Under the pieces are notes generated by a model. That model made no database searches. It saw nothing but the letters and a program-made list of their open reading frames with translations, and was not told the DNA's origin. The translations under genes and the position numbers were made by a program. Of a DNA stretch of 64,000 nt, positions 1 to 64,000 are shown one piece after another. Source of the DNA: a virus; IMG/VR virus record IMGVR_UViG_3300046804_004848, positions 64,001 to 128,000 of that record; one strand, 5' to 3'. Every line of letters begins with the position of its first letter. Position 1 is the first letter of the stretch.

Positions 1-160
1 CTTCTTCATAATCTAGGTAAAAGTCACTATCACGGTCATAGTATTGTCCTGCAGTAGGATCATAATACAACACTTTACCTGATTCATACATAAAAGGTCC
101 TTCAAGACCTTTCATTTTAGTATAGCGAGCGGGAATTGAGGGAATAATTTTGTAACCCAT
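1..160 (-). CDS. hypothetical phage protein (runs off the window edge)
   Basis: ATG at 160 with AGGAGG RBS; reads MGYKIIPSIPARYTKMKGLEGPF...YYDPTAGQYYD; early promoter upstream. Confidence 0.7.
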   Translation of the reverse strand, partial: MGYKIIPSIPARYTKMKGLEGPFMYESGKVLYYDPTAGQYYDRDSDFYLDYEE

Positions 161-186
161 ACAACCTCCTGTGTTATGACAAGATC

Positions 187-215
187 AGTATATGATAAGT
201 TTTATAGTTTGTCAA
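187..215 (-). promoter_or_regulatory. sigma70-type early promoter
   Basis: TTGACA (210-215), 17 nt, TATACT (187-192) on minus strand. Confidence 0.75.
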
Positions 216-421
216 ACCCAATATAAACTAAAATTAAGCAAATCAGATTCTTGTTGGAAGGATACAACACGTTCATTAAAGTTAAATCCTTGTCTCCAAG
301 TATACGGACCAACACAATATTGTTTTAACCAATTTAAAATTTCTTGTATATTATCTTTGTTCTGCACAACAATTTTCGTAACATGCATATAAGTAATACC
401 TGGTTTGATGATTTCGTACAT
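212..421 (-). CDS. small hypothetical protein
   Basis: 69-aa ORF; C-terminus (F...D...FSLYW) resembles that of neighbouring 457..1239. Confidence 0.6.
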   Translation of the reverse strand: MYEIIKPGITYMHVTKIVVQNKDNIQEILNWLKQYCVGPYTWRQGFNFNERVVSFQQESDLLNFSLYWV

Positions 422-456
422 AGATTATACATATTTATGTACCTATTGTCAAGTAG

Positions 457-1239
457 TTACGTAGCCCATTTCAAACTAAACATAGTTGCATGTTCATCAT
501 TATCAAAACTGAACCCTACGGTGTGATACATGTCAGGTTTACATAGTAACTCATAAGATAACTTACTACCTTGTAACCAAGTAACCATATCATTAAAATA
601 TGCCATACTTGGTAATTCTACAAAGACATAATGTTTTGTTGGTGGATTTATTACGTTAGCTATAATATTATCTTTTTTATTTGTAAGCGTAATAGATGCT
701 CCGTTGTTCCACGTCATAATACAAGTACTATAAGGTAAACTGTAGGTAGTTTCTATAATGTTTTCTTCACATTCACTCCATAGAAAATCTTGTGCATCAA
801 CATCAAAATCATTATATTTCTCATCATTTGGATCAACAGGGTATCCATTAAGTTCTCTAACAATTTCTTCTAAATCAACATCACTAATCCACTCCCAACC
901 TTTACCATCTGCATCTTCATTACATAAATCAAGCAAAAAATCTTTATCATGTATGGTAAAGTAAAGTTGAGTATCACTTGTACGATTCTCACACATTGAC
1001 AGTGCTATGGCACAAACTGAGTCTGAATCCCAATAATTATAGTAATCTAATTCATTTAAGCTACCGCTTTTTTGTTGAATATAAATCCAACCTTTAGATT
1101 CTTCGTTAGATTGACCTACGACTTTATCATGATAAGTCCATTCACTTATTTCTGAAATCCAACCTGTTACCCCAATTTCTTTAGGTAACCCATAAAGATC
1201 AATAAATTTTTTAACTTGCTTATATGCTTTAGTGTTCAT
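457..1239 (-). CDS. acidic hypothetical protein
   Basis: 260-aa ORF in a minus-strand run. Confidence 0.7.
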   Translation of the reverse strand: MNTKAYKQVKKFIDLYGLPKEIGVTGWISEISEWTYHDKVVGQSNEESKGWIYIQQKSGSLNELDYYNYWDSDSVCAIALSMCENRTSDTQLYFTIHDKDFLLDLCNEDADGKGWEWISDVDLEEIVRELNGYPVDPNDEKYNDFDVDAQDFLWSECEENIIETTYSLPYSTCIMTWNNGASITLTNKKDNIIANVINPPTKHYVFVELPSMAYFNDMVTWLQGSKLSYELLCKPDMYHTVGFSFDNDEHATMFSLKWAT

Positions 1240-1948
1240 TTTTCTTAAACCATTTTACAAAATTGCTATAGGATTTGACAAAAGTAAGGGTTCTTGTATC
1301 CTTTCCAACCCATTCATCCTTTGATATAACTTTTGTTTTTATATCAAAAAACGTGTCACTTGTGCTAATATATTGGACTAATGGAAAACCCGCAGGAATA
1401 AAAATTCTATATGGTTCGGGTTTGTGCTTAAACAAAATAAACACATTAGTGGTGTGACTGTAATAAAAATCAAGAAACCCAGGCATCACCGTGTAATTAA
1501 CTATGCCATGATGGTGATAAAATGGAGCAGTAGCATAAAAATTTGTAGGTTTTGATGCTTCTGCAACCCAAGGTGATTGTAATTTTAAGTGACTATACTC
1601 AGGGGCAAACTCACCAAATTGTTTACTATCATGGATGGTTCCACTTGAATTATTATGTGAAAAAAGATAGTTAAACGATTTATCAGGGTAAACATCTATA
1701 ACCAAATCGCACCACATAGGTAAAATTATACCATTTGTTAGCGTGTTTTTAATACCTGCACAACTCCTAACCGTTGGTGAATCCACCTCAATATTATAAT
1801 CCTGTTCTATTCTTTTATAAACAGGTTTTAATTTTTCAAACCATGATGGATAACATTTTGAGGTGTTTATTGGTGGTAATGCTTGGCTAATAATTCTATT
1901 TTCTTGTGTGCAAGAAAATGTTATACTAGTTTTTTTCTTAACAAACAT
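1229..1948 (-). CDS. hypothetical protein, possible dUTPase-like beta fold
   Basis: T-x-x-x-C-x-G, GIILPMWCDL, KLQSPW, PG, IPAGFPLVQ motifs typical of a common phage family. Confidence 0.5.
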   Translation of the reverse strand: MFVKKKTSITFSCTQENRIISQALPPINTSKCYPSWFEKLKPVYKRIEQDYNIEVDSPTVRSCAGIKNTLTNGIILPMWCDLVIDVYPDKSFNYLFSHNNSSGTIHDSKQFGEFAPEYSHLKLQSPWVAEASKPTNFYATAPFYHHHGIVNYTVMPGFLDFYYSHTTNVFILFKHKPEPYRIFIPAGFPLVQYISTSDTFFDIKTKVISKDEWVGKDTRTLTFVKSYSNFVKWFKKNEH

Positions 1949-2481
1949 TACTTTTTAGTGTTAGCAAAAGGCCATGCATTTGGATTATTCTGCACAGGGT
2001 CTCCATCCTCATCTTCTTCAGTATCAGGATAATACTCTTCCAAAATATAATCTACAACATCCATGAGTACATCTTCACCCATTTCACTATCTAAGTCAAA
2101 AGTATTAACAAAATCCCATGATTCATTGTTTACATCATACCAAGCAAAAATACAAACTTCTTCTTTTGGACGATGTAAAATTAAATTCCAAGCAAAATCA
2201 TGTTCGGGAAATTCTCCTTCTTTACTATCTTTGTGGATAAAAATTGCATAACAACGCATATCTTTATTACCACCTTCCTCATAAACATACTCACCATCTT
2301 CATCTTCAGTTTCAAGATCACCGTATTGTTCAAAGATGCATTTGATGCCTGGGGTGTCGCTATAGTCAGTACCACGTTCCCATCCATCGTAATCATCAGG
2401 ATAAAACATATCATCAACCACATGTTGAAGTAATTTTTCAAGTCGCTCTAGTTGATCATCTTCAAGTTGCATAGTCATCAT
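1948..2481 (-). CDS. acidic hypothetical protein
   Basis: 177-aa ORF overlapping neighbours. Confidence 0.7.
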   Translation of the reverse strand: MMTMQLEDDQLERLEKLLQHVVDDMFYPDDYDGWERGTDYSDTPGIKCIFEQYGDLETEDEDGEYVYEEGGNKDMRCYAIFIHKDSKEGEFPEHDFAWNLILHRPKEEVCIFAWYDVNNESWDFVNTFDLDSEMGEDVLMDVVDYILEEYYPDTEEDEDGDPVQNNPNAWPFANTKK

Positions 2482-3536
2482 TTTTCTCCTATATATTCAT
2501 GTGACCAACACTCTCTATTAGCATGTGCAAGTAACGACTCAACAGAAAGCATTTGTTTATCATGCTGTGTACCACTTAACAAATAATCTTTGCGTTTCAT
2601 CTTGTTCTTACTTGTAGGTTTCCATAGAGGAGAGTTATCTCTATAACCACCCATTCTTGGATTAGCAGTTTTGCTAAAATAACGTTTACCTTGTTGTACG
2701 TGCATTTTAGCTATTGCATCACTAAATCTTACACCAATTCCTAATCCTTGAAAATCAGGTAAGATAACTGTGCGGTGTCCACGATAAGCATTTTTTAATG
2801 TTCCGCTAGGTTGTGGCAATACAGCAGCAAATCCTATGATAACATCATTCCATACTGCTGCCCAACATTTAGATGATTTATTCATGCTTCCACTTAAATA
2901 GTGATGTGGAGCGAAGGCTGTCCACAATTTTCTGTCAGCAGGTATGATTTCCAAAGTGATTGTTGGACGTTGCCGAAGTAACCCCCTTGTGAGTTCGCCC
3001 GTTGCGGTATCAAATACCCAATCAGGACGAAGCCACTCAACAATATCATAATGACATGTAGCAAACGTTACCTTTTGCAAACCCTCTGCTCTGATATAAC
3101 GATTAATCGCATTACTTAAACTTTTTGCTACATTGCGATCAACCACACTAGTAAATTCATCAATAACTGCACCACTTTGTAGCTGCCTAGCCATATCAGC
3201 ACGATGTTGTTCACCATTACTGCACACATGATATGGTCTACATAATGTGGGAATACTATTTAAACCAACCGCATGTAACTCATCTAAGCGATTAAAATGA
3301 CTACAGATTGCTTTATTTTTATCCCACTGTGGTATTTCAATATTTCCAATAGTTTTTAAGATACTAGATTTGCCACTGCCACTCGGACCGACAATCAACC
3401 CGATTTGATAATCAGTAGGTATGATAAATTGTGGAACTTCAAAGGTTGAAACACCTGTAAATTCATAATCAAAAGCAGTACTAACTGCTTTGACCATATC
3501 ATCAACAACTACTGTGGATGTAAGTATATTAGACAT
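2478..3536 (-). CDS. ABC-type ATPase fused to GNAT (Mom-like) acetyltransferase
   Basis: Walker A GPSGSGKS, signature-like CSNGE, Walker B IDEF, C-terminal acetyl-CoA motif [14 protein letters not shown]. Confidence 0.8.
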
Positions 3537-4125
3537 TTTCACGTTTCGCAATAATTTTATCAACTAACCCATAATTAATTGCTTCTTGTGCTGACATAAA
3601 CTTATCACGATCCATATCATGTTTAAAGTCATCATATGTTTTACCTGCGGTATTATGTTTTACATATAATTCAGTTAACATGTGTTTCATTTTAAGTATT
3701 TCTTTTAATGAAATTTCCATATCACTTACCATACCACGTGCTCCACCACTAGGTTGGTGAATCATATGACGTGCGTGTGGAAGTATATACCGTTTACCCG
3801 CTGCACCTGCTTGTGCTAAAAATGAACCCATACTGCATGCTTGACCCATAACGATAGTAGATACATCAGGTTTAATAAACTGCATGGTATCGTATATGCT
3901 CATACCATCGGTGACAGAACCGCCTGGGCTGTTGATGTAAAAACTAATATCCTTATCAGTATCTTCACTTTCTAAAAAAAGTAATTGTGCAACAATTAAA
4001 TTTGCACTAATTTCATTTACTTCACCATTTAAAATGACCACACGATCACGCAGTAATCTGCTGTATATGTCATAACTACGTTCACCACGACTAGTTTGTT
4101 CAACAACGATAGGTACTAAACTCAT
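3529..4125 (-). CDS. clpP: ATP-dependent Clp protease proteolytic subunit
   Basis: [25 protein letters not shown] (Ser), MIHQP (His), DRD. Confidence 0.97.
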
Positions 4126-4724
4126 GCTTTTTCCTTTTTAGATTTCTTGTCTTTTTTGTCTTTCTTAACCTTTTTATCTTCTTTTCTGCACTTTAGAGCA
4201 GCTTTGACTGAATCCCATATATCTACATTAAACTTTCCATACTCTGCTAAAGTATCAGGTTGATTACCAAATTTTGATAAACTGATAGGTGAAGGAACAA
4301 AATCTTGTGCCACTAAATAAAAATCAACATCCCAATCATAGGCTAGTGTTGAATTAGAGTAACCATTTTGGATAAAGTGATCATTTGCTTTTTTGTTAAG
4401 AAGTATTAAACCATCTAGAGTAACTGCGGTTTGATGGGTAGGGTCGCTAAAAAAAGCAGTGCTAAAATGGTATGGGAAAGCAAGTTCAACAACCGCATCA
4501 TGTTTACATATTCTATACATTTCTTTCCATGCATTTTTATAACCTGATTTAGACAAATGTTCTAATACATGATGAGCAACAATATGTTCAATAGAATTAT
4601 CTTCAAAAGGCCAATTTGCTTGTTCTAAATCTAATTGTATATCAGTCTTAACAAGGGTACTAACATCAACGTTTATAAAACCATCTATATATTTGTTACC
4701 ACATCCCAAATTAATCTTTTTCAT
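4122..4724 (-). CDS. class I SAM-dependent methyltransferase
   Basis: INLGCG, HHVLEHL, DPTH motifs. Confidence 0.8.
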
Positions 4725-5197
4725 TCTTCAACCTCTATCCATGTATAATCACCTAACCATTTAACTTTAGTAATATACTCATAATGTGCGGGTACACCCG
4801 TTGACCAATCTTTAGGACCAAGCAACGATAGACGTGTTTTTTGTATCTGACTATCAAACAATAACCAATATGTTTGACCGTGAGCTATTTGAAACCTATA
4901 TTCTGCTGCGTGAACCCAATCTGTAATATCTAACCTACGTTTAATTTGTGCTGCTTGATCTTGTAAAACATTTACAAGTTGCATAATCCTATCATATTCT
5001 TGCTGAGCATGCAACCTTGCAACGTTAAGCATAATATCTTTTTGTTGCGTAATGGGAACAAGGTCAAACTTTGGCGCACTAACTTCAACAGGATATTCTG
5101 TTACATTTCTATTGATAAAAATCGCAGGTAAACCTCCAATTTCAGAATCGTAACTTGTTCTACCCTTCATTGAGTTGGGTTTTTTATCTTCAGACAT
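4721..5197 (-). CDS. DUF2452-like hypothetical protein
   Basis: GQTYWL...LSLLGPKDW...DYTW pattern. Confidence 0.55.
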   Translation of the reverse strand: MSEDKKPNSMKGRTSYDSEIGGLPAIFINRNVTEYPVEVSAPKFDLVPITQQKDIMLNVARLHAQQEYDRIMQLVNVLQDQAAQIKRRLDITDWVHAAEYRFQIAHGQTYWLLFDSQIQKTRLSLLGPKDWSTGVPAHYEYITKVKWLGDYTWIEVEE

Positions 5198-5385
5198 GGT
5201 ATATTATATCGTATAATTGTTTAGAAACAATCATAAACTTATCCAATTATATGATTTTTTGCTCATATTTTGGTGGTAAAGGAGCATCCATAAGTTAAAC
5301 AATCTTAGAATTTTTCACAGTTATATTTACCAAAATAAAAAGCCGTAGATAATTTGGTTAAATACTATACTAAGGAGATATTAAA

Positions 5386-5688
5386 ATGCTAGAAAAATTT
5401 GGCAAATTTTTAAGAGAATTATTTATTCACGGACCTAAAGGTTTAGAACCTGCACCACCTGCTGAAGCTAAACCCCTTGAGGCTAAACCTGCTCAAGATA
5501 GAGTAGAAGCACCTGCGCCAAAAGCGGAACTTAAACCTGTGCCTAAAGATAATGTTGTCATTGCACCTATTAAAAAAGAAAGAAAACCTGCAGCTAAAAA
5601 ACCTGCAGCAAAACCTGCATCTGAAGCAAAACCTAAGGCAGCACCTAAAGTAACTAAAGCGAAAAAACCACCTACTGCTAAAAAATAA
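5386..5688 (+). CDS. Lys/Ala/Pro-rich basic protein (histone-like)
   Basis: KKPAAK repeats; TAAATA at 5359-5364 and AAGGAG RBS. Confidence 0.7.
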   Translation: MLEKFGKFLRELFIHGPKGLEPAPPAEAKPLEAKPAQDRVEAPAPKAELKPVPKDNVVIAPIKKERKPAAKKPAAKPASEAKPKAAPKVTKAKKPPTAKK

Positions 5689-5692
5689 CTGA

Positions 5693-6397
5693 ATGGATAT
5701 TCCGTTTTCATTAGATTTAATCAGTGATTTAAATTTATCAGACGATGAGCAATTTGATTGGACAGGTAACCAAACTTCATTATTTTGTATAGTAGCAGGT
5801 AATGTTGCACCAAGTTTAAGAAAATTACATCAGGTTTTAACACATTTAGGTACGCTATACAGGGGCGTTCTTTATATTGATGGGCAGCTTGAACATCAAA
5901 ATATACAACATTATGAGTCAAGAGTTGATCAAATTAAAACATTATGTGCCCCTATTCAAAATGTTATATACTTACATCAGCATGTAGTCATACTTAATGG
6001 TATAGCTTTTGTTGCAATTAATGGATGGTATCCTGTAAATTATCATAGTTACGATGCTACTCAACAAATGTATATTGATGCTCTTCGTATTAAAGATTTA
6101 GAATACCTTACTAGAACTATTAAAAACTTACAATCACATAATGATGCTAAACGTATATGCGTTATAACTAATAGTATACCAAGCGAACAATTAACATTTA
6201 AAGACCCTGATAATCATCTGCCTGACCCAATTGGTATCATTGTTTCATTAATGTCTGACATTAATCACAAAGTTGACCATTGGGTGTTTGGAAACTATAA
6301 TAAAATTATTGATGGTGTATATAATGGTAGACGGTATGTCAATAACCCCAAACTTCAAAATCAACCCTATTGGCCTAAACGAATTGTTTTAGGTTAA
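5693..6397 (+). CDS. calcineurin-like metallophosphoesterase homolog with degenerate active site
   Basis: motif order ISDLNL / VAGN / GQLEH / ITNS / WVFGNY / NNP matches SDLH / AGD / GNHE / THH / GHTH / NP. Confidence 0.65.
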   Translation: MDIPFSLDLISDLNLSDDEQFDWTGNQTSLFCIVAGNVAPSLRKLHQVLTHLGTLYRGVLYIDGQLEHQNIQHYESRVDQIKTLCAPIQNVIYLHQHVVILNGIAFVAINGWYPVNYHSYDATQQMYIDALRIKDLEYLTRTIKNLQSHNDAKRICVITNSIPSEQLTFKDPDNHLPDPIGIIVSLMSDINHKVDHWVFGNYNKIIDGVYNGRRYVNNPKLQNQPYWPKRIVLG

Positions 6398-6711
6398 TCA
6401 TCTACCTCTAGTTTAATTTGTAGTGGAAAACCATTAGAACGTGCTTCCATAGTCACTTCAATGCCTTTTTGTTCAGCAATTTCATACGGTAACACAGCAA
6501 CTACAGCACTGCCTGATTCATGTATATTATTAGTAATATCTATCGCAGTTTCTGCAGTGTATTGAAAATGGCTAATTAAAGTTGCAACAACAAATTCCAT
6601 GGTTGTAACACTATCATTGATGTAAATAATTTTATATAAAGGTGGTTGTGCCAACTTCATATTGGGTTTAATTCTTGTTTTTACATCACTTTTAGTATCA
6701 ATTTTAGCCAT
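6394..6711 (-). CDS. clpS: N-degron adaptor ClpS
   Basis: PPLYKIIYINDSVTTMEFVV...IHESGSAVV...YEIAEQK...GFPL. Confidence 0.92.
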   Translation of the reverse strand: MAKIDTKSDVKTRIKPNMKLAQPPLYKIIYINDSVTTMEFVVATLISHFQYTAETAIDITNNIHESGSAVVAVLPYEIAEQKGIEVTMEARSNGFPLQIKLEVDD

Positions 6712-6780
6712 ATATATTCCTCTTAAATGTGAGAGGACAGCGTAGCAAACTACGCTGTTTACTCTGTATTTATTATTTTA

Positions 6781-7230
6781 TCACTTTGTATACGTGATTG
6801 CAATAGATTTTGGTTTCTTTTCTTCAGGAACTTTACGCTCTAGCGTAACACTTAAGATACCATTTTCTTGTATGGCACTAGTTACTTCAACATATTCAGC
6901 AATAGGCCATGAACGCTCAAATGAACGTGAGCCAATACCTTGATGAATATATTTGGTTTCTTGACCCTCTACTGTAGCAACTTGTCGCTTACCTTTAATA
7001 ATTAAGCTACGATTATGTACAGTAATATCAATTTCACCCTCTTTGAATCCTGCTACCGCAAGTTCAACAATATACTTGTCATCAGTTACTTCAATGACAT
7101 TGTATGGTGGGTAATTGGTAGTGATAGTTCCTTCATGTAAACGTGAAAGTTCATCAAACATACGGTCAAAACCAATACCAAATTTTGTGATTGTAGGAAT
7201 ATCAAACGAACGAAGTGTAAGATTTGTCAT
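6781..7230 (-). CDS. small heat shock protein (Hsp20, IbpA-like)
   Basis: IGFDRMF, NYPPYNV, ELAVAGF, NGILSV, VPEEKKP. Confidence 0.95.
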   Translation of the reverse strand: MTNLTLRSFDIPTITKFGIGFDRMFDELSRLHEGTITTNYPPYNVIEVTDDKYIVELAVAGFKEGEIDITVHNRSLIIKGKRQVATVEGQETKYIHQGIGSRSFERSWPIAEYVEVTSAIQENGILSVTLERKVPEEKKPKSIAITYTK

Positions 7231-7295
7231 GTTATTTCTCCTTTATTTAAGCAAGATGACATTTGAATGTAGACCCAACCATTGGCATCTACATT
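7225..7295 (-). promoter_or_regulatory. ROSE-like RNA thermometer in the hsp20 leader
   Basis: UCUUGCUU pairs with AAGGAGA with a bulged G; UGUCAU pairs with AUGACA; upstream hairpin AATGTAGA...TCTACATT. Confidence 0.7.
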
Positions 7296-7330
7296 AATAT
7301 ATATTTTACATTTTTTCGCAATATATGCTA

Positions 7331-8443
7331 TTATTTTTGGATAAACACATCATTGATTTGACGGTTTACTCTGATAAATGTAGTGCATTTAGGTAGTTGT
7401 TTAAGATTAGCTGCGCCAACATAGGTACACGTGCTGCGTAAGCCACCTAATATATCAAGTACAGTATTTTTAACTTGTCCTTTATAAGGTATTTCTACTG
7501 TACGTCCTTCGCTAGAACGATACTCTGCTACACCACCATGTGTTTTATTCATAGCAGTATCGCTACTCATGCCATAAAATTGTACGAATTTTTTAATGTC
7601 TAACATTGGTTCCATTTCATGGCTATGAGTATTATCATCATTCCAAACTGTAAGTGGATTAATTTCTGATGTATTATAATATTTTGTAATAACTTCTCCA
7701 CCACCTTCATCGTGTCCACCAAACATGCCACCTAACATTACAAAATCTGCTCCTGCACCAAAAGCCTTTGCAACATCCCCAGGACAAGTACACCCTCCAT
7801 CAGCAATAATATGTCCACCAAGACCATGAGCGGCATCTGCACATTCAATAATTGCACTAAGTTGAGGATAACCCACACCTGTTTGTACCCTAGTAGTGCA
7901 AACACTGCCTGGACCAATCCCCACTTTCACAATATCTGCTCCACGTAATATTAACTCCTGTGTCATATCTGCTGTAACTACATTACCTGCAATAATTGTT
8001 TTATCAGGCCAACGTGTTCTAACTTGTTCTACAAAGTCACCAAAATGTTCACTATACCCATTGGCTACATCAATACAAATAAATTGAGCACCAATACCTG
8101 TGATAATAGTGTTTAAGTTACGAAAATCTTCTTCACTAGTTCCTGTACTAACAGCATAATCATCTTTGTTTACATTAAATTCAGAAAAATTTTCAATGTC
8201 TTTGTTATAGGTTTTAATAAGGCAGGTAAATAACCTATGTTGACTTAATGTTTCTGCCATTTTTAAAGTGCCAACACCATCCATATTAGCAGCCATAATA
8301 GGAATACCTTCGTATTCATAACGGCTGTGTTTAAACCTATAAAATCTTAGCAAATCTACTTCTTTACGACTTGATAGTGTGCTTCGCTTTGGACGAATCA
8401 ATACATCCTTGAAATCAAGTAAGATTTCATTTTCAATTCTCAT
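7331..8443 (-). CDS. guaC: GMP reductase
   Basis: [43 protein letters not shown]. Confidence 0.96.
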
Positions 8444-8453
8444 GGGATTCCTT

Positions 8454-8654
8454 TTAAATAATTAAAAACATTAGAAAAAATGCTGATATTAATAAGAACA
8501 ATACACCAACTTCTTCACGAATATCTAGTTCTTTGTTAATTTGTTCTATATCTTGTGGTGGCATACTCATTTTAACCTGTGGGTCAACATTCCATCGTGA
8601 ACTTGAAAGTGTAACCACTCCTGCAATAAAAAATACTACAAAAAATATAATCAT
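8454..8654 (-). CDS. small membrane protein
   Basis: two hydrophobic segments. Confidence 0.55.
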
Positions 8655-8659
8655 AATGT

Positions 8660-9412
8660 TTAAATTTTATCTTTTATAAAATTAGATAAATCGCTTTCCC
8701 ATACAATTGTTACAGTATATCCCAATGATTCAAAATATTTTTGTCTTTGATAATCTTCATTCCATTTTTCCTTGGCTGTTTTTTTAAGTTGATGATGGTA
8801 GAAATCTGCGTGAAATATATTAGGATTACAATGCCAATAGTCACCATAAACTTCTATGATTGACATAGTTTCTTTGTTTACATAATCAGGCTTATACTTA
8901 CCTATTTTTATATTTGGTTGATAACTTGGTAAAATATTTTCTAAAAGTTTTTCTTTTTTACTTCTAGACGATTGCTTTGCTAATTCAAACGCACATGTAA
9001 CTCCGTATTTTTCTAATACAGTTTTATCTCTTTTTGAATAATATTCTGACTTATGTTTTTTGCCAAAAAAGGGCTGTAATTCTGTGGGCAATTCTTTATT
9101 CCAAGGTATTTGTAATCCAACGGCATTTTTATTCCATGGAACTCTTCCTTTACATGCATTAGATAAATTCTTGATCCACGATTCTCTATTTTCCTCTCTA
9201 GTTTTGTATCTACAAGAATTCCAAATTCTAGATTCTTTCATTTCTGGATTTCTTTTCCAATGTAATTGTGCTGAACAAGATTTGGAACAACATTCAGTCG
9301 CAGATCTTTTAACAAAATTATCGCACATTGGGCACTGCTTATGACCTTTTTGATACCCACTCTTATTATCTTTTCTTAAAGATATTCCACATCCACATTT
9401 ACAAATATTCAT
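8660..9412 (-). mobile_element. free-standing homing endonuclease (NUMOD-like repeats plus Vsr/DUF559-type nuclease)
   Basis: CKCGCG, PWNK repeats, PFFGKKH, PD...IEVYGDYWH...GYTVTIVWE. Confidence 0.75.
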
Positions 9413-9438
9413 AACTTTATTTATTAAAGTTATTTGTT

Positions 9439-9825
9439 CTATGTTAGATTATGTTTTTTCTTGTAATCTGCTATTGCGGCTTCTATAGCAGACTCAGCCA
9501 AAATTGAACAATGAATCTTCAATGGCGGGAGTGCGAGTTCCTCTGCAATTTTCGTATTCTTGATAGACGTTGCTTCGTCCAAAGTTTTACCCTTAACCCA
9601 CTCCGTAACCAACGAACTACTTGCAATCGCTGAGCCACATCCATACGTCTTAAAACGTGCATCTGTAATAACACCATCTTCATTCACCTTAATTTGAAGT
9701 TTCATTACATCACCGCAAGCAGGTGCCCCAACCATACCTGTACCAATGGAAGTATCAGACTTATCAAAACTGCCCACATTTCTTGGATTTTCATAATGAT
9801 CAATAACCTGTTCACTGTATGCCAT
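9439..9825 (-). CDS. iscU: Fe-S cluster scaffold IscU
   Basis: MAYSEQVIDHYENPRNVG, GAPACGDVM, KTYGCGSAIAS, LPPLKIHCS. Confidence 0.97.
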   Translation of the reverse strand: MAYSEQVIDHYENPRNVGSFDKSDTSIGTGMVGAPACGDVMKLQIKVNEDGVITDARFKTYGCGSAIASSSLVTEWVKGKTLDEATSIKNTKIAEELALPPLKIHCSILAESAIEAAIADYKKKHNLT

Positions 9826-9976
9826 CTTTTTTCTCCATGGGTATTGTAGTTTCTAAATTTTCTTGTCTTGGAGGATTATCGTTATACTTAGTTAAAAAAT
9901 TCTGCCACGCCTCTTCTTCTTCGGGACTTACTTCAATTTCCATCCATTTTAGGTGACTATCGTTCATACCACACCT

Positions 9977-10186
9977 CTAATAAAGTTTTGTAGGTAATTC
10001 CTGTGTACGTAAATATTTTTTCCAACGACTTACTGCTTTGCCTCTAGCAATTTTTCTAGCGATGCTAGGTTTAGTATACTCTTGACGATCACGTAATTCT
10101 TGCATAATACCACTTTCAAGAACTTTCTTCTTGAATTTTCTTATGCCACTTTCAAATGACTGTCCTTCACGTATTACAACTTTCAT
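9977..10186 (-). CDS. rpsU: 30S ribosomal protein bS21
   Basis: 69 aa, basic; IRKFKKKV..SGIMQELRDRQEYTKPS. Confidence 0.9.
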   Translation of the reverse strand: MKVVIREGQSFESGIRKFKKKVLESGIMQELRDRQEYTKPSIARKIARGKAVSRWKKYLRTQELPTKLY

Positions 10187-11436
10187 TTCTTTCCTTTTTT
10201 CAATAAGGTTCCAAGATAAGATTCTGCTTTAGGTTCCCAAAGTTTATTTAGCAAATTTGGGTCAACAACATGACTTTTATCTATGATAATTTTTTGACCT
10301 TTTAAAAACTTAGTATAAAACATAACCTTAAGTAGCACACGCTCAATTTCACTTTGTAAACCACGTGCACCTGTTTTTAATTCTAAACAATTTTCAGCAA
10401 TTTGTTCAATGGCATCTGCTGTAAAACTTAACTCTATTTCATCCAAACTTAACAAATACTGATATTGCTCAATAAAATTGTTTTTAACTTTAGTCAAAAT
10501 TTGAACCAATTGTTCTTTAGTCAGTTCGTTAATAGAAACACGACATGTAAACCTACCTGTAAACTCAGGAATCATACCAAACTTGGTTAAATCATCAGGT
10601 GAAACTTGCGATAATATATGATCCATAGAAGCACTTTGTCCAACCATCGCAGAAAAACCAATACTATTACCATGCAATCTACGTGAAATAATATCGCTTA
10701 ATCCAACAAAAGCACCACCTGATATAAACAATATGTTTTTAGTATTGACTTCTAACATATCATTACTTGGATGTTTTCTTTTACCAAGCTGTGGTACTCT
10801 ACAAACAGTACCCTCTACAATTTTTAATAGTGCTTGTTGTACACCTTCTCCACTAACATCACGTGTAATACTTGCGCTTTCGCTTTTTCGTGCAATTTTA
10901 TCAACTTCATCTACAAAAATAATACCACGCTCTGCTCGCTCAATATCACCATCAGCAGCAGCTACTAATCGTTGTATCATACTTTCAACATCATCACCAA
11001 CATAACCTGCTTCAGTTAATGATGTGGCATCAGCAATAACAAATGGCACATCTAAATATTTTGCTACTGTTTTAGCCATTAGTGTCTTGCCACCCCCGCT
11101 TGCTCCGAGAATAAGTACATTGGCTTTTTGTATTTCTAACTCTTTAGTTTCTGCTGTGATGCGTTTGTAATGATTAGATACTGCCACACTAAGTAACATT
11201 TTGGCATTATCTTGTCCAATGATATATTGGTCTAAAAATGTTTTAATGTCATCAGCATAAAAACTTATTTTACGTGGTGAATCATCCTCAAGTGGTTCAT
11301 CATCCTTGAGCAAATCATTACATAAATCAACACAATCACTACATATTGCAGTGCCTTCACCGACAATAAGTTTCTTGACAACATTTTTATGTTTGCCACA
11401 AAAACTACACTCTTGAAAATGATAAACTTCACCCAT
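10183..11436 (-). CDS. clpX: Clp protease ATP-binding subunit ClpX
   Basis: CSFCGK zinc finger, ADATSLTEAGYVGDDVE, DEVDKI, RDVSGEGVQQALLK, RKH loop, IGF loop. Confidence 0.96.
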   Translation of the reverse strand: MGEVYHFQECSFCGKHKNVVKKLIVGEGTAICSDCVDLCNDLLKDDEPLEDDSPRKISFYADDIKTFLDQYIIGQDNAKMLLSVAVSNHYKRITAETKELEIQKANVLILGASGGGKTLMAKTVAKYLDVPFVIADATSLTEAGYVGDDVESMIQRLVAAADGDIERAERGIIFVDEVDKIARKSESASITRDVSGEGVQQALLKIVEGTVCRVPQLGKRKHPSNDMLEVNTKNILFISGGAFVGLSDIISRRLHGNSIGFSAMVGQSASMDHILSQVSPDDLTKFGMIPEFTGRFTCRVSINELTKEQLVQILTKVKNNFIEQYQYLLSLDEIELSFTADAIEQIAENCLELKTGARGLQSEIERVLLKVMFYTKFLKGQKIIIDKSHVVDPNLLNKLWEPKAESYLGTLLKKGKK

Positions 11437-11444
11437 ATTTTTAC

Positions 11445-12557
11445 TTATCTTCCTACACAGTTACGCACAGCTTTTGTTTCTAAACGTTGATAATTTTTCA
11501 AATTATGTAAGTCAGTATTGTTTAAATTAACTACATAAGACTTAGTTTCCCAACGGTCGCCCCTTATCAATCCTGTGTTACTTCCTTGCAACATAACATT
11601 GTTTACTTCAATGTTCATGTCACATAATTGCAACAACACATTATTTGCTGCATCTACAAAACTAAATTGTATACCGCTACGTGAACTTGCAAATGTATTA
11701 ACTAACTCTTTGTAGTTACCCTCGTTTAGAGTAATTAAATCTGATTCACCTATTATATTACCATTTTGTCGCATAGTAAGTTTTACTGAGCGAATACCAT
11801 TACTGTTTCTTGCCATATGTATAGCACAAGATGTATCTATGCGTGTGCCATCACTACAACGACTATCAAAAACATTTAACAATTGTGGTTTTACTTTAAT
11901 TGAATCTAATAATGACCACAAACCATGCATAAATTTATAGCTAAATTTGTATTCGTAATTAATCCTAAGAAAAGATTGACGATTGTTTACACCACTTTCT
12001 AAATTTTGTACTTTAATATCAAAAGCACCTTCAGGATAAAAATTAAAATATGCCTTGATTAAATTATCTTGTGTCTGTCTACTTTGTATGAGTGATTGTA
12101 TAGCAGCTTGATGTTGGTCACCTTGAATGCTTTCCATTTTATTGCTATCACCTAATATTCTACCATCAATACTATTAGGTGAGGTTGTAACATCCATTTC
12201 TATACTGTAACGTCTTTGCGCAACACGATTGTAAAATTCATCAGTGGCTAGAATTGTGTAGTTTTTAACGTAACAACTACTGCTTGAAACAACACGGTCA
12301 GTTGCCAAACGTCCATTGATAGAACTACGGTCACTTATTACACTACTCCCCCATGTTTGATTACAAGCTTCTCTAAACGCACCTTGTCTTGCACTTTCAG
12401 GTGAATCTGCCTCTACTTTAACTCTAATTTTTTGTGTTGGTGGGTTATTAGGTAAATTTTCAATGACAAATTTAGTGACGCTAACGATAGTCCATGTATC
12501 AGTGGCACAAACTATCGTAGGCATTGTAAGTAGCAATCCTGCAAGAAACCTTTTCAT
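11445..12557 (-). CDS. secreted hypothetical protein
   Basis: N-terminal signal peptide; 370 aa. Confidence 0.65.
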   Translation of the reverse strand: MKRFLAGLLLTMPTIVCATDTWTIVSVTKFVIENLPNNPPTQKIRVKVEADSPESARQGAFREACNQTWGSSVISDRSSINGRLATDRVVSSSSCYVKNYTILATDEFYNRVAQRRYSIEMDVTTSPNSIDGRILGDSNKMESIQGDQHQAAIQSLIQSRQTQDNLIKAYFNFYPEGAFDIKVQNLESGVNNRQSFLRINYEYKFSYKFMHGLWSLLDSIKVKPQLLNVFDSRCSDGTRIDTSCAIHMARNSNGIRSVKLTMRQNGNIIGESDLITLNEGNYKELVNTFASSRSGIQFSFVDAANNVLLQLCDMNIEVNNVMLQGSNTGLIRGDRWETKSYVVNLNNTDLHNLKNYQRLETKAVRNCVGR

Positions 12558-12558
12558 A

Positions 12559-13242
12559 TTATCGGCTCATCATACGACGAACATCTTGAATGTCGCCTGT
12601 ATGTCTTGCATCCCAACGATAAACAACGCTTACTACTTTTCCTCCATCAAGTACAGCGTTATCAACCAAACGCAATCCACTTAGAATACCTTTGTTATTG
12701 GTACGGATAAAATTATTCATAGTGGTAGCAATTTCTACTGCATCATTGCGTGTAGCAACGTTGACATTTTGTGGTGAACCTGCTGCTTGGGTAGGTTTAC
12801 CTTCAACATCAATGTCACTGATTGATACGTTTTGATTATCGTAATTACTTGCAATACGATTAGTTTTTTGGTCACGACCACGCTCAAGCGATTTACTAAT
12901 CATGTTTACACTAGTATCACTTGCTACAGTTTCTTTCCAAATAAAATCTATTAGTTTCTTCTTAGCATCAAGTTCTGCGACCTTGTACGCACTTTCTGTT
13001 GCGCTTGGGCTGTTACCCCAAACAGGAGCATATCCTGTTACTTCAATAGCTTTAATATCACGGAAAAACATACTGTATTCAACTTTTACACCACGTCTTT
13101 TAAAATCTTGTGTAACACGTTGCTCGCTTATTGCGGTTTGTTCGCCGCTGCGGATGCCTGGGTCGCTGAGCATTTTAGTTGCGGTTGAACATCCACCCAT
13201 GAACACAGTAAGTACAGCCATAGCTAAAAGACTTTTTTTCAT
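12559..13242 (-). CDS. lipoprotein (LPP20-like)
   Basis: lipobox-like MGGC; AYKVAELDAKKKL pattern; early promoter at 13275-13303. Confidence 0.6.
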   Translation of the reverse strand: MKKSLLAMAVLTVFMGGCSTATKMLSDPGIRSGEQTAISEQRVTQDFKRRGVKVEYSMFFRDIKAIEVTGYAPVWGNSPSATESAYKVAELDAKKKLIDFIWKETVASDTSVNMISKSLERGRDQKTNRIASNYDNQNVSISDIDVEGKPTQAAGSPQNVNVATRNDAVEIATTMNNFIRTNNKGILSGLRLVDNAVLDGGKVVSVVYRWDARHTGDIQDVRRMMSR

Positions 13243-13286
13243 TTTTGCCTCACAAAAGTTTATAAGATAGGTGGAGTATACGTAAT

Positions 13287-14858
13287 TTAAGATTTTTTGT
13301 CAAGTGATAAACGTGTTTCTATTTCTTCACGCTCTAAATCAGTCAATGAATCTATGTCTATACTGCCATTTTTAAGACATTCAATCAAATAATCTAGATA
13401 ACTTGCATCTGTTATATAGGTACTATTTTGTTGTTTATCCACAACAATCCACTTTTTGCCATTAAATTTAAATACAATATGTGGTATACGATCAATACGA
13501 ATAAATGTATCGCCACTAAGTGCTTCTTTTGGAAACTCTGTACCATAGTGTATTTCATTAGGCCATGGTTTGTCAGCAGGAAAAATCAAGTCAGGGCGTA
13601 AACCTTTTAATGCTGCCATGCTCGTACTTTTACCTTCAAACGAAACATATTCATCAGTAGACTTAAACAATGGTCGCAATTTGGTTACATTTTCAGTAAT
13701 AATTTCTTCATTATTGTTTTTTGTAAGTGGTACAGGTTTAAATTTAATTGAATCAACTTCACTCGTAGCAATTGTATTATCAGCAGTCAACGTAATATCA
13801 TCTATGGTTGGTTCAGGAACTGTAAGCTCAGTAACAGGTTGCTGCACAATAGATGGTGGTGTATATACTTGATGTGGGAAACGGATGCCTGGCACTTTGT
13901 CGTTCCAAGGTTTTGTTAAATAAACTTGTTCAACAGGTTTGGCTTCTTCTTTAACTTCTTCAATAACTTCAGGTACAGGTTCATCAGGTTGTACAGTGGC
14001 TTTAGGTTGGTCAATCTGACCGTCAGTCAATGCACTATCATCTTTTTCATGTTTTGGTTCATCTTCTTTACGTTTTTGTAAACGATCTTCTCGTTCCCAT
14101 TTAAGGGAATTATTAGCAGCAAGTATTAAAATAATAGCTAGTGGATCAAACACAGCTACAATTAATATTATAACCCAACGTACAGCACGTTCAAGCATAG
14201 TTGCGTCAGGATTATCATCATAAATTAATGCTGCTATGTACTTGATAGGTCCAACCTCTGCCTCTACTTGTCGTAATTGACTAGCTACAGGAGCACGTTG
14301 TTCATTTAATTCTTTAATTACATTTTGTGATTTTGCAATATCATTTTGTAACGCAGTACGTTCTTTTGCTTGTTGTCTGCGTATTGCTACTGCTCGTTCA
14401 GCATTTTGCTCAGTTGTACCACGTGATAACAATTGATCAACCTGACTATCCATCTGTTGCAATGCTTTTCTTGCAGTTTCTATATTATCACGCTCTGTTT
14501 TAATTTTTTCATCTAATAAAGCAACTTGTGCTGCAACATCACCTGTTGGTATGCCTTGGTCAATATGTGCTTTAGATAGATAACCAAAAATACCCATACT
14601 TGTCAAAAATGCTAACGCAATGACAGCAGTAGTTAGATAAGTTTTTATTACCCATCCTGAACGTTTCCAATACATGTGCAACCATACGGTAGTAGTGACT
14701 TTAGCAATTTCAAGTACACTACCCATGACAATAATGGATATAAAAGCACCTGCAAAAATGGCAGTTAATCCAATGATACTATAATATGCTGCTATAACAC
14801 TTATAGATAAAGCAACAAATAGTGTCCAACGACTATAGGTAAAAAAATCTCTGAGCAT
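13287..14858 (-). CDS. multi-pass membrane coiled-coil protein (DUF4407-like)
   Basis: three N-terminal TMs, LEIAK, GIFGYLSKAH, coiled coil, FDPLA TM. Confidence 0.7.
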   Translation of the reverse strand: MLRDFFTYSRWTLFVALSISVIAAYYSIIGLTAIFAGAFISIIVMGSVLEIAKVTTTVWLHMYWKRSGWVIKTYLTTAVIALAFLTSMGIFGYLSKAHIDQGIPTGDVAAQVALLDEKIKTERDNIETARKALQQMDSQVDQLLSRGTTEQNAERAVAIRRQQAKERTALQNDIAKSQNVIKELNEQRAPVASQLRQVEAEVGPIKYIAALIYDDNPDATMLERAVRWVIILIVAVFDPLAIILILAANNSLKWEREDRLQKRKEDEPKHEKDDSALTDGQIDQPKATVQPDEPVPEVIEEVKEEAKPVEQVYLTKPWNDKVPGIRFPHQVYTPPSIVQQPVTELTVPEPTIDDITLTADNTIATSEVDSIKFKPVPLTKNNNEEIITENVTKLRPLFKSTDEYVSFEGKSTSMAALKGLRPDLIFPADKPWPNEIHYGTEFPKEALSGDTFIRIDRIPHIVFKFNGKKWIVVDKQQNSTYITDASYLDYLIECLKNGSIDIDSLTDLEREEIETRLSLDKKS

Positions 14859-15064
14859 AGAATATTATTTATCGGTTTTTTTACTGCAAAAACCGTACTT
14901 TCTTATACCATCGGCACACAATGCCGAGTTATCTGTGTGATAATATCGTAGTTCTTGTTGGGGTATAATATCTTTTTCAGAATAATTCTTGTCTAAAAAC
15001 AGTAATAAATTTCTAAATAATACAAGTATGATGCAAAAAAATATAAGTCTGTATAGATGTGAAA

Positions 15065-15520
15065 TCATTTAGTGAGTTGATAAACCATCATAAAGTTATC
15101 ATATGCTGCTTTTACTGTGGGGTTTTGTAATTTTTGTGCAGCTTCATGCACAAGTGCAGCTAATCCACTCTCAACTGCTTCATATATACTAGGATATTGT
15201 AGTGGATGACATTCTTCTCCAAAAGCTTCAGACAATTTTATCCAAGCAATATTTTGTTCTTCAGTAATTGGAACTTTACTAGGGCGCATTTCCAAACTTT
15301 TACGCAATGATTTACTAATCTCCTCACGTGCAAATGTTGCTGCTGCAATTAATGGAGCAAATTCAGGATCTATGTTGTACTTGCGGATATAGTGGCCTGG
15401 GCGACTGATGACCAAATGACACCCTTCACTAAAAGCATTCTCAAAACTAGGATCATGTTCAAGAATAGGTATATACTTATGCCTAACTTTTTTATAAAAC
15501 GTTTCGCTCATAACGGGCAA
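15065..15520 (-). CDS. hypothetical protein
   Basis: 151-aa ORF. Confidence 0.6.
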   Translation of the reverse strand: MPVMSETFYKKVRHKYIPILEHDPSFENAFSEGCHLVISRPGHYIRKYNIDPEFAPLIAAATFAREEISKSLRKSLEMRPSKVPITEEQNIAWIKLSEAFGEECHPLQYPSIYEAVESGLAALVHEAAQKLQNPTVKAAYDNFMMVYQLTK

Positions 15521-15750
15521 TCTTCACTAGCTTCTTTAATACGTTTGTATTTGATATAACTCTTGCTAACTTTTTCCTTGATAATTGAACCCAACCCAAT
15601 TAACGGAACCAAAGTCATACATGCAACAAATACATAAGGTTGTTGCACAATTGCACTAGAAATACCAACAACAAAACAAAAAATAATTAACCAAGTTTCT
15701 TTTTGCCATTGACTAGCTGACCACACAATATAACCGAATAAATTACGCAT
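15508..15750 (-). CDS. small membrane protein
   Basis: two hydrophobic helices. Confidence 0.55.
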   Translation of the reverse strand: MRNLFGYIVWSASQWQKETWLIIFCFVVGISSAIVQQPYVFVACMTLVPLIGLGSIIKEKVSKSYIKYKRIKEASEDCPL

Positions 15751-15753
15751 TAT

Positions 15754-16005
15754 TTACTCCATCGGTGCAGGGTTAATTTTGTCACGCATTGCTTGGATAT
15801 TTTGATTCACATTGATAAGAATTGCGGTATAACCACAAGTGACAATACCCACTACTAAAATACCAAGGGCTGACATAACCGCAGGTAAAAAATTGTCAAA
15901 CATTTCGCCAACTAATGTGATACCTGCCATAACAACAAAAATTAACGCAAGCACTTTATTAAGTAAATCAAGTGACTCTACGATTTTACGATTGAAAGAA
16001 CCCAT
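15754..16005 (-). CDS. small membrane protein
   Basis: AAGGAG RBS before MGSFN; two TMs; TTGACT-17-TACAAT promoter at 16030-16058. Confidence 0.65.
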   Translation of the reverse strand: MGSFNRKIVESLDLLNKVLALIFVVMAGITLVGEMFDNFLPAVMSALGILVVGIVTCGYTAILINVNQNIQAMRDKINPAPME

Positions 16006-16067
16006 TTGTATCTCCTTAAAGATAAAGGGATTGTAGCACAATCCCTATGTTTAGTCAACAACCAAAA

Positions 16068-17321
16068 TTACTTCACTTCGTGAACTGAATAATCAGCCCA
16101 TTGTCCTCTCCAATTGTTGTACTCCTCGTCAATGCCTTCATCATCAAGAGCAACATCATCGTAATAAATTGTTTTAATATGTGAAGATCCATCTACATCA
16201 ACGGTATCAATTCTGAATTTAGCTAAATCTAAATTATCAGTTACTGTTAACGTATGTTGAAATGAACCACCTTTACCACCTTGCTTGTACATTAAGTAGT
16301 ATCCTTTACCATAAGTGTGTGGGTAAATTTCGTCTACTTCATTACTACAATCATAATAGGTTGCTTCATCACCGTGACCAATTTCAAATATTTGTGAAAA
16401 CTCACCTTCAAAAATAGTTTCACCATCGCTATTAATAATTTCAACATCAGCATCTTCTTCCATACCATAAAAGTCTATTACATCATTGAATTCATAATAA
16501 CCACTACTTGTAAAACGTGCTTCTTCAGGTGTGTCATTTTCATCAAAATCGTATTCTTCATTGATTGCAGCACCTAAGTCATAATAGTGCTCATCTTTGC
16601 TCCAATGTTCGTATTGTTCTTTGGTAATCTTACCAATACCAAGCTCAGTAGTGCGAGCAAAAATACGTATAATATATTCTCCTGCAGGATGAATACGCTG
16701 ATAAGCTTCATCTTCGTCATCATCAGTTGCATTTCTTAATTCATCTAGTTCATTTTCTAAATTAGTGATATCTTCATCTTCGGACTCATCAACTTCAATT
16801 TCATCAAGTTCTTTGTAAAGTTTTTGCATTTTGGCTTCTTGCTCAAGACCTTCAGGAGTAAGTTCTACCGCACTATCACACATTGGGCATACATCACCTG
16901 TATGATGAAATTCTAGTTCATCATCAGTATGAATAGTTCCATCTTCATTATAAAATTCAGTTTTGGTTTCGTACTTGCTACCTTTCCAACGACATTTGGT
17001 ACACTTGTGGGTAGGTGCAGGAGGTTCAGGGTCACTGTGCCAACTATTCTCATCACCTAGTTCATAAGTTACTTCATATCCACCTTTACGGTCACTATAC
17101 CAATCATCATATTGACGTTCCCACATAATTTCTACATCATTATCCCAAGCATGTTCAATAAGCTCATCAACATCGTATGTGCCATCTTCTACCGCATCAA
17201 GAATTGATTGTAGTTCATCTTCATCCTTGTCAGGATAAATTTCTTGTAACAAGTCTATATCAAGCTCAACGGCAAATTGACTATCAACACTATGCCATTC
17301 ATGTTTAACTAAAGTAACCAT
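16068..17321 (-). CDS. very acidic hypothetical protein with CxxC pairs
   Basis: CTKC...CPMC; 417 aa. Confidence 0.7.
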   Translation of the reverse strand: MVTLVKHEWHSVDSQFAVELDIDLLQEIYPDKDEDELQSILDAVEDGTYDVDELIEHAWDNDVEIMWERQYDDWYSDRKGGYEVTYELGDENSWHSDPEPPAPTHKCTKCRWKGSKYETKTEFYNEDGTIHTDDELEFHHTGDVCPMCDSAVELTPEGLEQEAKMQKLYKELDEIEVDESEDEDITNLENELDELRNATDDDEDEAYQRIHPAGEYIIRIFARTTELGIGKITKEQYEHWSKDEHYYDLGAAINEEYDFDENDTPEEARFTSSGYYEFNDVIDFYGMEEDADVEIINSDGETIFEGEFSQIFEIGHGDEATYYDCSNEVDEIYPHTYGKGYYLMYKQGGKGGSFQHTLTVTDNLDLAKFRIDTVDVDGSSHIKTIYYDDVALDDEGIDEEYNNWRGQWADYSVHEVK

Positions 17322-17330
17322 ATTTTTCCT

Positions 17331-17579
17331 TTATGAATATTTCAATTTAATGTACGTAATTTCCTCGTCAGGTATGTCTACCATAATATCACTTTCATCA
17401 CTTAAATAAAAGTTGTAATTAGTAATTTTGGATAACTCATTTAAACGATCACTTACTTTAGTCGCCATTGAATCTTTGTAAGTTAATTTTACAATGAACT
17501 TATATTCATGTGCTTTACATAATGACGTAAACCAATTAAACACCCATGGTTCATCAACATTAAAAATATTGACAATCAT
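17331..17579 (-). CDS. hypothetical protein
   Basis: 82-aa ORF. Confidence 0.55.
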   Translation of the reverse strand: MIVNIFNVDEPWVFNWFTSLCKAHEYKFIVKLTYKDSMATKVSDRLNELSKITNYNFYLSDESDIMVDIPDEEITYIKLKYS

Positions 17580-18919
17580 TTGTCATCCCTAAATCGTAGA
17601 AACCTTGGAAATCTCAATGAATGTGTACCATCTTGATTTTGTGTTACTGCATCAGCAAGAATTTCTACAGTGCGACCAACAATTACATTACGGTTTACCC
17701 AATAATCATCACGATCACCATCACTAAACCCACTACCAACGTTAACCACAATGTGCTTTCCATGATCTTCACCTTCGCAAATTAATGCGCCTAATCTATT
17801 TTTATTACGTCCTGTACCTGCTTCCACCCCAACAATCTCTAAATCTACTGAAATGGTTGGTTTCCATTTTAACCAAAATTTATTACGTTTGCACTCGTAT
17901 GGGGCATCAACACTTTTAATCATAATGCCCTCAAACCCTTGTGCTACACAATCGTTGGCATAACGCTCTAGTTGATCCTTACCCTCAGCAATGTCTAAAT
18001 CTACGACAATATGTGGCAACAATTTGACATGTGGCATATTTTCTAGGGCAGGACGCATATCTTCTAATATTTTAATTCGTTTGCTTAATTGTGCGTTCCA
18101 ATATCCACGCCTAAAATCTGCTAGCGGAAGAATATCAAACACATGGAACACACTGTCGCTAGCATCAGCATTGTCTTTTCTACGTGCTTGTCGCATTAAG
18201 TCTTGAAATGATTCGCCCATTACTTCACCATCAAGCACAAATCCTGTATTTAAATTACTTGATGATGCTAGACGTATCATACGGACAAAATTATTTTTTA
18301 CTTCTTCTTCAATGTGCGTAAAATTATTGAATACCTTACCATTACGACTGTAGCATGTTACAACAATTTTATCATCATAGTCAGAGGGTGGTATAACAAC
18401 CATTAATACTCGTACACCATCTAGTTTAGGTTCAAGACGTTTAAAACCCACCATTTCAGGGCGACCTTCGCTATCAGTAGCAAGTTGGCAAGAAAAAATC
18501 GGTATTTCGTATTCTGTATTTTTACAAATCTTGTTGATAGTTTTATCAGATATACCGCAACGTAAGTCTTTACCAATCACATTGATACAGAAATCATTCC
18601 ATGTTGGACTATTAAATCTTACGCTCATAGCTTCAATAGCATCATGAGCAGCATTACCTGTTAAACTACGTAAAGCTAATTCTACTAACAATGAGCTAAA
18701 GTCTTGCCATGGGTTTTCAGCATTCACAATACCAACAGTTGGTTCTACAGCTTTTACACCAAAAGTGGTAAATGGATCATAAGCAAAATATACAAATTTA
18801 AGAAAGTGTTTACAATTTTCATCACCAAGCGTAGCTAAATTTAAAACTTCTTGTATGACTGATTCTTTGTGTAAGCGACTATTACTCTCGTTCAGCTTAT
18901 AGATCCATGATTCAAGCAT
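17576..18919 (-). CDS. ATP-dependent DNA ligase
   Basis: KLDGVR, VLDGE, EGIMIK, WLKWK, VGSGF, LRFPRF. Confidence 0.96.
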   Translation of the reverse strand: MLESWIYKLNESNSRLHKESVIQEVLNLATLGDENCKHFLKFVYFAYDPFTTFGVKAVEPTVGIVNAENPWQDFSSLLVELALRSLTGNAAHDAIEAMSVRFNSPTWNDFCINVIGKDLRCGISDKTINKICKNTEYEIPIFSCQLATDSEGRPEMVGFKRLEPKLDGVRVLMVVIPPSDYDDKIVVTCYSRNGKVFNNFTHIEEEVKNNFVRMIRLASSSNLNTGFVLDGEVMGESFQDLMRQARRKDNADASDSVFHVFDILPLADFRRGYWNAQLSKRIKILEDMRPALENMPHVKLLPHIVVDLDIAEGKDQLERYANDCVAQGFEGIMIKSVDAPYECKRNKFWLKWKPTISVDLEIVGVEAGTGRNKNRLGALICEGEDHGKHIVVNVGSGFSDGDRDDYWVNRNVIVGRTVEILADAVTQNQDGTHSLRFPRFLRFRDDK

Positions 18920-18921
18920 AA

Positions 18922-19527
18922 TTACACCTTAGTTTTGTGTTTGTTGATAGCTTCCCATAACATGTTTTCCACTAGTTGGTTTAGCGTTATGTCACGCTCA
19001 TGGGCTAAACTCATTAGATTATACATTTCTTCTTTATCTAATTCAAGTGGTACTTGCACTTTGGTATTGTATGGTTGTTTATTTACAATAGCAGTAAGTT
19101 TTTCAATAAAGTCCTCATCAGTTTCTAACGTAACATAATTAACTTCATCGTAAGCGTTATTCTCAACTACATTTTTATCTTTACATTCTTGACGATATGC
19201 TTCAACGTAATCAGGATTGATCAAACGATATGACCGTCTTTTTGCGTAATCGTGTACAGTGGCGTAATATACCTCTTGTGTTTGTGTATCAAAAGTAATA
19301 TCAGCACTTACTCCATCATGATCATTATCCCAATATGATAGGGTAAATGGGTGGTCACCAAAACATTTCCAAAGGTATTCTGTACCCTCAGATATTCTGT
19401 AATTAATTGCTTTCATGTAATCTTCAAGGTTTATCACTTTCTTTTCCTTCCAATAATCGTTTAAATGTTTGTCCTGCACGATACTTTTCTTCTTTACTTG
19501 TGCGGTTTTTATCATGGTTTTTACCAA
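18922..19527 (-). CDS. hypothetical protein (true start probably downstream)
   Basis: C-terminal AHERDITLNQLV, ribbon-helix-helix-like; 5' part overlaps the next ORF. Confidence 0.6.
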   Translation of the reverse strand: MVKTMIKTAQVKKKSIVQDKHLNDYWKEKKVINLEDYMKAINYRISEGTEYLWKCFGDHPFTLSYWDNDHDGVSADITFDTQTQEVYYATVHDYAKRRSYRLINPDYVEAYRQECKDKNVVENNAYDEVNYVTLETDEDFIEKLTAIVNKQPYNTKVQVPLELDKEEMYNLMSLAHERDITLNQLVENMLWEAINKHKTKV

Positions 19528-19774
19528 ATATCATACCATCATAACCACGTGCCCATTCTATACCTCGTAACCACATTTGTAAATCTTTTATGGTTCCAAT
19601 AAAAACTTCAGCATCACGTGAATACAAAGGTAATGCTTCATCATCTTTTGGTTTTACTGCAACTACATCACCAAATTCATTATAAAAATGCTTTGCGTGA
19701 CACATCATTAGACCAAGACGCTCACAATCTTCTTCAAGCCTACGTATTTCTTGGATTAAATTATATCCTGCCAT
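19424..19774 (-). CDS. hypothetical protein
   Basis: 116-aa ORF. Confidence 0.65.
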   Translation of the reverse strand: MAGYNLIQEIRRLEEDCERLGLMMCHAKHFYNEFGDVVAVKPKDDEALPLYSRDAEVFIGTIKDLQMWLRGIEWARGYDGMIFGKNHDKNRTSKEEKYRAGQTFKRLLEGKESDKP

Positions 19775-19776
19775 GA

Positions 19777-19992
19777 TTATCGTGTATTTTTAAATGGGAT
19801 TAAATTACCGTTTTCATCATAGCGACCAATCATCACCCTACGATCATCCTTACTATAAGCAGGTCTATCTTTCCAATAATGCTTCTCAGCTAGGATTTTG
19901 CACTCAGGATCAATATTTAACTTGCCTTCTTCATCACGAATAAATCTGCTAACAAAAGGTGGCAATGCATTTGATGTTGTATTTTCTTCCAT
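19777..19992 (-). CDS. hypothetical protein
   Basis: GAGG RBS, 71 aa. Confidence 0.6.
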   Translation of the reverse strand: MEENTTSNALPPFVSRFIRDEEGKLNIDPECKILAEKHYWKDRPAYSKDDRRVMIGRYDENGNLIPFKNTR

Positions 19993-20047
19993 AATATCCT
20001 CATAAAATTATAGGGGCATTACGCCCCATAGTGGTTTAAATTAATAT

Positions 20048-20440
20048 TTACTTCTCTAGAACATAGGGTTTGTTCCACTTACCGATATTTACCCGAATAT
20101 AGTGCGAGCAATTGAAGTAATCAATTTGGGCATCACTTTCATCGTAGTAATCAGGACCGTACATCGCTTGTGTTACTTCAGTAAGAAATTCTTTAGCAAC
20201 ACCGCTAAAGTGGTCTTGAAACCAATAAGGGTTTACGTCAAGGTAATCACGGTCAGCTTTAAGACTTTGCTTGCATGTTTCATTAAAGTTACCTAGAAAG
20301 TCAATCTTACTAGACTTAATATTAAGAACTAACGTACTGTGATAATTCACACCTAACGTGGCTTTTACACCGTATTTCTTAAGAACTTGTTTGATGGCAA
20401 CTGCGAGGTTTTGCTTCTTTTCTTGGGAAACGTAAGCCAT
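20048..20440 (-). CDS. early hypothetical protein
   Basis: own promoter and GGAG RBS; DESDAQIDYF...IGKWNKPY motif. Confidence 0.7.
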   Translation of the reverse strand: MAYVSQEKKQNLAVAIKQVLKKYGVKATLGVNYHSTLVLNIKSSKIDFLGNFNETCKQSLKADRDYLDVNPYWFQDHFSGVAKEFLTEVTQAMYGPDYYDESDAQIDYFNCSHYIRVNIGKWNKPYVLEK

Positions 20441-20479
20441 TTGGCATCTCCTAGTTGGTTATCAATCACTACAGAAATA

Positions 20480-20508
20480 ATTATGCCACAATATGGATAT
20501 ACTGTCAA
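20480..20508 (-). promoter_or_regulatory. sigma70-type early promoter
   Basis: TTGACA-17-CATAAT. Confidence 0.75.
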
Positions 20509-20516
20509 GCAGTTTT

Positions 20517-20729
20517 TTACCACTCATCAGTTGTTGTAATTGGGATACGAATTGTTGCCATTCTACCTTTAAATTGTTGATGAAATTCTAAGTCTACTTC
20601 ATACCCAATACCACTACCACCTGTTTTGATGATAGTAAAATGGTTGACTTCAAACTCTTTTAGAGTATCCATCAACTTTTGTAAGTCAGTATAATTAAGT
20701 GTTATTTTTTCTATCATTTCTTCGTTCAT
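20517..20729 (-). CDS. hypothetical protein
   Basis: 70-aa ORF. Confidence 0.6.
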   Translation of the reverse strand: MNEEMIEKITLNYTDLQKLMDTLKEFEVNHFTIIKTGGSGIGYEVDLEFHQQFKGRMATIRIPITTTDEW

Positions 20730-20927
20730 AAATTGTACAATTGTTTAAGTTTGTTAGATATGGTTTTTTCAGGATCTTTGTATCCTTCAGTCCACCAAGC
20801 ATTTAGCATGCAATCATTTGCCACTGCCAATCCAATTTTTTCAATTGTATTTTCTAGTGGTAGATCTGATCCTACGATATAATCATGAGGTAAAATATTA
20901 TGTTCAGTGGCTATTTTAAGTAAACGT

Positions 20928-21149
20928 CTATTCATCTCCACCCCAATCTTTAAAATCTGTGCACTCCTCAAAACCAAGTTTGTATGCATCATACTCAGGT
21001 GTACCTTGTAGGGCAACTACACGTTGAGTGCTATATGTTGCACCAACGAAGTAATGTGGGTCAAATACACGACCATAGTATGCATCTGCGTTACCACGAT
21101 CATAAGCACCACCATGGCGAGTATATTGTACAGTTAATTCAGTATACAT
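20928..21149 (-). CDS. hypothetical protein
   Basis: RHGGAYDRG.ADAYYGR...PHY motif. Confidence 0.65.
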   Translation of the reverse strand: MYTELTVQYTRHGGAYDRGNADAYYGRVFDPHYFVGATYSTQRVVALQGTPEYDAYKLGFEECTDFKDWGGDE

Positions 21150-21508
21150 AATTATACAACCTCCTTTTTCAACTTACGGATAATTTCTTCCTCTTGATTT
21201 AAAGTGGCAAGAACCATATTTTCAATCAAAACATTTTGCTGACGCTTGAGAAGCAATGGCATTATACCAACGATCACACTTTCCAAGTAACCTGCTTCAT
21301 AACTATGACTACCGTAGTTTTTATGACTAGCTTCACCAAAAGCTTTAAGAACAAGCTTCATAGTTTCTTGGTTTTTTAAGGTACATGTTCCCATTTTCTG
21401 CTCCTTGTTTGCTAATTTATGTAAGTATAATAACACCAAAGAAAAACATTGTCAACAGAAATAAAATTTAAAGAATGCTTTTATTTGCTTGGGTAGATAA
21501 ATATATTA

Positions 21509-21976
21509 ATGATATATTATACATACGCATATTTAAGAATAGATGGCTCTCCATATTACATCGGAAAAGGTAAAGGAAAGCGAGCATATCAAAAGCACAA
21601 AACATTTAATCCTCCTAAAGATAAATCAAAAATAGTTTTTTTAGAAACTAATTTGACTGAACTTGGTGCCCTAGCTTTGGAGCGCAGGTATATTCGTTGG
21701 TATGGTCGTAAAGATATTGGAACAGGAATTCTCCATAATAAAACCGATGGTGGCGATGGGGCATCTTTTTTCGGGAAAGAAAATAATCAATTCGGTAAAA
21801 AAGGAGAATTAAGTCATTGGTTTGGGAAGAAACGTCCATGGACAGATGAACAAAGAAAGAAGCAATCAGAAGTTCAAAAGCATACTAAAAAATATATTAG
21901 GACTCCTGAACATAATGCTATGATGTCACAGCGAGTTAAAGAGGCATTGTCACGTAAAAAACTTATTCCTCACTAG
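21509..21976 (+). mobile_element. GIY-YIG-type homing endonuclease
   Basis: [18 protein letters not shown]...I, N.TDGG.G; opposite strand to neighbours; TAAATA at 21498-21503. Confidence 0.8.
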
Positions 21977-22017
21977 TTATCTAACAGAAACAAGTATAGC
22001 AAAATTAGGATAAGTTG

Positions 22018-22197
22018 TCAAGCAGTTTTTGGTTCTTTAACTTCAAAGACAAATGAGTTGTTTATTTGCTCACTGTTGTCATCAGGGCATTTAAATTTAA
22101 CTGAAGTACCACTATATTTAATTTCTTTGGTTTCAAGAATTTTGATGAAGTTTATATCATGGCGACCATCACAAGCATAGCATTTAACAAATTTCAT
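22018..22197 (-). CDS. small Cys-containing hypothetical protein
   Basis: MKFVKCYACDG after the promoter at 22229-22257. Confidence 0.55.
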   Translation of the reverse strand: MKFVKCYACDGRHDINFIKILETKEIKYSGTSVKFKCPDDNSEQINNSFVFEVKEPKTA

Positions 22198-22266
22198 CTC
22201 AAGTTCCTTATCAATCACTACAGAACATAGTATAACAGGGTTCAAAAGACCTGTCAACCTGTAGGG

Positions 22267-22488
22267 TCATTCAACTCCAAAATGTTTTTTAAGTTTACTT
22301 TCTGTAATTGAACCCACTTGACTAATTTCAATGCATTCCTTAACAATCAACTCGGCAAACTTTTGATTATAAATTTCCCTACCCTCAGTAAAAGAATAAA
22401 GACGATTATGGACTCGTTCCAGATGTGCTAATTCATCCTCAGCAAATCGTTCAGCCTGTTCAGCCAGTTCCTTAATTCGTTCGTTCAT
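22267..22488 (-). CDS. MNERI-family small protein, copy 1
   Basis: MNERIKELAEQA...KFAELIVKEC...LKKHFGVE. Confidence 0.75.
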   Translation of the reverse strand: MNERIKELAEQAERFAEDELAHLERVHNRLYSFTEGREIYNQKFAELIVKECIEISQVGSITESKLKKHFGVE

Positions 22489-22578
22489 TCTTCTAATCCT
22501 AATTCTTTTGCCAGCCCCAAACAAAACCAGTGACAAAACCTATCACATAACAGGCCAGCAGTGCCAAACCAATCTCGT

Positions 22579-22926
22579 TCATTCTTCAACTCCGAAATGT
22601 TCTTTTAGACCTTGAATATTATCATAACACTTTTCAGCACAAATTTCAAAATTTGATTGAAAAACAGGATCTTCTTCTGATTCAGAAAGACCAAACAATC
22701 TTTCTGCTTCATTGTCGAGATATTGGCAACATTCTTTCACAATCAACAGGGCGAACTTTTCTCTACCTTTTTCACACGCAAACAAAAGACTGATGATTTC
22801 TGCTGGAGTGGCTACTCGCCATTCGCCATCTTCTCGTCGAAGAATTTCACGATCATTGTAATCCCACATGCCATCTATTACAGGTAGTTCAGCCTGTTCA
22901 GCAAGTTCTCTAATTCGTTCGTTCAT
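22579..22926 (-). CDS. MNERI-family small protein, copy 2
   Basis: MNERIRELAEQA...KFALLIVKEC...LKEHFGVEE. Confidence 0.75.
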   Translation of the reverse strand: MNERIRELAEQAELPVIDGMWDYNDREILRREDGEWRVATPAEIISLLFACEKGREKFALLIVKECCQYLDNEAERLFGLSESEEDPVFQSNFEICAEKCYDNIQGLKEHFGVEE

Positions 22927-23164
22927 TTTTTTGTTCCAATTTATGCTTCTCAGCAGCTTGTGTAGCTAAAATATAACGTGCGCTATCACTAATTTCTACC
23001 TTAACCGCAGGTTCAACTTTACGTGGTTCAGGCTCACTTTTTCTACCTGATACTCGTTGTTGTAAATCATGTTGAACACGTTGAGTCATGGTCATACGCC
23101 ATAACTCCATCATCACGTTACGTGCTCCACTTGAATCTGCTGAACCTACTGATTGAACTTTCAT
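22910..23164 (-). CDS. hypothetical protein
   Basis: 84-aa ORF. Confidence 0.55.
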   Translation of the reverse strand: MKVQSVGSADSSGARNVMMELWRMTMTQRVQHDLQQRVSGRKSEPEPRKVEPAVKVEISDSARYILATQAAEKHKLEQKNERTN

Positions 23165-23171
23165 ATGTACC

Positions 23172-23468
23172 TTACTTAACTAAGGTTGACAATTTCACAG
23201 CAGCACTAACTTTGCTGATTTTGGTATATGCTTCAGCAAGCGATTCTACTTTGGCATCACCAAGTACATCACGCACCATAGCTTCATACTTAACACTAGC
23301 ACGTTCGTGTTGGGGAACTACAGTGGCAACCGTAGCAGTACCGAAAAACGTCATGCTATCAAAATTAGCAGCAGTAATCAACGCAGTTTCAACCTTCTTT
23401 TCTGCTACCTTCAATAGAGCAATTTCAGCACGAATCTTGGCAAGTTTGTTTACTAGGGCTTTACTCAT
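23172..23468 (-). CDS. hypothetical protein
   Basis: GGAG RBS; early promoter at 23505-23533. Confidence 0.7.
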   Translation of the reverse strand: MSKALVNKLAKIRAEIALLKVAEKKVETALITAANFDSMTFFGTATVATVVPQHERASVKYEAMVRDVLGDAKVESLAEAYTKISKVSAAVKLSTLVK

Positions 23469-23529
23469 TTCAATCTCCGTTAAGAATTAATCACCACAAA
23501 AACTATTGTACATCAATTAAGATATATTG

Positions 23530-23889
23530 TCAATCACTAGAATCAACTTCCATGTGCTTGTTGCATTTTATACACACATATAAATTGTAGCAACGACCTA
23601 GGTTTTGCTTGCGCTCCCACTCATGACCATTGCAAGTTTCAGTAGGCAATGTATAACCATACCCGTTACAATGTGAGCAGTTTGAACGGAAGTGTGAATA
23701 ACGATGACGATTTTCTGCAGTATTGGGCTTATCGTGTAGTGGATAAGCGTTTAGTTTAAGATTCCACCCCCCATGGCATTCGCATACAGGACATGGTTTG
23801 GTATAACCTGTATTAACCATTGGTTCAAGCTTTTCAAAATCTACGAATGCATCAGGGTGAGTGTGATCCATATATTGAACGAGTGGCAT
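23530..23889 (-). CDS. Cys-rich zinc-binding hypothetical protein
   Basis: CPVCECHG, CSHCNGYG, CIKC. Confidence 0.7.
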   Translation of the reverse strand: MPLVQYMDHTHPDAFVDFEKLEPMVNTGYTKPCPVCECHGGWNLKLNAYPLHDKPNTAENRHRYSHFRSNCSHCNGYGYTLPTETCNGHEWERKQNLGRCYNLYVCIKCNKHMEVDSSD

Positions 23890-23918
23890 GTCTATCTCCT
23901 ATATCTGACTATAGAGAA

Positions 23919-23947
23919 ATTATAGTAAAAATTGGATATACTGTCAA
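23919..23947 (-). promoter_or_regulatory. consensus sigma70 early promoter
   Basis: TTGACA-17-TATAAT. Confidence 0.85.
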
Positions 23948-23962
23948 GTTGTATTTTTACAA

Positions 23963-24199
23963 CTACTTCATGTATTCTTCAGGATCTTCTTGTTTAAATT
24001 TTGTCAAGTAATTAAAGTTTTTACGTTGCTGTACATCATCAGGTAACTGCAACAATTCTTTTACTTTTAGCCAATCTTCTTCAGTTAATAGTGGACTAAT
24101 TTCTAGAGCAGTTAGCCATATCAAACGTTCAAGACGTACTTGTTCGTAAGTACTACTAAATCCTGCACGTTTAACTAATTCAACTAATTTATCAGACAT
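23963..24199 (-). CDS. hypothetical protein
   Basis: 78-aa ORF. Confidence 0.55.
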   Translation of the reverse strand: MSDKLVELVKRAGFSSTYEQVRLERLIWLTALEISPLLTEEDWLKVKELLQLPDDVQQRKNFNYLTKFKQEDPEEYMK

Positions 24200-24428
24200 T
24201 TACAAAATCGTATGTTTTCTCAAAAATTTCACGGTCACAAATATACAGTTCACCGTTTATACCACGCATTAAATAATCACCTGCTTTACCTTGTGCATAG
24301 TCACCTTCTAAACTATTTACTCTAAATTCTTCATTAACTTGTACCGCATGTACAACAATAGGTCGCTTCATACAAGGTTTCATAGTGTCAACAGTTTCGT
24401 ACGTATCAAACAATTTCATTACCAACAT
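24192..24428 (-). CDS. PGDYG-like small protein
   Basis: SLEG...GDYLMRGINGELYIC...FEKTY. Confidence 0.7.
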   Translation of the reverse strand: MLVMKLFDTYETVDTMKPCMKRPIVVHAVQVNEEFRVNSLEGDYAQGKAGDYLMRGINGELYICDREIFEKTYDFVNV

Positions 24429-24827
24429 CCTTTACATTCATAAAAACCACGTGTAAGTGGCGAATAGGTTAATTCTTCTATCCAAAATCCTATGATAGCT
24501 CCAAGTAGTAAACACAATAGCGCACCTAGTATAACCCAAATAAAATTACTCATAGATATATTTAGAAATATTCAAGTAAGAATGCAGAAAAGTTACAAGC
24601 AGATACAATAATTCCAAACCATCCTAGCTTGTTATCCATATCATTAAAGTCTTTTGCTGCGATCATTAAAGTCAATACGCTGATAAACAAATAAATCATG
24701 TTTGTTCTCCTTGCATAATACTATAGTGTAACTCAACCCTATTGAGTTGTCAAGTTTTTATTCTTCGGCATATGGGTACATAAATATTGCCATATACATC
24801 TCACTTATATCTACACTAAGGGCACAT

Positions 24828-26501
24828 ATGGAAGAAAAGTTTAAGCAGTTAGAAGTACTAGTTAGTCATTTTGTAAGACCTCTACCCAAAGAAGCAGTAT
24901 ACGAAAATAGATTAGAAGAAGAACTTAGTTTAATCCTTGATCTTAATTTTGCAAAACATTTTTTACGTGTGGTAGAAATACTACGTATTACACATGATAT
25001 ACCACATATGACACGTGGTAGCGCAGGTAGTAGTTTAGTATGTTGGTTACTTGGTATTAGTGATGTTGACCCTATCAAAGAAAACATTCCACTATCACGT
25101 TTTATCAATCCTAAGCGTGATGACTTACCTGATATTGATTTAGATTTTCCACATTGGCAACAAGTTACGGTAATGAATCGTATATTTAACAAGTGGAAAG
25201 GACAATCAGCTAGAGTAAGTAATTACGTTACCTACAAAGAAAAAAGTGCGCTACGTGAAGCAGCTAAGCGATTTGGTGCAAAAGGTAGACTACCACGTGA
25301 TTTAAATTTAGAAAAACTTATACCTGATTATGCTGAAGATGCTAAAAAATTAGCAAATAAGTTACTTGGTAAGAAACGATGTATTAGTAAACATTGTGGT
25401 GGTATATTGATCTTTGATCGTGCTGTACCAAAAAGTTTAATCAATGCTGAAAATCAAATATTACTAGACAAGTATGAGATAGAAGATTTAGAACATTTTA
25501 AAATTGATATACTCGCTAATCGTGGGTTATCCCAATTATATGAAATTGACCCTACTAAAAACTTACTAGACTATCCTGAGTATGATGAAAAAACATCTGA
25601 GCTATTGAGCAGTGGTAATGTGCTAGGTGTAACTCAAGCAGAAAGTCCTGCTATGCGTAGACTGTTACGTGCGGTAAAACCAAAAAAACGTGAAGATTGT
25701 GTATTGGCTACAGCATTAATTAGACCTGTTGCCACACAAGGTAGACGTAAAGCAAGTTTTTTTCAAGATTGGAGCAAAGATAATTTTAATAACACTATTG
25801 TTTTTGAAGATGATGCTATCGTACTAATCAGTCAATTGTTAGGATGTGATCAATATACTGCTGATATGTGGCGTAGAGCATTTGCTAAAAAAGATGAAGA
25901 AAAGATCTTTGAGTTTATGAACATGATTGGCGATCATGAACATAAAGATGAAATATTTCAAGCATTGCGTGAGTTAAGTAATTTTGGGTTATGTCGTGCT
26001 CATGCCATTAATTTAGGTAGATTGATATGGGCAATTGCTTATCAAAAAGCACATAATCCACAAAAGTTTTGGCAAGCTACGTTAAAACATTGTCAGGGAA
26101 GTTATAGCCGTTGGGTATATCATCATGAGGCTAAATTAGCGGATGCTGTAATTAGTGTGTATGAAGGTAATGAATTATCAGAATTATCAAAAGAAGGTAG
26201 ATGGCATAGTAAAAAATTTATACCGTATTGTAATGAAATCCGCAAACCAGGCGAGGTTGAATTCTGTGGCTTGGTTGCCAACTATCGTGTATTCAAGAGT
26301 AAACCTAAAGAATACATTACCTTCGTTACATTGGGAACAGGCAATGGAAAATACTTAGATGTTATTGTTGACCGAGCCATTAGTCTGCACGACCAACCCA
26401 TACTATGGGGAATAGGACAATTAGGTTATAAAAACAATACAGAGTATGTTACTGTTAAAAAACACAAACGTTTAAAGATAAAGGATTTGATGAATGGTTA
26501 A
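24828..26501 (+). CDS. truncated DNA polymerase III alpha (DnaE-like, family C)
   Basis: RGSAGSSLV, PDIDLDF, KH.GGI, KIDIL, C-terminal OB-like region; no PHP domain; TAAATA at 24781. Confidence 0.88.
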   Translation: MEEKFKQLEVLVSHFVRPLPKEAVYENRLEEELSLILDLNFAKHFLRVVEILRITHDIPHMTRGSAGSSLVCWLLGISDVDPIKENIPLSRFINPKRDDLPDIDLDFPHWQQVTVMNRIFNKWKGQSARVSNYVTYKEKSALREAAKRFGAKGRLPRDLNLEKLIPDYAEDAKKLANKLLGKKRCISKHCGGILIFDRAVPKSLINAENQILLDKYEIEDLEHFKIDILANRGLSQLYEIDPTKNLLDYPEYDEKTSELLSSGNVLGVTQAESPAMRRLLRAVKPKKREDCVLATALIRPVATQGRRKASFFQDWSKDNFNNTIVFEDDAIVLISQLLGCDQYTADMWRRAFAKKDEEKIFEFMNMIGDHEHKDEIFQALRELSNFGLCRAHAINLGRLIWAIAYQKAHNPQKFWQATLKHCQGSYSRWVYHHEAKLADAVISVYEGNELSELSKEGRWHSKKFIPYCNEIRKPGEVEFCGLVANYRVFKSKPKEYITFVTLGTGNGKYLDVIVDRAISLHDQPILWGIGQLGYKNNTEYVTVKKHKRLKIKDLMNG

Positions 26502-26814
26502 TACAAAAGGCAGACTACATATGCACAATCATAATGAACCAAACGGACGTGCATTTATTGTAGGTGAAAAAGCAGCATTACGTACACTAGGTGAAGCACT
26601 TATCAAAGCATCACATAGTATGATTGGTTTGGAAAATGTAGAACTTTATACAAGTGATGGGCACAAATATAAAATACTAATAACCTGTGATGTTACTGAA
26701 AACGAATGGCAAACACTACCTGTACCTTATGATAAAACTCATAATCCACAAACATTAGATATTGTAAAAACTTATGATGAAATAATGGAAACAAGGTCAA
26801 ATACCATATCTTGA
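26494..26814 (+). CDS. hypothetical protein coupled to the dnaE-like gene
   Basis: overlapping stop/start. Confidence 0.6.
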   Translation: MVNTKGRLHMHNHNEPNGRAFIVGEKAALRTLGEALIKASHSMIGLENVELYTSDGHKYKILITCDVTENEWQTLPVPYDKTHNPQTLDIVKTYDEIMETRSNTIS

Positions 26815-27009
26815 CTTTAATTCTTTCTTTACCGCATCAATCGCCTTATCCCATCCTTCATCATCACCCATCCATTTAACCTTGCCTAATTCATCGGTTA
26901 AATCCTTTACGATAGATTTAGTAAGGGCAATAGCATAAGCATCACCCATATAGGCTAAATCAACGTCACGACTAGCTTTGGTCGCAATAGTGCGTAAGTG
27001 ATTGTTCAT
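26797..27009 (-). CDS. hypothetical protein
   Basis: 70-aa ORF. Confidence 0.6.
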   Translation of the reverse strand: MNNHLRTIATKASRDVDLAYMGDAYAIALTKSIVKDLTDELGKVKWMGDDEGWDKAIDAVKKELKSRYGI

Positions 27010-27148
27010 TCTTTAAACCACGGTTTAAGACATTCTTGCAAAAATTGTTTGGGATGAAATAATATCCATAATGGTAGATAAAGCAGTCCAAATAACAGTG
27101 CAAGAAACAAACCTAATGGTGTAAACTTGTTGTCTTTAATTAATAGTC

Positions 27149-27865
27149 TCATGTTTGAAAACTTTCTTGAATTAGAACATTCATTGTATTTTTACCCTTA
27201 CCACCTAAAATCGTTAACCATGTACCTGATCCTGTACCCATCTCAAAGTGATCTTTAACTTTAGTCTCAAGTTTAACAAAACCACCTTTCTCAGTTAGAA
27301 ACTTTGTACCCTTGTACATGTATAGGTTGTCATTAGCATCTTTAATAATAAACTTGTCAACAGTACCATAAACAGTTGGCAACACTTCATGCTTGACTAC
27401 GGTACCCTCTACAATAATTGTATCTCCAACTTCACCCATTTTTACAGATTTTTTAACTTCTTTGGGTTCTTCTTCAGGTAATCCCACAACATCTGCAGGA
27501 CGCTCCCACAATAGTTTAGTTTTCTTGGGGTCAGGTTCCCATCCATCACGCAAGTTACCTTTACCACCTAATTTATAAAAAGCACGTACACCAACACGAT
27601 CAAGGATTGCGACATGGACAACAGGTACTTGACTACGTACACCATATCCTGCCCATACAGCAACAGAATCAATTGACAAGATACGCTCACCTGCTTTAAC
27701 TTCTATCCCATAAGGAGTAGTACGATCTTCTTTTTCAATCAGATCTTTAGGTTTGTCCATCCAAAACCAACGTTGTTTTAGTGACGTGTATACACCTTGT
27801 GAATACTTAATACGGGAACGCACAAAAATCATGTTTTCTTCAGCTTCACGATTCGCATACATCAT
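27149..27865 (-). CDS. early hypothetical protein with OB-like C-terminus
   Basis: consensus promoter at 27901-27929; GAGG RBS. Confidence 0.7.
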   Translation of the reverse strand: MMYANREAEENMIFVRSRIKYSQGVYTSLKQRWFWMDKPKDLIEKEDRTTPYGIEVKAGERILSIDSVAVWAGYGVRSQVPVVHVAILDRVGVRAFYKLGGKGNLRDGWEPDPKKTKLLWERPADVVGLPEEEPKEVKKSVKMGEVGDTIIVEGTVVKHEVLPTVYGTVDKFIIKDANDNLYMYKGTKFLTEKGGFVKLETKVKDHFEMGTGSGTWLTILGGKGKNTMNVLIQESFQT

Positions 27866-27900
27866 TTTTTGTTTCCTCTTGAAGTATTTACTATACTGTG

Positions 27901-27929
27901 ATTATAGATAAAAACTCTACCACTGTCAA
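27901..27929 (-). promoter_or_regulatory. consensus sigma70 early promoter
   Basis: TTGACA-17-TATAAT. Confidence 0.85.
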
Positions 27930-28219
27930 GCAGTGGCAAAGTCGCTACGTGAAAACTGTTTTAAGAATGGTAATTCCCACTCTTTACAGAATGTCATATC
28001 GTCATCATCAAGAATGTTAAAGTTTACAACACACTCCTCGGCAAACTCATTACTAAAGTTAAATTTATTGCTGAGGATATTAGGGTTATCTTTGAAAAAG
28101 AAAACATCCTTAACAGAAAGGTTGTTTATGAGGTAGGTTTCACCACCCTTAGACTTCCAACGTGGAGCATCAGCAGTACCGTAGTTTTCGGAGTATTGAG
28201 TGTAAACTGCAATTTTCAT
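27926..28219 (-). CDS. early hypothetical protein
   Basis: TQY.ENYG...WKSKGG motif; promoter at 28255-28283. Confidence 0.7.
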   Translation of the reverse strand: MKIAVYTQYSENYGTADAPRWKSKGGETYLINNLSVKDVFFFKDNPNILSNKFNFSNEFAEECVVNFNILDDDDMTFCKEWELPFLKQFSRSDFATA

Positions 28220-28296
28220 CGTATTCCCCTTTGGTGTTGACTGACTATATGGGAAGTATAAGTGAATTAGGATAACTTGTCAAGCGTTTTTTTAAA

Positions 28297-28758
28297 TTAA
28301 ATTGTAATATCTTCCATTCCTGCAACACGCAATCGCACGATATGACCTAGCATAAAGTTTTTAGACTCAAGTGCTTTCATAATACCTAACCATTGATTAC
28401 GCATGAGCGCAACTTCATTGACTAGCGTTTCCATGTCAATAACATCTTGTTCAGCATCAGCATAGCGTTCAGCATCACGTGATGTTAATTGACGTGGATA
28501 ATTTTCAAGATACTTTTTAAAAGCAAGACTACGTGTTTTACGAAGTTGTCCATTCATATAATCTAAAACAGCTTCAATCTCTTGTAGTTGATTGAAACGA
28601 TGCTCGGTGATACCTGGGAGCATGGCTAACAATCGTTCAACACGTTCGCCTTTAATAATTTTTACTTCATATTTTGCTTGATTTAACTCATCTTGATAAT
28701 GGTCAATGAATTCAGGTAATGATGATAAGTTTTGAGTTACTGTATTGAACCAACCCAT
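28297..28758 (-). CDS. uvsY: UvsY-like recombination mediator
   Basis: helical, LTSRDAERY, ends IVRLRVAG; adjacent to uvsX. Confidence 0.75.
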   Translation of the reverse strand: MGWFNTVTQNLSSLPEFIDHYQDELNQAKYEVKIIKGERVERLLAMLPGITEHRFNQLQEIEAVLDYMNGQLRKTRSLAFKKYLENYPRQLTSRDAERYADAEQDVIDMETLVNEVALMRNQWLGIMKALESKNFMLGHIVRLRVAGMEDITI

Positions 28759-28761
28759 GAC

Positions 28762-29019
28762 TTACTCATTATCGTTCCAATCATCATAATCTTCGTCATC
28801 TGCGAAGTCCTCATCATCGTCATAATCTGCTTCATCATCTTGATATGCTTTTAAGGCATTAAGCATGTCTTTTTCACCTGCAAACGCTTCACGTACATCG
28901 TCAAAATGAACATCATGGTCAATCAATACATTAAGTACATCTTCAGAAGCATCACGCATATCGGTTGTGCTGATGTATCGTTTAAGTACTTCATAAACTG
29001 CTGCAACTGTGTCAAGCAT
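28762..29019 (-). CDS. acidic hypothetical protein
   Basis: 85 aa between uvsX and uvsY. Confidence 0.65.
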   Translation of the reverse strand: MLDTVAAVYEVLKRYISTTDMRDASEDVLNVLIDHDVHFDDVREAFAGEKDMLNALKAYQDDEADYDDDEDFADDEDYDDWNDNE

Positions 29020-30076
29020 TTTGTTCTGCCTCCGCTAGTTCAGTATTTACTAGTTTTTCACGTTGAGAAAATTCCTTCATTACCAAATCCATAATACCGT
29101 TTTCATTTTTTGTCCACTCTTTACGGAAGTAACGATGTACTTCACCATTTAAATCAGTATACATATAGCGGTTTCCTTCTCTAGTAACAAATCCTTTTTT
29201 ATCAATTAAGTCAAAAAAACCACTATAAGGATTCATACCTGTTTCGTATGGAATTTGTACTTCAACATCTTCAAATGGTTTGGCAAAACGTGTTTTCATT
29301 ACTTTACAACCTGCACGTATACCTAGCACATCGGATGTTTTGTTACCTTCTTCATCTTCTTTTAGTTTAAGTTTTTTCATTGCTACTAAAATACTACTAG
29401 CAAATACAAAACCTTGTCCACCACTTACGTTAGGATCAGGATTGTATGGGTCTTGTGAAGCATAGGTATGATTAGTTGCAACCAATCCTACATTGAATGA
29501 ACCAAACATGTTTACACAGTTAGTAACCAATGCTTTTAATGCTTTAGCTTTGCGTCCCATATCACCTTTAAGGTCACCACTATCAAATTGGTTTACTTCA
29601 GTAGGACTCATAAGCATACCTAAACTATCAATAACAAATAATACTTTAGGTCTTTCAGCAACAGGTGTTTCCTTATAGTCTTTCATAAAAGTTGAAATCG
29701 TTTTAGCAACATCATCAATCATTGCCATATTCATTTTCAACAATTTATCGTCGCTTGTATCTACACCTAGTGCATGTAACCAACTTTCATCAAGTGCATT
29801 TTCGCTGTCAATTAAAACAACAAAAATACCTTGTTCTTGTGCATTTTTTACGATATTACCACTGCAAATATATGATTTGCCACTACCACTTTCACCTGCA
29901 AATACAGTAACTTTTCCAAGTGGTACACCTTTATTAAAATCACCACTGATAAGATAGTTAAGGGCATAGTTGCCTGTTGAAATCCAATCAGTGGGATCAT
30001 GAAATCCTATACTAATTCCTTCAATACTTTTTGTTACGTCTTTACGAAATTTACTTATATCAAACGGTTTTCCCAT
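29012..30076 (-). CDS. uvsX: UvsX/RecA-like recombinase
   Basis: ISTGNYALN, GESGSGKS, IDSENAL, VIDSLG, SGG. Confidence 0.93.
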   Translation of the reverse strand: MGKPFDISKFRKDVTKSIEGISIGFHDPTDWISTGNYALNYLISGDFNKGVPLGKVTVFAGESGSGKSYICSGNIVKNAQEQGIFVVLIDSENALDESWLHALGVDTSDDKLLKMNMAMIDDVAKTISTFMKDYKETPVAERPKVLFVIDSLGMLMSPTEVNQFDSGDLKGDMGRKAKALKALVTNCVNMFGSFNVGLVATNHTYASQDPYNPDPNVSGGQGFVFASSILVAMKKLKLKEDEEGNKTSDVLGIRAGCKVMKTRFAKPFEDVEVQIPYETGMNPYSGFFDLIDKKGFVTREGNRYMYTDLNGEVHRYFRKEWTKNENGIMDLVMKEFSQREKLVNTELAEAEQNA

Positions 30077-30081
30077 AGTCT

Positions 30082-30315
30082 TTACTTTGCAATAGAGTTA
30101 TTTGTATATACTTTAAATAATTGTTTATCAAGTATACTTGGAGCACTGTCAGCAAGACAATCAATTTCATAATCATTGGGGAAATGTTTTAGTGTTGATC
30201 TAGCACGATCACGTACTGAGCTTGGTACACGTGGGGTACGGCCTGGGTCGCATAGCTCTTCCAACAATTTTTTACCTTGCTTGAGTGCCCTGTATCTTTC
30301 ATCAGGTAGTGTCAT
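30082..30315 (-). CDS. BPSL0761-like small protein
   Basis: MTLPDERYRA...PRVP..VR..A...LKHFP. Confidence 0.6.
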   Translation of the reverse strand: MTLPDERYRALKQGKKLLEELCDPGRTPRVPSSVRDRARSTLKHFPNDYEIDCLADSAPSILDKQLFKVYTNNSIAK

Positions 30316-30331
30316 TTTGTTCTCCTAAAAT

Positions 30332-30354
30332 GGAGTGGTGGAAACCCACCACTC
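30332..30354. terminator. hairpin/terminator after the SSB gene
   Basis: gagtggtgg-aaa-cccaccactc. Confidence 0.55.
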
Positions 30355-30367
30355 AGCACACTGCTAT

Positions 30368-31351
30368 TTACGCTTGCGCAGTCTTCTTACTACGAATCAT
30401 AGCAAGAATGTTGGCAGTTGTATCAGAGGTTTGAGGTGTTGTAACCTTTACTTCAGAAGTTACAACAGGCTCCTCATCCTCATCTACTACAGGAGTTGAA
30501 ACTTGTTGACGTGGTGTAGCAACATATGAATCGTCATCATGGTAAGCAGTATCTTTAGATGCTTGTACACCACGTGGACGGAAATATGCTCCCCACTTGT
30601 CAGTATCGTATTCCTCACCATTAACACTAGCGTCAAACATTTCTTTCATAACACGTAGTTCGCTTTCGCTAGGTTTCTTTGGTAAGAAATCTTTTAAATT
30701 AAATAAACCATGCTTGTCTACAGCAGCATGCTCAGCCTCAGTGAGTGCACTTTCTTTACGTGCCCATCCACTTGTGCTGTAATCAGCATAACCACCTTTG
30801 CTAGTCTTAACGATTTTGAAATCAAGACCCTTCAAATAATGTGTGGGATTTTCCTCAATCTCAGGATCCATCAAACTACTCTTAATCACACCAAAAATTT
30901 GTGGTGAAATAATAAAACGACGAATTGGGTTTTCAGGTAAACTATCTTCCTTAAACGCAGAACCACGCACAAAACCTTGGAAAATATAAGTACGCTTTTT
31001 CCAATACTTGTTTGCAATTTCTTTCAATGATGCGTCTTTATACCATGTACGTACTTCAGCAAGAATAGGGCAATTGTCTCCATACATTTCAACGCATGGT
31101 ACTTTGACAAATACTTTCCTTGATTCTTGACCCTTGATACCACTAAATTCTAACGTAATTAAATTACGCTCAACCCAAAAATAATCATTCAATCCATCAG
31201 CATCAGGTAAGAAACGAACCGTAGTGGTTGTGTTTTCTTCCATATTCCAAAATGGATAGATGGCATTATCGCCTGTATATTGTGTGTTATTTTGGGGATT
31301 TGATTTGGCTTCTTGTGCAGCCAATTTTGCACGAATTGCAGCTAATGACAT
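30368..31351 (-). CDS. gp32-like single-stranded DNA-binding protein
   Basis: VRFLPD, CPI, YWKKR, GLDFKIVK..KGGYADY, acidic tail; next to uvsX. Confidence 0.88.
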   Translation of the reverse strand: MSLAAIRAKLAAQEAKSNPQNNTQYTGDNAIYPFWNMEENTTTTVRFLPDADGLNDYFWVERNLITLEFSGIKGQESRKVFVKVPCVEMYGDNCPILAEVRTWYKDASLKEIANKYWKKRTYIFQGFVRGSAFKEDSLPENPIRRFIISPQIFGVIKSSLMDPEIEENPTHYLKGLDFKIVKTSKGGYADYSTSGWARKESALTEAEHAAVDKHGLFNLKDFLPKKPSESELRVMKEMFDASVNGEEYDTDKWGAYFRPRGVQASKDTAYHDDDSYVATPRQQVSTPVVDEDEEPVVTSEVKVTTPQTSDTTANILAMIRSKKTAQA

Positions 31352-31499
31352 TTTATATTCTCCTTAAAAAGTTAAAAGTGTAGCTAAAATTGAGACCTAA
31401 GTGTAGTTGCGAGAACAACGAACACAGATTGAATAATACTTGATTTCTTTCTGTGTTAAAAGTATTTAGGATAAACAGGTACGCAAAAAATATATATTC

Positions 31500-33401
31500 T
31501 TAACGTACTGAATTATGACCCATAAATTTGCGTAATTCACGTGCTTGTTTGATTGCTCGCTTGGCATCTTTACGCTTTTGGGCAGGTGTGCGTGTATCTT
31601 GCAAATCTTCAGGTGTTCCACCAATTGGGCTTAAACTATTTCCACCAAAATAATTTGGGTTATCAGCCTCATGTAATTCATGCCCCATACGTTTTTTCAC
31701 TATGTCCATAATATATTGTACATCATCATCACTTAATTGTGGACTCATACACTTGCGCCAATATCCAAATTTTTGTTCTTCAGATAAATTAGGATCAATT
31801 AATACCTTGCGCATATCTGTGCCACGTGGTCCATTTATATTCTTATATGGGTCATTCGTTTGTTGCCTACTTAGCACATCTAATGTTTCAAAATTATAAC
31901 TGCGCCCATTATACTCTTTTACATGACTCATGCTATCAGCACGATCATTACCAAATATAGCCGTAACATGCTTATATCCTAATTCATTTAACTTCTTCAA
32001 CGCACTCATCAATGTAGGCATACTATCGTCAGCAGCAACAAAAGATTGTTTGTGATTAGGAAATACTTTGTGATAGATAGATAATTTTTCACTAGGTGTA
32101 AGCGGATCATCTTCACCCATTGTTCTGCTTAATATCACATAAGGATCTGCACCTTGTTCATTAGCTGTGGTAAACACACTGTTAGCTAAGTACATATGCC
32201 CACGGTGACCCATACAACGACCAAAAGTTATTACCGCACGATCACTTTTACCATTACGACTAATTGATTCTTTTAAATACTTAGATTCATTTTTGAACTT
32301 ATTTGCTCTAGTAAATGCGCCACGTTTGACTAGTTTGATTGGGTTAACACCTTCGTTAATATCGTAAACAAATCCTTCACCACCACGTTGTCCATCAGGT
32401 AATTCTGCCTCAATGCCTAACTTGCGTAATGTACTTTCTTCAAGTTGGTCAACAATTAAATCTTTAATTTTCATAGTAGCACGTATCATCCTAAAAGTGT
32501 CATTAGCTCCATCTAAATGTGTTTTTAAATGTTCAGCCAATATGTTTTGTTCTTTGGCAGATAAACTATCACGTGCATAGGTAGTGAAATTATCTCCTAA
32601 ATTATGTAACGCATCTAAGTCATTTTCATTAATTTGACTGTTGACATATTCATATAGAATCTTTTTTATAACCATTGGTGATACAAACTCATTAATACTA
32701 TTACGCTTTTGTTTGGCAAAGTTCCAATATTTTTCTAATAATGTACGTTCTAATTTTGGTGAATCACTTGTATGTAATGGTGGAATAACAACAACTTTAT
32801 TACCTGTAAAACTATTGGCATAATCACCTACAGGATATCGTCTACCACCTGTAGCGGGTAAGTCACGAAAATATGCAGTGGCGGCACATCCACTTACACT
32901 ATTGGCAATACGTTGTCCTAATTGACTTTGTGGGTTTATTTTATAAATTACAGTATTTGGGTTACATTGGAAACAATTTTCTAAAAGACCTGGCGAATTT
33001 TTGTATAACAATCCTGCTTCTAAGTAACCACGAAAATCCTTTGGCGTTGCTGCTTCATATATTTCATACAATGCTGCCATATCACGTGCAAATTGTTCAC
33101 GCTCAAATGTACGCTTAGGTTTACGTCCAATATATTGTTCATATACTGCTTGTGGACTGTCTACAATATCACGACTATATTTGTCACCAAAGTGAAAACG
33201 ACCATTGTCTGTCCTACCGAAAATTATAGCAGGACTACCATCCCATTTTACTTCAAGTGGTTGACGTTTAATAATACCTGCAATACACTCAAGCACACGT
33301 TTTATACCACGTGCGCCTTCTATGTAAATTAAATCTTCAAGGTGTTGGAATTCACGACCAACAGGTGGTTTAGCAGATTCCAACAGTATTGATGTTGACA
33401 T
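31500..33401 (-). CDS. DUF6267-like (KxDG ligase-type) domain fused to cytidylyltransferase-like domain
   Basis: HLEDL, VKWDGSPA, GEGFV, KLV; then FGR..GHRGH and G.DR. Confidence 0.7.
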   Translation of the reverse strand: MSTSILLESAKPPVGREFQHLEDLIYIEGARGIKRVLECIAGIIKRQPLEVKWDGSPAIIFGRTDNGRFHFGDKYSRDIVDSPQAVYEQYIGRKPKRTFEREQFARDMAALYEIYEAATPKDFRGYLEAGLLYKNSPGLLENCFQCNPNTVIYKINPQSQLGQRIANSVSGCAATAYFRDLPATGGRRYPVGDYANSFTGNKVVVIPPLHTSDSPKLERTLLEKYWNFAKQKRNSINEFVSPMVIKKILYEYVNSQINENDLDALHNLGDNFTTYARDSLSAKEQNILAEHLKTHLDGANDTFRMIRATMKIKDLIVDQLEESTLRKLGIEAELPDGQRGGEGFVYDINEGVNPIKLVKRGAFTRANKFKNESKYLKESISRNGKSDRAVITFGRCMGHRGHMYLANSVFTTANEQGADPYVILSRTMGEDDPLTPSEKLSIYHKVFPNHKQSFVAADDSMPTLMSALKKLNELGYKHVTAIFGNDRADSMSHVKEYNGRSYNFETLDVLSRQQTNDPYKNINGPRGTDMRKVLIDPNLSEEQKFGYWRKCMSPQLSDDDVQYIMDIVKKRMGHELHEADNPNYFGGNSLSPIGGTPEDLQDTRTPAQKRKDAKRAIKQARELRKFMGHNSVR

Positions 33402-33402
33402 A

Positions 33403-36228
33403 TTATAGACCTGATAGTTTTCTAATCCTATCAAGTGATCCTTCTTCAAGATCCATTGGGACTTTATCTTTTTTATGTTTTACTTCACCACGCTTATCAG
33501 CTTGTTTTTTATCTTTGTGTTTGCCCATACCCCCACCACCAATTCCTGCCATAGCATTTTTGGCTACAGGGTTACGTACTTTTACTGAAGATTCTTTGTC
33601 TTTAGATGCTTCTTTTACAGGGGGATTAGAATATAAACCGACAACTTCTTTATACGCAGGTTTTAAGTGAGTATTAATATAATCTAAATATTGTCCTTGT
33701 TCATTAGGACGCACAAATTTTTTAATTCTTTCTTCTACATAAGGAATTGCTTGATAGATATATTTTAGTAAATGAGGAATAACTTTGGGATTTTGCCATA
33801 AATCACTTTTAGTCATTTCAGTCCATTTTATACCATTAATCACAGGTCCTTGATAGGTGCGAAACATATCTAATAATTCATTAGTTGCTGCTTGATCAAT
33901 ACCATGATTTTTCAGTGCAGCACTTTTAAATGATATAAACATACTCCAAGCTTGTAACAACTCAAATAATTTCTTTTCTGTTGCGTTTTTGGGTATACCT
34001 TCATCTAACATTGCGTTTTCATTGGCTTTATTTTTAACACAATTAGGATATTTTTTACCAAACATTGTTTTCATACCATCTTTATGATAGCCTTTCCAAC
34101 ATGCTTCTTCAATTTCACCTTCAAACTCTTTTAAATATTCCTCTACTGCAGCACTAGGTTGCTGTGTACGTTGTTTGAGCATCTTTGCTGTATCATCTGC
34201 TGCACGTACAAAACCTTGGTCATCAAAACGTTTCTTTTGTTTTTGTAACAAAGCTCGCATTTCATCAGGTGTAGGCATCTTACCTTTAAGCTCATTAACT
34301 TGCTCACCACCCTTAGTCACGAGTATTGCTGCAGGTGCACTACCTACTTTTACAGTCTTTACAGTAAACCCACCACCAAGCACACTTTGTACATAACCTT
34401 TTAATTCTTGTGGAGTAAATCCTTTTTGGAACGTTCCTGCAGTTGTAATGATACTATTAGGTTCATCTTGTGGCTCACCTTTTGCAGATAAAACATCTTT
34501 GCCACGTGTTGTGATAAGTGCTGAACCACCTTGCATAAGGATACGACCAATATCTTTTACTGCTGCATCACGCCAACCTTTATCATTAGGTATAACATTA
34601 AGAACATTTAATGATACAATTTTTGCGTATGACTCATCAGGTATACTATCAACACGATCAAAGTTAGGCTTAAATCCTGCCTTAGGATGCATTTCATAAC
34701 TATCAGCACCAATCTCTGATGAACCTAATCCCAATCCCGCACCAAAGTCTAATGTCTTGCCTTGCGGTCCGTCTACTTTATCTAACAAACCTTTTGCATA
34801 ACGATAGGTGGGTAAAGTACCTGCAATTTGTGTTTTTTGTGACAAACGTGGGTCATAATCTTCACGCATGCCACCTTCAGGAGCAGGTGGAGGTGGAGGA
34901 GGTGGTGGAACATCTTGTGGCGCAGGTGCTGCTGTTTTTGGGGCAGCTTTTGGAGCAGGTGTTGGAGCAACAGCAGGAGTTTCTTCTGCAGAAATTTTAT
35001 CAAGAATTTCCTCATAGTGTTTATCTTGTGCATTTTCTTGCATCCAACCAATGATAATAGGACGTGCATCTTGGTCAGGTTTACTCATACCTGCTTTTTG
35101 TAAGCGTGAATTTAACGCAGGTTCGTCAAGAATACCTTCAATTTCATTGATAGCATTTTTGCCATCAGGTCCTAATGTTAAGAACTCGCTATCTGCTCCA
35201 AGTAAATCTACTAAATCATCAAGTGAACCTGTTGATGTTGGATGTAATACTTCATTAACAATACCACTAGCCCACTCGTTAAAATCATTGACTTCAGACA
35301 TTTCTGTTATGTTCTTAGACAAACGATGTAACACAGGAATTGCGCTTTCTACACGTGGATCTAAGCGTTGTGTTAAAAACATTTGTGAAATGGATGTGTC
35401 AACATTGTCTTCGTTTAATGTAGGTTTCCAACTTTCAAAATACTTATTATATCCACGTGAACCTTGTAACTGTTTAACAGTTTCACGCAATGCTTGATAA
35501 TGATTTTGCGCTTCGTTTACTAATTTTATTGCGCTTTCGTTAAATTGTTTGTTGCGTGTGGCACGTACAAAACCACCTAAACGGTTGATATCTTCTGCTA
35601 TTTCGCTAATATGGTTCCAACGCTCATCATTATAACGACCACCTTCAGCTAAATGTCTAGCATATGCTCTTGCTACGCTTGGTTTTTTGGTATCAAGTAA
35701 AAATCTTTCACCTGTTTCTGTTTCTAAAAAAATCTTTTGAATATTACGAAAACGTGCATCAGTTTCTTCTAATGGTCGGCTATGTTTAAGGATCATCTTC
35801 ACCGTACCAGGATTCTTATCGCTATAACTTGTATGGCGTGTACCGTAATAACCTTCATCTAATTTTTTCTGATGTTCACGTTTTTTCATATCAGTAGCTA
35901 ACCTATCAATATTTTTTGTTTTAAAATCTAACTGATGCATCATGGCAAAGCGTTTTAATTGTTTAACAAACTGAAACCAATCATCGCTACCATCATCTTC
36001 ATTCATAATAGCATCATCATAATACAAATTTAATGACTTAGTACCGTCAATTGATACGGTTGCAGTTGCTTTTTCATTGCCATTAGGTGCGAATTTAAAC
36101 TGAAATAATTCAGCATCATCGGGTATAGGCACTTGTTTACCACTACTATCATATGGAATAGCATCCATACCTTTAGCATCTAAAAAATTGTCTAAGTCTA
36201 CATTGATAAGTTCATTATTCTTTGGCAT
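33403..36228 (-). CDS. large modular putative head/internal protein containing a SAM-methyltransferase module
   Basis: 941 aa; LDFGAGLG and NVLNVI; CWKGY...PNCVK; Pro-rich linker; ends LDRIRKLSGL. Confidence 0.7.
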   Translation of the reverse strand: MPKNNELINVDLDNFLDAKGMDAIPYDSSGKQVPIPDDAELFQFKFAPNGNEKATATVSIDGTKSLNLYYDDAIMNEDDGSDDWFQFVKQLKRFAMMHQLDFKTKNIDRLATDMKKREHQKKLDEGYYGTRHTSYSDKNPGTVKMILKHSRPLEETDARFRNIQKIFLETETGERFLLDTKKPSVARAYARHLAEGGRYNDERWNHISEIAEDINRLGGFVRATRNKQFNESAIKLVNEAQNHYQALRETVKQLQGSRGYNKYFESWKPTLNEDNVDTSISQMFLTQRLDPRVESAIPVLHRLSKNITEMSEVNDFNEWASGIVNEVLHPTSTGSLDDLVDLLGADSEFLTLGPDGKNAINEIEGILDEPALNSRLQKAGMSKPDQDARPIIIGWMQENAQDKHYEEILDKISAEETPAVAPTPAPKAAPKTAAPAPQDVPPPPPPPPAPEGGMREDYDPRLSQKTQIAGTLPTYRYAKGLLDKVDGPQGKTLDFGAGLGLGSSEIGADSYEMHPKAGFKPNFDRVDSIPDESYAKIVSLNVLNVIPNDKGWRDAAVKDIGRILMQGGSALITTRGKDVLSAKGEPQDEPNSIITTAGTFQKGFTPQELKGYVQSVLGGGFTVKTVKVGSAPAAILVTKGGEQVNELKGKMPTPDEMRALLQKQKKRFDDQGFVRAADDTAKMLKQRTQQPSAAVEEYLKEFEGEIEEACWKGYHKDGMKTMFGKKYPNCVKNKANENAMLDEGIPKNATEKKLFELLQAWSMFISFKSAALKNHGIDQAATNELLDMFRTYQGPVINGIKWTEMTKSDLWQNPKVIPHLLKYIYQAIPYVEERIKKFVRPNEQGQYLDYINTHLKPAYKEVVGLYSNPPVKEASKDKESSVKVRNPVAKNAMAGIGGGGMGKHKDKKQADKRGEVKHKKDKVPMDLEEGSLDRIRKLSGL

Positions 36229-36255
36229 GATAAATCCACTTTTATAGTGTATTTA

Positions 36256-37830
36256 TCAGGTTATAGAACTTAATGTCATTATAAAGGGCATGGGTTCAAC
36301 GTATTCACTGTGGTCACGAATATGTGTATCTAAATCACTATGATAATTTTGAAGGTGCTGTAAAATACGTACAACAAGTAATGTTGCCATTACTAAGTCA
36401 TCTGTTTCGCCTATTTTAGCAGCATAACTACCTTGTGCTGCAACAAAAGACTTGAGTTCTGTCACTAATGCTTTACTTTTAAGCACCATTTTTTGACTTT
36501 CAATAAGGTTTTTAAGCTTACTACATGCTGCTAGTTTACTTTTTTGTGTTGTATTGAAACCTTTTCTATAACGTTTTACTGCACCCACCTGTTTAGGCTC
36601 ACTTAACATCGTACCTTTAATATTTTCTTCACCATATTCTGATAAAGAAATTAAAGCAGCTTCACCAATCGTATTGTTCTCTAAACTATAATATAAATTA
36701 TTAGGTTCATTGGTACATTCTACAATATAATCATTAATCTTTGCTAGTAACTTAATTTGTTCAGGTATGGTAGTTCTATTATGTTTCCACTCTCCAATTT
36801 GTGTGGTAGTATTAGCTTCAAAAATTTGTATAGCAGCAGGGTCACTACCTGTACCTAAACTTGGGTCTAATCCCACACAGTAAATATTTCCTTTTTTTGG
36901 TTTAGAATACCATCTTATTTGACCCATACGTTCAATGGGTTCAATGCCTTCAAGCGTAGTTAACATTAGTGGATTAATTAATGTTTCATCACCAATAACA
37001 AATTCACAACCAATTTCTCGTCTAAATCTTTCTTCACCAAGTTGGGATTTCATGGATTCAGCCCATGCGTCATCACGGCCTGGTTGCTCGCTCCAATGTG
37101 CTTTATATGCTTTAAAACCATTAATTCCTAATTCTGTATCATTACCATACTCATCTTGAGTTTTATTAGCTGCTTTCCAAATTAATGCAAACTGATCTTC
37201 ATCACTATTTGGGGTACTTGTTATAATTGCCTTACCACCTGTTGCTAGTGTAGGAGCAATAGAAGTCCAAAATTCTTTAGCTATACTTGGTCTAACGAAC
37301 GCAAATTCATCAAGATATAATAATGATATAGAAAGACCACGACCTGTATTTTCTGTTGTAGTAGCACTAATAATTCTACTACCATTTTCAAAATCTAATG
37401 ATCCTTTGTTATAAGTTACAACACCTGCTTTAATATGAGTAGGACAGTTTTCATAACCATAACGTATACGTTGCATAATTTCCTGCGAACCTGCATACTT
37501 ATGCGCTGCTACTAAAATTGTACTGTCGGGAACAAACATGGCATACCAAAGTAAATAACCTGCAGCACTTGTAGATTTACCACTTTGACGTGGCATCAAA
37601 GATATTGAATAACGATAATTATGATAAGTTTCAATTAAACGTTTTTGATAATCATATGGATGATAATTCATACTACCCTTAGTAGGGTGTTGAATCATGA
37701 AAAAATTATCCATAAAATACAGATAACCTGTATTAGGATCACAGCATTTTAAGAAATCTTGTAACTGTTTGTCATCCTTAAATGATGTTAACTCATAAGG
37801 ATTCTTAATAAGTTGAATACTACTATTCAT
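36256..37830 (-). CDS. terminase large subunit (T4 gp17-like)
   Basis: PRQSGKS, YLDEFAF, TSTPN, GLDPS, ENN, DDLVMA. Confidence 0.95.
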   Translation of the reverse strand: MNSSIQLIKNPYELTSFKDDKQLQDFLKCCDPNTGYLYFMDNFFMIQHPTKGSMNYHPYDYQKRLIETYHNYRYSISLMPRQSGKSTSAAGYLLWYAMFVPDSTILVAAHKYAGSQEIMQRIRYGYENCPTHIKAGVVTYNKGSLDFENGSRIISATTTENTGRGLSISLLYLDEFAFVRPSIAKEFWTSIAPTLATGGKAIITSTPNSDEDQFALIWKAANKTQDEYGNDTELGINGFKAYKAHWSEQPGRDDAWAESMKSQLGEERFRREIGCEFVIGDETLINPLMLTTLEGIEPIERMGQIRWYSKPKKGNIYCVGLDPSLGTGSDPAAIQIFEANTTTQIGEWKHNRTTIPEQIKLLAKINDYIVECTNEPNNLYYSLENNTIGEAALISLSEYGEENIKGTMLSEPKQVGAVKRYRKGFNTTQKSKLAACSKLKNLIESQKMVLKSKALVTELKSFVAAQGSYAAKIGETDDLVMATLLVVRILQHLQNYHSDLDTHIRDHSEYVEPMPFIMTLSSIT

Positions 37831-37848
37831 TACATATCTTAAAATATC

Positions 37849-39729
37849 TTAATTGACTTCTTGCCATTCAATACTTGCATAAACATCTTGGTTAGTACCA
37901 ATAGTTGCGGCTGTCATTACATATTCGTACATTACATTAGTAAAAGGCTGTCTTTGTAGTTGAACTTCAAAACCAAATGATTCCTGACTTGGAGCTGCCG
38001 CAGTTTGATTACTTGACATAATAAATCCTTCAGTAACAATTTCTCCACTACTGACCGCAGTAGGTGCTAAATTATATTCAACGGGACTTGATGCTCCGAT
38101 GCCAGTCCATGTTCCACCAGTAGTTACTGCTCTACTATAGATACGGTACTTAAATGTACTTTGTGCTACGGGTGCTATGGTAAAGAATGTAGGCAATACA
38201 ATACTATCAGGACAAGTGCTTAATAATCTTATGCTTAACAATGGCTTAAAGCTAGTGTCGTTGGGTAATTGTATTGGAGTACCCAAATTATGTCCAATAC
38301 TTCTAGGTGTTCCTGACAATGAGTAACCACCTTCACTAATTACTGTACTACAAATTTGTCTTAGTGTGCTAGAACTACTTGCTGTACCTGTGTTCTCAAT
38401 TTCAAATCTTAGTGGCAAACTACCTGTAGACATGTATGTTGTAGTGTTACCTGGTATATTAGCATGGTTAAATGTATGTACAACAATATATTGACCACCA
38501 ATGATGAATCCTGTGCGAACGCTACCTACACCTAACCATTCAATGTCACAGAAAAAGATTTGGTCTACTGCCGTATTCAACTCAACACCACTAGGTCCAA
38601 GACCATTTAATGGATCACCATTCCAACTACTTTGTGCTACTCTATTTTCAACTACACTACCTGAACTATAACTACGAATGACCATATACAGTGTGCTGTC
38701 ACTTTGTTCAAAATAAATGCCATTCTGACTGTTGAAATAACCCACACGTTGGCGTAGATTAGGTTTAGCAATATTCATACAGAATGATGAATAAATTAGT
38801 AAACTCTTACCAGGCTGATATGGGAATACTTTATATGTTTCTGCATATACTTTATCACCGCTAGCAGTATTAACTGCCATAGCAAATGTGCTACTGTTAC
38901 TATCAAATGTATACGTACCTGCACCTGCTGTATTGCTAGCAAATTGATTATGATTGTAGTATCTAGTTTGTGTATCAAATAATGTTTGTGGATTACTTAC
39001 ACGCAATCTACCAAAACTATCACTTTGTGTTGGCGCAAAAAAGCTTGCATTATTTACACCTTCTACGTATAATGGATTAGTTACACTGTTTACATTACTG
39101 TCTTTTGATACAGATATAGGATTACCTGTATCATTTTTAATTTCAACTTCGGGCATTGTTCCAATATTAACGTTTCCTGTAATACCAACATTACCATCAA
39201 CCGTTAAACTACCACCACCATCTACTACTGTAACATTAGCAGTAATTCCTGCTATATTTCCTGTAATACTACTGACTGCAACAGTACCTGTTACAGCAGC
39301 ATTGACATTCCCACCTGTTATATTGGCATTGACATTGGGCATTGTTCCAATATTAATATTACTAGTAATTCCTGCTATATTTCCTGTAATACTACTGACC
39401 GCTACAGTACCTGTTACCGCAGCATTTACATTGGGCATTGTTCCAATATTTACATTACCACTTACGCCTACGTTACCACCTGCGATTGTAACGTTACTAT
39501 TGCCATCAATACTTACAGGCATCCATGGTACTGTTAGGTTACCTGAATTACCAACTTCAGAAATATGTGCATCGATATTACCAGGTATATTTACATTACC
39601 TTCAATGACAATATTTCCTGTAAAACCTGTGCGTACATAAACATTACCACTTGTTTCATCTAAAGCAAGTGCTTGGTTGATATTACGTAAATACCATGGG
39701 GCTACATTGGATGGGTTAGGTTCTGCCAT
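37849..39729 (-). CDS. virion structural protein with Asn/Gly/Val repeats
   Basis: NIGTMP and VTGTVAVSSITGNIAG repeats; DSFGRLRVS..., YQPGKS domain. Confidence 0.65.
   Translation of the reverse strand: MAEPNPSNVAPWYLRNINQALALDETSGNVYVRTGFTGNIVIEGNVNIPGNIDAHISEVGNSGNLTVPWMPVSIDGNSNVTIAGGNVGVSGNVNIGTMPNVNAAVTGTVAVSSITGNIAGITSNINIGTMPNVNANITGGNVNAAVTGTVAVSSITGNIAGITANVTVVDGGGSLTVDGNVGITGNVNIGTMPEVEIKNDTGNPISVSKDSNVNSVTNPLYVEGVNNASFFAPTQSDSFGRLRVSNPQTLFDTQTRYYNHNQFASNTAGAGTYTFDSNSSTFAMAVNTASGDKVYAETYKVFPYQPGKSLLIYSSFCMNIAKPNLRQRVGYFNSQNGIYFEQSDSTLYMVIRSYSSGSVVENRVAQSSWNGDPLNGLGPSGVELNTAVDQIFFCDIEWLGVGSVRTGFIIGGQYIVVHTFNHANIPGNTTTYMSTGSLPLRFEIENTGTASSSSTLRQICSTVISEGGYSLSGTPRSIGHNLGTPIQLPNDTSFKPLLSIRLLSTCPDSIVLPTFFTIAPVAQSTFKYRIYSRAVTTGGTWTGIGASSPVEYNLAPTAVSSGEIVTEGFIMSSNQTAAAPSQESFGFEVQLQRQPFTNVMYEYVMTAATIGTNQDVYASIEWQEVN
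39241..39427. repeat. imperfect ~60-bp direct repeat (123-bp period) within the structural gene
   Basis: agtaattcctgctatatttcctgtaatactactgac at 39241 and 39364. Confidence 0.85.
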
Positions 39730-39755
39730 AATAATATCTCTATTAATTTATTTAT

Positions 39756-39953
39756 CTAAATTGGTTTTTCTCCCGTTAGATGAGTTTGGGCAAACCATAA
39801 CTTAAACCACGCAGGGTCGCCAGGCCTAATATTTTTCTCTCGCATTATTTGCGCTTTTTGGGTAGCAGACATACTTATTGCTGCACCATAATCAGATGAA
39901 TTTGGCAGGGTAATACCTGCCAATTTTCTTAAATCGTCTAATTCATCACTCAT
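39756..39953 (-). CDS. small hypothetical protein
   Basis: ELDDLRKLAGI, PGDPAWFKLWF; TAAATA-N5-ATG. Confidence 0.7.
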   Translation of the reverse strand: MSDELDDLRKLAGITLPNSSDYGAAISMSATQKAQIMREKNIRPGDPAWFKLWFAQTHLTGEKPI

Positions 39954-39977
39954 AAAGATATTTATGAGTGTTTTGTA

Positions 39978-40673
39978 CTATTTTAAATCAAGTGCTCTAG
40001 CTTTGTGTGCTACTACACAATAAAAATGTTCCATGACTTTTTTATCGGTACCATCTTCATTTTTGCCAACAATAAGCTCAAACTGTAAATTTTCAAATTT
40101 ATCAATATCAAATCCTGTACGCTGTAATAATGCTGCTAACATGCGCTCACCAAAAATACTATAATGGTTTAAATTATATTCATGCAAACGATCACAGTTT
40201 GGTGCAGGAACTTCAATATAGATGTATTTTTGATGTTTTAATACTCTATTATATTCTGCTAAGGTAAACAATGGGTATGGACTATGCTCTAATGCATGTC
40301 TGCAAAAGATTAAATCTGTACTTTCATCAATATACCCTTTTTGTTGTGGCAAAAAACTTAAATCAAATGGTTCAACAGGATGTCCATTATCCTTACACAT
40401 CTTAATATCATTATCACTTAAGGTAATTCCAACATAATTGGTATAACCTTTTTGTTTGATTTCGTCCATAAAGTACCCAGGCCCGCACCCCATGTCTAAA
40501 ATTCTAGCATCTTTTGGTAACTCAAGTGGGTCAATATACTTTTCAACTACAGATTTTGTAAGTTGTTGATGAAAACCGCTAGGTCCTTCATCGTAAATAT
40601 GTGTTGCTAACCATTCATGATACCATTTTAACTTGATAGCATCAACTGTTTTGTTAATATCAATATTTTTCAT
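39978..40673 (-). CDS. class I SAM-dependent methyltransferase
   Basis: ILDMGCGPG, RHALEHS, EYNRVLK. Confidence 0.88.
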   Translation of the reverse strand: MKNIDINKTVDAIKLKWYHEWLATHIYDEGPSGFHQQLTKSVVEKYIDPLELPKDARILDMGCGPGYFMDEIKQKGYTNYVGITLSDNDIKMCKDNGHPVEPFDLSFLPQQKGYIDESTDLIFCRHALEHSPYPLFTLAEYNRVLKHQKYIYIEVPAPNCDRLHEYNLNHYSIFGERMLAALLQRTGFDIDKFENLQFELIVGKNEDGTDKKVMEHFYCVVAHKARALDLK

Positions 40674-40722
40674 AGTGTTCCTCTGTAACACTACTTATAC
40701 GCAGTAAAGACTTATTAAAAAA

Positions 40723-41094
40723 TTATTTAAAGCCTTTGAATGATTGTATTGGACTTGTTTTATTAGTGTCTTTTACTTCCAAACTACGCATATCACCTTG
40801 ATTAAAATCATGCATATCTGAACCTACCGCAGCATATGCTACTTTTAACATATCTTGTTCTTCTTTTGTATAAGGGTGAGCCGTATTATAGCGTCCCGTA
40901 TAACTTTCTGAGTCTAAAGTCACAGGCTTTGTCCCGTCTGTACAAGCAACTGCCATCATAACACGATTAAGTTCATAAATACGATCCATACCTTCAAGGT
41001 CACGAAATTTATGTAAACCACGTGATGCTTCTTTCGCACGTACAGGTGGTTCGCCAATACTGTTTTGTTCTGTTATAAATTCTTTAGCTCGCAT
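40723..41094 (-). CDS. putative internal head protein
   Basis: N-terminus MRAKEFITE. Confidence 0.65.
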   Translation of the reverse strand: MRAKEFITEQNSIGEPPVRAKEASRGLHKFRDLEGMDRIYELNRVMMAVACTDGTKPVTLDSESYTGRYNTAHPYTKEEQDMLKVAYAAVGSDMHDFNQGDMRSLEVKDTNKTSPIQSFKGFK

Positions 41095-41096
41095 AA

Positions 41097-41531
41097 TTAA
41101 TCGTCTTTTCCAATTTTGTAAGGTTTACCTTTGGGGTAAAATTCACCTTTTATTGTATTACTAGGTTTACGAATGATAGTTTGTGTCTTCAAAACTTTGG
41201 GTTCTTTAGGATTATATTGTTTTATAACAAATGGTAAATTCACTTTAGTAAGTAAATCCATAAATACCGCTTCAGTTTCAGGTGGCAAATCTGAGATTTC
41301 TTTACCAAATTTTTGATATTCTTTCTTAAACATGCGTACTAATTCACCACCTGATATGGGTGGATCGTTTTCATAACGATATAATTGGTCTAAAAAATGA
41401 CTACCAAATTTTACATCAATGCCTAATTTTTCCCATAACTTATCAGCAAAACGCTCTACTGCATCAAGCTGTTCTTTTGATAAATGGGGGCGGTCTTCCG
41501 CATCTTCCCGTAAAATTTCGTAAATTTTCAT
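41097..41531 (-). CDS. putative internal head protein
   Basis: N-terminus MKIYEILRE; F..HF.D...R pattern. Confidence 0.65.
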   Translation of the reverse strand: MKIYEILREDAEDRPHLSKEQLDAVERFADKLWEKLGIDVKFGSHFLDQLYRYENDPPISGGELVRMFKKEYQKFGKEISDLPPETEAVFMDLLTKVNLPFVIKQYNPKEPKVLKTQTIIRKPSNTIKGEFYPKGKPYKIGKDD

Positions 41532-41532
41532 A

Positions 41533-42204
41533 TTAGTCCATGTAAACGTAAGCAGTGTCACCTGCTAAAGTTGCATTAGCAGATCCTATACTTCTAATGC
41601 CTAAATCAGGATATGCGACTAAAACTTTAGCATCAAATTTGCTCAATCTTGGCTGCGGACCATCTTTGTTTATTTTAACAATGTTATAATCTTTTCCATT
41701 GTAACTTAATGTATTTCCTTTTACTGTAACATTTTGAGTGGGTTGAGCCAATGGCTGTGAATCTGATTTGTTAGTTATTGATTGTAACGCTGCTTTTGTA
41801 TCATTACCCAAATCTCTTGAACCAACATAATCAGTTGTTTCCCTACCATTAGCAACTTTTATAACTTGAAAACTATCAGCACCACTTTTAACTATAATAG
41901 TACCATCTGTAGTATCTCTTACGCCATTTAGAAATCTATTATTTGCATCTTTATAAACAATTTGTTCAAAATCATTGGCTAGAGGTTTAACTACTTGTAT
42001 CTTTGATGCATTTGCAGCAACTTGCTGTGCAAAACTTTGGCTCATAGAGCCATCTGCTTGTGGACTAACTCTTCTAGTATTGTCGCTTGCATCTGCCTTA
42101 CCAAATGCGCCCATAGCAGCTAATGCGGTAGCACCTGTAGCAGCAGCTTTGCGCCAATTAATTTCATCAACTCTATCTTCATTAATAATTTCTACGATTT
42201 TCAT
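41533..42204 (-). CDS. putative internal head protein with hydrophobic segment
   Basis: N-terminus MKIVEIINE, then an Ala-rich helix. Confidence 0.65.
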   Translation of the reverse strand: MKIVEIINEDRVDEINWRKAAATGATALAAMGAFGKADASDNTRRVSPQADGSMSQSFAQQVAANASKIQVVKPLANDFEQIVYKDANNRFLNGVRDTTDGTIIVKSGADSFQVIKVANGRETTDYVGSRDLGNDTKAALQSITNKSDSQPLAQPTQNVTVKGNTLSYNGKDYNIVKINKDGPQPRLSKFDAKVLVAYPDLGIRSIGSANATLAGDTAYVYMD

Positions 42205-42205
42205 T

Positions 42206-43123
42206 TTAAAACCCCTTGAATCCTATGACAGGACTTACTTTGTCAACATCCTTGCTTTCTTTACTACCTTTTACCCCAACTATTTTTTTGTTGTCAGGCA
42301 TACCAATTTTCTTTAATGCTGCTGCAATAATTTGATCAATATGTGGATCAAAACTTACAATAAATTCTTTATCCGAAAATACATCTAACATACCATTTTC
42401 ATCAAATGGATTAATGTCATCATCTTTACGTGCTTGTGCACCACGTGCTGCAGCAATCGCTACACCAAACTTGTATTGTAAATATGGATTACCACTATTA
42501 ATATCAGGCAATACATAAGCATGTGGCAAACTATCTGCTACTTCATGTGTTAATGACCCTTCACGACTTTCCTTCAACTTTTTTTGCTTCTTAATCCATG
42601 TATCAGGTATAACACCATGGGTTTCAACAAAGTAATCATGCAATTGTTTTGGAGTAATACTATACTTTTTAGCTATTTTCTTCATTAAACGGTCAATTGT
42701 ATCGTAATCTGTCTTGTCTAATTTGAGCAAACCTTGACGTAATTCTGCACAACATGCTCGTTCTTTACTCTCATATATGGTAGCATCCATTTTACCATAC
42801 TTACGCATCATACGTCCTGCTACAGCATTGGCTTCATCTTCTATTCTTTGTTCACGCTTTGGGTTCATCTTTGCTTTTGCTGTGCCAATTTCAAATTGTT
42901 TAGCATGAACTAATTCATGGCATAATGTACGCATAACGTCTGCTGTATTACGGTCACCAACATGCACCCATATTGTATTATTAGGTGTGGTTGAACCAAA
43001 TGTTCTATGCTTAGTCACTACTGATTTATCATCACTAAATCGTATCTGTGGCTCATTCTCAATACCTAAACGACCAATGACCCAATTCGCAAACGTAAGC
43101 AATTTTTTGTGTTTTTTATCCAT
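42206..43123 (-). CDS. HEXXH metallopeptidase-like modular protein
   Basis: RTLCHELVH...EDEAN; C-terminal module paralogous to 40723..41094. Confidence 0.7.
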   Translation of the reverse strand: MDKKHKKLLTFANWVIGRLGIENEPQIRFSDDKSVVTKHRTFGSTTPNNTIWVHVGDRNTADVMRTLCHELVHAKQFEIGTAKAKMNPKREQRIEDEANAVAGRMMRKYGKMDATIYESKERACCAELRQGLLKLDKTDYDTIDRLMKKIAKKYSITPKQLHDYFVETHGVIPDTWIKKQKKLKESREGSLTHEVADSLPHAYVLPDINSGNPYLQYKFGVAIAAARGAQARKDDDINPFDENGMLDVFSDKEFIVSFDPHIDQIIAAALKKIGMPDNKKIVGVKGSKESKDVDKVSPVIGFKGF

Positions 43124-43155
43124 TATATTATTTAGCGTTGATCATAAATATATAA

Positions 43156-44016
43156 ATGAGAGCTAGAGAATTTATTACTGAATCAAGTGATGACATTGAT
43201 GAAATGGCATTGTCCACTTACCAACCGATGGGGGATTTTGCAAAATCAGGACCATTTAATACTGTTGATAGAAGATTAGTTCCACATCCTACTAATAAGT
43301 TAAAAACACAAAAGTTTTTTGAAAAAACTCCATATGATTTTAGATTATTTTTTAGTAACATCAGTGGCACAGGCAAATATATAGAATATGGCCCAATGAC
43401 AACTGATCAAATTAGAACTATTTTTGGAAAGCAATCTGATCAAATCATTGATGGAAGTGATGACGCAATAACCGTAGTCTTTGTTGGTAATAAAGGTGAT
43501 GCTAGAGTGATGCTTACACCATGGATAATGGCACATCGTTTTGGACATGCTATACAAGCAGGTACAAGAAACAATAGAGGATGGAGTACTTGGTCAGAAG
43601 CTGAAAAGCATTTTTTTAGTGCTGTAAACAATATGCTCGCAGAATACTACAGCAGGATATCAGCAAGATTTAATACTAACTTTAGTTTAGAATTAACTCC
43701 TGAATACAATGCATTATTCAATGCTATTGGCACACAGCGCAGTAGTCGCACAGGACAAATTCGTAGACCTTATGAATTTTTGTATGAATTATTTGCACAA
43801 TATTTAGGTACAGGCACTGTAACACTAAATCCTTTACCAACTAACCTAGGATATGGGCGTAAAGTTTTTGGTAATCCAACACAGTATTTAAATATTAAAC
43901 CTGAATATCGTGATGAAAATGAACGAAAAGAAGCATCTGAACGATTAGCTAATGATATGAATTATATGTTTGATGACGTTTTAAACTCTAGTGTTGGTAA
44001 AATATTTGTAATTTAA
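43156..44016 (+). CDS. putative internal head protein, zincin-like
   Basis: MRAREFITE; WIMAHRFGH, downstream E. Confidence 0.65.
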   Translation: MRAREFITESSDDIDEMALSTYQPMGDFAKSGPFNTVDRRLVPHPTNKLKTQKFFEKTPYDFRLFFSNISGTGKYIEYGPMTTDQIRTIFGKQSDQIIDGSDDAITVVFVGNKGDARVMLTPWIMAHRFGHAIQAGTRNNRGWSTWSEAEKHFFSAVNNMLAEYYSRISARFNTNFSLELTPEYNALFNAIGTQRSSRTGQIRRPYEFLYELFAQYLGTGTVTLNPLPTNLGYGRKVFGNPTQYLNIKPEYRDENERKEASERLANDMNYMFDDVLNSSVGKIFVI

Positions 44017-44036
44017 TAAAACGAAAGCTATAATAA

Positions 44037-44798
44037 ATGAAGTTTAATGAGTTTAATATACCATCAATTGGCATAAACATACGTAGCGATGGTGACATAC
44101 ACTATGCTGATCTTATTGTAGATGGTAAAAAATATTACGAAAGTAGGCGTGGACCATCCCTTAACCCATACATAGGTAAACGTGTTGGCATCGTTCGTAC
44201 AGGTACAGGTAAGGCAGTCGCTATAGGTTCTGCTATTGTTGGCGAACCTATTGTTGTAGATGAAGAAACATTTAGAAAACTAGAGCGTAAACACCTTGTA
44301 CCACGTGATTCTAAGTTTGATATACAAAGTGGTACAACAAAATACCTATACCCTATGCTACAACCTATTAGATTTAGCCAAGAATATCCTGTTGGTCATG
44401 GAATAATAGCTAGAAAAATCATACATGAAGGTAAATTTCCATTTAAAAATAAGAACAAAATATATACATTATTAGTACAACAAACTGATAGCGGACCATT
44501 TGATGGGGGATGTGTAGTTTTTGCTCAAGCATTACAGAAAAAATATGGTGGTAAAGTGGTTGTACTAATTGCTGATACACCATATGGCAAACGTGCAGAT
44601 CATGCTGTGTTAGAATTGCCTAATGGTCAATTAATGGATGCTGATGGTATTGCTGCACCTAAAGAACTTATACAACGATTTATTAGAAATGAAAACGTAG
44701 AGTTTCCAATCATTGGATATCGTGATATTAACGATAACGATTTACCTGATGCACCACGTAATGATGAACTAGCTATACAAATAGCTAAACTATTATAA
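44037..44798 (+). CDS. ASCH-like domain plus Cys-His-Asp domain protein
   Basis: YADLIVDGKK.YESR; GGC..FA.AL, HAV, DADG. Confidence 0.6.
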   Translation: MKFNEFNIPSIGINIRSDGDIHYADLIVDGKKYYESRRGPSLNPYIGKRVGIVRTGTGKAVAIGSAIVGEPIVVDEETFRKLERKHLVPRDSKFDIQSGTTKYLYPMLQPIRFSQEYPVGHGIIARKIIHEGKFPFKNKNKIYTLLVQQTDSGPFDGGCVVFAQALQKKYGGKVVVLIADTPYGKRADHAVLELPNGQLMDADGIAAPKELIQRFIRNENVEFPIIGYRDINDNDLPDAPRNDELAIQIAKLL

Positions 44799-45047
44799 CC
44801 CCATCCAATTTCTAGGACGTTCAATCTTCATAGTTTCGTTCTTGCACTTTTCTGCAAGACTAATAGCACCAACTTTAGCACCTTCACTACCACCTTTGGC
44901 AATATCAGAGATAGCTGCCCAACAAGCAGTTTGACTCATGGTATTGTCTTTGCTAATAGCCTTAGCAGCATCATAGTATAATTGATCTTTGCTTGATGCA
45001 CATCCTGCTAATAAAACTACGAAACCAATTAATGCAATGTTTTTCAT
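44793..45047 (-). CDS. small lipoprotein
   Basis: lipobox LAGC. Confidence 0.7.
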   Translation of the reverse strand: MKNIALIGFVVLLAGCASSKDQLYYDAAKAISKDNTMSQTACWAAISDIAKGGSEGAKVGAISLAEKCKNETMKIERPRNWMGL

Positions 45048-45056
45048 AATAATTCC

Positions 45057-45245
45057 TTATTTGACTTCTCTAATTGAGCCAATTTGGTGATCTTGTAAAT
45101 TGTATTGTCTTTTCATTAGGATTTTAGCCATGTTTAAGTTTTGTGCAGTTACAGTGAATTCAACCTGCCCACTATAGCCTTGCTGCTTTACAGTGACCTT
45201 AGCCATGTACAACTTATAATCCTTTGTTATATCTGCAACTTTCAT
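45057..45245 (-). CDS. hypothetical protein
   Basis: 62-aa ORF. Confidence 0.55.
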   Translation of the reverse strand: MKVADITKDYKLYMAKVTVKQQGYSGQVEFTVTAQNLNMAKILMKRQYNLQDHQIGSIREVK

Positions 45246-45550
45246 TTTACTTCATCAAAAATCTTTTTTTGTTCAGTGTACCACTCTTGCCAACCTTCTA
45301 CTTTAGTTGAGCATTGATAATATAACGTATAATTTTCTACTACAGTTTTTAACATTTCAGTAATAGCAACCTTATCACCTTGTATGGTTTTAAGTTGCTC
45401 ACATTTTTTCATTAATTCAGGTGTGGCTTGCGGAAATTCACGTTTTACAGGAATTGGCTGTTTTTGAAATAGTGAACATCCACCCAAAGTAAACAATACC
45501 ATGATAAAACATACGGCAATCAAAAAACGAGCATCGTTGGAGATTGTCAT
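45242..45550 (-). CDS. o-spanin (Rz1-like lipoprotein)
   Basis: lipobox LGGC, P.LMKKC, N..LYYQC. Confidence 0.75.
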   Translation of the reverse strand: MTISNDARFLIAVCFIMVLFTLGGCSLFQKQPIPVKREFPQATPELMKKCEQLKTIQGDKVAITEMLKTVVENYTLYYQCSTKVEGWQEWYTEQKKIFDEVK

Positions 45551-46053
45551 TTTTTATCACCTTTTGCTGCTTCATTCATTTTAGCAGCAGTATTATGCGC
45601 ATCAATTATATCTTGTGGAATAGGACAATTTTCTACAAACTTAATGACTTCTTCAATCTTAACACGTTCAGGTCCTTCTACTGTTTTGAGAATTTCACGG
45701 TCTCTATATCTATCAACATATTTAATAATATCCTGACCTTTTTCTTTTACAATTTGAGTTTGAGTAACTACTTTTTCTTGAATTTCTACATTCTTTTGTG
45801 CAGCTTTGACTTCAGCCTCTTTAATCTTTACTTCCATTTCTTTGACTTTCATCTGCCAAATCATTTCATTAGCATATCCACCTTCAAGATAAACACCAAT
45901 AGTAAAGACTAAAATACTAATAATTTGAATGGGTAATTTATATTTGTTAACAAAAGGAATAAACCCTAGTACAAACCCTAGAATTATTCCAACAAAACCC
46001 GCAGCAAATATGGCATGAATAGCCCATTCAGGTAATAAAGATAATATCCACAT
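45547..46053 (-). CDS. i-spanin (Rz-like)
   Basis: N-terminal TMs, coiled coil, C-terminal CPIP; directly upstream of the lipoprotein. Confidence 0.72.
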   Translation of the reverse strand: MWILSLLPEWAIHAIFAAGFVGIILGFVLGFIPFVNKYKLPIQIISILVFTIGVYLEGGYANEMIWQMKVKEMEVKIKEAEVKAAQKNVEIQEKVVTQTQIVKEKGQDIIKYVDRYRDREILKTVEGPERVKIEEVIKFVENCPIPQDIIDAHNTAAKMNEAAKGDKK

Positions 46054-46081
46054 ATTGCTATTTATCGTACTAAATATTTTT

Positions 46082-47041
46082 GTGCGTAAGTTAATCAATA
46101 TACAAAAAGTACAAGAAACACCTTTTCAAAATGTTGCTTGGATTATGTCAAATCTTTGCAACTACGATTGTAGTTTTTGTTATCCAATCAATAAGCGTGG
46201 TGATATACATTTTGAAAAATTAGATGTTTATCGTAATCTTGTAGACAATATTTGTGTAGATTATACACCTACTAAGTTTATTTTCAATGGTGGAGAACCC
46301 ACATTGTACAGCAATTTGTCTGAATTATTTGAGTATATTATAGAAAAAAATGCTTCTAATCATATCAGTATGATTACTAATGGTAGTAGAACATTACGGT
46401 GGTGGCAAGAATTTACTAGCAAACCACGTATTCATGACATTATTTTTACCTATCACACAGAACAAGAAGTGTTTTTTAAAAACAATATTGATGCTTTTGT
46501 TGAAAAAATAAACCTTTTTCATAGTATGCCTGTACATGTCACAATATTATTCACTGCACCACCTACTAATTTTGAATCAACTTTTACAGCATTTGATTAT
46601 ATTCAACAGCGTGTCGGTGCAAATTGTCAACTAAAACCTATCTTAGGTTCAGAACTTTTACCTTATAGTGCAGAACAATTGCAGTTATTTCAACAATACT
46701 CAAATGTCAAAGGTAAACTAGCAGCAACCAAAGTTTACCCTAAAACATTACTAACACAAAAATCTATAGTTACTTTTGATGATAACTCTACCATTTCAAT
46801 AAGTGACCCAAAAGATTTTATGCTACAAAAACTTAATTACTTTAAAGGAATGGAATGTGATATTGGTTTAAATAGTATTGTAATTTTTGGTACAAAAATA
46901 TATCGTGGTAAATGTCGTGTAGGTGGAGAAATTGCTACGATTTACGATAAAGATATCTTTTGTAATAATTCAGTGGTTTGTGATAAAATAACGTGTTTAT
47001 GCAATCGTGACTGTTTAGAATCAAAACGTTTACTTATGTAA
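46082..47041 (+). CDS. radical SAM protein
   Basis: CNYDCSFC, GGEPT, ITNGSR, C-terminal Cys cluster. Confidence 0.88.
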   Translation: MRKLINIQKVQETPFQNVAWIMSNLCNYDCSFCYPINKRGDIHFEKLDVYRNLVDNICVDYTPTKFIFNGGEPTLYSNLSELFEYIIEKNASNHISMITNGSRTLRWWQEFTSKPRIHDIIFTYHTEQEVFFKNNIDAFVEKINLFHSMPVHVTILFTAPPTNFESTFTAFDYIQQRVGANCQLKPILGSELLPYSAEQLQLFQQYSNVKGKLAATKVYPKTLLTQKSIVTFDDNSTISISDPKDFMLQKLNYFKGMECDIGLNSIVIFGTKIYRGKCRVGGEIATIYDKDIFCNNSVVCDKITCLCNRDCLESKRLLM

Positions 47042-48247
47042 AAAATTAATAATAGTTTGTGTAATACGTTCAACTTCACCATCAGTTAATTCAGGATAAA
47101 TTGGAAGTGACAATGTATGCGCACAAAATTGCCAAGAATTCTCTAAGAAGGAACAGTTATTCTTAGCTAATCTATATCTTGATAAATTTTGTTTGTAATG
47201 TATTTTAGTCTCTATACCATGTAAAAGTAAGTATTCTTGCAAACGATCACGATTCTCTACACTAATTGCAAACTTGTTAACGCTATGATATGCATACATA
47301 CGTTCTTCTTTTGATTCACATAAGTTTGCAATATCATGTTTAGCAAATTCACGCATATAATAGGCAGCAATATCTTTTCTGCGTTGTTGCCATGCTTCAA
47401 TATACTTAGTACGTACTAAAACATGTGCACAATCAATTTCACTTAGCTTACTATTGGTTCCTAATTGTGTAGCATAAATGCTATTTTCTGAACCATTTTT
47501 GCAAATTGCTCTAATATGGTCTGCTAAATTATCATAACTAGTAACAATAACACCACCATTACCACTAGCATTTAAGTTTTTTGTAGGATCTAAACTAATT
47601 GCCATAGCGGTAGACATTTCATTTCTACCACTTAACCAATGTTGCGCACCATCTTCATATACTTTACCACCACGTATAGTAATTGTGCTCAATGCTTTAA
47701 ATCGTAAATCATTTTCTTTATAATTATTGTAATATGGTTTTGCACCATATAACCCTACAATACAAATATCATAAATGATATCAGGATTTTGTTCAACAAT
47801 TTTTGTAACTTCATCCCACTTCATCATACCATATGCGTCAACATCAACCAAAGTAACATTGTAACCATGACGAATAAAAGCATGTAATGTAGCTTTATAG
47901 CTTACATCAGGTAAAAGGATATGACTTTCTTTTTTTCTGTATGATGTTACTAATTTATTAGCTTCAGCAATAATTTCTAAAGCTTGTGTTCCACTATGCA
48001 CTGCAAATGCATGTTTATAGTGTAAATACTCACAAAAATATTCTTCTAAATCAAACTTGTGCTTACCACTAACTAGTTTACCACTTTTTAATACTTCATC
48101 AGTGACACTGAGTAATTCATCTTTAATAGATTCGTACTGTCTATCTAAACGAATAAATGGAATACTATTTTGAGAGTTTTGATTGCCAATAGGTGCTGTC
48201 TGCGAGCCACTTGTAATAGCATTCCAAACCGATTTCAAAGTCAACAT
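47030..48247 (-). CDS. DegT/DnrJ/EryC1/StrS sugar aminotransferase
   Basis: SGTQAL, EDGAQ, SLDPTKNL..GNGG, LSLPIYPEL. Confidence 0.88.
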   Translation of the reverse strand: MLTLKSVWNAITSGSQTAPIGNQNSQNSIPFIRLDRQYESIKDELLSVTDEVLKSGKLVSGKHKFDLEEYFCEYLHYKHAFAVHSGTQALEIIAEANKLVTSYRKKESHILLPDVSYKATLHAFIRHGYNVTLVDVDAYGMMKWDEVTKIVEQNPDIIYDICIVGLYGAKPYYNNYKENDLRFKALSTITIRGGKVYEDGAQHWLSGRNEMSTAMAISLDPTKNLNASGNGGVIVTSYDNLADHIRAICKNGSENSIYATQLGTNSKLSEIDCAHVLVRTKYIEAWQQRRKDIAAYYMREFAKHDIANLCESKEERMYAYHSVNKFAISVENRDRLQEYLLLHGIETKIHYKQNLSRYRLAKNNCSFLENSWQFCAHTLSLPIYPELTDGEVERITQTIINFLHK

Positions 48248-49133
48248 ATGGATTATACTCAAAGTCTATTTTAGCTAATTCTGAATTTAACTTACCCCTA
48301 CTAGGATAGTCAATGTTTTTAGGATTAATAACTATATTTCCTTTACCAACTATCTGTACCGCTAACTTGGCAGCATCATATAATGTAATTTTGTCAGATT
48401 GATTTCTAGTAAGGTTATAGGTTTTATTTACTGCGTTCTTAGAAATAGAAGCATTCGTTACACCCCATGCTACATCTTCAACATAACTAAAGTCTAATAC
48501 TTCATGCTCACCTTCTACGATTAAATCTTGTCCACGCATAGCATTGAGTAAAAACTTACTTAATACTCTATCTTCAACGTCTAATGGTCCGTACACTGCA
48601 CTTGGTCTAAGTATCGTATATTCACGTTTGTATTGCTCTGCCCATAACTTCACTAACTTTTCACCTGTTAACTTTAATGTTCCGTATATATCAATAGGGT
48701 TAGTAGGATGCGATTCATCAATAGTTCCACTCCAATTACCATATACCATACTACTACTGACATATACAAATCGTTTAACATGGTGGTTTTTACATAGTTC
48801 TAATAAGTTTAACAATCCTTCTGTTAAGGTATATGCACCATAAGTAGGATTAGCATTAACAATTTTTGAACGTGGCATTGCTGCAAGGTGTATGACAGTA
48901 TGTGGTTTAAGCATATTGAACACCATATGCAATTGTTTATCTGCAATATGAAAGTTATGTACAATGGATTTGAGTTCACTCTTACGTTCTTTAACTAGAT
49001 AGCAAAGTTCATCTTTTGGGATAAACCCATAATCAGTACAATTATCAATAATTCGTACTTCATGCTTACGCTTTTCAAATTGTCGTACGACATTATGTCC
49101 AATAAAACCTAATCCACCTGTTACAAAAATCAT
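48165..49133 (-). CDS. NAD-dependent nucleotide-sugar epimerase/dehydratase
   Basis: TGGLGFIG, SSSMVYG, YGTLK, VYGP. Confidence 0.92.
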   Translation of the reverse strand: MIFVTGGLGFIGHNVVRQFEKRKHEVRIIDNCTDYGFIPKDELCYLVKERKSELKSIVHNFHIADKQLHMVFNMLKPHTVIHLAAMPRSKIVNANPTYGAYTLTEGLLNLLELCKNHHVKRFVYVSSSMVYGNWSGTIDESHPTNPIDIYGTLKLTGEKLVKLWAEQYKREYTILRPSAVYGPLDVEDRVLSKFLLNAMRGQDLIVEGEHEVLDFSYVEDVAWGVTNASISKNAVNKTYNLTRNQSDKITLYDAAKLAVQIVGKGNIVINPKNIDYPSRGKLNSELAKIDFEYNPYVDFEIGLECYYKWLADSTYWQSKLSK

Positions 49134-49134
49134 A

Positions 49135-49428
49135 TTATTTCCATTTTAATATATATAAATCTAATGCATTATCATCAAATGCTGCACGTACAATACAACG
49201 ATAACCATAAGTTTCAACATCAATCATTATTGCGTATACCATATCACTACTATGTTGTTTGACCCATTTACCTTTTTCAGTAGTCAACCACTCACCCAAA
49301 GGTATAGATGCATATAATTCAGGATCTTCTACATCACCCATCCGAAAACTACAAACCTCAACATAAGTGACATTTTGCATTAGATGCGCCACTTTGCCAT
49401 TAGTAGGTTCAAGTAAGTTTTTAATCAT
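49135..49428 (-). CDS. hypothetical protein
   Basis: FRMGDVEDPELYA motif. Confidence 0.6.
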   Translation of the reverse strand: MIKNLLEPTNGKVAHLMQNVTYVEVCSFRMGDVEDPELYASIPLGEWLTTEKGKWVKQHSSDMVYAIMIDVETYGYRCIVRAAFDDNALDLYILKWK

Positions 49429-50104
49429 TGGTAACCAATTCTGTTGCCATAGGAAAGACACTTGCGATTACCTTTGCGACTTCTTCTGCGATTAATTGAT
49501 GCTCTTTTTGTGTACCATTACCACTGCGTAGCTCAATGAAGTGTACCCACGAACGAATAGTCCCACTCATGTAAAGTCTGCTTTCCATCAATCCTTCGGG
49601 CAATACTGCACGTGCTTGTTCTTTAGCAATGCCATTATTTACTGCCCATGTATAAGCATTTTTTGCTGAGACAATAACTTCAAGTTGTTTAAGTGCCCAT
49701 TCTTCTTGCAATATACCATGTTCAACAGTATTTTCTAATTCAATACTATTTTGACGGTTTTTGGTGTCTTGTAAACGTGCCTCACGTACGACAAAATTTA
49801 AATCTTTAGTTGGGTCTGCATAACGTTGTGAGAATTCTTGAAAACTAAAACTACGGTGTCTTAGAATTTGTCTAGCAATATCACGTGTGGTTGTGATTTC
49901 CATACATGCACTGACCATTTCTAATGGTGACCAATGTGCGTTTTTAATAAGATAACGTATTAATTTTTCGCTAGTTTCAGTATTAAGTTGGTTAGATGGA
50001 TTACTAACTCTAGCGCAATATGCAATTAAATCTTGGGCATCTTCAATACCAAGATTTTTAAATTCTTCTGTTGGCTGTGAGTAAGATAATAATTTTACAT
50101 TCAT
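49421..50104 (-). CDS. thyX: flavin-dependent thymidylate synthase
   Basis: HWSPLE, RHRSFSFQEFSQRY, EQARAVLP. Confidence 0.96.
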   Translation of the reverse strand: MNVKLLSYSQPTEEFKNLGIEDAQDLIAYCARVSNPSNQLNTETSEKLIRYLIKNAHWSPLEMVSACMEITTTRDIARQILRHRSFSFQEFSQRYADPTKDLNFVVREARLQDTKNRQNSIELENTVEHGILQEEWALKQLEVIVSAKNAYTWAVNNGIAKEQARAVLPEGLMESRLYMSGTIRSWVHFIELRSGNGTQKEHQLIAEEVAKVIASVFPMATELVTND

Positions 50105-50171
50105 GTTTGATCCTTTTAATCATGTATTATACATATACATTTTATAAAATCAAACATGAACTTATCTAAGT

Positions 50172-50468
50172 TTAAAGATTTTTCAGTAGATCATCAGTAG
50201 TAGGTTGTACAGTTTCTGCTATATTTTCTATATCAAGCACAAACTCAATACTAATCATTTCATCATCAAGCTCACGTAATTTATCAGCGATAATTTCTTC
50301 TACCTCATCAGGATCATGTCCTGACTTAATAAGTGACTGAATATTTAACGTACGTTGTTTTCTACCTTCCAATCGTACAACTAATTTCTTTATAAACTGT
50401 ACAGGAATTTTAATCTTGTCAACGTCATCAACAATTTGTTCCCATTTTTGGAAAATTTCGGGTGACAT
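50172..50468 (-). CDS. hypothetical protein
   Basis: 98-aa ORF. Confidence 0.65.
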   Translation of the reverse strand: MSPEIFQKWEQIVDDVDKIKIPVQFIKKLVVRLEGRKQRTLNIQSLIKSGHDPDEVEEIIADKLRELDDEMISIEFVLDIENIAETVQPTTDDLLKNL

Positions 50469-50476
50469 GATTTAAT

Positions 50477-51193
50477 TTATGCTGTTGCTGCTTTTGCCTT
50501 AACAGTTGTTTTTTTGGCAGCAGGTTTTTTAGCAGTTACTTTTTTGGTTGCTGCTTTTTTTGGTGCAGGTGCATGTTCAACCATAGTACCCTCCATTTGC
50601 GCTGCTTCCTTTATTAGTCTATCTGCTTCCGCTAACAATCCTTTAGCCTCTGCGCTCATTTTTGCTGCTTGTTGGCGCAAATTATTAGCTAACTCATAGT
50701 CACCAAGCATATCTTGATGTACACCCATTAAACGGTCAGCAGCAGGGGTTTCACCACGCATACGTTTAGCAATGTCAGCAGGATCTTGTAATCCTTGGCT
50801 AGCATCAATTTCAGCTAATCTACGTACTGCTGCTTCACCTTGTTCCATTTCATTGAGCAACTTGTTTAGCTCATTTAAACGAATATGTTGCTTAGGAGCA
50901 GGAGTCATCATAATATGTTCAGTATTGACTTTTTTAAGCATACCCTCACTATGCAATACTTGTAGGATAATCTTACCATCACGTGTGTGAGTGCGATTGA
51001 GTGCTTCAGCTAATTCTTTGCTTGATTGTCCGATATCGCTTTCAATACTTGCAATAAGTGGGTCATGAATATTTTGATTTAACAATTGGGTATAAACAAC
51101 AAGTGCCATGTGGTCTTCGCCTGGGAGTTGTCTAAAAACGACTGCCACTTTGCGATCACCATGCATCCCAATATGTTTTAAAAATCTTGCCAT
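50477..51193 (-). CDS. hypothetical protein with Lys/Ala-rich tail
   Basis: AGGAG RBS before MARFLKHIG; TAAATA upstream. Confidence 0.7.
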   Translation of the reverse strand: MARFLKHIGMHGDRKVAVVFRQLPGEDHMALVVYTQLLNQNIHDPLIASIESDIGQSSKELAEALNRTHTRDGKIILQVLHSEGMLKKVNTEHIMMTPAPKQHIRLNELNKLLNEMEQGEAAVRRLAEIDASQGLQDPADIAKRMRGETPAADRLMGVHQDMLGDYELANNLRQQAAKMSAEAKGLLAEADRLIKEAAQMEGTMVEHAPAPKKAATKKVTAKKPAAKKTTVKAKAATA

Positions 51194-51240
51194 TGGTATT
51201 CTCCTAATATCTAGTACCACAAATATTTAGGAGCATAGCG

Positions 51241-51570
51241 TTATGTAATTTTTATTTTACTTTTAAGGTGTGGGTTATGGTTAGAGAAAAATTTATGTCC
51301 AACTTGCCTAATCTGTTCAACAATGACTTGTGGTGTATGCTCAAAACATAACCTAATATCTTCTTCAGATAACGTGGAAACAAATGCATATATTTCATAT
51401 GCACGTTGTGGATTAAATTGTGCTCGCAAAATTAATTGATGCAATGGAACTGTTTGTGCTCTTTCATCTTTTAATATTTTCCAAACATTGGTCTCATCCA
51501 TTTTTGACACATTAAACAATGCTTCCAAACCAAATTCATCCCAACTTGCAATATAATTAAAATTACTCAT
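51241..51570 (-). CDS. hypothetical protein
   Basis: WDEFGLE, RA.FNPQR.YEIY motifs. Confidence 0.65.
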   Translation of the reverse strand: MSNFNYIASWDEFGLEALFNVSKMDETNVWKILKDERAQTVPLHQLILRAQFNPQRAYEIYAFVSTLSEEDIRLCFEHTPQVIVEQIRQVGHKFFSNHNPHLKSKIKIT

Positions 51571-51824
51571 TTTTTTAACAAAAAATAAACAGTTTCAAGC
51601 TCAACTAATAATTTTTCTAAACGTTCATCAGTCTTAGCTAAATCTCTACAATTTAAATAATCTTCTAAATTTAAACCTGCACATTGTTTACCAAAATCCC
51701 ATTCCTTAGTAGTTACACCATTATGAACAGATTTATAAATTCTTTCCTCACCATTTTCAGTAAGGAAAGAATTATACGCACCTATCTTATTGGCACTGAA
51801 AGTATTAGACCAAAATATGTCCAT
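51567..51824 (-). CDS. hypothetical protein
   Basis: 85-aa ORF. Confidence 0.55.
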   Translation of the reverse strand: MDIFWSNTFSANKIGAYNSFLTENGEERIYKSVHNGVTTKEWDFGKQCAGLNLEDYLNCRDLAKTDERLEKLLVELETVYFLLKK

Positions 51825-53125
51825 TATTTTTTATGATCATCATAAATTGCCCATGTTCCAAATGGAGGATTAGGGTTTGGATCACCATGAATAATCCATG
51901 TTGTATCGCAATAATTTGCATCACCCCATGAACCACAAGGATATCCATCAGTGAATACGACTAAGCGTTTTGGTTCAATATTTTCATCTTTAAGAAATTT
52001 AAAAATCGCATCAAAGTCTGTACCTCCACCACCTTTTAAAACATAATCAGTGATGCTATCCATGTTTTCAGAATTAAACTCTTGTAAGTTATAGCACTTG
52101 GTATCAAACGAAAACACGTGAATCTTATAATTAGTAAACATATCCATGATACCTTGAATTTCACTAAGGAAATCCTTACCTTGTGCATCATTGATACTAC
52201 CACTCATATCAACCCCTACGCAAATATCAATTTCTTCACTAAAATTCATAGAGGGTAAAATAGCATCAAGATGCCAACCACGCTTGCTAGGACGTAAGAA
52301 AGTATAATCATCACGCATAGTAGAAACAATATTAGTTTGAAGCAATTCTCTCCAAGGCATTTTAGGATCGGTAATATCATTAATCATGCGTTCAACACCC
52401 CTAGGAATTGAACCTGCTTCACTGCTACGTGCGGCATTGATGATATTTTGTTTGATTTCCTGACGCAATTCCTCACGCTCAGCATCAGTCATTTTCTTAG
52501 GTCCGTTCTTACTGCGACCTGTTTTATCCATATCTCCATCATCATCACTATCGGACTCACCTTCACCATCACCTTCAAGGTGCTCATCAATCATTTTATC
52601 AATGAGTGCGTCCATACTAATGGTTTTGACGTTCTTCATCAAATCATCATAGATTTCTTCAGATGATTTACCATCATACTTAGGTTCATACAAGCATGGT
52701 ACAGTGGTAATAAACTGACCTACATTGTGTCGTTTAAGGTCAGCGTTTACTGCGTAATCATTTGCAATGTTAAACATTTGACGGTCACGGTGACCGATCC
52801 TACCAATGTGATCATATACAACGTGAAGTACTTCATGACCAACAAGAAACTCTACCTCACCACGTGTAAGCTTCTTGATAAAACGACTATTGTAATAAAA
52901 ACGCTTACCATCAGTTGCTGCTGTAGCTAACCATTCATCCCCATTGATAAGTTTCAAACGGGTAGCAAGATTACCAAAAAACGAATGTTTGAGCAGCAAT
53001 GCTACACGTGCGCTTGTAAGAATGTCACGTGCTTCACGATCAAGCACAGGGTCAAACGGACCGATAAGGTCTTCAAATTCTTTTTTGAGTTTTTTGTTTT
53101 CTTTGGTATTTGCAGTGGTTGTCAT
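51824..53125 (-). CDS. metallopeptidase-vWA protein (DUF2201-like)
   Basis: TAATDG, HEVLH, N.A.DY.VN, DMSGS, GGGTDF, TDGY. Confidence 0.9.
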   Translation of the reverse strand: MTTTANTKENKKLKKEFEDLIGPFDPVLDREARDILTSARVALLLKHSFFGNLATRLKLINGDEWLATAATDGKRFYYNSRFIKKLTRGEVEFLVGHEVLHVVYDHIGRIGHRDRQMFNIANDYAVNADLKRHNVGQFITTVPCLYEPKYDGKSSEEIYDDLMKNVKTISMDALIDKMIDEHLEGDGEGESDSDDDGDMDKTGRSKNGPKKMTDAEREELRQEIKQNIINAARSSEAGSIPRGVERMINDITDPKMPWRELLQTNIVSTMRDDYTFLRPSKRGWHLDAILPSMNFSEEIDICVGVDMSGSINDAQGKDFLSEIQGIMDMFTNYKIHVFSFDTKCYNLQEFNSENMDSITDYVLKGGGGTDFDAIFKFLKDENIEPKRLVVFTDGYPCGSWGDANYCDTTWIIHGDPNPNPPFGTWAIYDDHKK

Positions 53126-53211
53126 AAATGTTCCTTTACGTAATAGCACCATCATAACATAGATACTATTTTAAATCAAGTGGGGGCATCTCAGCCCCCT
53201 TATCAAGCAAC

Positions 53212-54369
53212 TTACTTTGGTGTTACTGCTTCCTTGATGTACTTACCATATTTTTTATGGAAGTCGGTCAAAGTCTTAAGTTTGGTTGGGTCCATGTTCA
53301 ACTTGTAGGTTTTCAGTGCGATCCTTGCACCCATGATAACCAACTCAGTTTCAAAATTATCCATCATAAATTTAAAGAAATTGTCGCACATTTCGTGAAA
53401 CTTTTTCTCAGGTACTTTATTGTTGTCACTCAAGTCTTTCAATTCGTAGCACATACTAACAGTGAGTGAGTACATGGCACTAACTTCTTTAACTTGAAGT
53501 TCGCTAACTTTACCTTCAAGAATATCCATAGGGTCAGGCATTTTGTCAACAAGCTTACGGTGTGCCATAAACTTTACGGCAAGACCTTCACCAACAGTAC
53601 CCGCAACAATCTTAGTAAGCAAATCTGATGGAACTTTATCGCACTCTTGCAGAATTTTACTTACTGCGCACCAACTACGAGGAGTGGCAAACGCATGACC
53701 ACTGTTACGACCATCAAAATCGTACATGTCATTTTTAGCGAATGACAAGTATCCAACTACATCTTTATGTATATTGTTTTGTACTGCCCATGTTTGCCAT
53801 ACACCAAAGTCAGGGCGAACATCCATATGAACAAAACGGTTTGATAGTGGTGATGGCATACGATAAGTAACACCTTTGTCACTATCACGGTTACCTGCGG
53901 CAACAATGATTACATTGTCAGGTACACGATACTTACCAACACGACGATCAAGAACCAACTGATAAGCAGCAGCTTGAACAGTAGGTGCAGCAACATTCAT
54001 TTCATCCAAGAACAAAATAACACGTTCATATTGTTCAGCAAATTTAGCATCAGGAAACTCTGATGGTGGTGCCCAATCAAGGGTACCTTTAGTTTCTTCA
54101 AAATCTTTAGTATTTTCATTATACGCAAAATAAGTTTTATCTGCGTTAAAGAAGGGAATACCTTTAATATCAGTAGGATCAATTTGTCCTAAACGTACTT
54201 CACGTACTGCCCAACCGTTTTTACGTGCGATTGAACGGATAAGATCACTTTTACCGATACCTGGGGGACCCCACAAGAACATAGAAAGTTTAGTATCAAT
54301 TAAACTATGAAGCGCAGATTCTGCTTCATCAATTGTTAGACTAAAACTAGTATCAATTTTTCCCATCAT
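53212..54369 (-). CDS. MoxR-like AAA+ ATPase
   Basis: GPPGIGKS, FLDEMN, AAGN, NRF, TPRSW; promoter at 54414-54442. Confidence 0.9.
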   Translation of the reverse strand: MMGKIDTSFSLTIDEAESALHSLIDTKLSMFLWGPPGIGKSDLIRSIARKNGWAVREVRLGQIDPTDIKGIPFFNADKTYFAYNENTKDFEETKGTLDWAPPSEFPDAKFAEQYERVILFLDEMNVAAPTVQAAAYQLVLDRRVGKYRVPDNVIIVAAGNRDSDKGVTYRMPSPLSNRFVHMDVRPDFGVWQTWAVQNNIHKDVVGYLSFAKNDMYDFDGRNSGHAFATPRSWCAVSKILQECDKVPSDLLTKIVAGTVGEGLAVKFMAHRKLVDKMPDPMDILEGKVSELQVKEVSAMYSLTVSMCYELKDLSDNNKVPEKKFHEMCDNFFKFMMDNFETELVIMGARIALKTYKLNMDPTKLKTLTDFHKKYGKYIKEAVTPK

Positions 54370-54446
54370 GTATCCTTTGTAAGTTGGCTAGGTATTGCAT
54401 CAGCAATGTTTGAATCATAGCCTTATTAGCGTATGTTGTCAAGTGG

Positions 54447-54704
54447 TCACTGCGTTAAAGTTACAACAAGCAACCATTTTTCCAACACATCAATAGCGTT
54501 GTTAATTTCCAACAGTTTTTCTTTTTGTGCAATACTCGGTGTGGCACGATTACGATATTGTACATTTAAAATATTAAGTTCACGAACTAATTTATCTATG
54601 TTTTTCAATAACTTATGTGCGTCACCATAGTAACCATTTAAATTTTTAATATGGCGATATAGTTCTTCACGCTTTTCATTCCATTCATACACACTAGTAA
54701 GCAT
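54447..54704 (-). CDS. hypothetical protein
   Basis: helical ORF starting MLTSVYEW. Confidence 0.55.
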   Translation of the reverse strand: MLTSVYEWNEKREELYRHIKNLNGYYGDAHKLLKNIDKLVRELNILNVQYRNRATPSIAQKEKLLEINNAIDVLEKWLLVVTLTQ

Positions 54705-54718
54705 ACCATTACTTATAA

Positions 54719-54744
54719 AAAAAGAGGGCATAGCCCCCTTTTTT
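54719..54744. terminator. bidirectional terminator after the porin gene
   Basis: aaaaagagggcatagccccctttttt. Confidence 0.6.
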
Positions 54745-54766
54745 AACCACCTAAATTTAGCAAAAT

Positions 54767-55786
54767 TTAGAAACGATGACGTACACCAACACCTGCTACA
54801 CGAGTATCAGCCCATGCTGCATTGGTACGGTTAACTCCGTCATTACTGTAATTAGTATCACGCACTGCTGCATACATGTCTGTACGCTTGCTTAACGCAT
54901 GTGACAAACCAATTGCCCATGAAGATGTTTCTGCTGACTTATTGCCAACAAAATTGTGCTCATGCTTGGCATAACTAACCATTGCTGTATTTGCACCACC
55001 TAATGGCATGCTTGCACCAACACTGTAACCTGTATCTTCTTTGGTTACTGCGTCACTATGCTGTACACGATTCCATTGTGCAAAAACTTTTGCAGCTTTC
55101 ATGCTGTATGATGCACCAACAATTGTTGAACTCATGCTTGGCTTACCTGCACCTTGCTCAACATCTTGCCATGTTGCTGTAAGACCGATTGGTCCTGCAA
55201 AGTACATTGCACCAACACTTTTACCTGCTTGCTTAGTGCCTGTTGCATCATCTACAACACCTGCACTATAAACACCTGTAAGTGCTAATGGACCTGCATT
55301 AGTTTTAACTAAGACACTGTTGTTCCAACCTGTGTCAGAACCACCTCCACCTAAATTAAAATTACTTACACCATAACGTGCGGTAACAATAGGAGAGAAA
55401 ACAAAACTATCACCTAATGCATTAAATGCAATGGTTGAAATAAACATTGGAGTTGTAACACGACCAACCTGAATTTCACCTGCTTTGCTTGCTAAACTAA
55501 CATAGGCATTTCTTGCGTAAAATGTATCACCATTAAAACGACCTTGTGCTGCTGTGTCAGGACGTAAAAATGTCTCAAGAACTGCTGTTGCAGTAACATC
55601 ACCAAGTTTTTCAGTTGAACGTACACCAATATAACTTGTAGTCATACCACCTGAACTTACTTGATTTGTAGTTTGCTTTGCTGATGTTTGTCCATAAAAC
55701 GCATCCGCTAATCCATAAATGGATGTTTGTGCAGTAGCAACTGAACAAGCACTTGCAACCAACGCTGCAATTAAAAGTTTTTTCAT
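54767..55786 (-). CDS. Gram-negative outer membrane porin
   Basis: signal peptide, IYG..D, R.AYV.L...GE..VGR, LSKRTD.Y, terminal GVRHRF. Confidence 0.9.
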   Translation of the reverse strand: MKKLLIAALVASACSVATAQTSIYGLADAFYGQTSAKQTTNQVSSGGMTTSYIGVRSTEKLGDVTATAVLETFLRPDTAAQGRFNGDTFYARNAYVSLASKAGEIQVGRVTTPMFISTIAFNALGDSFVFSPIVTARYGVSNFNLGGGGSDTGWNNSVLVKTNAGPLALTGVYSAGVVDDATGTKQAGKSVGAMYFAGPIGLTATWQDVEQGAGKPSMSSTIVGASYSMKAAKVFAQWNRVQHSDAVTKEDTGYSVGASMPLGGANTAMVSYAKHEHNFVGNKSAETSSWAIGLSHALSKRTDMYAAVRDTNYSNDGVNRTNAAWADTRVAGVGVRHRF

Positions 55787-55897
55787 ACTTAATTCCTCTT
55801 AAATTAAAAAATACACATTAAAATGTGTGCCTAGATATTTACTTATGTTTAAAATTAACCACAAATAAACAAATTTCTTACGTAATAACTACTAATA

Positions 55898-56149
55898 CTA
55901 CTCATCATCCCATAGTTTTTTCTGTTCATGTCGCTGTTCCTGTATAGTTTTTTGATTAAAAACCTTTCTAGGATTTGAGCACAATAAACATTTGGGATTG
56001 CCACAATTCATTGCATGATGTTTAGCAAATTTATGTGGTTCCTCAACAATAAAACCATGTTCTTTAGCAATTTTTACTTGCTTATTGACAGCATTGTCGT
56101 TTTGAAGTCTTCTACGACTATGTTTAAATTTGTCGTGTTCTTCACTCAT
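55898..56149 (-). CDS. hypothetical protein with C-x4-C-x2-C motif
   Basis: CGNPKCLLCSNPR; TAAATA-N5-ATG. Confidence 0.65.
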   Translation of the reverse strand: MSEEHDKFKHSRRRLQNDNAVNKQVKIAKEHGFIVEEPHKFAKHHAMNCGNPKCLLCSNPRKVFNQKTIQEQRHEQKKLWDDE

Positions 56150-56160
56150 AATAATATTTA

Positions 56161-57339
56161 TCAATTTTCAAGTTGATTTACTAAATTCATTGCAGTTGCA
56201 GGACTTATTGTCCAACCTAAATGTCCATGTCCTGTATGATAGTAAATATTTTTAACTTTACTTTCACGCACAATGGGCATCATATTTGGAGTCATTGGTC
56301 GCAAACACGCCCAACTACTATAACAGCTTGTATCTATACTTGGAAAGTTTTCATTTATCCAATTTAATAATGGCTCAATTCTACTTCTTGTAATGTCACG
56401 ATTATAACCACATAATTCTGCTGTACCTGCTACACGCAATCTTGTTCCTAATGTTGCAGTTACAATTTTTGCTTGATCATCCAACAAACTTACTTTAGGC
56501 ATAGCATTATAAGACTTTACATCTTGGGCATCAATGGTAATACTATATCCTTTTACAGGATATATAGGTAAACTTTCACCTAATACTTTAGCCAAGTGAA
56601 CACTTTCAACACCTGCTGCTATAACTACTTTATCAAATCCACCAAGTAATAACCGTGGATCATTAATTCCATTATTAAATGAAACGCATGCATTATACTT
56701 AAGACGTATTGTATCAAGTAAACCCTTACAAAACTTATGAATATCACCAACCCAATCATCTTGTGTCCATGCTGCTCCAATTAAACCTTCCATATCTTTT
56801 AGGTTTGGTTCAAGGTCAATTATTTCTTTAAGATTAGTAATTGTTTTCCATTCACACCCATGATTTTCATAGATATCTTTGGCATCAAAAGCAGCATTAA
56901 AGTATTTTTGTTCTTTGTAAATATGTAAAATACCACTTTTGCTTTGATCAAATTCTAAATTTTCATCTTTTATAATTTGTTTATATAACGCTCTACTTTC
57001 TAGACCAAGCTTAATAGTTTCAATCGTATTTTGTTTATAAACATTGCTAGCAGTATGTTGTAAAAATTTGATAATCCATTTTATTTTATCTAAGTCTAAT
57101 GTAGGGTGAATCAATAATGGAGCATCTTTTTTTAACATCCATTTTAATCCTTTCAAAACATTAGCCCATGTTGTCCATACTTCGCTATTGCTTACACTGA
57201 CTTGTCCACCATTAGCATAGCTTGTACGCATTGCAGCGTAGCGTTCTTGTTCAAAAATGGTAACATCATGTCCACGTTTAGACAAAAAATATGCAGGTAC
57301 TACTCCTGCAATACCTGCACCAATAATTGCTATACGCAT
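56161..57339 (-). CDS. dadA: D-amino acid dehydrogenase
   Basis: IIGAGIAG, TSYANGGQ, YPVKGYS, RVAGTAE, LRPMTP, GHGHLGWT. Confidence 0.9.
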   Translation of the reverse strand: MRIAIIGAGIAGVVPAYFLSKRGHDVTIFEQERYAAMRTSYANGGQVSVSNSEVWTTWANVLKGLKWMLKKDAPLLIHPTLDLDKIKWIIKFLQHTASNVYKQNTIETIKLGLESRALYKQIIKDENLEFDQSKSGILHIYKEQKYFNAAFDAKDIYENHGCEWKTITNLKEIIDLEPNLKDMEGLIGAAWTQDDWVGDIHKFCKGLLDTIRLKYNACVSFNNGINDPRLLLGGFDKVVIAAGVESVHLAKVLGESLPIYPVKGYSITIDAQDVKSYNAMPKVSLLDDQAKIVTATLGTRLRVAGTAELCGYNRDITRSRIEPLLNWINENFPSIDTSCYSSWACLRPMTPNMMPIVRESKVKNIYYHTGHGHLGWTISPATAMNLVNQLEN

Positions 57340-57342
57340 TTA

Positions 57343-57858
57343 TTATCCCACTAATAATTTACATGCTGCGTTCATAACTGCTGCAATACGACCAATATCA
57401 CGTAACTGTTCAACAGTATAACCTTCTTTCTTAAGGGTATCATAATGTGCTTTTACACAAAAATGACACTTACCAACAATACTTGCACATAAACTATACG
57501 CTTCAAAATTAGCTTTAGTTGTGCCACCATGTGTGCCAATAACATTCATGCGTAACTGAGCAGGTAATCCCTTTAAATTTGCATCACCTGTCATTTCAAC
57601 ATACGGATACCATACATTATTTTGTGCCATTATACTTGCTGCTGCCATAGCTGCATCACGTTCTTTAGTATCTTGTATTACCCCATATAATCTTTCTACA
57701 ATACCACCATTACCTGTTGCTGCTGCTGCGGCTAGTGCGCAACATTCTGCTACAATTGGATCTAATGTTGAACGTAAAATTACTGCATCTAAATTTAACT
57801 TAATATCTTTAGCATAATCAGGTAAACCTTCTTTTAATACATTAACCCAAACCGACAT
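57343..57858 (-). CDS. ahpD: alkyl hydroperoxide reductase AhpD
   Basis: LPDYAKDIKLNL, MAQNNVWY, CHFCVKAH. Confidence 0.9.
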   Translation of the reverse strand: MSVWVNVLKEGLPDYAKDIKLNLDAVILRSTLDPIVAECCALAAAAATGNGGIVERLYGVIQDTKERDAAMAAASIMAQNNVWYPYVEMTGDANLKGLPAQLRMNVIGTHGGTTKANFEAYSLCASIVGKCHFCVKAHYDTLKKEGYTVEQLRDIGRIAAVMNAACKLLVG

Positions 57859-58528
57859 TACTTTCTCCTTTATGTTTCCTTATTCTAGTCCTGTAGTATT
57901 GTTTCATAGTTAAAACTACAGCTAGAACATACGGTAAACCATATTCTGACCAATCATGCAATGGATCAATATACTTGTCAACAAATGGTTCACCAATAAT
58001 CATCTTAAATGCAACTGCGTATAATACAAAAGCACCAATAAAAATAGTATCAGGATATTTTTCAAGCAATTTAGCAACCATTGTACTACCAAATAGTATA
58101 ATAGGTACACTTACCAATAAACCTATAATGATTAATGTCCAATTACCACCTGCTGCACCTGCAATGGCTAATGCATTATCTAAACCCATAACTGCATCTG
58201 CCATAACAATCGTACCCATAGCTCCCCAAAATGTCATAGAAGCCTTTATATCAGTATGGTCGCTGTTATTGGAGGTAAGTCTCCAAGCAATCCATATGAG
58301 TAAAAGTCCTCCTACAAACCGTAGCCCAGGTATCATCAATAAATATGTTAGCGCAGCAACACATAAAAAACGCACTGCAACAGCACCAAATGTTCCCCAA
58401 AACATTGCACGTTTACGCAAATGTTCAGGTAAATTCTTTGATGCCATTGCAATTACTAGTGCATTTTCACCACCTAAAACAATATCAATAAGAATAATTG
58501 CACCAAGTGCCCACAAAAACTCAATCAT
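57842..58528 (-). CDS. TerC/YjbE family membrane protein
   Basis: IDIVLGGENALVIA, ADAVMGLDNALAIAG. Confidence 0.9.
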   Translation of the reverse strand: MIEFLWALGAIILIDIVLGGENALVIAMASKNLPEHLRKRAMFWGTFGAVAVRFLCVAALTYLLMIPGLRFVGGLLLIWIAWRLTSNNSDHTDIKASMTFWGAMGTIVMADAVMGLDNALAIAGAAGGNWTLIIIGLLVSVPIILFGSTMVAKLLEKYPDTIFIGAFVLYAVAFKMIIGEPFVDKYIDPLHDWSEYGLPYVLAVVLTMKQYYRTRIRKHKGESNVGLG

Positions 58529-58652
58529 CTTTGTCTTTCTTATTGGATTTATCGTATAGGTAATTACCTAACATCACTGCTATTACTACACTAATAAAAA
58601 AGAAAAGAAATTTTACCTGATACACATCAAAAAGTGTTTCATATTCAAACAT
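58521..58652 (-). CDS. small membrane protein (43 aa, below the ORF-track cutoff)
   Basis: MFEYETLFDVYQVKFLFFFISVVIAVMLGNYLYDKSNKKDKDD, overlapping the ahpC stop and the terC start. Confidence 0.5.
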   Translation of the reverse strand: MFEYETLFDVYQVKFLFFFISVVIAVMLGNYLYDKSNKKDKDD

Positions 58653-59215
58653 TATAATGTCTCGCCACCAATAGAACGATTACATGCACAAAGTTCGCCT
58701 GTTTGTAATGCGTCAAGTACACGCAATGTTTCTTCAGGTGAGCGACCAACATTTAAATTATTTACTGTAACATGTTGAATAACATTGTCAGGATCAATTA
58801 TAAATGTAGCACGTAATGCAGCACCTGCAGGGTTATAAAAGACACCTAGTTGTTCAATAAGACTTAAATTTACATATTTCTCACCATCATAATGCTCACG
58901 TTGAGTATCAGCAAACTGAGTATGTGTAATTTTCTGTAAATCAGGATGTGCTTTTTGCCATGCTACTTTACAAAATTCGTTGTCTGTACTACCTGTGAGT
59001 AATACTGCATCACGATCTTCAAAGTCTTTGGCAAGTTTATCATAGGCTACAATTTCTGTAGGACATACAAAAGTAAAATCTTTTGGATAGTAAACGATAA
59101 TTTTCCATTTACCTTCAAAACTTTTTTCTGTGATTGTGAAGAATGCATCTTCAGGTTGATGGGGTTTAACCCCTGTAATTGCAAATGGTGTGAGTTTGTC
59201 ACCAACTGTTTTCAT
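58652..59215 (-). CDS. ahpC: peroxiredoxin AhpC
   Basis: YPKDFTFVCPTE, RATFIIDP, VGR, GELCACN. Confidence 0.95.
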   Translation of the reverse strand: MKTVGDKLTPFAITGVKPHQPEDAFFTITEKSFEGKWKIIVYYPKDFTFVCPTEIVAYDKLAKDFEDRDAVLLTGSTDNEFCKVAWQKAHPDLQKITHTQFADTQREHYDGEKYVNLSLIEQLGVFYNPAGAALRATFIIDPDNVIQHVTVNNLNVGRSPEETLRVLDALQTGELCACNRSIGGETL

Positions 59216-59307
59216 TTATTTTCTCCTTCTGTGTGTGAAAAATGAAACTAATGTCTAGGACATTATATTCACATTTTATTTATGTTTTTGCAAGAAATTA
59301 GGACAAA

Positions 59308-59949
59308 TTACTTGTGTTGATTAACCCATTGTTGCGCAACAGGTGTTAATGGTTTTCTTAAAAATTGTTGTACTTTTTTATAGGCAGGTTTAAAATCAGG
59401 ATCCATATCGTTTAGTACTATGACAAAATTTGATCCAAATACTTGTTGTAGCGCATCTTTACCAACTTGCACTTCAGCATGTGCTTTTTTAACCACTTCA
59501 TCAGGTACGCTACGTTCACGCTTACGGTTACGCTCTATAGCAACGGGTAAACTTGTATTAACAAATACCATCATGGTTTGATAACCAAGTGCTTCTAATC
59601 CTGCTTTGGTTTTAGCTGTTTTTTCTGCATCTTTAGCAGTACCATCAATAATTAAACCTATACGACCATACAGTAAATTACTTTCTTTTGTTTTGGTCAT
59701 TTGTTTGGCACGTTGTCTTACTATATCACGTTTTTCTTGTTCTTCAGGTGGCATCTTTGGGTCTAGTTTATGTTTGCGCAATAAAAATTCAAAAGCATCA
59801 TCACTATTAATAGTGCGAAGTCCTGCTGCTTGTAATCCTAATTTATGTGCGACAAAACTTTTCCCTGAGCCTGGCCCACCTGCCATAAACACAGCTTTAA
59901 AAATGTTAGGGTCATTGACCCCTTCTTGCATAAACTCTCTTGTAAGCAT
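59308..59949 (-). CDS. P-loop kinase (zeta/AAA_33-like)
   Basis: GGPGSGKS, INSDD, IIDGT, RN..RER.VP; N-terminus MLTREFMQE. Confidence 0.8.
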   Translation of the reverse strand: MLTREFMQEGVNDPNIFKAVFMAGGPGSGKSFVAHKLGLQAAGLRTINSDDAFEFLLRKHKLDPKMPPEEQEKRDIVRQRAKQMTKTKESNLLYGRIGLIIDGTAKDAEKTAKTKAGLEALGYQTMMVFVNTSLPVAIERNRKRERSVPDEVVKKAHAEVQVGKDALQQVFGSNFVIVLNDMDPDFKPAYKKVQQFLRKPLTPVAQQWVNQHK

Positions 59950-59959
59950 GATTATGTAT

Positions 59960-60385
59960 TTATGCTTTTAGTTCACCACGCTCAATCAACTTTTGTTTAT
60001 TATAACGATGACCTTCTTGTACTAATTCTTTATTTTCACCTTGATACAATACAGCATAGTTATTATCAATCATCCATTGATTTAAGCTTGAACCATCTTC
60101 CATAATGAATACACCAAGTATGCGACCAAATTTGTCATCATTATTGTCAGCTTTCATCGTTTGTATGCTTTGCCAACTACCTACAGGTAATTTTTCTGCT
60201 AATTTTTTCTTTGATAGCATACCCCGTACTTTTTCTTCAGCAATAGATGTTCTACTTTCAGGAGTATCAATACCTGCCATACGTACTTTTTGATTAGCTA
60301 AAATAATATTAAAACCTAAATCTAAATCAATTTCAACCGTATCACCATCTACAACTTTGTTAATTCTACAACGATAAATGTACAT
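59960..60385 (-). CDS. SNase/thermonuclease family protein
   Basis: VVDGDT, R.AGIDTPE, DKFGRILG. Confidence 0.9.
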   Translation of the reverse strand: MYIYRCRINKVVDGDTVEIDLDLGFNIILANQKVRMAGIDTPESRTSIAEEKVRGMLSKKKLAEKLPVGSWQSIQTMKADNNDDKFGRILGVFIMEDGSSLNQWMIDNNYAVLYQGENKELVQEGHRYNKQKLIERGELKA

Positions 60386-60456
60386 AAATATCCCCTTATA
60401 AAGATATTTATAAAAAAGGCATCCTAAGATGCCTTGTAAATGTGTCTAATTAAAAA

Positions 60457-61374
60457 TTAGCCACCAAAAGGAACAAATTCTACACCTGTAGTTTGTAAAC
60501 CAACTAAATCAATTTGTGCTAATAACTCAGGGCGACTTGCGGCAACCATAAGTACATCAGCTTGTGAGTAACCATACTTTTCAATTGCATCAACTACTAC
60601 AGCGATTTCATCATACGTACCATCACGATTGAATACATTTTTCCATACATGTTTTGCAAAAGTTGCATTAGATGTGCTACCTGCGTCTGCTTTGTATTGG
60701 TCACTTGTTAAAATTTTGGCTGCAATTTCTTTCATGCTCCAACCAAGTGTTTCATCTAAATAGATTCCCGCACCAATAAGTTCAGGTGTTACATCATTTT
60801 TACCTAAAGCAGCAGCTAAAAGTGATATAATTTTACCCAAATCTGTATCAACTGTATCAAATGCAAGATGTTTGTCATCAAACTGTACTCGTTCATGATC
60901 ATCTAACACAAACGTTAAATTGCTTACAAGATGACTTGTAGCAATGATATCATGATTTGTATATGCTAGAGAATAATCAGAACTTTTGCCATTGATTTTA
61001 TAACTATCAATACCTGTAGAACCTTCTACATTAATATTAACATCAATTACACCATCACCAACACGACCATTACCTACCGTACCAAATGTAGCAACTTTAC
61101 CACCAATTCCTACTGTACCAACAGTAACAATAAGATTATTAGTTGGTGCAACTCCACCAAGCGAAGTCCCAGGAATCGTTATCGTATCCCCTGCTTGATA
61201 CCCTGCTCCACTACTTGCAACTGCTGCATCTAATGTAACAGTGTATTTTCCATTGGTTTTGACTACATCAAACTTTGCTCCAAGATCGGTTCCCCCTGTT
61301 AATCCTGTAACATTATCATAGGTAGCATTAATTGGATTATCTGTAATTGTAATTGTTGTTGTGCCTTTAGCCAT
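60457..61374 (-). CDS. surface-layer-like protein with DUF4214-like C-terminus
   Basis: G/T/V-rich beta N-terminus; ERVQFDDKHLAFD; SNATF..HVWKNVFNR. Confidence 0.6.
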   Translation of the reverse strand: MAKGTTTITITDNPINATYDNVTGLTGGTDLGAKFDVVKTNGKYTVTLDAAVASSGAGYQAGDTITIPGTSLGGVAPTNNLIVTVGTVGIGGKVATFGTVGNGRVGDGVIDVNINVEGSTGIDSYKINGKSSDYSLAYTNHDIIATSHLVSNLTFVLDDHERVQFDDKHLAFDTVDTDLGKIISLLAAALGKNDVTPELIGAGIYLDETLGWSMKEIAAKILTSDQYKADAGSTSNATFAKHVWKNVFNRDGTYDEIAVVVDAIEKYGYSQADVLMVAASRPELLAQIDLVGLQTTGVEFVPFGG

Positions 61375-61427
61375 GCGTGTGTCCTTTAAAGTTAAACAAG
61401 TATTTAGCCTTAATTAAGTTAATATGC

Positions 61428-61454
61428 AAAAAATAGGGGCACGAATGCCCCTAT
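61428..61454 (-). terminator. Rho-independent terminator after the tmRNA coding piece
   Basis: ATAGGGGCATTCGTGCCCCTAT followed by a T run. Confidence 0.85.
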
Positions 61455-61617
61455 TGGTGGGTTTGGTTACAAGGTCTTTCCTACCTCGCTATTAGGCGTT
61501 TGCTGCTAATAGATATGTATCGTCGTTTGCAGATACTTATTTTGCTAGAATTACGTTCTTCGCCTATCGTGTTGTCCATATCCGTACTTGTTACCCCGTC
61601 GAAACCAAGTCTAGCCC
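61455..61617 (-). ncRNA. ssrA: permuted tmRNA, coding piece (5' acceptor strand plus tag ANDDTYLLAANA)
   Basis: GGGCTAGACTTGGTTTCGACGGGG; resume codon GCA at 61530; tag frame ends TAA TAG; 3' end approximate. Confidence 0.9.
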
Positions 61618-61626
61618 ATCATAAGT

Positions 61627-61878
61627 TTACTTTATGTATCTGTTAATAAGTTTAATACCTGCATACGTTCCTAACACAGTAAACATCATTTTGAATACTG
61701 TCATCCAATCTGTAGCATTACTTAGCGTTATCTTAAGAGGACCTGCTTCTATAGAATCCGTTGTTTTAGGTAAAATAAACCATTGTGCATAATAAACAAC
61801 AAGATCCCAGGAATACTGTAACACAAAATATGCAGCTATAGATATTAAAATGCCTGTAAATAACCCTTTACGATACAT
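61627..61878 (-). CDS. two-TM membrane protein inside the tmRNA intervening segment
   Basis: 83 aa; AAGGTG RBS right after the tmRNA CCA; two hydrophobic helices. Confidence 0.7.
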   Translation of the reverse strand: MYRKGLFTGILISIAAYFVLQYSWDLVVYYAQWFILPKTTDSIEAGPLKITLSNATDWMTVFKMMFTVLGTYAGIKLINRYIK

Positions 61879-61890
61879 TAAATCACCTTA

Positions 61891-61954
61891 TGGTGGACTA
61901 GGGGGGATTTGAACCCCCGTCCGCAGCACTTTTCCATCAACTTCATACAACAAT
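61891..61954 (-). ncRNA. ssrA: permuted tmRNA, acceptor piece (T arm plus CCA)
   Basis: GGACGGGGGTTCAAATCCCCCCTAGTCCACCA; CTAGTCC pairs with GGGCTAG giving G3.U70; TAAATA at 61960-61965; 5' end inferred. Confidence 0.9.
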
Positions 61955-61962
61955 ACTACTAT

Positions 61963-63087
61963 TTATTTACCGCTTGGAATCTTACCTTCTACACCTTCAA
62001 TGTAAAAATTAATCCTACCTTTCCATGCATCATCACCAACCACATCTTTTTCTAATACAATTTTACCTGTATTGTCTTTAAGTGGTCCTTTAAATACTTC
62101 AAATGTACCTGCTTTTAATCCTGCCTTAACTTCATCAACCTTTTTCTTGGCAGTATCGCTAACAACATCATTGATTTTAACTAAATCATTAGCACCTTCT
62201 TTGGTTCCCCATTTTGTATCAGAGGTTTTCCATGTACCATTTAGTACATCATTAACAGCTTTTTCGTAGTATGGTCCCCAATTTACAATGGCTGATCCAA
62301 GATGTGCCTTAGGAGCAAATGCGCTCATGTCACTATCCCAACCAAAAGCAAACTTACCATTTTTCTCAGCAGTAAGCAATACCGCAGTTGAATCTGTATT
62401 TTGTAACAATACATCTGCTTTTTGATTGATCAAAGCTTGTGCTGCTTCACCTTCTTTAGGTGGATCAAACCATGTATTCACCCAAACAACCTTAGTAGTA
62501 ACCTTAGGATTGACACTTCTTGCACCCAATGTAAAAGCATTAATATTACGTAATACTTCAGGAATAGGGAAACTTGCTACAAATCCTAGTGTATTAGTTT
62601 TTGTCATACTACCTGCAACAATACCTGCCATGTAAGCATCTTCATAAAATTTTGCTTCATATACACGTAGATTTTCTGCTGTCTTATAACCTGTAGCATG
62701 TTCAAACTTAACATCAGGATGATCTTTAGCTACTTTTTCCATAGCATCACCAAAACCAAATGATGTAGCAAAAATAAGTTTATTACCTTGGCTAACTAAA
62801 TCACGAATAACACGTTCAGCATCAGCACCTTCAGGTACTTTCTCCACAAAACTAGTTTTGATCTTATCACCGAATTTTTCTTCAATGTGCTTACGACCAT
62901 TATCATGAGCAAATGTCCACCCCGCATCGCCAACAGGTCCGACATAGATAAATCCTACCTTAAGAGGTTCTGTTGCTTTTGGTGCTTCAGCAGGTTTTGC
63001 TTCTTCTTTTTTTCCACAACTTGCTAGTGTAAAAGCAGTAATTGCAGCTAATGCAGTATGCATTAGTTTACGTTTAGTAAAAGTCAT
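61963..63087 (-). CDS. BMP-family ABC transporter substrate-binding lipoprotein
   Basis: lipobox LASC, GFIYVGPVGDAGWT.AH..GR, ATSFG, INAFTLGA, WFDP. Confidence 0.92.
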   Translation of the reverse strand: MTFTKRKLMHTALAAITAFTLASCGKKEEAKPAEAPKATEPLKVGFIYVGPVGDAGWTFAHDNGRKHIEEKFGDKIKTSFVEKVPEGADAERVIRDLVSQGNKLIFATSFGFGDAMEKVAKDHPDVKFEHATGYKTAENLRVYEAKFYEDAYMAGIVAGSMTKTNTLGFVASFPIPEVLRNINAFTLGARSVNPKVTTKVVWVNTWFDPPKEGEAAQALINQKADVLLQNTDSTAVLLTAEKNGKFAFGWDSDMSAFAPKAHLGSAIVNWGPYYEKAVNDVLNGTWKTSDTKWGTKEGANDLVKINDVVSDTAKKKVDEVKAGLKAGTFEVFKGPLKDNTGKIVLEKDVVGDDAWKGRINFYIEGVEGKIPSGK

Positions 63088-63415
63088 ATATTTTTCCTTA
63101 AAATGGTAAAAATATTTACTCTACTAAAATACGTTATAGATATTTTTTAAGTTAAAATTATTGCTGCTATAAAAGCAACAATGATTATAAAAAACCATAC
63201 TGTTGTGGTTTTTCCGTCAGGGTCAACCATTATATTCCCTTAATTACACGTAATTTTTTAAGTAACTCTGCTGCTTCAACAACATGATTAATTTTTTCAT
63301 CGTTAGTTTCTTGTTTTTCTGATACATTTTCAGGTTTGTGCAATGCATCTTCAGGTGGATTACCAATACCAACTACTCTATCCCACTCACGCTGTGTATA
63401 ATTCATGTTGCGTCC

Positions 63416-63814
63416 TCAGTTAAATATTTGAGTAAATCTACGTCCACGATATTCAAAAGTAACAATTTCACCTGATTGTACTTGCATGGGTTGCTGACTA
63501 CAACGTGTTTGCATATCAACGGTAGTGTTGTCGTTTTGTCCACCTAACTGACTACCTATAACCGCACCTGCTGCAGTTGCAATATCTCTACCACTGCCAC
63601 CACCTATTTGATTTCCAATTGCAGCACCTGCTATTGCTCCAAGTACACTACCACCTTGTGACCTACGCTCTAGAGGAACCGTAGTACAAGTTTGTTGATA
63701 CACTGTGTTGAAACGTGGTTGTCGTGCAACAACCACCGCTACATCTTGATTGTAGCTTTGTGCGTAACTTGTACTACAACTTAAAATAGCTAGCGCAATT
63801 AATACTTTTTTCAT
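63416..63814 (-). CDS. glycine-zipper 2TM secreted protein
   Basis: GSVLGAIAGAAIGNQIGGGSGR..AT.AGAVIG. Confidence 0.85.
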   Translation of the reverse strand: MKKVLIALAILSCSTSYAQSYNQDVAVVVARQPRFNTVYQQTCTTVPLERRSQGGSVLGAIAGAAIGNQIGGGSGRDIATAAGAVIGSQLGGQNDNTTVDMQTRCSQQPMQVQSGEIVTFEYRGRRFTQIFN

Positions 63815-64000
63815 TGTTGATTACATGTACGTTCTTGTACAATTGTTCCATTTGGTTGTAATATTTCTTTCCATTCTGTGCAATGCACTACGGGTGATTG
63901 TGGTACTTGTTGCACAACAACGGGTTGATCTACAATATAGGGTCTAGTAATAGCATATGTTACTGCACCACCAATAATTGCAGGAGCAACCCAATGATGA
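63811..64000 (-). CDS. hypothetical protein (start outside the window)
   Basis: ...WVAPAIIGGAVTYAITRP...CTEWKEI...ERTC. Confidence 0.55.
   Translation of the reverse strand, partial: HHWVAPAIIGGAVTYAITRPYIVDQPVVVQQVPQSPVVHCTEWKEILQPNGTIVQERTCNQQ

Follow-up and report, generated by a model that had tools for sequence, protein, structure and literature searches.

Introduction

Avoidance of restriction sites by virulent dsDNA phages is the subject of a survey by Rusinov et al. (2018; PMC6286503). According to its available text, it is mostly the palindromic sites of orthodox Type II systems that are nearly eliminated (7.1% of site-genome pairs versus less than 0.5% for other types). The phage described here resembles those cases in that short words have been nearly eliminated by synonymous change and in that the avoidance is lineage-specific, its relatives lacking different 4-bp palindromes. 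It differs in that its main avoided word, CCAG/CTGG, is an asymmetric tetramer. In addition, avoiding CCAG and CCGG at once leaves it with sites that the genetic code imposes, and these are embedded in a C tract.

Bacterial systems with exactly this asymmetric 4-bp specificity exist. A CCAG-specific methyltransferase, the homologue of hp0944, was demonstrated by knockout in Helicobacter pylori A45, a CCAG motif is given for Thermacetogenium phaeum (both PMC10689673) and a CCAG-specific methyltransferase is given for Sporosarcina sp. P32a (PMC5930826); the available portions of these two papers offer no link to the phage or its host and do not describe a partner nuclease. In halovirus Hardycor1 CCAG is likewise one of the under-represented tetramers (odds 0.11; PMC7911831), but this virus infects archaea, its GC content is 68%, and the available part of that report does not analyse forced sites or their flanks. 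Very-short-patch repair by the Dcm/Vsr system of enterobacteria involves the same words, CCAG, CTAG and CCWGG, and is said to convert CTAG to CCAG (PMC4687349, as far as that text is available). In the present phage the direction is the opposite: CCAG has been removed, and CTAG occurs about as often as expected (O/E 0.82).

Materials and methods

The window is a stretch of 64,000 nt from a contig of 137,959 bp, which is a fragment of a giant uncultured lake phage (35% GC) and by the CheckV estimate represents about 39% of the genome, about 61% being unseen. PhoX is 58–64% identical to that of freshwater Burkholderiales, which hints that the host may belong to this group. Genes were crude longest-ORF calls. 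Expected word counts were obtained from a maximum-order Markov model and, with codon correction, from 200 synonymous-codon shuffles; four tetramers (CCAG/CTGG, CCGG, CGCG and TCGA) were scored jointly. Relatives were collected with the terminase large subunit as bait and sampled only within 10 kb of this gene, giving 82 non-redundant sequences of at least 9 kb each.

36256–37830, minus strand: terminase large subunit (TerL), PHROG and Pfam terminase matches

Results

Depletion of CCAG/CTGG and other words

1–64000, unstranded: window-wide gap in CCAG/CTGG together with CCGG, CGCG and TCGA (Markov counts)

The window contained 18 CCAG and 17 CTGG, 35 sites against 274.2 expected under the Markov model (O/E 0.13, z −14.4), and the contig 83 against 616.8 (O/E 0.13, z −21.5), which made this the most deviant of all tetramers. 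An earlier note on this DNA had described the near-absence of CCAG/CTGG outside CCWGG alongside abundant CCTG/CAGG, and the counts confirm it: 26 of the 35 sites (60 of 83 contig-wide) lay inside CCWGG, while CCTG occurred 218 times and CAGG 200 times in the window. The individual sites it named were present at 399, 1479, 2348, 3923, 7779, 7908, 28613, 54260 and 61807, whereas two were slightly displaced, the correct positions being 13157 (not 13167) and 35807 (not 35806). By context, the contig held 23 CCAGH against about 497 expected and 60 CCWGG against 119.5. The depletion persisted under the codon-corrected null, where the coding strand carried 7 CCAGH against 182.1 and 13 DCTGG against 219.6, with an O/E of 0.04–0.06 for avoidable sites. 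The other words were similarly affected, with 18 TCGA (137.9 expected), no CGCG (67.6) and 6 CCGG (43.1) in the contig and 4 TCGA (62.2), no CGCG (33.7) and no CCGG (14.0) in the window, in agreement with the previous remark that CCGG is missing and TCGA very rare. Several hexamers were nearly missing as well.

In 13,216 bp of non-coding DNA there were 6 CCAG/CTGG against 43–50 expected, while CCTG/CAGG matched expectation (56 versus 56). Both orientations were equally depleted, and this, with the depletion of non-coding DNA, indicates that the pressure acts on the DNA itself, at the level of the duplex. Surviving contig sites read CCAG on the plus strand in 43 cases and CTGG in 40, and a Type III-style escape by strand bias was rejected because sites remain in both orientations. 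Six of the seven 20-kb chunks of the contig had a CCAG O/E of 0.15 or less, including all four that overlap the window (contig 60001–137959; 12/83, 11/81, 10/89 and 4/74 observed/expected), the exception being 40–60 kb with 30 versus 121; a regional purge resembling the first-step transfer of T5 was rejected on these grounds within the 39% of the genome seen.

Codon choice and lineage specificity

The loss of CCAG is carried out through context-dependent synonymous codon choice. For the four tetramers together, 37 avoidable sites remained in coding sequences where 792 were expected, and most ORFs (186 of 202) had none. CCA was used before G[ACT]N in 5 of 384 cases, a C-ending codon before Trp in 1 of 726 and a CC-ending codon before AGN in 1 of 2008. 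GCT stood before Gly in 2 of 182 cases versus 911 of 2487 elsewhere, which bears out the note's observation that Ala-Gly is repeatedly GCA GGT and not GCT GGT.

The gap is private to this phage's lineage. None of the 82 relatives had a CCAG O/E of 0.15 or less (lowest 0.64), and the TerL gene retained a single CCAG/CTGG, at a forced Pro-Gly, versus a mean of 7.8 and a minimum of 3 in 79 orthologues. The relatives eliminate only palindromes (AGCT in 11/82, TCGA in 5/76, ACGT in 3/82, CATG in 1/82); an asymmetric tetramer was eliminated in 0 of 82.

Survivors forced by the genetic code

Pro-Gly cannot be encoded without CCAG, CTGG or CCGG. CCWGG is seemingly tolerated because Pro-Gly requires CCN-GGN, and CCC-GG or CCG-GG would create CCGG, which is also avoided. 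Of 57 coding CCWGG, 54 were in-frame Pro-Gly pairs (CCW-GGN) and 54 of 55 Pro-Gly dipeptides were written in this way, whereas the relatives used CCA 288, CCT 220, CCC 204 and CCG 179 times. In-frame Pro-Gly CCWGG was close to the synonymous shuffles (54 versus 49.4), while CCWGG in the other two frames, where it is avoidable, was depleted (3 versus 21.4, Poisson P = 1e-6). The Pro-Gly dipeptide itself had an O/E of 0.55 versus a median of 1.04 in relatives (minimum 0.60, n = 40), which suggests that forced sites are still costly. Among orthologues Pro-Gly numbered 8 versus 10.0 and five of seven conserved Pro-Gly columns were kept, so that thinning at the protein level is only moderately supported.

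Survivors in the window also lie in a structural RNA:

61492–61952, minus strand: permuted two-piece tmRNA (Rfam RF04321, 95.9 bits) with one CCAGG (61807) and one TCGA

ARAGORN did not call a tmRNA at these positions. The T arm is GGGGGTTCAAATCCCCC, which bears out the note's remark on the T loop (TTCAAA), and the T loop avoids TCGA.

A strand-specific C tract around forced sites

Silent positions within ±15 nt of forced sites were C on the CCAGG-reading strand in 184 of 540 cases against 64.5 expected (P = 5e-41). The tract was strand-specific and two-sided, extending from −13 to +17 (about 31 nt), and was reached by transitions and transversions alike. In the CCT-GGN class it was G-ending codons that were enriched (61 versus 22.6; C-ending 18 versus 22.2), a G there being C on the CCAGG strand. 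Examples in the window are:

2333–2367, minus strand: forced Pro-Gly CCA-GGC with C tract (CCTGG 2348–2352 on plus), 8 of 10 flanking silent positions C
13142–13176, minus strand: forced Pro-Gly CCA-GGC with C tract (CCTGG 13157–13161 on plus), 8 of 10 C
3908–3942, minus strand: forced Pro-Gly CCA-GGC with C tract (CCTGG 3923–3927 on plus), 7 of 10 C
15381–15415, minus strand: forced Pro-Gly CCA-GGC with C tract (CCTGG 15396–15400 on plus), 7 of 10 C
40462–40496, minus strand: forced Pro-Gly CCT-GGG (CCAGG 40477–40481 on plus), G-ending codons enriched, i.e. C on the CCAGG strand, 5 of 10

The tract was absent at five control codon pairs (n = 82–232) and at 877 CCW-GGN sites of the relatives. 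A 1023-aa gene (G000:42653-45724) in the exceptional 40–60 kb chunk keeps 10 avoidable sites, and its nine Pro-Gly sites lack the tract (1.11 versus 3.87 elsewhere, P = 1e-4), which is what one would predict if the purge and the tract both build up the longer a gene has been resident. A literature search at overview level found no description of such a flanking tract.

Interpretation and alternative explanations

We consider restriction-type site avoidance, in which unavoidable sites have been "armoured", to be the best reading of these data and probably the correct one. The lineage would have been selected to lose the recognition words of host DNA-cutting defences, CCAG/CTGG foremost together with CCGG, CGCG, TCGA and several hexamers, and the survivors would be sites that function does not allow to be removed (Pro-Gly pairs, and the stems and T loops of tRNAs and tmRNA) plus a few probably recent imports. 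A second adaptation would have accumulated at the forced sites, where silent positions up to roughly 15 nt away in either direction have changed to C on the CCAGG strand. The agent is presumably a CCAG-specific restriction-type enzyme, which the tract may attenuate by lowering the chance of cleavage, or by raising that of protective modification, within a contact zone of about 31 bp. With 83 sites remaining there are many targets for an enzyme that cuts at all sites, and the benefit must therefore be per site. A tentative proposal, against which we would lean slightly, is that evolution has left in the tract the footprint of the DNA that a putative CCAG-directed host defence enzyme contacts non-specifically. 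If it is true, phages armour code-forced target sites besides deleting the others, and phage genomes by themselves could reveal the width, symmetry and strand preference of a defence enzyme.

The earlier note had proposed that CCAG is tolerated where Dcm-type methylation of CCWGG overlaps it, a host enzyme attacking CCAG (or CCRG) being blocked by C5 methylation of phage or host origin. The location of 60 of 83 survivors within CCWGG is in keeping with this, a methyltransferase gene could sit in the unseen 61% of the genome, and a cytosine-modifying enzyme might conceivably make use of the C tract. However, nearly all coding CCWGG is code-forced, and avoidable CCWGG is depleted to 3 versus 21.4; with forced sites set aside, this is the kind of outcome that the note had itself named as a refutation (CCAGG as depleted as CCAGH). 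The scarcity of Pro-Gly relative to relatives suggests a lasting cost at these sites. The C5-methyltransferase family PF00145 was unmatched in the contig (about 39% of the genome); a 340-aa ORF (G000:9420-10442) gave a borderline amino-methyltransferase match (26.6 bits versus a cut-off of 26.7) and weak tRNA-methyltransferase and PHROG DNA-methyltransferase matches. We regard Dcm protection as very unlikely. Erosion without selection of a CCAG that is hypermutable, for instance because its cytosines are methylated and deaminate, is hardly credible: purifying selection would retain forced sites here too, but the words that deamination would produce show no excess (CTAG 0.82, TCAG/CTGA 1.07), the O/E of avoidable sites is far below that typical of decay, and the tract shows both transitions and transversions to C. 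For comparison, O/E was 1.56 for CCTG and 1.52 for GCAG. Among 20 orthologous CCAG positions the phage keeps one, and of the 19 replacements ten are A>T at the third position and eight G>A at the fourth, while none is C>T. The unenriched deamination products and the mainly transversional changes point to selection rather than mutational decay. With the equal depletion of both orientations, the depletion of non-coding DNA and the lineage specificity, they uphold the strong selection against a short asymmetric word that the note had postulated, together with its statement that the bias runs opposite to that of Vsr. A bias from Vsr repair was itself rejected, since it would require an excess of CCAG/CTGG and a deficit of CTAG.

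Two further alternatives concern the nature of the nuclease. The methyltransferase of one host might mark CCAG (and CCGG, CGCG, TCGA) and a modification-dependent (Type IV/IIM) nuclease of the next host cut the marked DNA. The symmetric tract of about 31 bp recalls the MspJI family, in which the span between cuts is about 32 bp. CCAG methylation is documented in bacteria in the available part of PMC10689673, and the footprint of such a liability would be identical to that of classical avoidance, so that sequence alone cannot separate it from restriction-type avoidance; an asymmetric CCAG methylated on one strand would, however, direct one-sided cutting, and the tract is two-sided. We judge this alternative improbable, if worth bearing in mind. 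It is also conceivable that nucleases of the phage itself shred GC-rich host DNA at the four tetramers and that its own genome is kept free of them. Each tetramer is at least 50% GC in a genome of 35% GC, the putative hosts are Burkholderiales, which have a high GC content, and 61% of the genome is unseen. On the other hand, the scanned ORFs yielded no nuclease of this kind, different relatives avoid different palindromes as expected from varying host systems, and the viruses known to have such enzymes shield their own DNA by methylation; self-avoidance seems to us very unlikely.

Un-purged sites in the window

Outside the forced positions, a small number of avoidable sites survive in the window:

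22267–22926, minus strand: two small paralogous ORFs (22267–22536 and 22579–22926) with a cluster of avoidable CCAG/CTGG, by site counts
21509–21976, plus strand: homing-endonuclease-like ORF adjoining this cluster (phrog_314 'homing endonuclease', E = 2.2e-9; phrog_15526, E = 1e-23)
38102–38120, unstranded: two surviving avoidable CCAGT (38102, 38117) in a virion-protein gene (37849–39729) that matches phrog_1645
9243–9247, unstranded: lone surviving TCTGG (CTGG at 9244) within ORF 8660–9412, by site scan

The cluster sites lie at 22419, 22464, 22511, 22527, 22555 and 22803. Avoidable sites of the four tetramers numbered 4 in the first ORF (1.2 expected under neutrality) and 3 in the second (2.4), so neither is depleted, and both depart from the contig-wide depletion rate (P = 4e-7 and 2e-4, respectively). 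No Pfam or PHROG family was matched by the two paralogues, and a Pfam search with the homing-endonuclease-like ORF was also without match. Both paralogous proteins start with MNERIxELAEQAE and end with HFGVE, and the pair is probably recently imported DNA. In contrast to the mixed orientation of the CCAG/CTGG survivors, 10 of the 11 GAAGAC sites share one orientation.

Depletion of CCAG/CTGG and related tetramers

The word CCAG was found 18 times and its complement CTGG 17 times in the window, compared with 218 copies of CCTG and 200 of CAGG. A maximum-order Markov model predicted 274.2 copies of CCAG/CTGG for the window, where 35 were present, and 616.8 for the whole contig, where 83 were present (observed/expected (O/E) 0.13, z -21.5), which made this the most extreme tetramer of the contig. 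It was followed under the same model by TCGA (18 observed versus 137.9 expected), CGCG (0 versus 67.6) and CCGG (6 versus 43.1); CCGG and CGCG were absent from the window and TCGA occurred there four times. When divided by context, CCAGH occurred 23 times in the contig versus approximately 497 expected, and CCWGG 60 times versus 119.5. The earlier note had also remarked that Ala-Gly is repeatedly spelled GCA GGT rather than GCT GGT, that CCGG was not seen and TCGA was very rare, and that the T loop of the tmRNA reads TTCAAA, and all of these remarks were correct; two of the coordinates it quoted for CCAGG/CCTGG copies were off, by 10 bases and 1 base. The tmRNA gene is located as follows:

Window 61492-61952, minus strand: permuted two-piece tmRNA (Rfam, 95.9 bits; missed by ARAGORN)

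Synonymous codons were also permuted inside each of 202 crude ORFs, which we called greedily by longest ORF. Against these shuffles the coding strand contained 7 CCAGH versus 182.1 expected and 13 DCTGG versus 219.6. Non-coding DNA was equally depleted, with 6 copies of CCAG/CTGG versus 43-50 expected, while CCTG/CAGG was found there 56 times versus 56 expected. At the level of codons, CCA was used before G[ACT]N in 5 of 384 instances and elsewhere in 635 of 1174, GCT before glycine in 2 of 182, a C-ending codon before tryptophan in 1 of 726 and a CC-ending codon before AGN in 1 of 2008.

Retention of CCWGG at Pro-Gly codons

Tolerance of CCWGG through Dcm-type methylation, as proposed in the earlier note, was not borne out by a reading-frame test. 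Fifty-seven of the 60 CCWGG sites lie inside ORFs, and 54 of these 57 are in-frame CCW-GGN codon pairs for Pro-Gly. This dipeptide can be spelled only as CCN-GGN, where CCA creates CCAG, CCT creates CTGG and either CCC or CCG creates CCGG. The contig has 55 Pro-Gly dipeptides, 54 written CCW-GGN (CCA-GGN 34, CCT-GGN 20) and one written CCC-GGC; the relatives, environmental contigs found through the terminase large subunit (TerL) and sampled within 10 kb of it, use all four spellings (288, 220, 204 and 179 times). Avoidable CCWGG in the other two frames was depleted (3 versus 21.4 expected, Poisson P = 1e-6), while the forced Pro-Gly class was at expectation (54 versus 49.4). Dcm protection was therefore rejected and the apparent tolerance of CCWGG attributed to genetic-code constraint: joint avoidance of CCAG and CCGG collides with the code at Pro-Gly, and the apparent exception is explained without methylation. 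No C5-methyltransferase was found in the contig, which covers about 39% of the genome. A repeated element or terminator stem was rejected as a source of the sites, as they lie in different genes and have only C enrichment as common sequence. The case also warns that, in k-mer analyses, a longer word may look tolerated purely as an artefact of coding.

Survivors in RNA genes are also constrained. The tRNAs hold four CCAG/CTGG copies and the tmRNA holds one, and of the 18 TCGA copies 8 fall in tRNAs, including seven within T loops. Among the 19 tRNA genes, seven keep a TTCGA T loop and the rest read TTCAA, TTTGA or similar, giving fewer TCGA.

A C tract flanking the forced sites

The collision at Pro-Gly provides a natural experiment in the form of sites which the phage must keep. 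Silent positions within five codons on either side of each forced site were compared with expectations from each gene's own codon usage. Flanks of CCA-GGN (n = 34) contained 123 C-ending codons versus 41.9 expected and 31 G-ending codons versus 32.1, while flanks of CCT-GGN (n = 20) contained 61 G-ending codons versus 22.6 and 18 C-ending codons versus 22.2. Both classes are thus enriched in C on the 5'-CCAGG-3' strand. Total C at silent positions was 184/540 versus 64.5 expected (P = 5e-41), remained 134 versus 50.1 without the two positions adjoining the site, and at least two such C were present at 44 of 54 sites. Counting from the first C of CCAGG, the 1.8- to 4.1-fold enrichment covered positions -13 to +17, or 15 nt on each side of the central base. 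It was sharply bounded, with C at baseline at -16 (4 versus 4.9) and +20 (7 versus 6.9). G was depleted 3' of the site (0 versus 3.8, 2 versus 4.4, 3 versus 4.7). The tract C replaces both T and A, so transition bias does not account for it. No longer motif recurred within the tract, only C-rich di- and trinucleotides such as CC (118 versus 54.8).

The per-gene null, the control codon pairs and the relatives all led us to reject gene-level codon usage as the cause. Five control pairs (Ala-Gly, Thr-Gly, Pro-Ala, Pro-Asp/Glu and CCA-ANN, n = 82-232) were at expectation, Gly-Pro flanks showed a mild enrichment which was not strand-specific, and in 141 non-redundant relatives the ratios were 1.04 at 471 CCA-GGN sites and 1.07 at 406 CCT-GGN sites.

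The tract may mark the non-specific contact zone of the presumed enzyme, and could tip the balance from cutting towards protective modification, to the advantage of the phage. Its width and symmetry recall enzymes whose contacts or cuts lie approximately 15 bp to either side of the recognition site. If it reflects weaker cleavage, it would add a further level of adaptation against restriction and serve as a testable enzyme footprint. Among the papers that our literature searches returned, none was relevant to recoding around unavoidable sites or to flank effects.

Thinning of Pro-Gly would be expected if the forced sites are still costly. Pro-Gly O/E was 0.55 in the contig versus 1.13 in the pooled relatives, with Gly-Pro at 0.58 in both. 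In the 40 non-redundant relatives that were 15 kb or longer the Pro-Gly median was 1.04 and the minimum 0.60, and 5 of 7 20-kb chunks of the contig gave 0.22-0.52. Between orthologues Pro-Gly was found 8 times versus 10.0 expected, and 5 of 7 conserved columns kept it. Protein-level thinning is thus suggestive, with a clear contig-wide contrast and a small orthologue effect.

Genes retaining avoidable sites

In coding sequences, 792 avoidable sites of the four tetramers (CCAG/CTGG, CCGG, CGCG and TCGA) would be expected and 37 were present; 186 of the 202 ORFs contained none. The following loci stood out (G000:C1 denotes the contig):

Window 22267-22926: two small paralogous ORFs with the same N- and C-termini, carrying un-purged CCAG; 4 and 3 avoidable sites versus neutral 1.2 and 2.4
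Window 21509-21976: homing-endonuclease-like ORF adjoining the paralogue pair (phrog_314 'homing endonuclease', E = 2e-9; no Pfam match)
G000:C1:42653-45724, outside the window, minus strand: 1023-aa gene, 10 avoidable sites versus 28.8, among them four of the contig's six CCGG

The paralogue pair and the 1023-aa gene would represent recently imported DNA which is still un-purged. A GIY-YIG identity guessed by eye for the homing-endonuclease-like ORF was unsupported by Pfam. The 1023-aa protein matched no Pfam or PHROG family and is perhaps a recently acquired fibre or receptor-binding protein. Its nine Pro-Gly sites were without the tract (mean 1.11 versus 3.87 elsewhere, P = 1e-4). As this gene is both un-purged and tract-free, purge and tract behave as two adaptations which accumulate together.

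Selection and lineage specificity

Decay by deamination was rejected from neighbour-word frequencies and from replacements at orthologous positions. The deamination neighbours of CCAG were not enriched (CTAG O/E 0.82, TCAG/CTGA 1.07), and transversion neighbours were (CCTG/CAGG 1.56, GCAG/CTGC 1.52, CCAC 1.34). At 20 aligned positions with CCAG/CTGG in at least 40% of the relatives the phage keeps one, and the replacements included A>T at position 3 (10) and G>A at position 4 (8) with no C>T. An RNA- or translation-level cause was also rejected, since both orientations and non-coding DNA are depleted and the tract reads C or G according to which way the site faces.

The purge of CCAG was specific to this lineage. 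CCAG O/E was never below 0.64 in the 82 non-redundant relatives that were 9 kb or longer. TerL itself contains one CCAG/CTGG in this phage, whereas the 79 relatives compared average 7.8 and have at least 3. The tetramers near-eliminated in relatives were palindromes only (AGCT in 11/82, TCGA in 5/76, ACGT in 3/82 and CATG in 1/82), and the clade (relatives L002-L081 and L167-L246) is a mosaic of differing avoidance profiles. Individual relatives lacked a 4-bp palindrome of their own, for example AGCT (L009, 0/34; L062, 1/49; L074, 0/18) or TCGA (L081, 0/26; L041, 0/19; L039, 1/25). The pattern is the classical signature of recognition-site avoidance from host-specific systems, extended here to an asymmetric tetramer.

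Phage identity and possible host

The window covers bases 64001-128000 of a linear virus record of 137,959 bp which CheckV rated as approximately 39% complete. Its genes include the terminase large subunit, virion proteins, a piece of a Pol III alpha-type polymerase, an ATP-dependent ligase and ClpX, and ARAGORN found 19 tRNA genes at 1987-18179 of the contig, in its first 18 kb and outside the window. TerL was approximately 51% identical to that of Pseudomonas phage PA5oct and 49-51% identical to those of Sinorhizobium phage Phosso and Agrobacterium phage Atu_ph07. Hundreds of uncultured contigs, the longest of 524 kb, encode a TerL 73-78% identical to it, and on this basis the contig is a piece of a giant phage within a large environmental clade. 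Two relatives' TerL proteins, P0001 and P0002, were closer (91-92% identical). The 675-aa P0002 was 91% identical across only 52% of the query, and its length and partial match suggest an insertion such as an intein. A megablast search of the DNA against named phages gave no match. A possible clue to the host was found at:

G000:C1:45850-49119, outside the window: adjoining genes for PhoX alkaline phosphatase (Pfam E = 2e-121) and a PstS-like phosphate-binding protein

The nearest PhoX proteins were from freshwater Burkholderiales (such as Limnohabitans, Polaromonas and Comamonadaceae MAGs, 58-64% identity), a likeness which hints at such bacteria as host. Among the papers returned by our searches none was relevant to Limnohabitans restriction-modification systems.

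Candidate defence systems

The depletion most likely reflects recognition-site avoidance against one or more DNA-targeting defences of the host, the strongest reading CCAG. Phages escape Type III enzymes by keeping sites in one orientation, whereas the remaining CCAG sites of this contig occur in both (43 and 40), so this is not an escape of that kind. No Dam-type (PF02086), N6 (PF02384), thymidylate-synthase-like (PF00303) or TGT/DpdA (PF01702) gene was found in the contig, from which 61% of the genome is absent. One candidate methyltransferase was observed:

G000:C1:9420-10442, outside the window, plus strand: 340-aa methyltransferase-fold ORF in the tRNA cluster (borderline N6_N4_Mtase, 26.6 bits versus a cut-off of 26.7)

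This ORF also had weak matches to tRNA guanine-N2 methyltransferases and to PHROG 'DNA methyltransferase' families, and its substrate could be either DNA or RNA.

Knockout in H. pylori A45 has confirmed a CCAG methyltransferase there, and CCAG is a methylation motif of Thermacetogenium phaeum (PMC10689673). In Sporosarcina P32a it is given as a Type II motif already in REBASE (PMC5930826), and it is among the under-represented tetramers of a halovirus (PMC7911831). Although restriction-site avoidance is itself an old idea, the asymmetric 4-bp word was purged here about as fully as any palindrome. The survey by Rusinov et al. reports near-elimination almost only at orthodox Type II sites (PMC6286503), and a purged asymmetric tetramer is by that account unusual. 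The thoroughness of the purge implies a potent, lasting CCAG-directed defence among uncultured freshwater bacteria.

Other depleted words

Several hexamers were nearly absent from the contig under the codon-shuffle null, namely CAGCTG (0 versus 29.3), GACATC/GATGTC (3 versus 23.6), GCAGGC/GCCTGC (1 versus 15.5), GCACGC/GCGTGC (0 versus 11.5), AGCGCT (0 versus 10.1) and TGGCCA (1 versus 13.3), and GGCC was found 31 times versus 76.4. The codon pair GCA-GGC was shunned while CCA-GGC was favoured. Depletion of GAAGAC/GTCTTC was strongly one-sided, with 10 of 11 sites in one genomic orientation (sense 10 versus 26.6, antisense 0 versus 11.8), and such strand bias is known at sites of enzymes which require inverted pairs. 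The sites are located as follows:

Contig 8212-120107; window 30381, 35407, 41185, 41493, 51113, 53069 and 56107: GAAGAC/GTCTTC sites, GTCTTC on the plus strand

Follow-up and report, generated by a model that had tools for sequence, protein, structure and literature searches.

Anatomy of the locus

The window analysed here is a stretch of DNA of 64,000 nucleotides (positions 64,001 to 128,000 of IMG/VR record IMGVR_UViG_3300046804_004848). The record is a 138-kb virus contig that is 39% complete and encodes a T4-type terminase. On the minus strand of the window lies a tmRNA gene in permuted order, whose acceptor piece and coding piece are separated by a spacer. This spacer is occupied by ORF83, a gene whose product is predicted to be a two-helix membrane protein. 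The coordinates of all features are compiled in Table 1.

Table 1. Features of the tmRNA-ORF83 locus (positions refer to the window).
Feature	Position	Strand	Basis and remarks
Two overlapping TAAATA copies, T4-late-promoter-like	61965-61960 and 61969-61964 (span 61960..61969)	minus	Sequence; no promoter activity data
Acceptor piece (long-range helix 5' strand, T arm, acceptor 3' strand, A73, encoded CCA)	61891..61952	minus	RF04321 model positions 1-63 and MFE fold
T arm	61918-61902	minus	GGGGG 61918-61914, UUCAAAU 61913-61907, CCCCC 61906-61902
Acceptor 3' strand CUAGUCC	61901-61895	minus	Followed by A73 (61894) and CCA (61893-61891)
Spacer (intervening segment), 273 nt	61618..61890	minus	Insert between acceptor strands in Rfam alignment
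Shine-Dalgarno-like AAGGUGA	61882..61888	minus	First three bases within closing stem
ORF83, 83 aa, predicted two-helix membrane protein	61627..61878	minus	Homologues, alignment, dN/dS, structure prediction
Closing stem, leader strand CUUAUG	61620..61625	minus	Pairs with CAUAAG 61892-61887; sequence and MFE fold
Coding piece	61456..61617	minus	RF04321 model positions 87-213; 3' end unmapped
G1 and acceptor 5' strand GGGCUAG	61617-61611	minus	7 pairs with CUAGUCC, G3.U70 included
Tag frame ANDDTYLLAANA and stop	61492..61530	minus	GCA..GCC 61530-61495, UAA 61494-61492; alanine resume codon GCA
Intrinsic-terminator-like hairpin and T run	61425..61455 (hairpin 61455-61432)	minus	Terminator scan

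Both TAAATA copies overlap the stop codon of the upstream gene, which codes for a Bmp-family lipoprotein, and the Rfam match begins 8-17 nt farther downstream. Of the two copies, the one at 61965-61960 precedes GGAC by 43 nt. Among 146 related loci, TAAATA is found at -44 or -43 in 30, and within 110 nt in 74, compared to 20.5 in shuffles. ORF83 starts 12 nt past the CCA and its stop is 9 nt before G1. At the other end of the locus, the hairpin is the sole terminator-like site in the interval 61200-62300; neither the spacer nor the stretch that separates the tmRNA from the upstream gene contains one.

Identification of the RNA as a permuted tmRNA

The Rfam model RF04321 (tmRNA_permuted) matches positions 61952-61492 of the minus strand with 95.9 bits (cut-off 47, E 2.4e-17) and is covered completely (model positions 1-213 of 213). 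It is the only Rfam family above its cut-off in the 64-kb window, and the match far exceeds chance. The tRNA-like domain is complete: besides the T arm, it has the discriminator A, CCA, and an acceptor stem of 7 bp that includes G3.U70; the 3' strand of the stem is upstream of the 5' strand. The MFE structure of the 531-nt precursor shows the helices expected of such an RNA, namely T arm, acceptor stem, closing stem, and long-range helix. The corresponding z-value is -2.53, and none of 100 shuffles folds as well. The spacer alone is not unusually structured (z -0.87). With RF01850 (beta_tmRNA), only the coding piece was detected in the window (61659-61430, 48.9 bits, below the cut-off of 84); among 12 related phage loci whose spacers are shorter, five exceed this cut-off with 96-155 bits. 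The locus does not have the group I intron form of tmRNA; the T loop UUCAAAU is intact, and a search of 61350-62050 gave no intron family, neither at the gathering threshold nor with E relaxed to 1.

The tag ANDDTYLLAANA ends with ANA and not with the canonical LAA. The ANA ending occurs in 6 of 151 loci. The same tag is encoded by locus L155, whose tmRNA has an ORF-less spacer of 65 nt, and canonical ...ALAA tags are retained in other ORF-bearing loci, according to a crude tag extraction with some wrong starts that was used only for the tally of endings. No SmpB gene was found in the record, whose 138 kb represent only 39% of a complete genome; the tmRNA would therefore depend on SmpB of the host. 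The phage also encodes ClpX, ClpP, ClpS, and Hsp20.

A preliminary description of the locus, made from sequence alone, had placed the TAAATA, the T arm, the CCA at 61891, a spacer of 273 nt, G1 at 61617, the tag frame, and the terminator, and all of these coordinates held on the minus-strand reading. The 7-bp acceptor stem GGGCTAG/CTAGTCC with G3.U70 and the pairing of the spacer ends (CAUAAG 61887-92 with CUUAUG 61620-25), which had also been claimed, are present both in the sequence and in the MFE fold. The claim of a permuted two-piece phage tmRNA with a membrane-type protein in its spacer held in all three parts, with the membrane location being a prediction. Likewise, the 83-aa ORF and the ribosome-binding site AAGGUGA right after the CCA were confirmed; its two transmembrane helices are predicted. 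As to the checks proposed there, ARAGORN called neither a tRNA nor a tmRNA in the window, and the permuted-tmRNA model of Rfam gave the score reported above. Due to the silence of ARAGORN, such loci escape routine annotation.

The tmRNA is under selection with the ORF inside

The same tmRNA-ORF layout exists in a second phage (G001, 338 kb, 97% complete), whose locus L124 matches RF04321 with 104.9 bits and has AAGGAGA in the place of AAGGUGA. A comparison of the window with L124 revealed three helices with changes on both sides of base pairs. In the acceptor stem, U5-A68 of the window corresponds to C-G in L124, and A6-U67 to U-A. In the T stem, a G-C pair corresponds to C-G, and in the long-range helix a U-A pair corresponds to C-G. 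At the same evolutionary distance, the synonymous sites of ORF83 are near saturation (pS 0.57). The paired changes in the three helices show that the tmRNA is still selected with the ORF inside. The flanks of L124 and G000 have only the tmRNA-ORF unit and one distant gene in common; the neighbourhood of the unit is therefore not conserved.

ORF83 is a protein-coding gene

Homologues of ORF83 form 29 clusters with 55-88% sequence identity, all of 83-89 residues. An alignment of 30 family members contains 23 invariant columns, and the conserved loop reads DSIEAGPxKxTLSNxTxW (family form D-S-I-E-x-G-P-x-K-x-T-L-S-N-x-T-x-W). The dN/dS value is 0.16 in comparison with the L124 copy, which resides in the same spacer position, and 0.18-0.31 in comparison with eight other copies; one further pair is saturated. 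Homologues, alignment, and dN/dS show that ORF83 is a real protein gene under purifying selection. More distant members have 85-249 residues and share the same C-terminal module. Two apparent homologues (P0034 and P0055) turned out on reading to be repeat proteins and were discarded as spurious.

AlphaFold predicted helices for residues 2-35 and 58-82 and a hairpin for residues 43-50 (mean pLDDT 70). According to this model, ORF83 consists of two long helices and a conserved loop; a location in the membrane is inferred. A function could not be assigned by means of Pfam, PHROGs, Atlas features, or Foldseek/BFVD. Searches of Pfam and PHROGs yielded 0 families at E up to 0.1, none of 33 Foldseek matches in BFVD reached an E of 0.001, the best score of the Atlas feature search (0.85) was under the level that counts, and Pfam found nothing above cut-off for 10 distant homologues. 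A holin was considered on account of the small size and the two hydrophobic helices of the protein, but assignment to a holin family is not supported, as PHROG and Pfam matches are lacking at E up to 0.1. Moreover, the C-terminus is only ..NRYIK versus the charged tail of a holin, and the neighbours are tmRNA halves or nrdA/nrdB, not lysis genes.

Within viral contigs, a search with the ORF83 protein alone gave 0 relatives and an alignment-based search gave four; in bacterial and archaeal genome contigs there were none. Neither the locus nor ORF83 nor the coding piece had a BLAST match in 50,697 GenBank phage records, and exact stretches of 26 nt and 22 nt from the tmRNA halves gave 0 matches in viral contigs.

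ORF83 in other slots and other ORFs in the spacer

An ORF83 homologue is found in 12 distinct loci. It is located within a tmRNA spacer in two of them, between nrdA and nrdB in six, upstream of nrdB in one, immediately in front of a tmRNA whose spacer measures 5 nt in one, and elsewhere in the remaining two. For example, phages G001 and G003 possess one copy each, in different slots; a 199-aa ORF between nrdA and nrdB of G001 is unrelated to ORF83. A tree of 36 family members lacks resolution at the decisive nodes; it is compatible with one origin of the spacer location but does not demonstrate it.

The spacer was further characterized in a sample of 151 phage permuted tmRNA loci, in which the window's spacer belongs to the second-longest length class. 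An ORF fills the spacer in 13 of the 20 loci with spacers of 130-400 nt, compared to 0.17 in shuffles (sd 0.42, max 2); by the criterion used, the other seven have no filling ORF. For spacers of 85-129 nt, the number is 17 of 45, compared to 4.1 (sd 2.0, max 11). Below 85 nt, filling ORFs are no more frequent than expected by chance (12/27 versus 7.0 and 12/59 versus 9.0). The 34 spacer ORFs with at least 20 residues fall into 23 unrelated families. When 12 ORF-bearing loci were checked with RF04321, 11 passed the cut-off and L255 was not detected by Rfam. Leader and trailer of the spacer (ACCA plus six nucleotides versus the last 10 nt) form at least seven of ten pairs in 131 of 138 loci and in 256 of 2760 shuffled leaders. 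The acceptor-piece motif of the clade did not occur in any contig of 185,579 bacterial and archaeal species genomes.

The recurrence of ORFs shows that the spacer is a general slot for small genes in related phage tmRNAs. Because homologues of ORF83 occupy other slots and the spacer position holds unrelated small ORFs in related tmRNAs, ORF83 is cargo and not a component of the tmRNA. The inference in the preliminary description that the spacer might be a landing site for cargo genes is thus supported by the other slots of ORF83 and the 23 unrelated ORF families. The comparison of spacer length and ORF content in related phages, which had been named there as a check, was made with the 151 loci, and the ORF is conserved (dN/dS 0.16 versus L124). 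A second inference, that maturation releases an mRNA, remains plausible; RNA ends cannot be read from the contigs available. The accompanying statement that excised segments are short and non-coding needs a small correction, since long bacterial spacers are on record (PMC11915505).

RNA libraries

RNA evidence was restricted to contigs from four runs, from which no RNA end, strand, or level can be read. Both true metatranscriptome runs (2/2) contain a 151-nt contig inside ORF83, covering 61709-61859 with one other letter and 61700-61850 with four. DNA carry-over in RNA libraries is not excluded, and stretches of the window without cover are uninformative.

In runs X16 and X17, which are probably DNA, three contigs join an acceptor piece to a coding piece and skip 279-307 nt. 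The letters between are unknown, the contigs were matched at a likeness setting of 85, and both sides are short. Probably, these contigs represent related tmRNA genes with other spacers, and they are no evidence on the window locus. Contigs of X18 that end at 61890/61891 were set aside. They have three other letters in 33-34, run into unlike sequence, and come from other tRNA-like genes.

Proposed mechanism

We interpret the locus as a working two-piece, betaproteobacterial-type permuted tmRNA of a large freshwater phage, in which the excised loop provides a small, unrelated gene with an expression slot. This reading is likely, and we assign to it a probability of about 0.72. Its foundations are the tmRNA anatomy, the selection on both RNA and protein, and the recurrence of the slot, all of which are shown.

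The course of events is inferred. A single transcript would start at the TAAATA-type promoter, result from read-through of the upstream gene, or both, and would extend to the terminator at 61455-61432. That the locus is one transcription unit is an inference supported by the absence of a terminator-like site upstream or in the spacer and by the presence of one right after the tmRNA. By homology with other permuted tmRNAs, RNase P would cut 5' of G1 (61617), and tRNA 3'-end processing would proceed back to the CCA (61891); these cleavage sites are likewise inferred. The products would be an acceptor piece of approximately 62 nt and the coding piece, joined by the acceptor stem and the long-range helix. 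The absence of the spacer from the mature tmRNA is deduced from homology with other permuted tmRNAs. The 273 nt between the pieces would carry a ribosome-binding site 4-10 nt past the CCA, the 83-codon gene, and a stop 9 nt before G1. ORF83 may be translated from the precursor, from the excised segment, or from both, which is unresolved. Translation as such, the membrane location, and the role of the protein are inferences, too.

A bolder version regards the tmRNA gene as a bifunctional precursor whose maturation frees a minimal mRNA, with the stem-closed spacer serving as a standard plug-in slot. The released mRNA of 273 nt would have a 12-nt leader, a 9-nt trailer, and mutually pairing ends. 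Translation and maturation would be mutually exclusive on any one transcript, because some bases of the ribosome-binding site belong to the closing stem and ribosomes at start or stop would cover the CCA end and G1. The slot would be strongly transcribed, would have ribosome-binding site and stop built into the stem, and would have taken up 23 or more small-gene families, of which half are membrane peptides. We consider this version tentative and the odds to be against it.

Alternative explanations

One alternative is that acceptor piece, ORF83, and coding piece are three units with a promoter each, such that there is no joint precursor and nothing is excised. In favour of it, a sigma-70-like TTAACA-17-TATGAT is found at 61646-61618, inside the end of ORF83 and just upstream of G1, and the leader ..TGAT before G1, which is conserved in the clade, resembles a -10 element. 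However, the -10-like hexamer abuts G1, and a start 5-9 nt downstream would lead to an RNA that lacks part of the acceptor strand. Moreover, the region contains two promoter-like sites versus 4.3 in shuffles, the parts are not separated by any terminator-like site, and the leader-trailer pairing in 131/138 loci matters only on a joint precursor. This alternative is therefore unlikely.

According to a second alternative, insertion of the ORF has disabled the tmRNA; only the membrane-protein gene would work, and the flanking halves would be decaying remnants. The membership of the spacer in the second-longest class of 151 loci, the failure of ARAGORN, the tag ending ANA instead of LAA, and the lack of SmpB in the record are in line with it. 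In contrast, the full-length Rfam matches are well over the cut-off in both the window (95.9 bits) and L124 (104.9 bits), and three helices display paired changes versus L124, although the ORF is close to saturation at synonymous sites. The window has an intact tag frame, the same as in the ORF-less L155, and other ORF-bearing loci have kept ...ALAA tags. A decayed tmRNA is thus very unlikely.

Finally, it can be all but excluded that ORF83 is a chance open frame or is conserved due to RNA structure and not protein: although the protein remains unidentified by any Pfam, PHROG, structural, or Atlas match, homologues with the same length and motif exist outside any tmRNA between nrdA and nrdB, dN/dS is 0.16-0.31, and the spacer RNA structure is unremarkable (z -0.87).

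Significance and comparison with known systems

So far, tmRNA spacers have been treated as discarded RNA; in the window, the spacer is a protein-coding message under selection. Across a lineage of phage tmRNAs, many different genes are found in this arrangement, which means that a stable-RNA gene doubles as an operon. Under the preferred reading of a working tmRNA with an expression slot, the locus is a concrete system for the competition between translation and RNA maturation on one molecule. It also indicates that gene callers and ARAGORN overlook a set of small phage proteins, among which membrane peptides are frequent. With ClpX, ClpP, ClpS, and Hsp20 encoded as well, the phage may operate a tagging-and-degradation pathway of its own in the course of infection.

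A protein gene in a tmRNA spacer is undescribed in the open-access literature searched, including the relevant sections of PMC11915505, PMC9004378, and PMC4131195; supplements were not covered, and the tables of PMC11915505 could list such loci. The closest relatives are the permuted tmRNA genes represented by RF04321 and the betaproteobacterial RF01850. They share the order of acceptor piece, spacer, and coding piece, the T arm, the 7-bp stem with G3.U70, the CCA, the tag, and a stem that closes the spacer as a continuation of the acceptor stem. The locus of the window differs in that its spacer has 273 nt and contains an entire protein gene that is under selection and has a ribosome-binding site of its own.

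Two-piece tmRNAs of phages have been published before, namely those of OM43 phage Melnitz and of pelagimyophages, and ARAGORN called 53 of 133 distinct phage tmRNAs two-piece (PMC9004378). The same study reports a glutamine riboswitch with a phage tmRNA gene of alphaproteobacterial affinity. What the Melnitz and pelagimyophage cases have in common with the window is a permuted ssrA carried by an aquatic phage that also has T4-type genes, but no spacer protein gene is described in the relevant sections of PMC9004378.

Foreign inserts in tmRNA genes are known as well. Some tmRNA genes are interrupted by group I introns, partly with LAGLIDADG homing-endonuclease genes (PMC11915505). In these cases, too, the ORF is carried by a stretch missing from the mature tmRNA. 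However, that insert resides in the T loop, is self-splicing, and its ORF is a homing nuclease, whereas the insert in the window lies between CCA and G1, would be removed by ordinary tRNA end-processing, and carries a small predicted membrane protein. Furthermore, one permuted tmRNA has a tRNA-Ala gene in its spacer and another one a repetitive element (PMC11915505). The spacer hence tolerates foreign inserts of functional size there, too; unlike the translated genes that recur in the phage lineage, these inserts consist of an RNA gene and a repeat, and the genomes are nominally cellular.

Co-transcripts of tRNAs and mRNAs, such as that of the E. coli tufB operon, yield a translated message in addition to stable RNAs, which are produced by RNase P and 3' processing. 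There, the mRNA lies outside the stable RNAs, whereas in the window it lies inside one RNA gene whose halves pair across it.

Anatomy of the permuted tmRNA

The preliminary description had claimed a permuted two-piece phage tmRNA on the minus strand at 61428-61965, with a membrane-protein ORF in its intervening segment. Each of the elements it listed was found at its given position, which confirms the observation; the reading is likewise supported, with the RNA ends and translation being inferred. The Rfam permuted-tmRNA covariance model (RF04321) matched the minus strand at 61952-61492 over its full length with 95.9 bits (cut-off 47, E 2.4e-17), and was the only Rfam family above its cut-off within the 64-kb window. 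ARAGORN made no call anywhere in the window. The betaproteobacterial-type model RF01850 scored 48.9 bits on the coding piece alone, under its cut-off of 84, which was passed by five of 12 related phage loci with shorter spacers. The source record is a 138-kb IMG/VR virus contig (39% complete according to CheckV), of which the window represents bases 64001-128000.

The putative 531-nt precursor folds into a T arm, an 8-pair acceptor stem, a 6-pair closing stem (CAUAAG/CUUAUG) and a long-range helix between the two pieces. The z-score of this fold is -2.53, and none of 100 shuffled sequences folded equally well. Tags ending in ..ANA were observed in six of 151 phage tmRNA loci (the window locus, L155, L147, L086, L099 and L053); most of the remaining tags end in ..LAA. 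Outside the window, the same record (G000) contains two weak matches to a standard-tmRNA model, both below cut-off (G000:C1:3409-3498, 28 bits; 3742-3834, 24 bits). These are likely to be tRNA genes.

Features of the tmRNA locus and of other phage genes in the window
Feature	Position	Strand	Basis or remark
TAAATA motif	61965-61960	-	sequence read; second copy overlapping at 61969-61964
T arm	61918-61902	-	sequence read
Acceptor 3' strand CUAGUCC, then ACCA	ACCA end at 61891	-	sequence read
Spacer, 273 nt	61890-61618	-	sequence read
ORF83, 83 aa	61878-61627	-	ORF read; sole spacer ORF
GGGCUAG, acceptor 5' strand	from G1 at 61617	-	sequence read
Tag frame ANDDTYLLAANA	61530-61495; stop 61494-61492	-	sequence read
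Terminator-like hairpin	61455-61432	-	sole such site in 61200-62300
ClpX	10183-11436	-	zinc finger and AAA_2
ClpP	3529-4125	-	262.6 bits
ClpS	6394-6711	-
Hsp20	6781-7230	-
Host-like metabolic genes round the locus	61963-63087, 58652-59215, 57842-58528, 7331-8443	-

The spacer ORF is a protein-coding gene

The spacer ORF (ORF83) fits closely between the two tmRNA pieces. The motif AAGGUGA starts 3 nt and the start codon 12 nt past CCA; at the other end, 9 nt separate the stop codon from G1. Among 5.8 billion proteins searched, 29 clusters of homologues with 55-88% identity were found, all of them 83-89 aa in length. Their alignment contains 23 invariant columns, most of which belong to the loop DSIEAGPxKxTLSNxTxW and the second hydrophobic helix. 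An exhaustive HMMER search gave 31 representatives at E up to 0.001; two were repeat proteins and were set aside as spurious. Some of these relatives, 85-249 aa long, share the C-terminal module, which in them is preceded by an N-terminal helix and a linker that is either proline-rich or coiled-coil. The dN/dS value was 0.16 relative to the copy at locus L124 of phage contig G001, and 0.18-0.31 relative to eight further copies, with one pair saturated. AlphaFold, run with the alignment, predicted helices at residues 2-35 and 58-82, with residues 43-50 forming a small hairpin (mean pLDDT 70). Because of the homologue clusters, the invariant columns, the HMMER relatives, the low dN/dS values and the predicted helices, ORF83 is judged to be a real protein-coding gene under selection; its translation is inferred. 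No match indicating a function was found in Pfam, PHROG, Atlas or BFVD, and no homologue in 185,579 species genomes or in GenBank phages. The RNA evidence is weak: each of two metatranscriptome runs yielded a 151-nt contig that falls within the ORF (61709-61859 and 61700-61850), and neither contig tells the strand or the RNA ends.

The tmRNA is still under selection

The layout of the window locus recurs at L124 in G001 (338 kb, 97% complete). There, the RF04321 match of 104.9 bits spans an ORF83 homologue that is 75% identical; the spacer likewise measures 273 nt and the junctions are almost identical. Synonymous sites of the two ORFs are near saturation (pS 0.57). Double-sided changes of base pairs were found in the acceptor stem (5:68, U-A to C-G; 6:67, A-U to U-A), in one pair of the T stem (G-C to C-G) and in one pair of the long-range helix (U-A to C-G). 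The window locus and L155 have the same tag; L155 is a related tmRNA whose 65-nt spacer lacks an ORF, and it provides a natural empty-slot comparison.

According to a rival reading, the window tmRNA gene is no longer functional. This is argued against by the paired changes in three helices despite near-saturated synonymous sites in the ORF, by the L124 layout with its full RF04321 score and by the tag shared with L155. The tmRNA is thus still under selection with ORF83 inside.

The spacer is a recurrent slot for small ORFs

Two degenerate pattern scans of IMG/VR, together with the loci already described, gave at least 151 distinct parsable permuted tmRNA loci. Their spacers are 4-382 nt long, mostly 55-100 nt. 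An ORF was considered to fill the spacer if it started at most 25 nt from CCA and stopped at most 15 nt from G1; 200 shuffles served as control. Filling ORFs occurred in 13 of 20 spacers of 130-400 nt (shuffle mean 0.17, sd 0.42, max 2) and in 17 of 45 spacers of 85-129 nt (mean 4.1, sd 2.0, max 11). No excess over chance was seen for spacers of 60-84 nt (12 of 59; mean 9.0) and under 60 nt (12 of 27; mean 7.0).

Of the filling ORFs, 34 reach 20 aa or more; they form 23 sequence families, 11 of which contain a strongly hydrophobic 15-residue window. A 24-aa peptide occurs at six loci with four different acceptor stems and a cysteine-rich protein of 86-87 aa at two; single ORFs of 35-123 aa are also among them. 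Eleven of 12 ORF-bearing loci checked passed the permuted-tmRNA cut-off of Rfam; the undetected one was L255, whose spacer is the longest. The clade's acceptor-piece motif was detected in at least 120 viral contigs and in none of the contigs of the species genomes searched. Comparison with related phages thus shows that ORF83 is conserved and that the tmRNA spacer is a recurrent slot for unrelated small ORFs.

Two further observations concern individual loci. At L049, L153 and L163 (98-nt spacers), an ORF of 32-41 aa (MFENWHWVY...) with a ribosome-binding site starts 11 nt past CCA and reads beyond G1 into the mature coding piece; RNase P cleavage would therefore yield a message without a stop codon. 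At L157, where the 284-nt spacer contains an 87-aa cysteine-rich ORF, 29 tRNA genes over the Rfam cut-off lie within 14 kb beside the tmRNA.

Genomic positions of ORF83 homologues

Twelve distinct loci bearing a homologue were readable, after three metagenome loci proved to be duplicates of viral ones. The homologue is located in a tmRNA spacer in two (the window and L124), between the ribonucleotide reductase genes nrdA and nrdB in six (L125, L126, L127, L128, L131, L134), upstream of nrdB after a different gene in one, and elsewhere in two. In the six nrd loci its start overlaps the nrdA stop and its stop the nrdB start, each at an ATGA junction; these overlaps hint at possible translational coupling inside the reductase operon. 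The nrd calls rest on Pfam for the G001 orthologues, on 83% identity to G001 nrdB for L126 nrdB, and on inspection by eye for the remaining loci.

The remaining locus, L132 (2446-2990), shows a third arrangement of the gene and the tmRNA: an ORF83 copy whose first half is broken by a stop and a frameshift is found immediately upstream of a beta-type permuted tmRNA (147 bits) with a spacer of just 5 nt. The AhpC, AhpD-like and GuaC-like genes of L132 are about 72-75% identical to those of G000, and L132 derives from a relative of the window's phage.

Phage contigs G001 and G003 (completeness 95% or higher) contain one copy each: that of G001 lies in the spacer, that of G003 in the nrd slot. In G003, no permuted tmRNA exceeded the Rfam cut-off. 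In G001, the nrdA-nrdB slot (L142, 2600-3199, minus strand) holds a 199-aa ORF that is unrelated to ORF83 and belongs to no Pfam family; the nrdA-nrdB junction is therefore also a variable slot. Gene neighbours of the tmRNA-ORF83 unit differ between G000 and G001. From its varied positions we conclude that ORF83 is a cargo gene. The resolution of the family tree is too low to tell whether the spacer location had a single origin.

Closing stem and proposed mechanism

ACCA+6 and the 10 nt immediately preceding G1 can form at least seven of ten possible pairs in 131 of 138 loci, compared to 256 of 2760 shuffled leaders. The closing stem is a feature of the clade, with or without an ORF. In ORF-bearing loci its trailer strand reads ..AAGGAG.. 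and so also serves as ribosome-binding site; many spacer ORFs take their stop codon from the conserved leader ..TGAT that precedes G1.

Anatomy, selection on RNA and protein, and recurrence of the slot are shown; the following processing is proposed, drawing on published accounts of permuted tmRNAs (PMC11915505, PMC9004378). The transcript would begin at the TAAATA motif and/or arise by read-through of the upstream gene, and would end at the hairpin downstream of the coding piece. In the window, TAAATA lies 43 nt upstream of GGAC; it occurs at -44 or -43 in 30 of 146 related loci and within 110 nt in 74 of 146 (20.5 in shuffles), with TTGACA-type sites in its place at other loci. Cleavage at G1 would be by RNase P, with the 3' side trimmed back as far as CCA; these RNA ends are inferred. 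The 273 nt between CCA and G1 may be translated before or after their release from the precursor. In the window, some bases of the ribosome-binding site also belong to the closing stem; the start codon is 12 nt from one mature end and the stop codon 9 nt from the other. It is therefore inferred that, on a given molecule, translation would be incompatible with a folded acceptor stem.

Other genes of the phage

ClpX, ClpP, ClpS and Hsp20 may, together with the tmRNA, constitute a self-contained tagging-and-degradation set. The tag of this Clp-encoding phage ends in AANA, not LAA. The host-like genes code for a Bmp-family substrate-binding lipoprotein, an AhpC peroxiredoxin, a TerC membrane protein and an IMPDH/GMP-reductase-type enzyme.

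Comparison with known systems

Two-piece tmRNAs of phages have been published for Melnitz and its relatives (PMC9004378). Long permuted-tmRNA spacers that harbour a tRNA-Ala gene or a repeat have been reported, as have T-loop group I introns in tmRNA, sometimes with homing-endonuclease genes (PMC11915505). No description of translated genes in a permuted-tmRNA spacer was found in the open literature searched, which did not cover supplements. Particular to the window are a predicted two-helix membrane protein of 83 aa that alternates between tmRNA spacer and nrdA-nrdB junction, the L132 arrangement, and a phage co-encoding ClpX, ClpP, ClpS and Hsp20.
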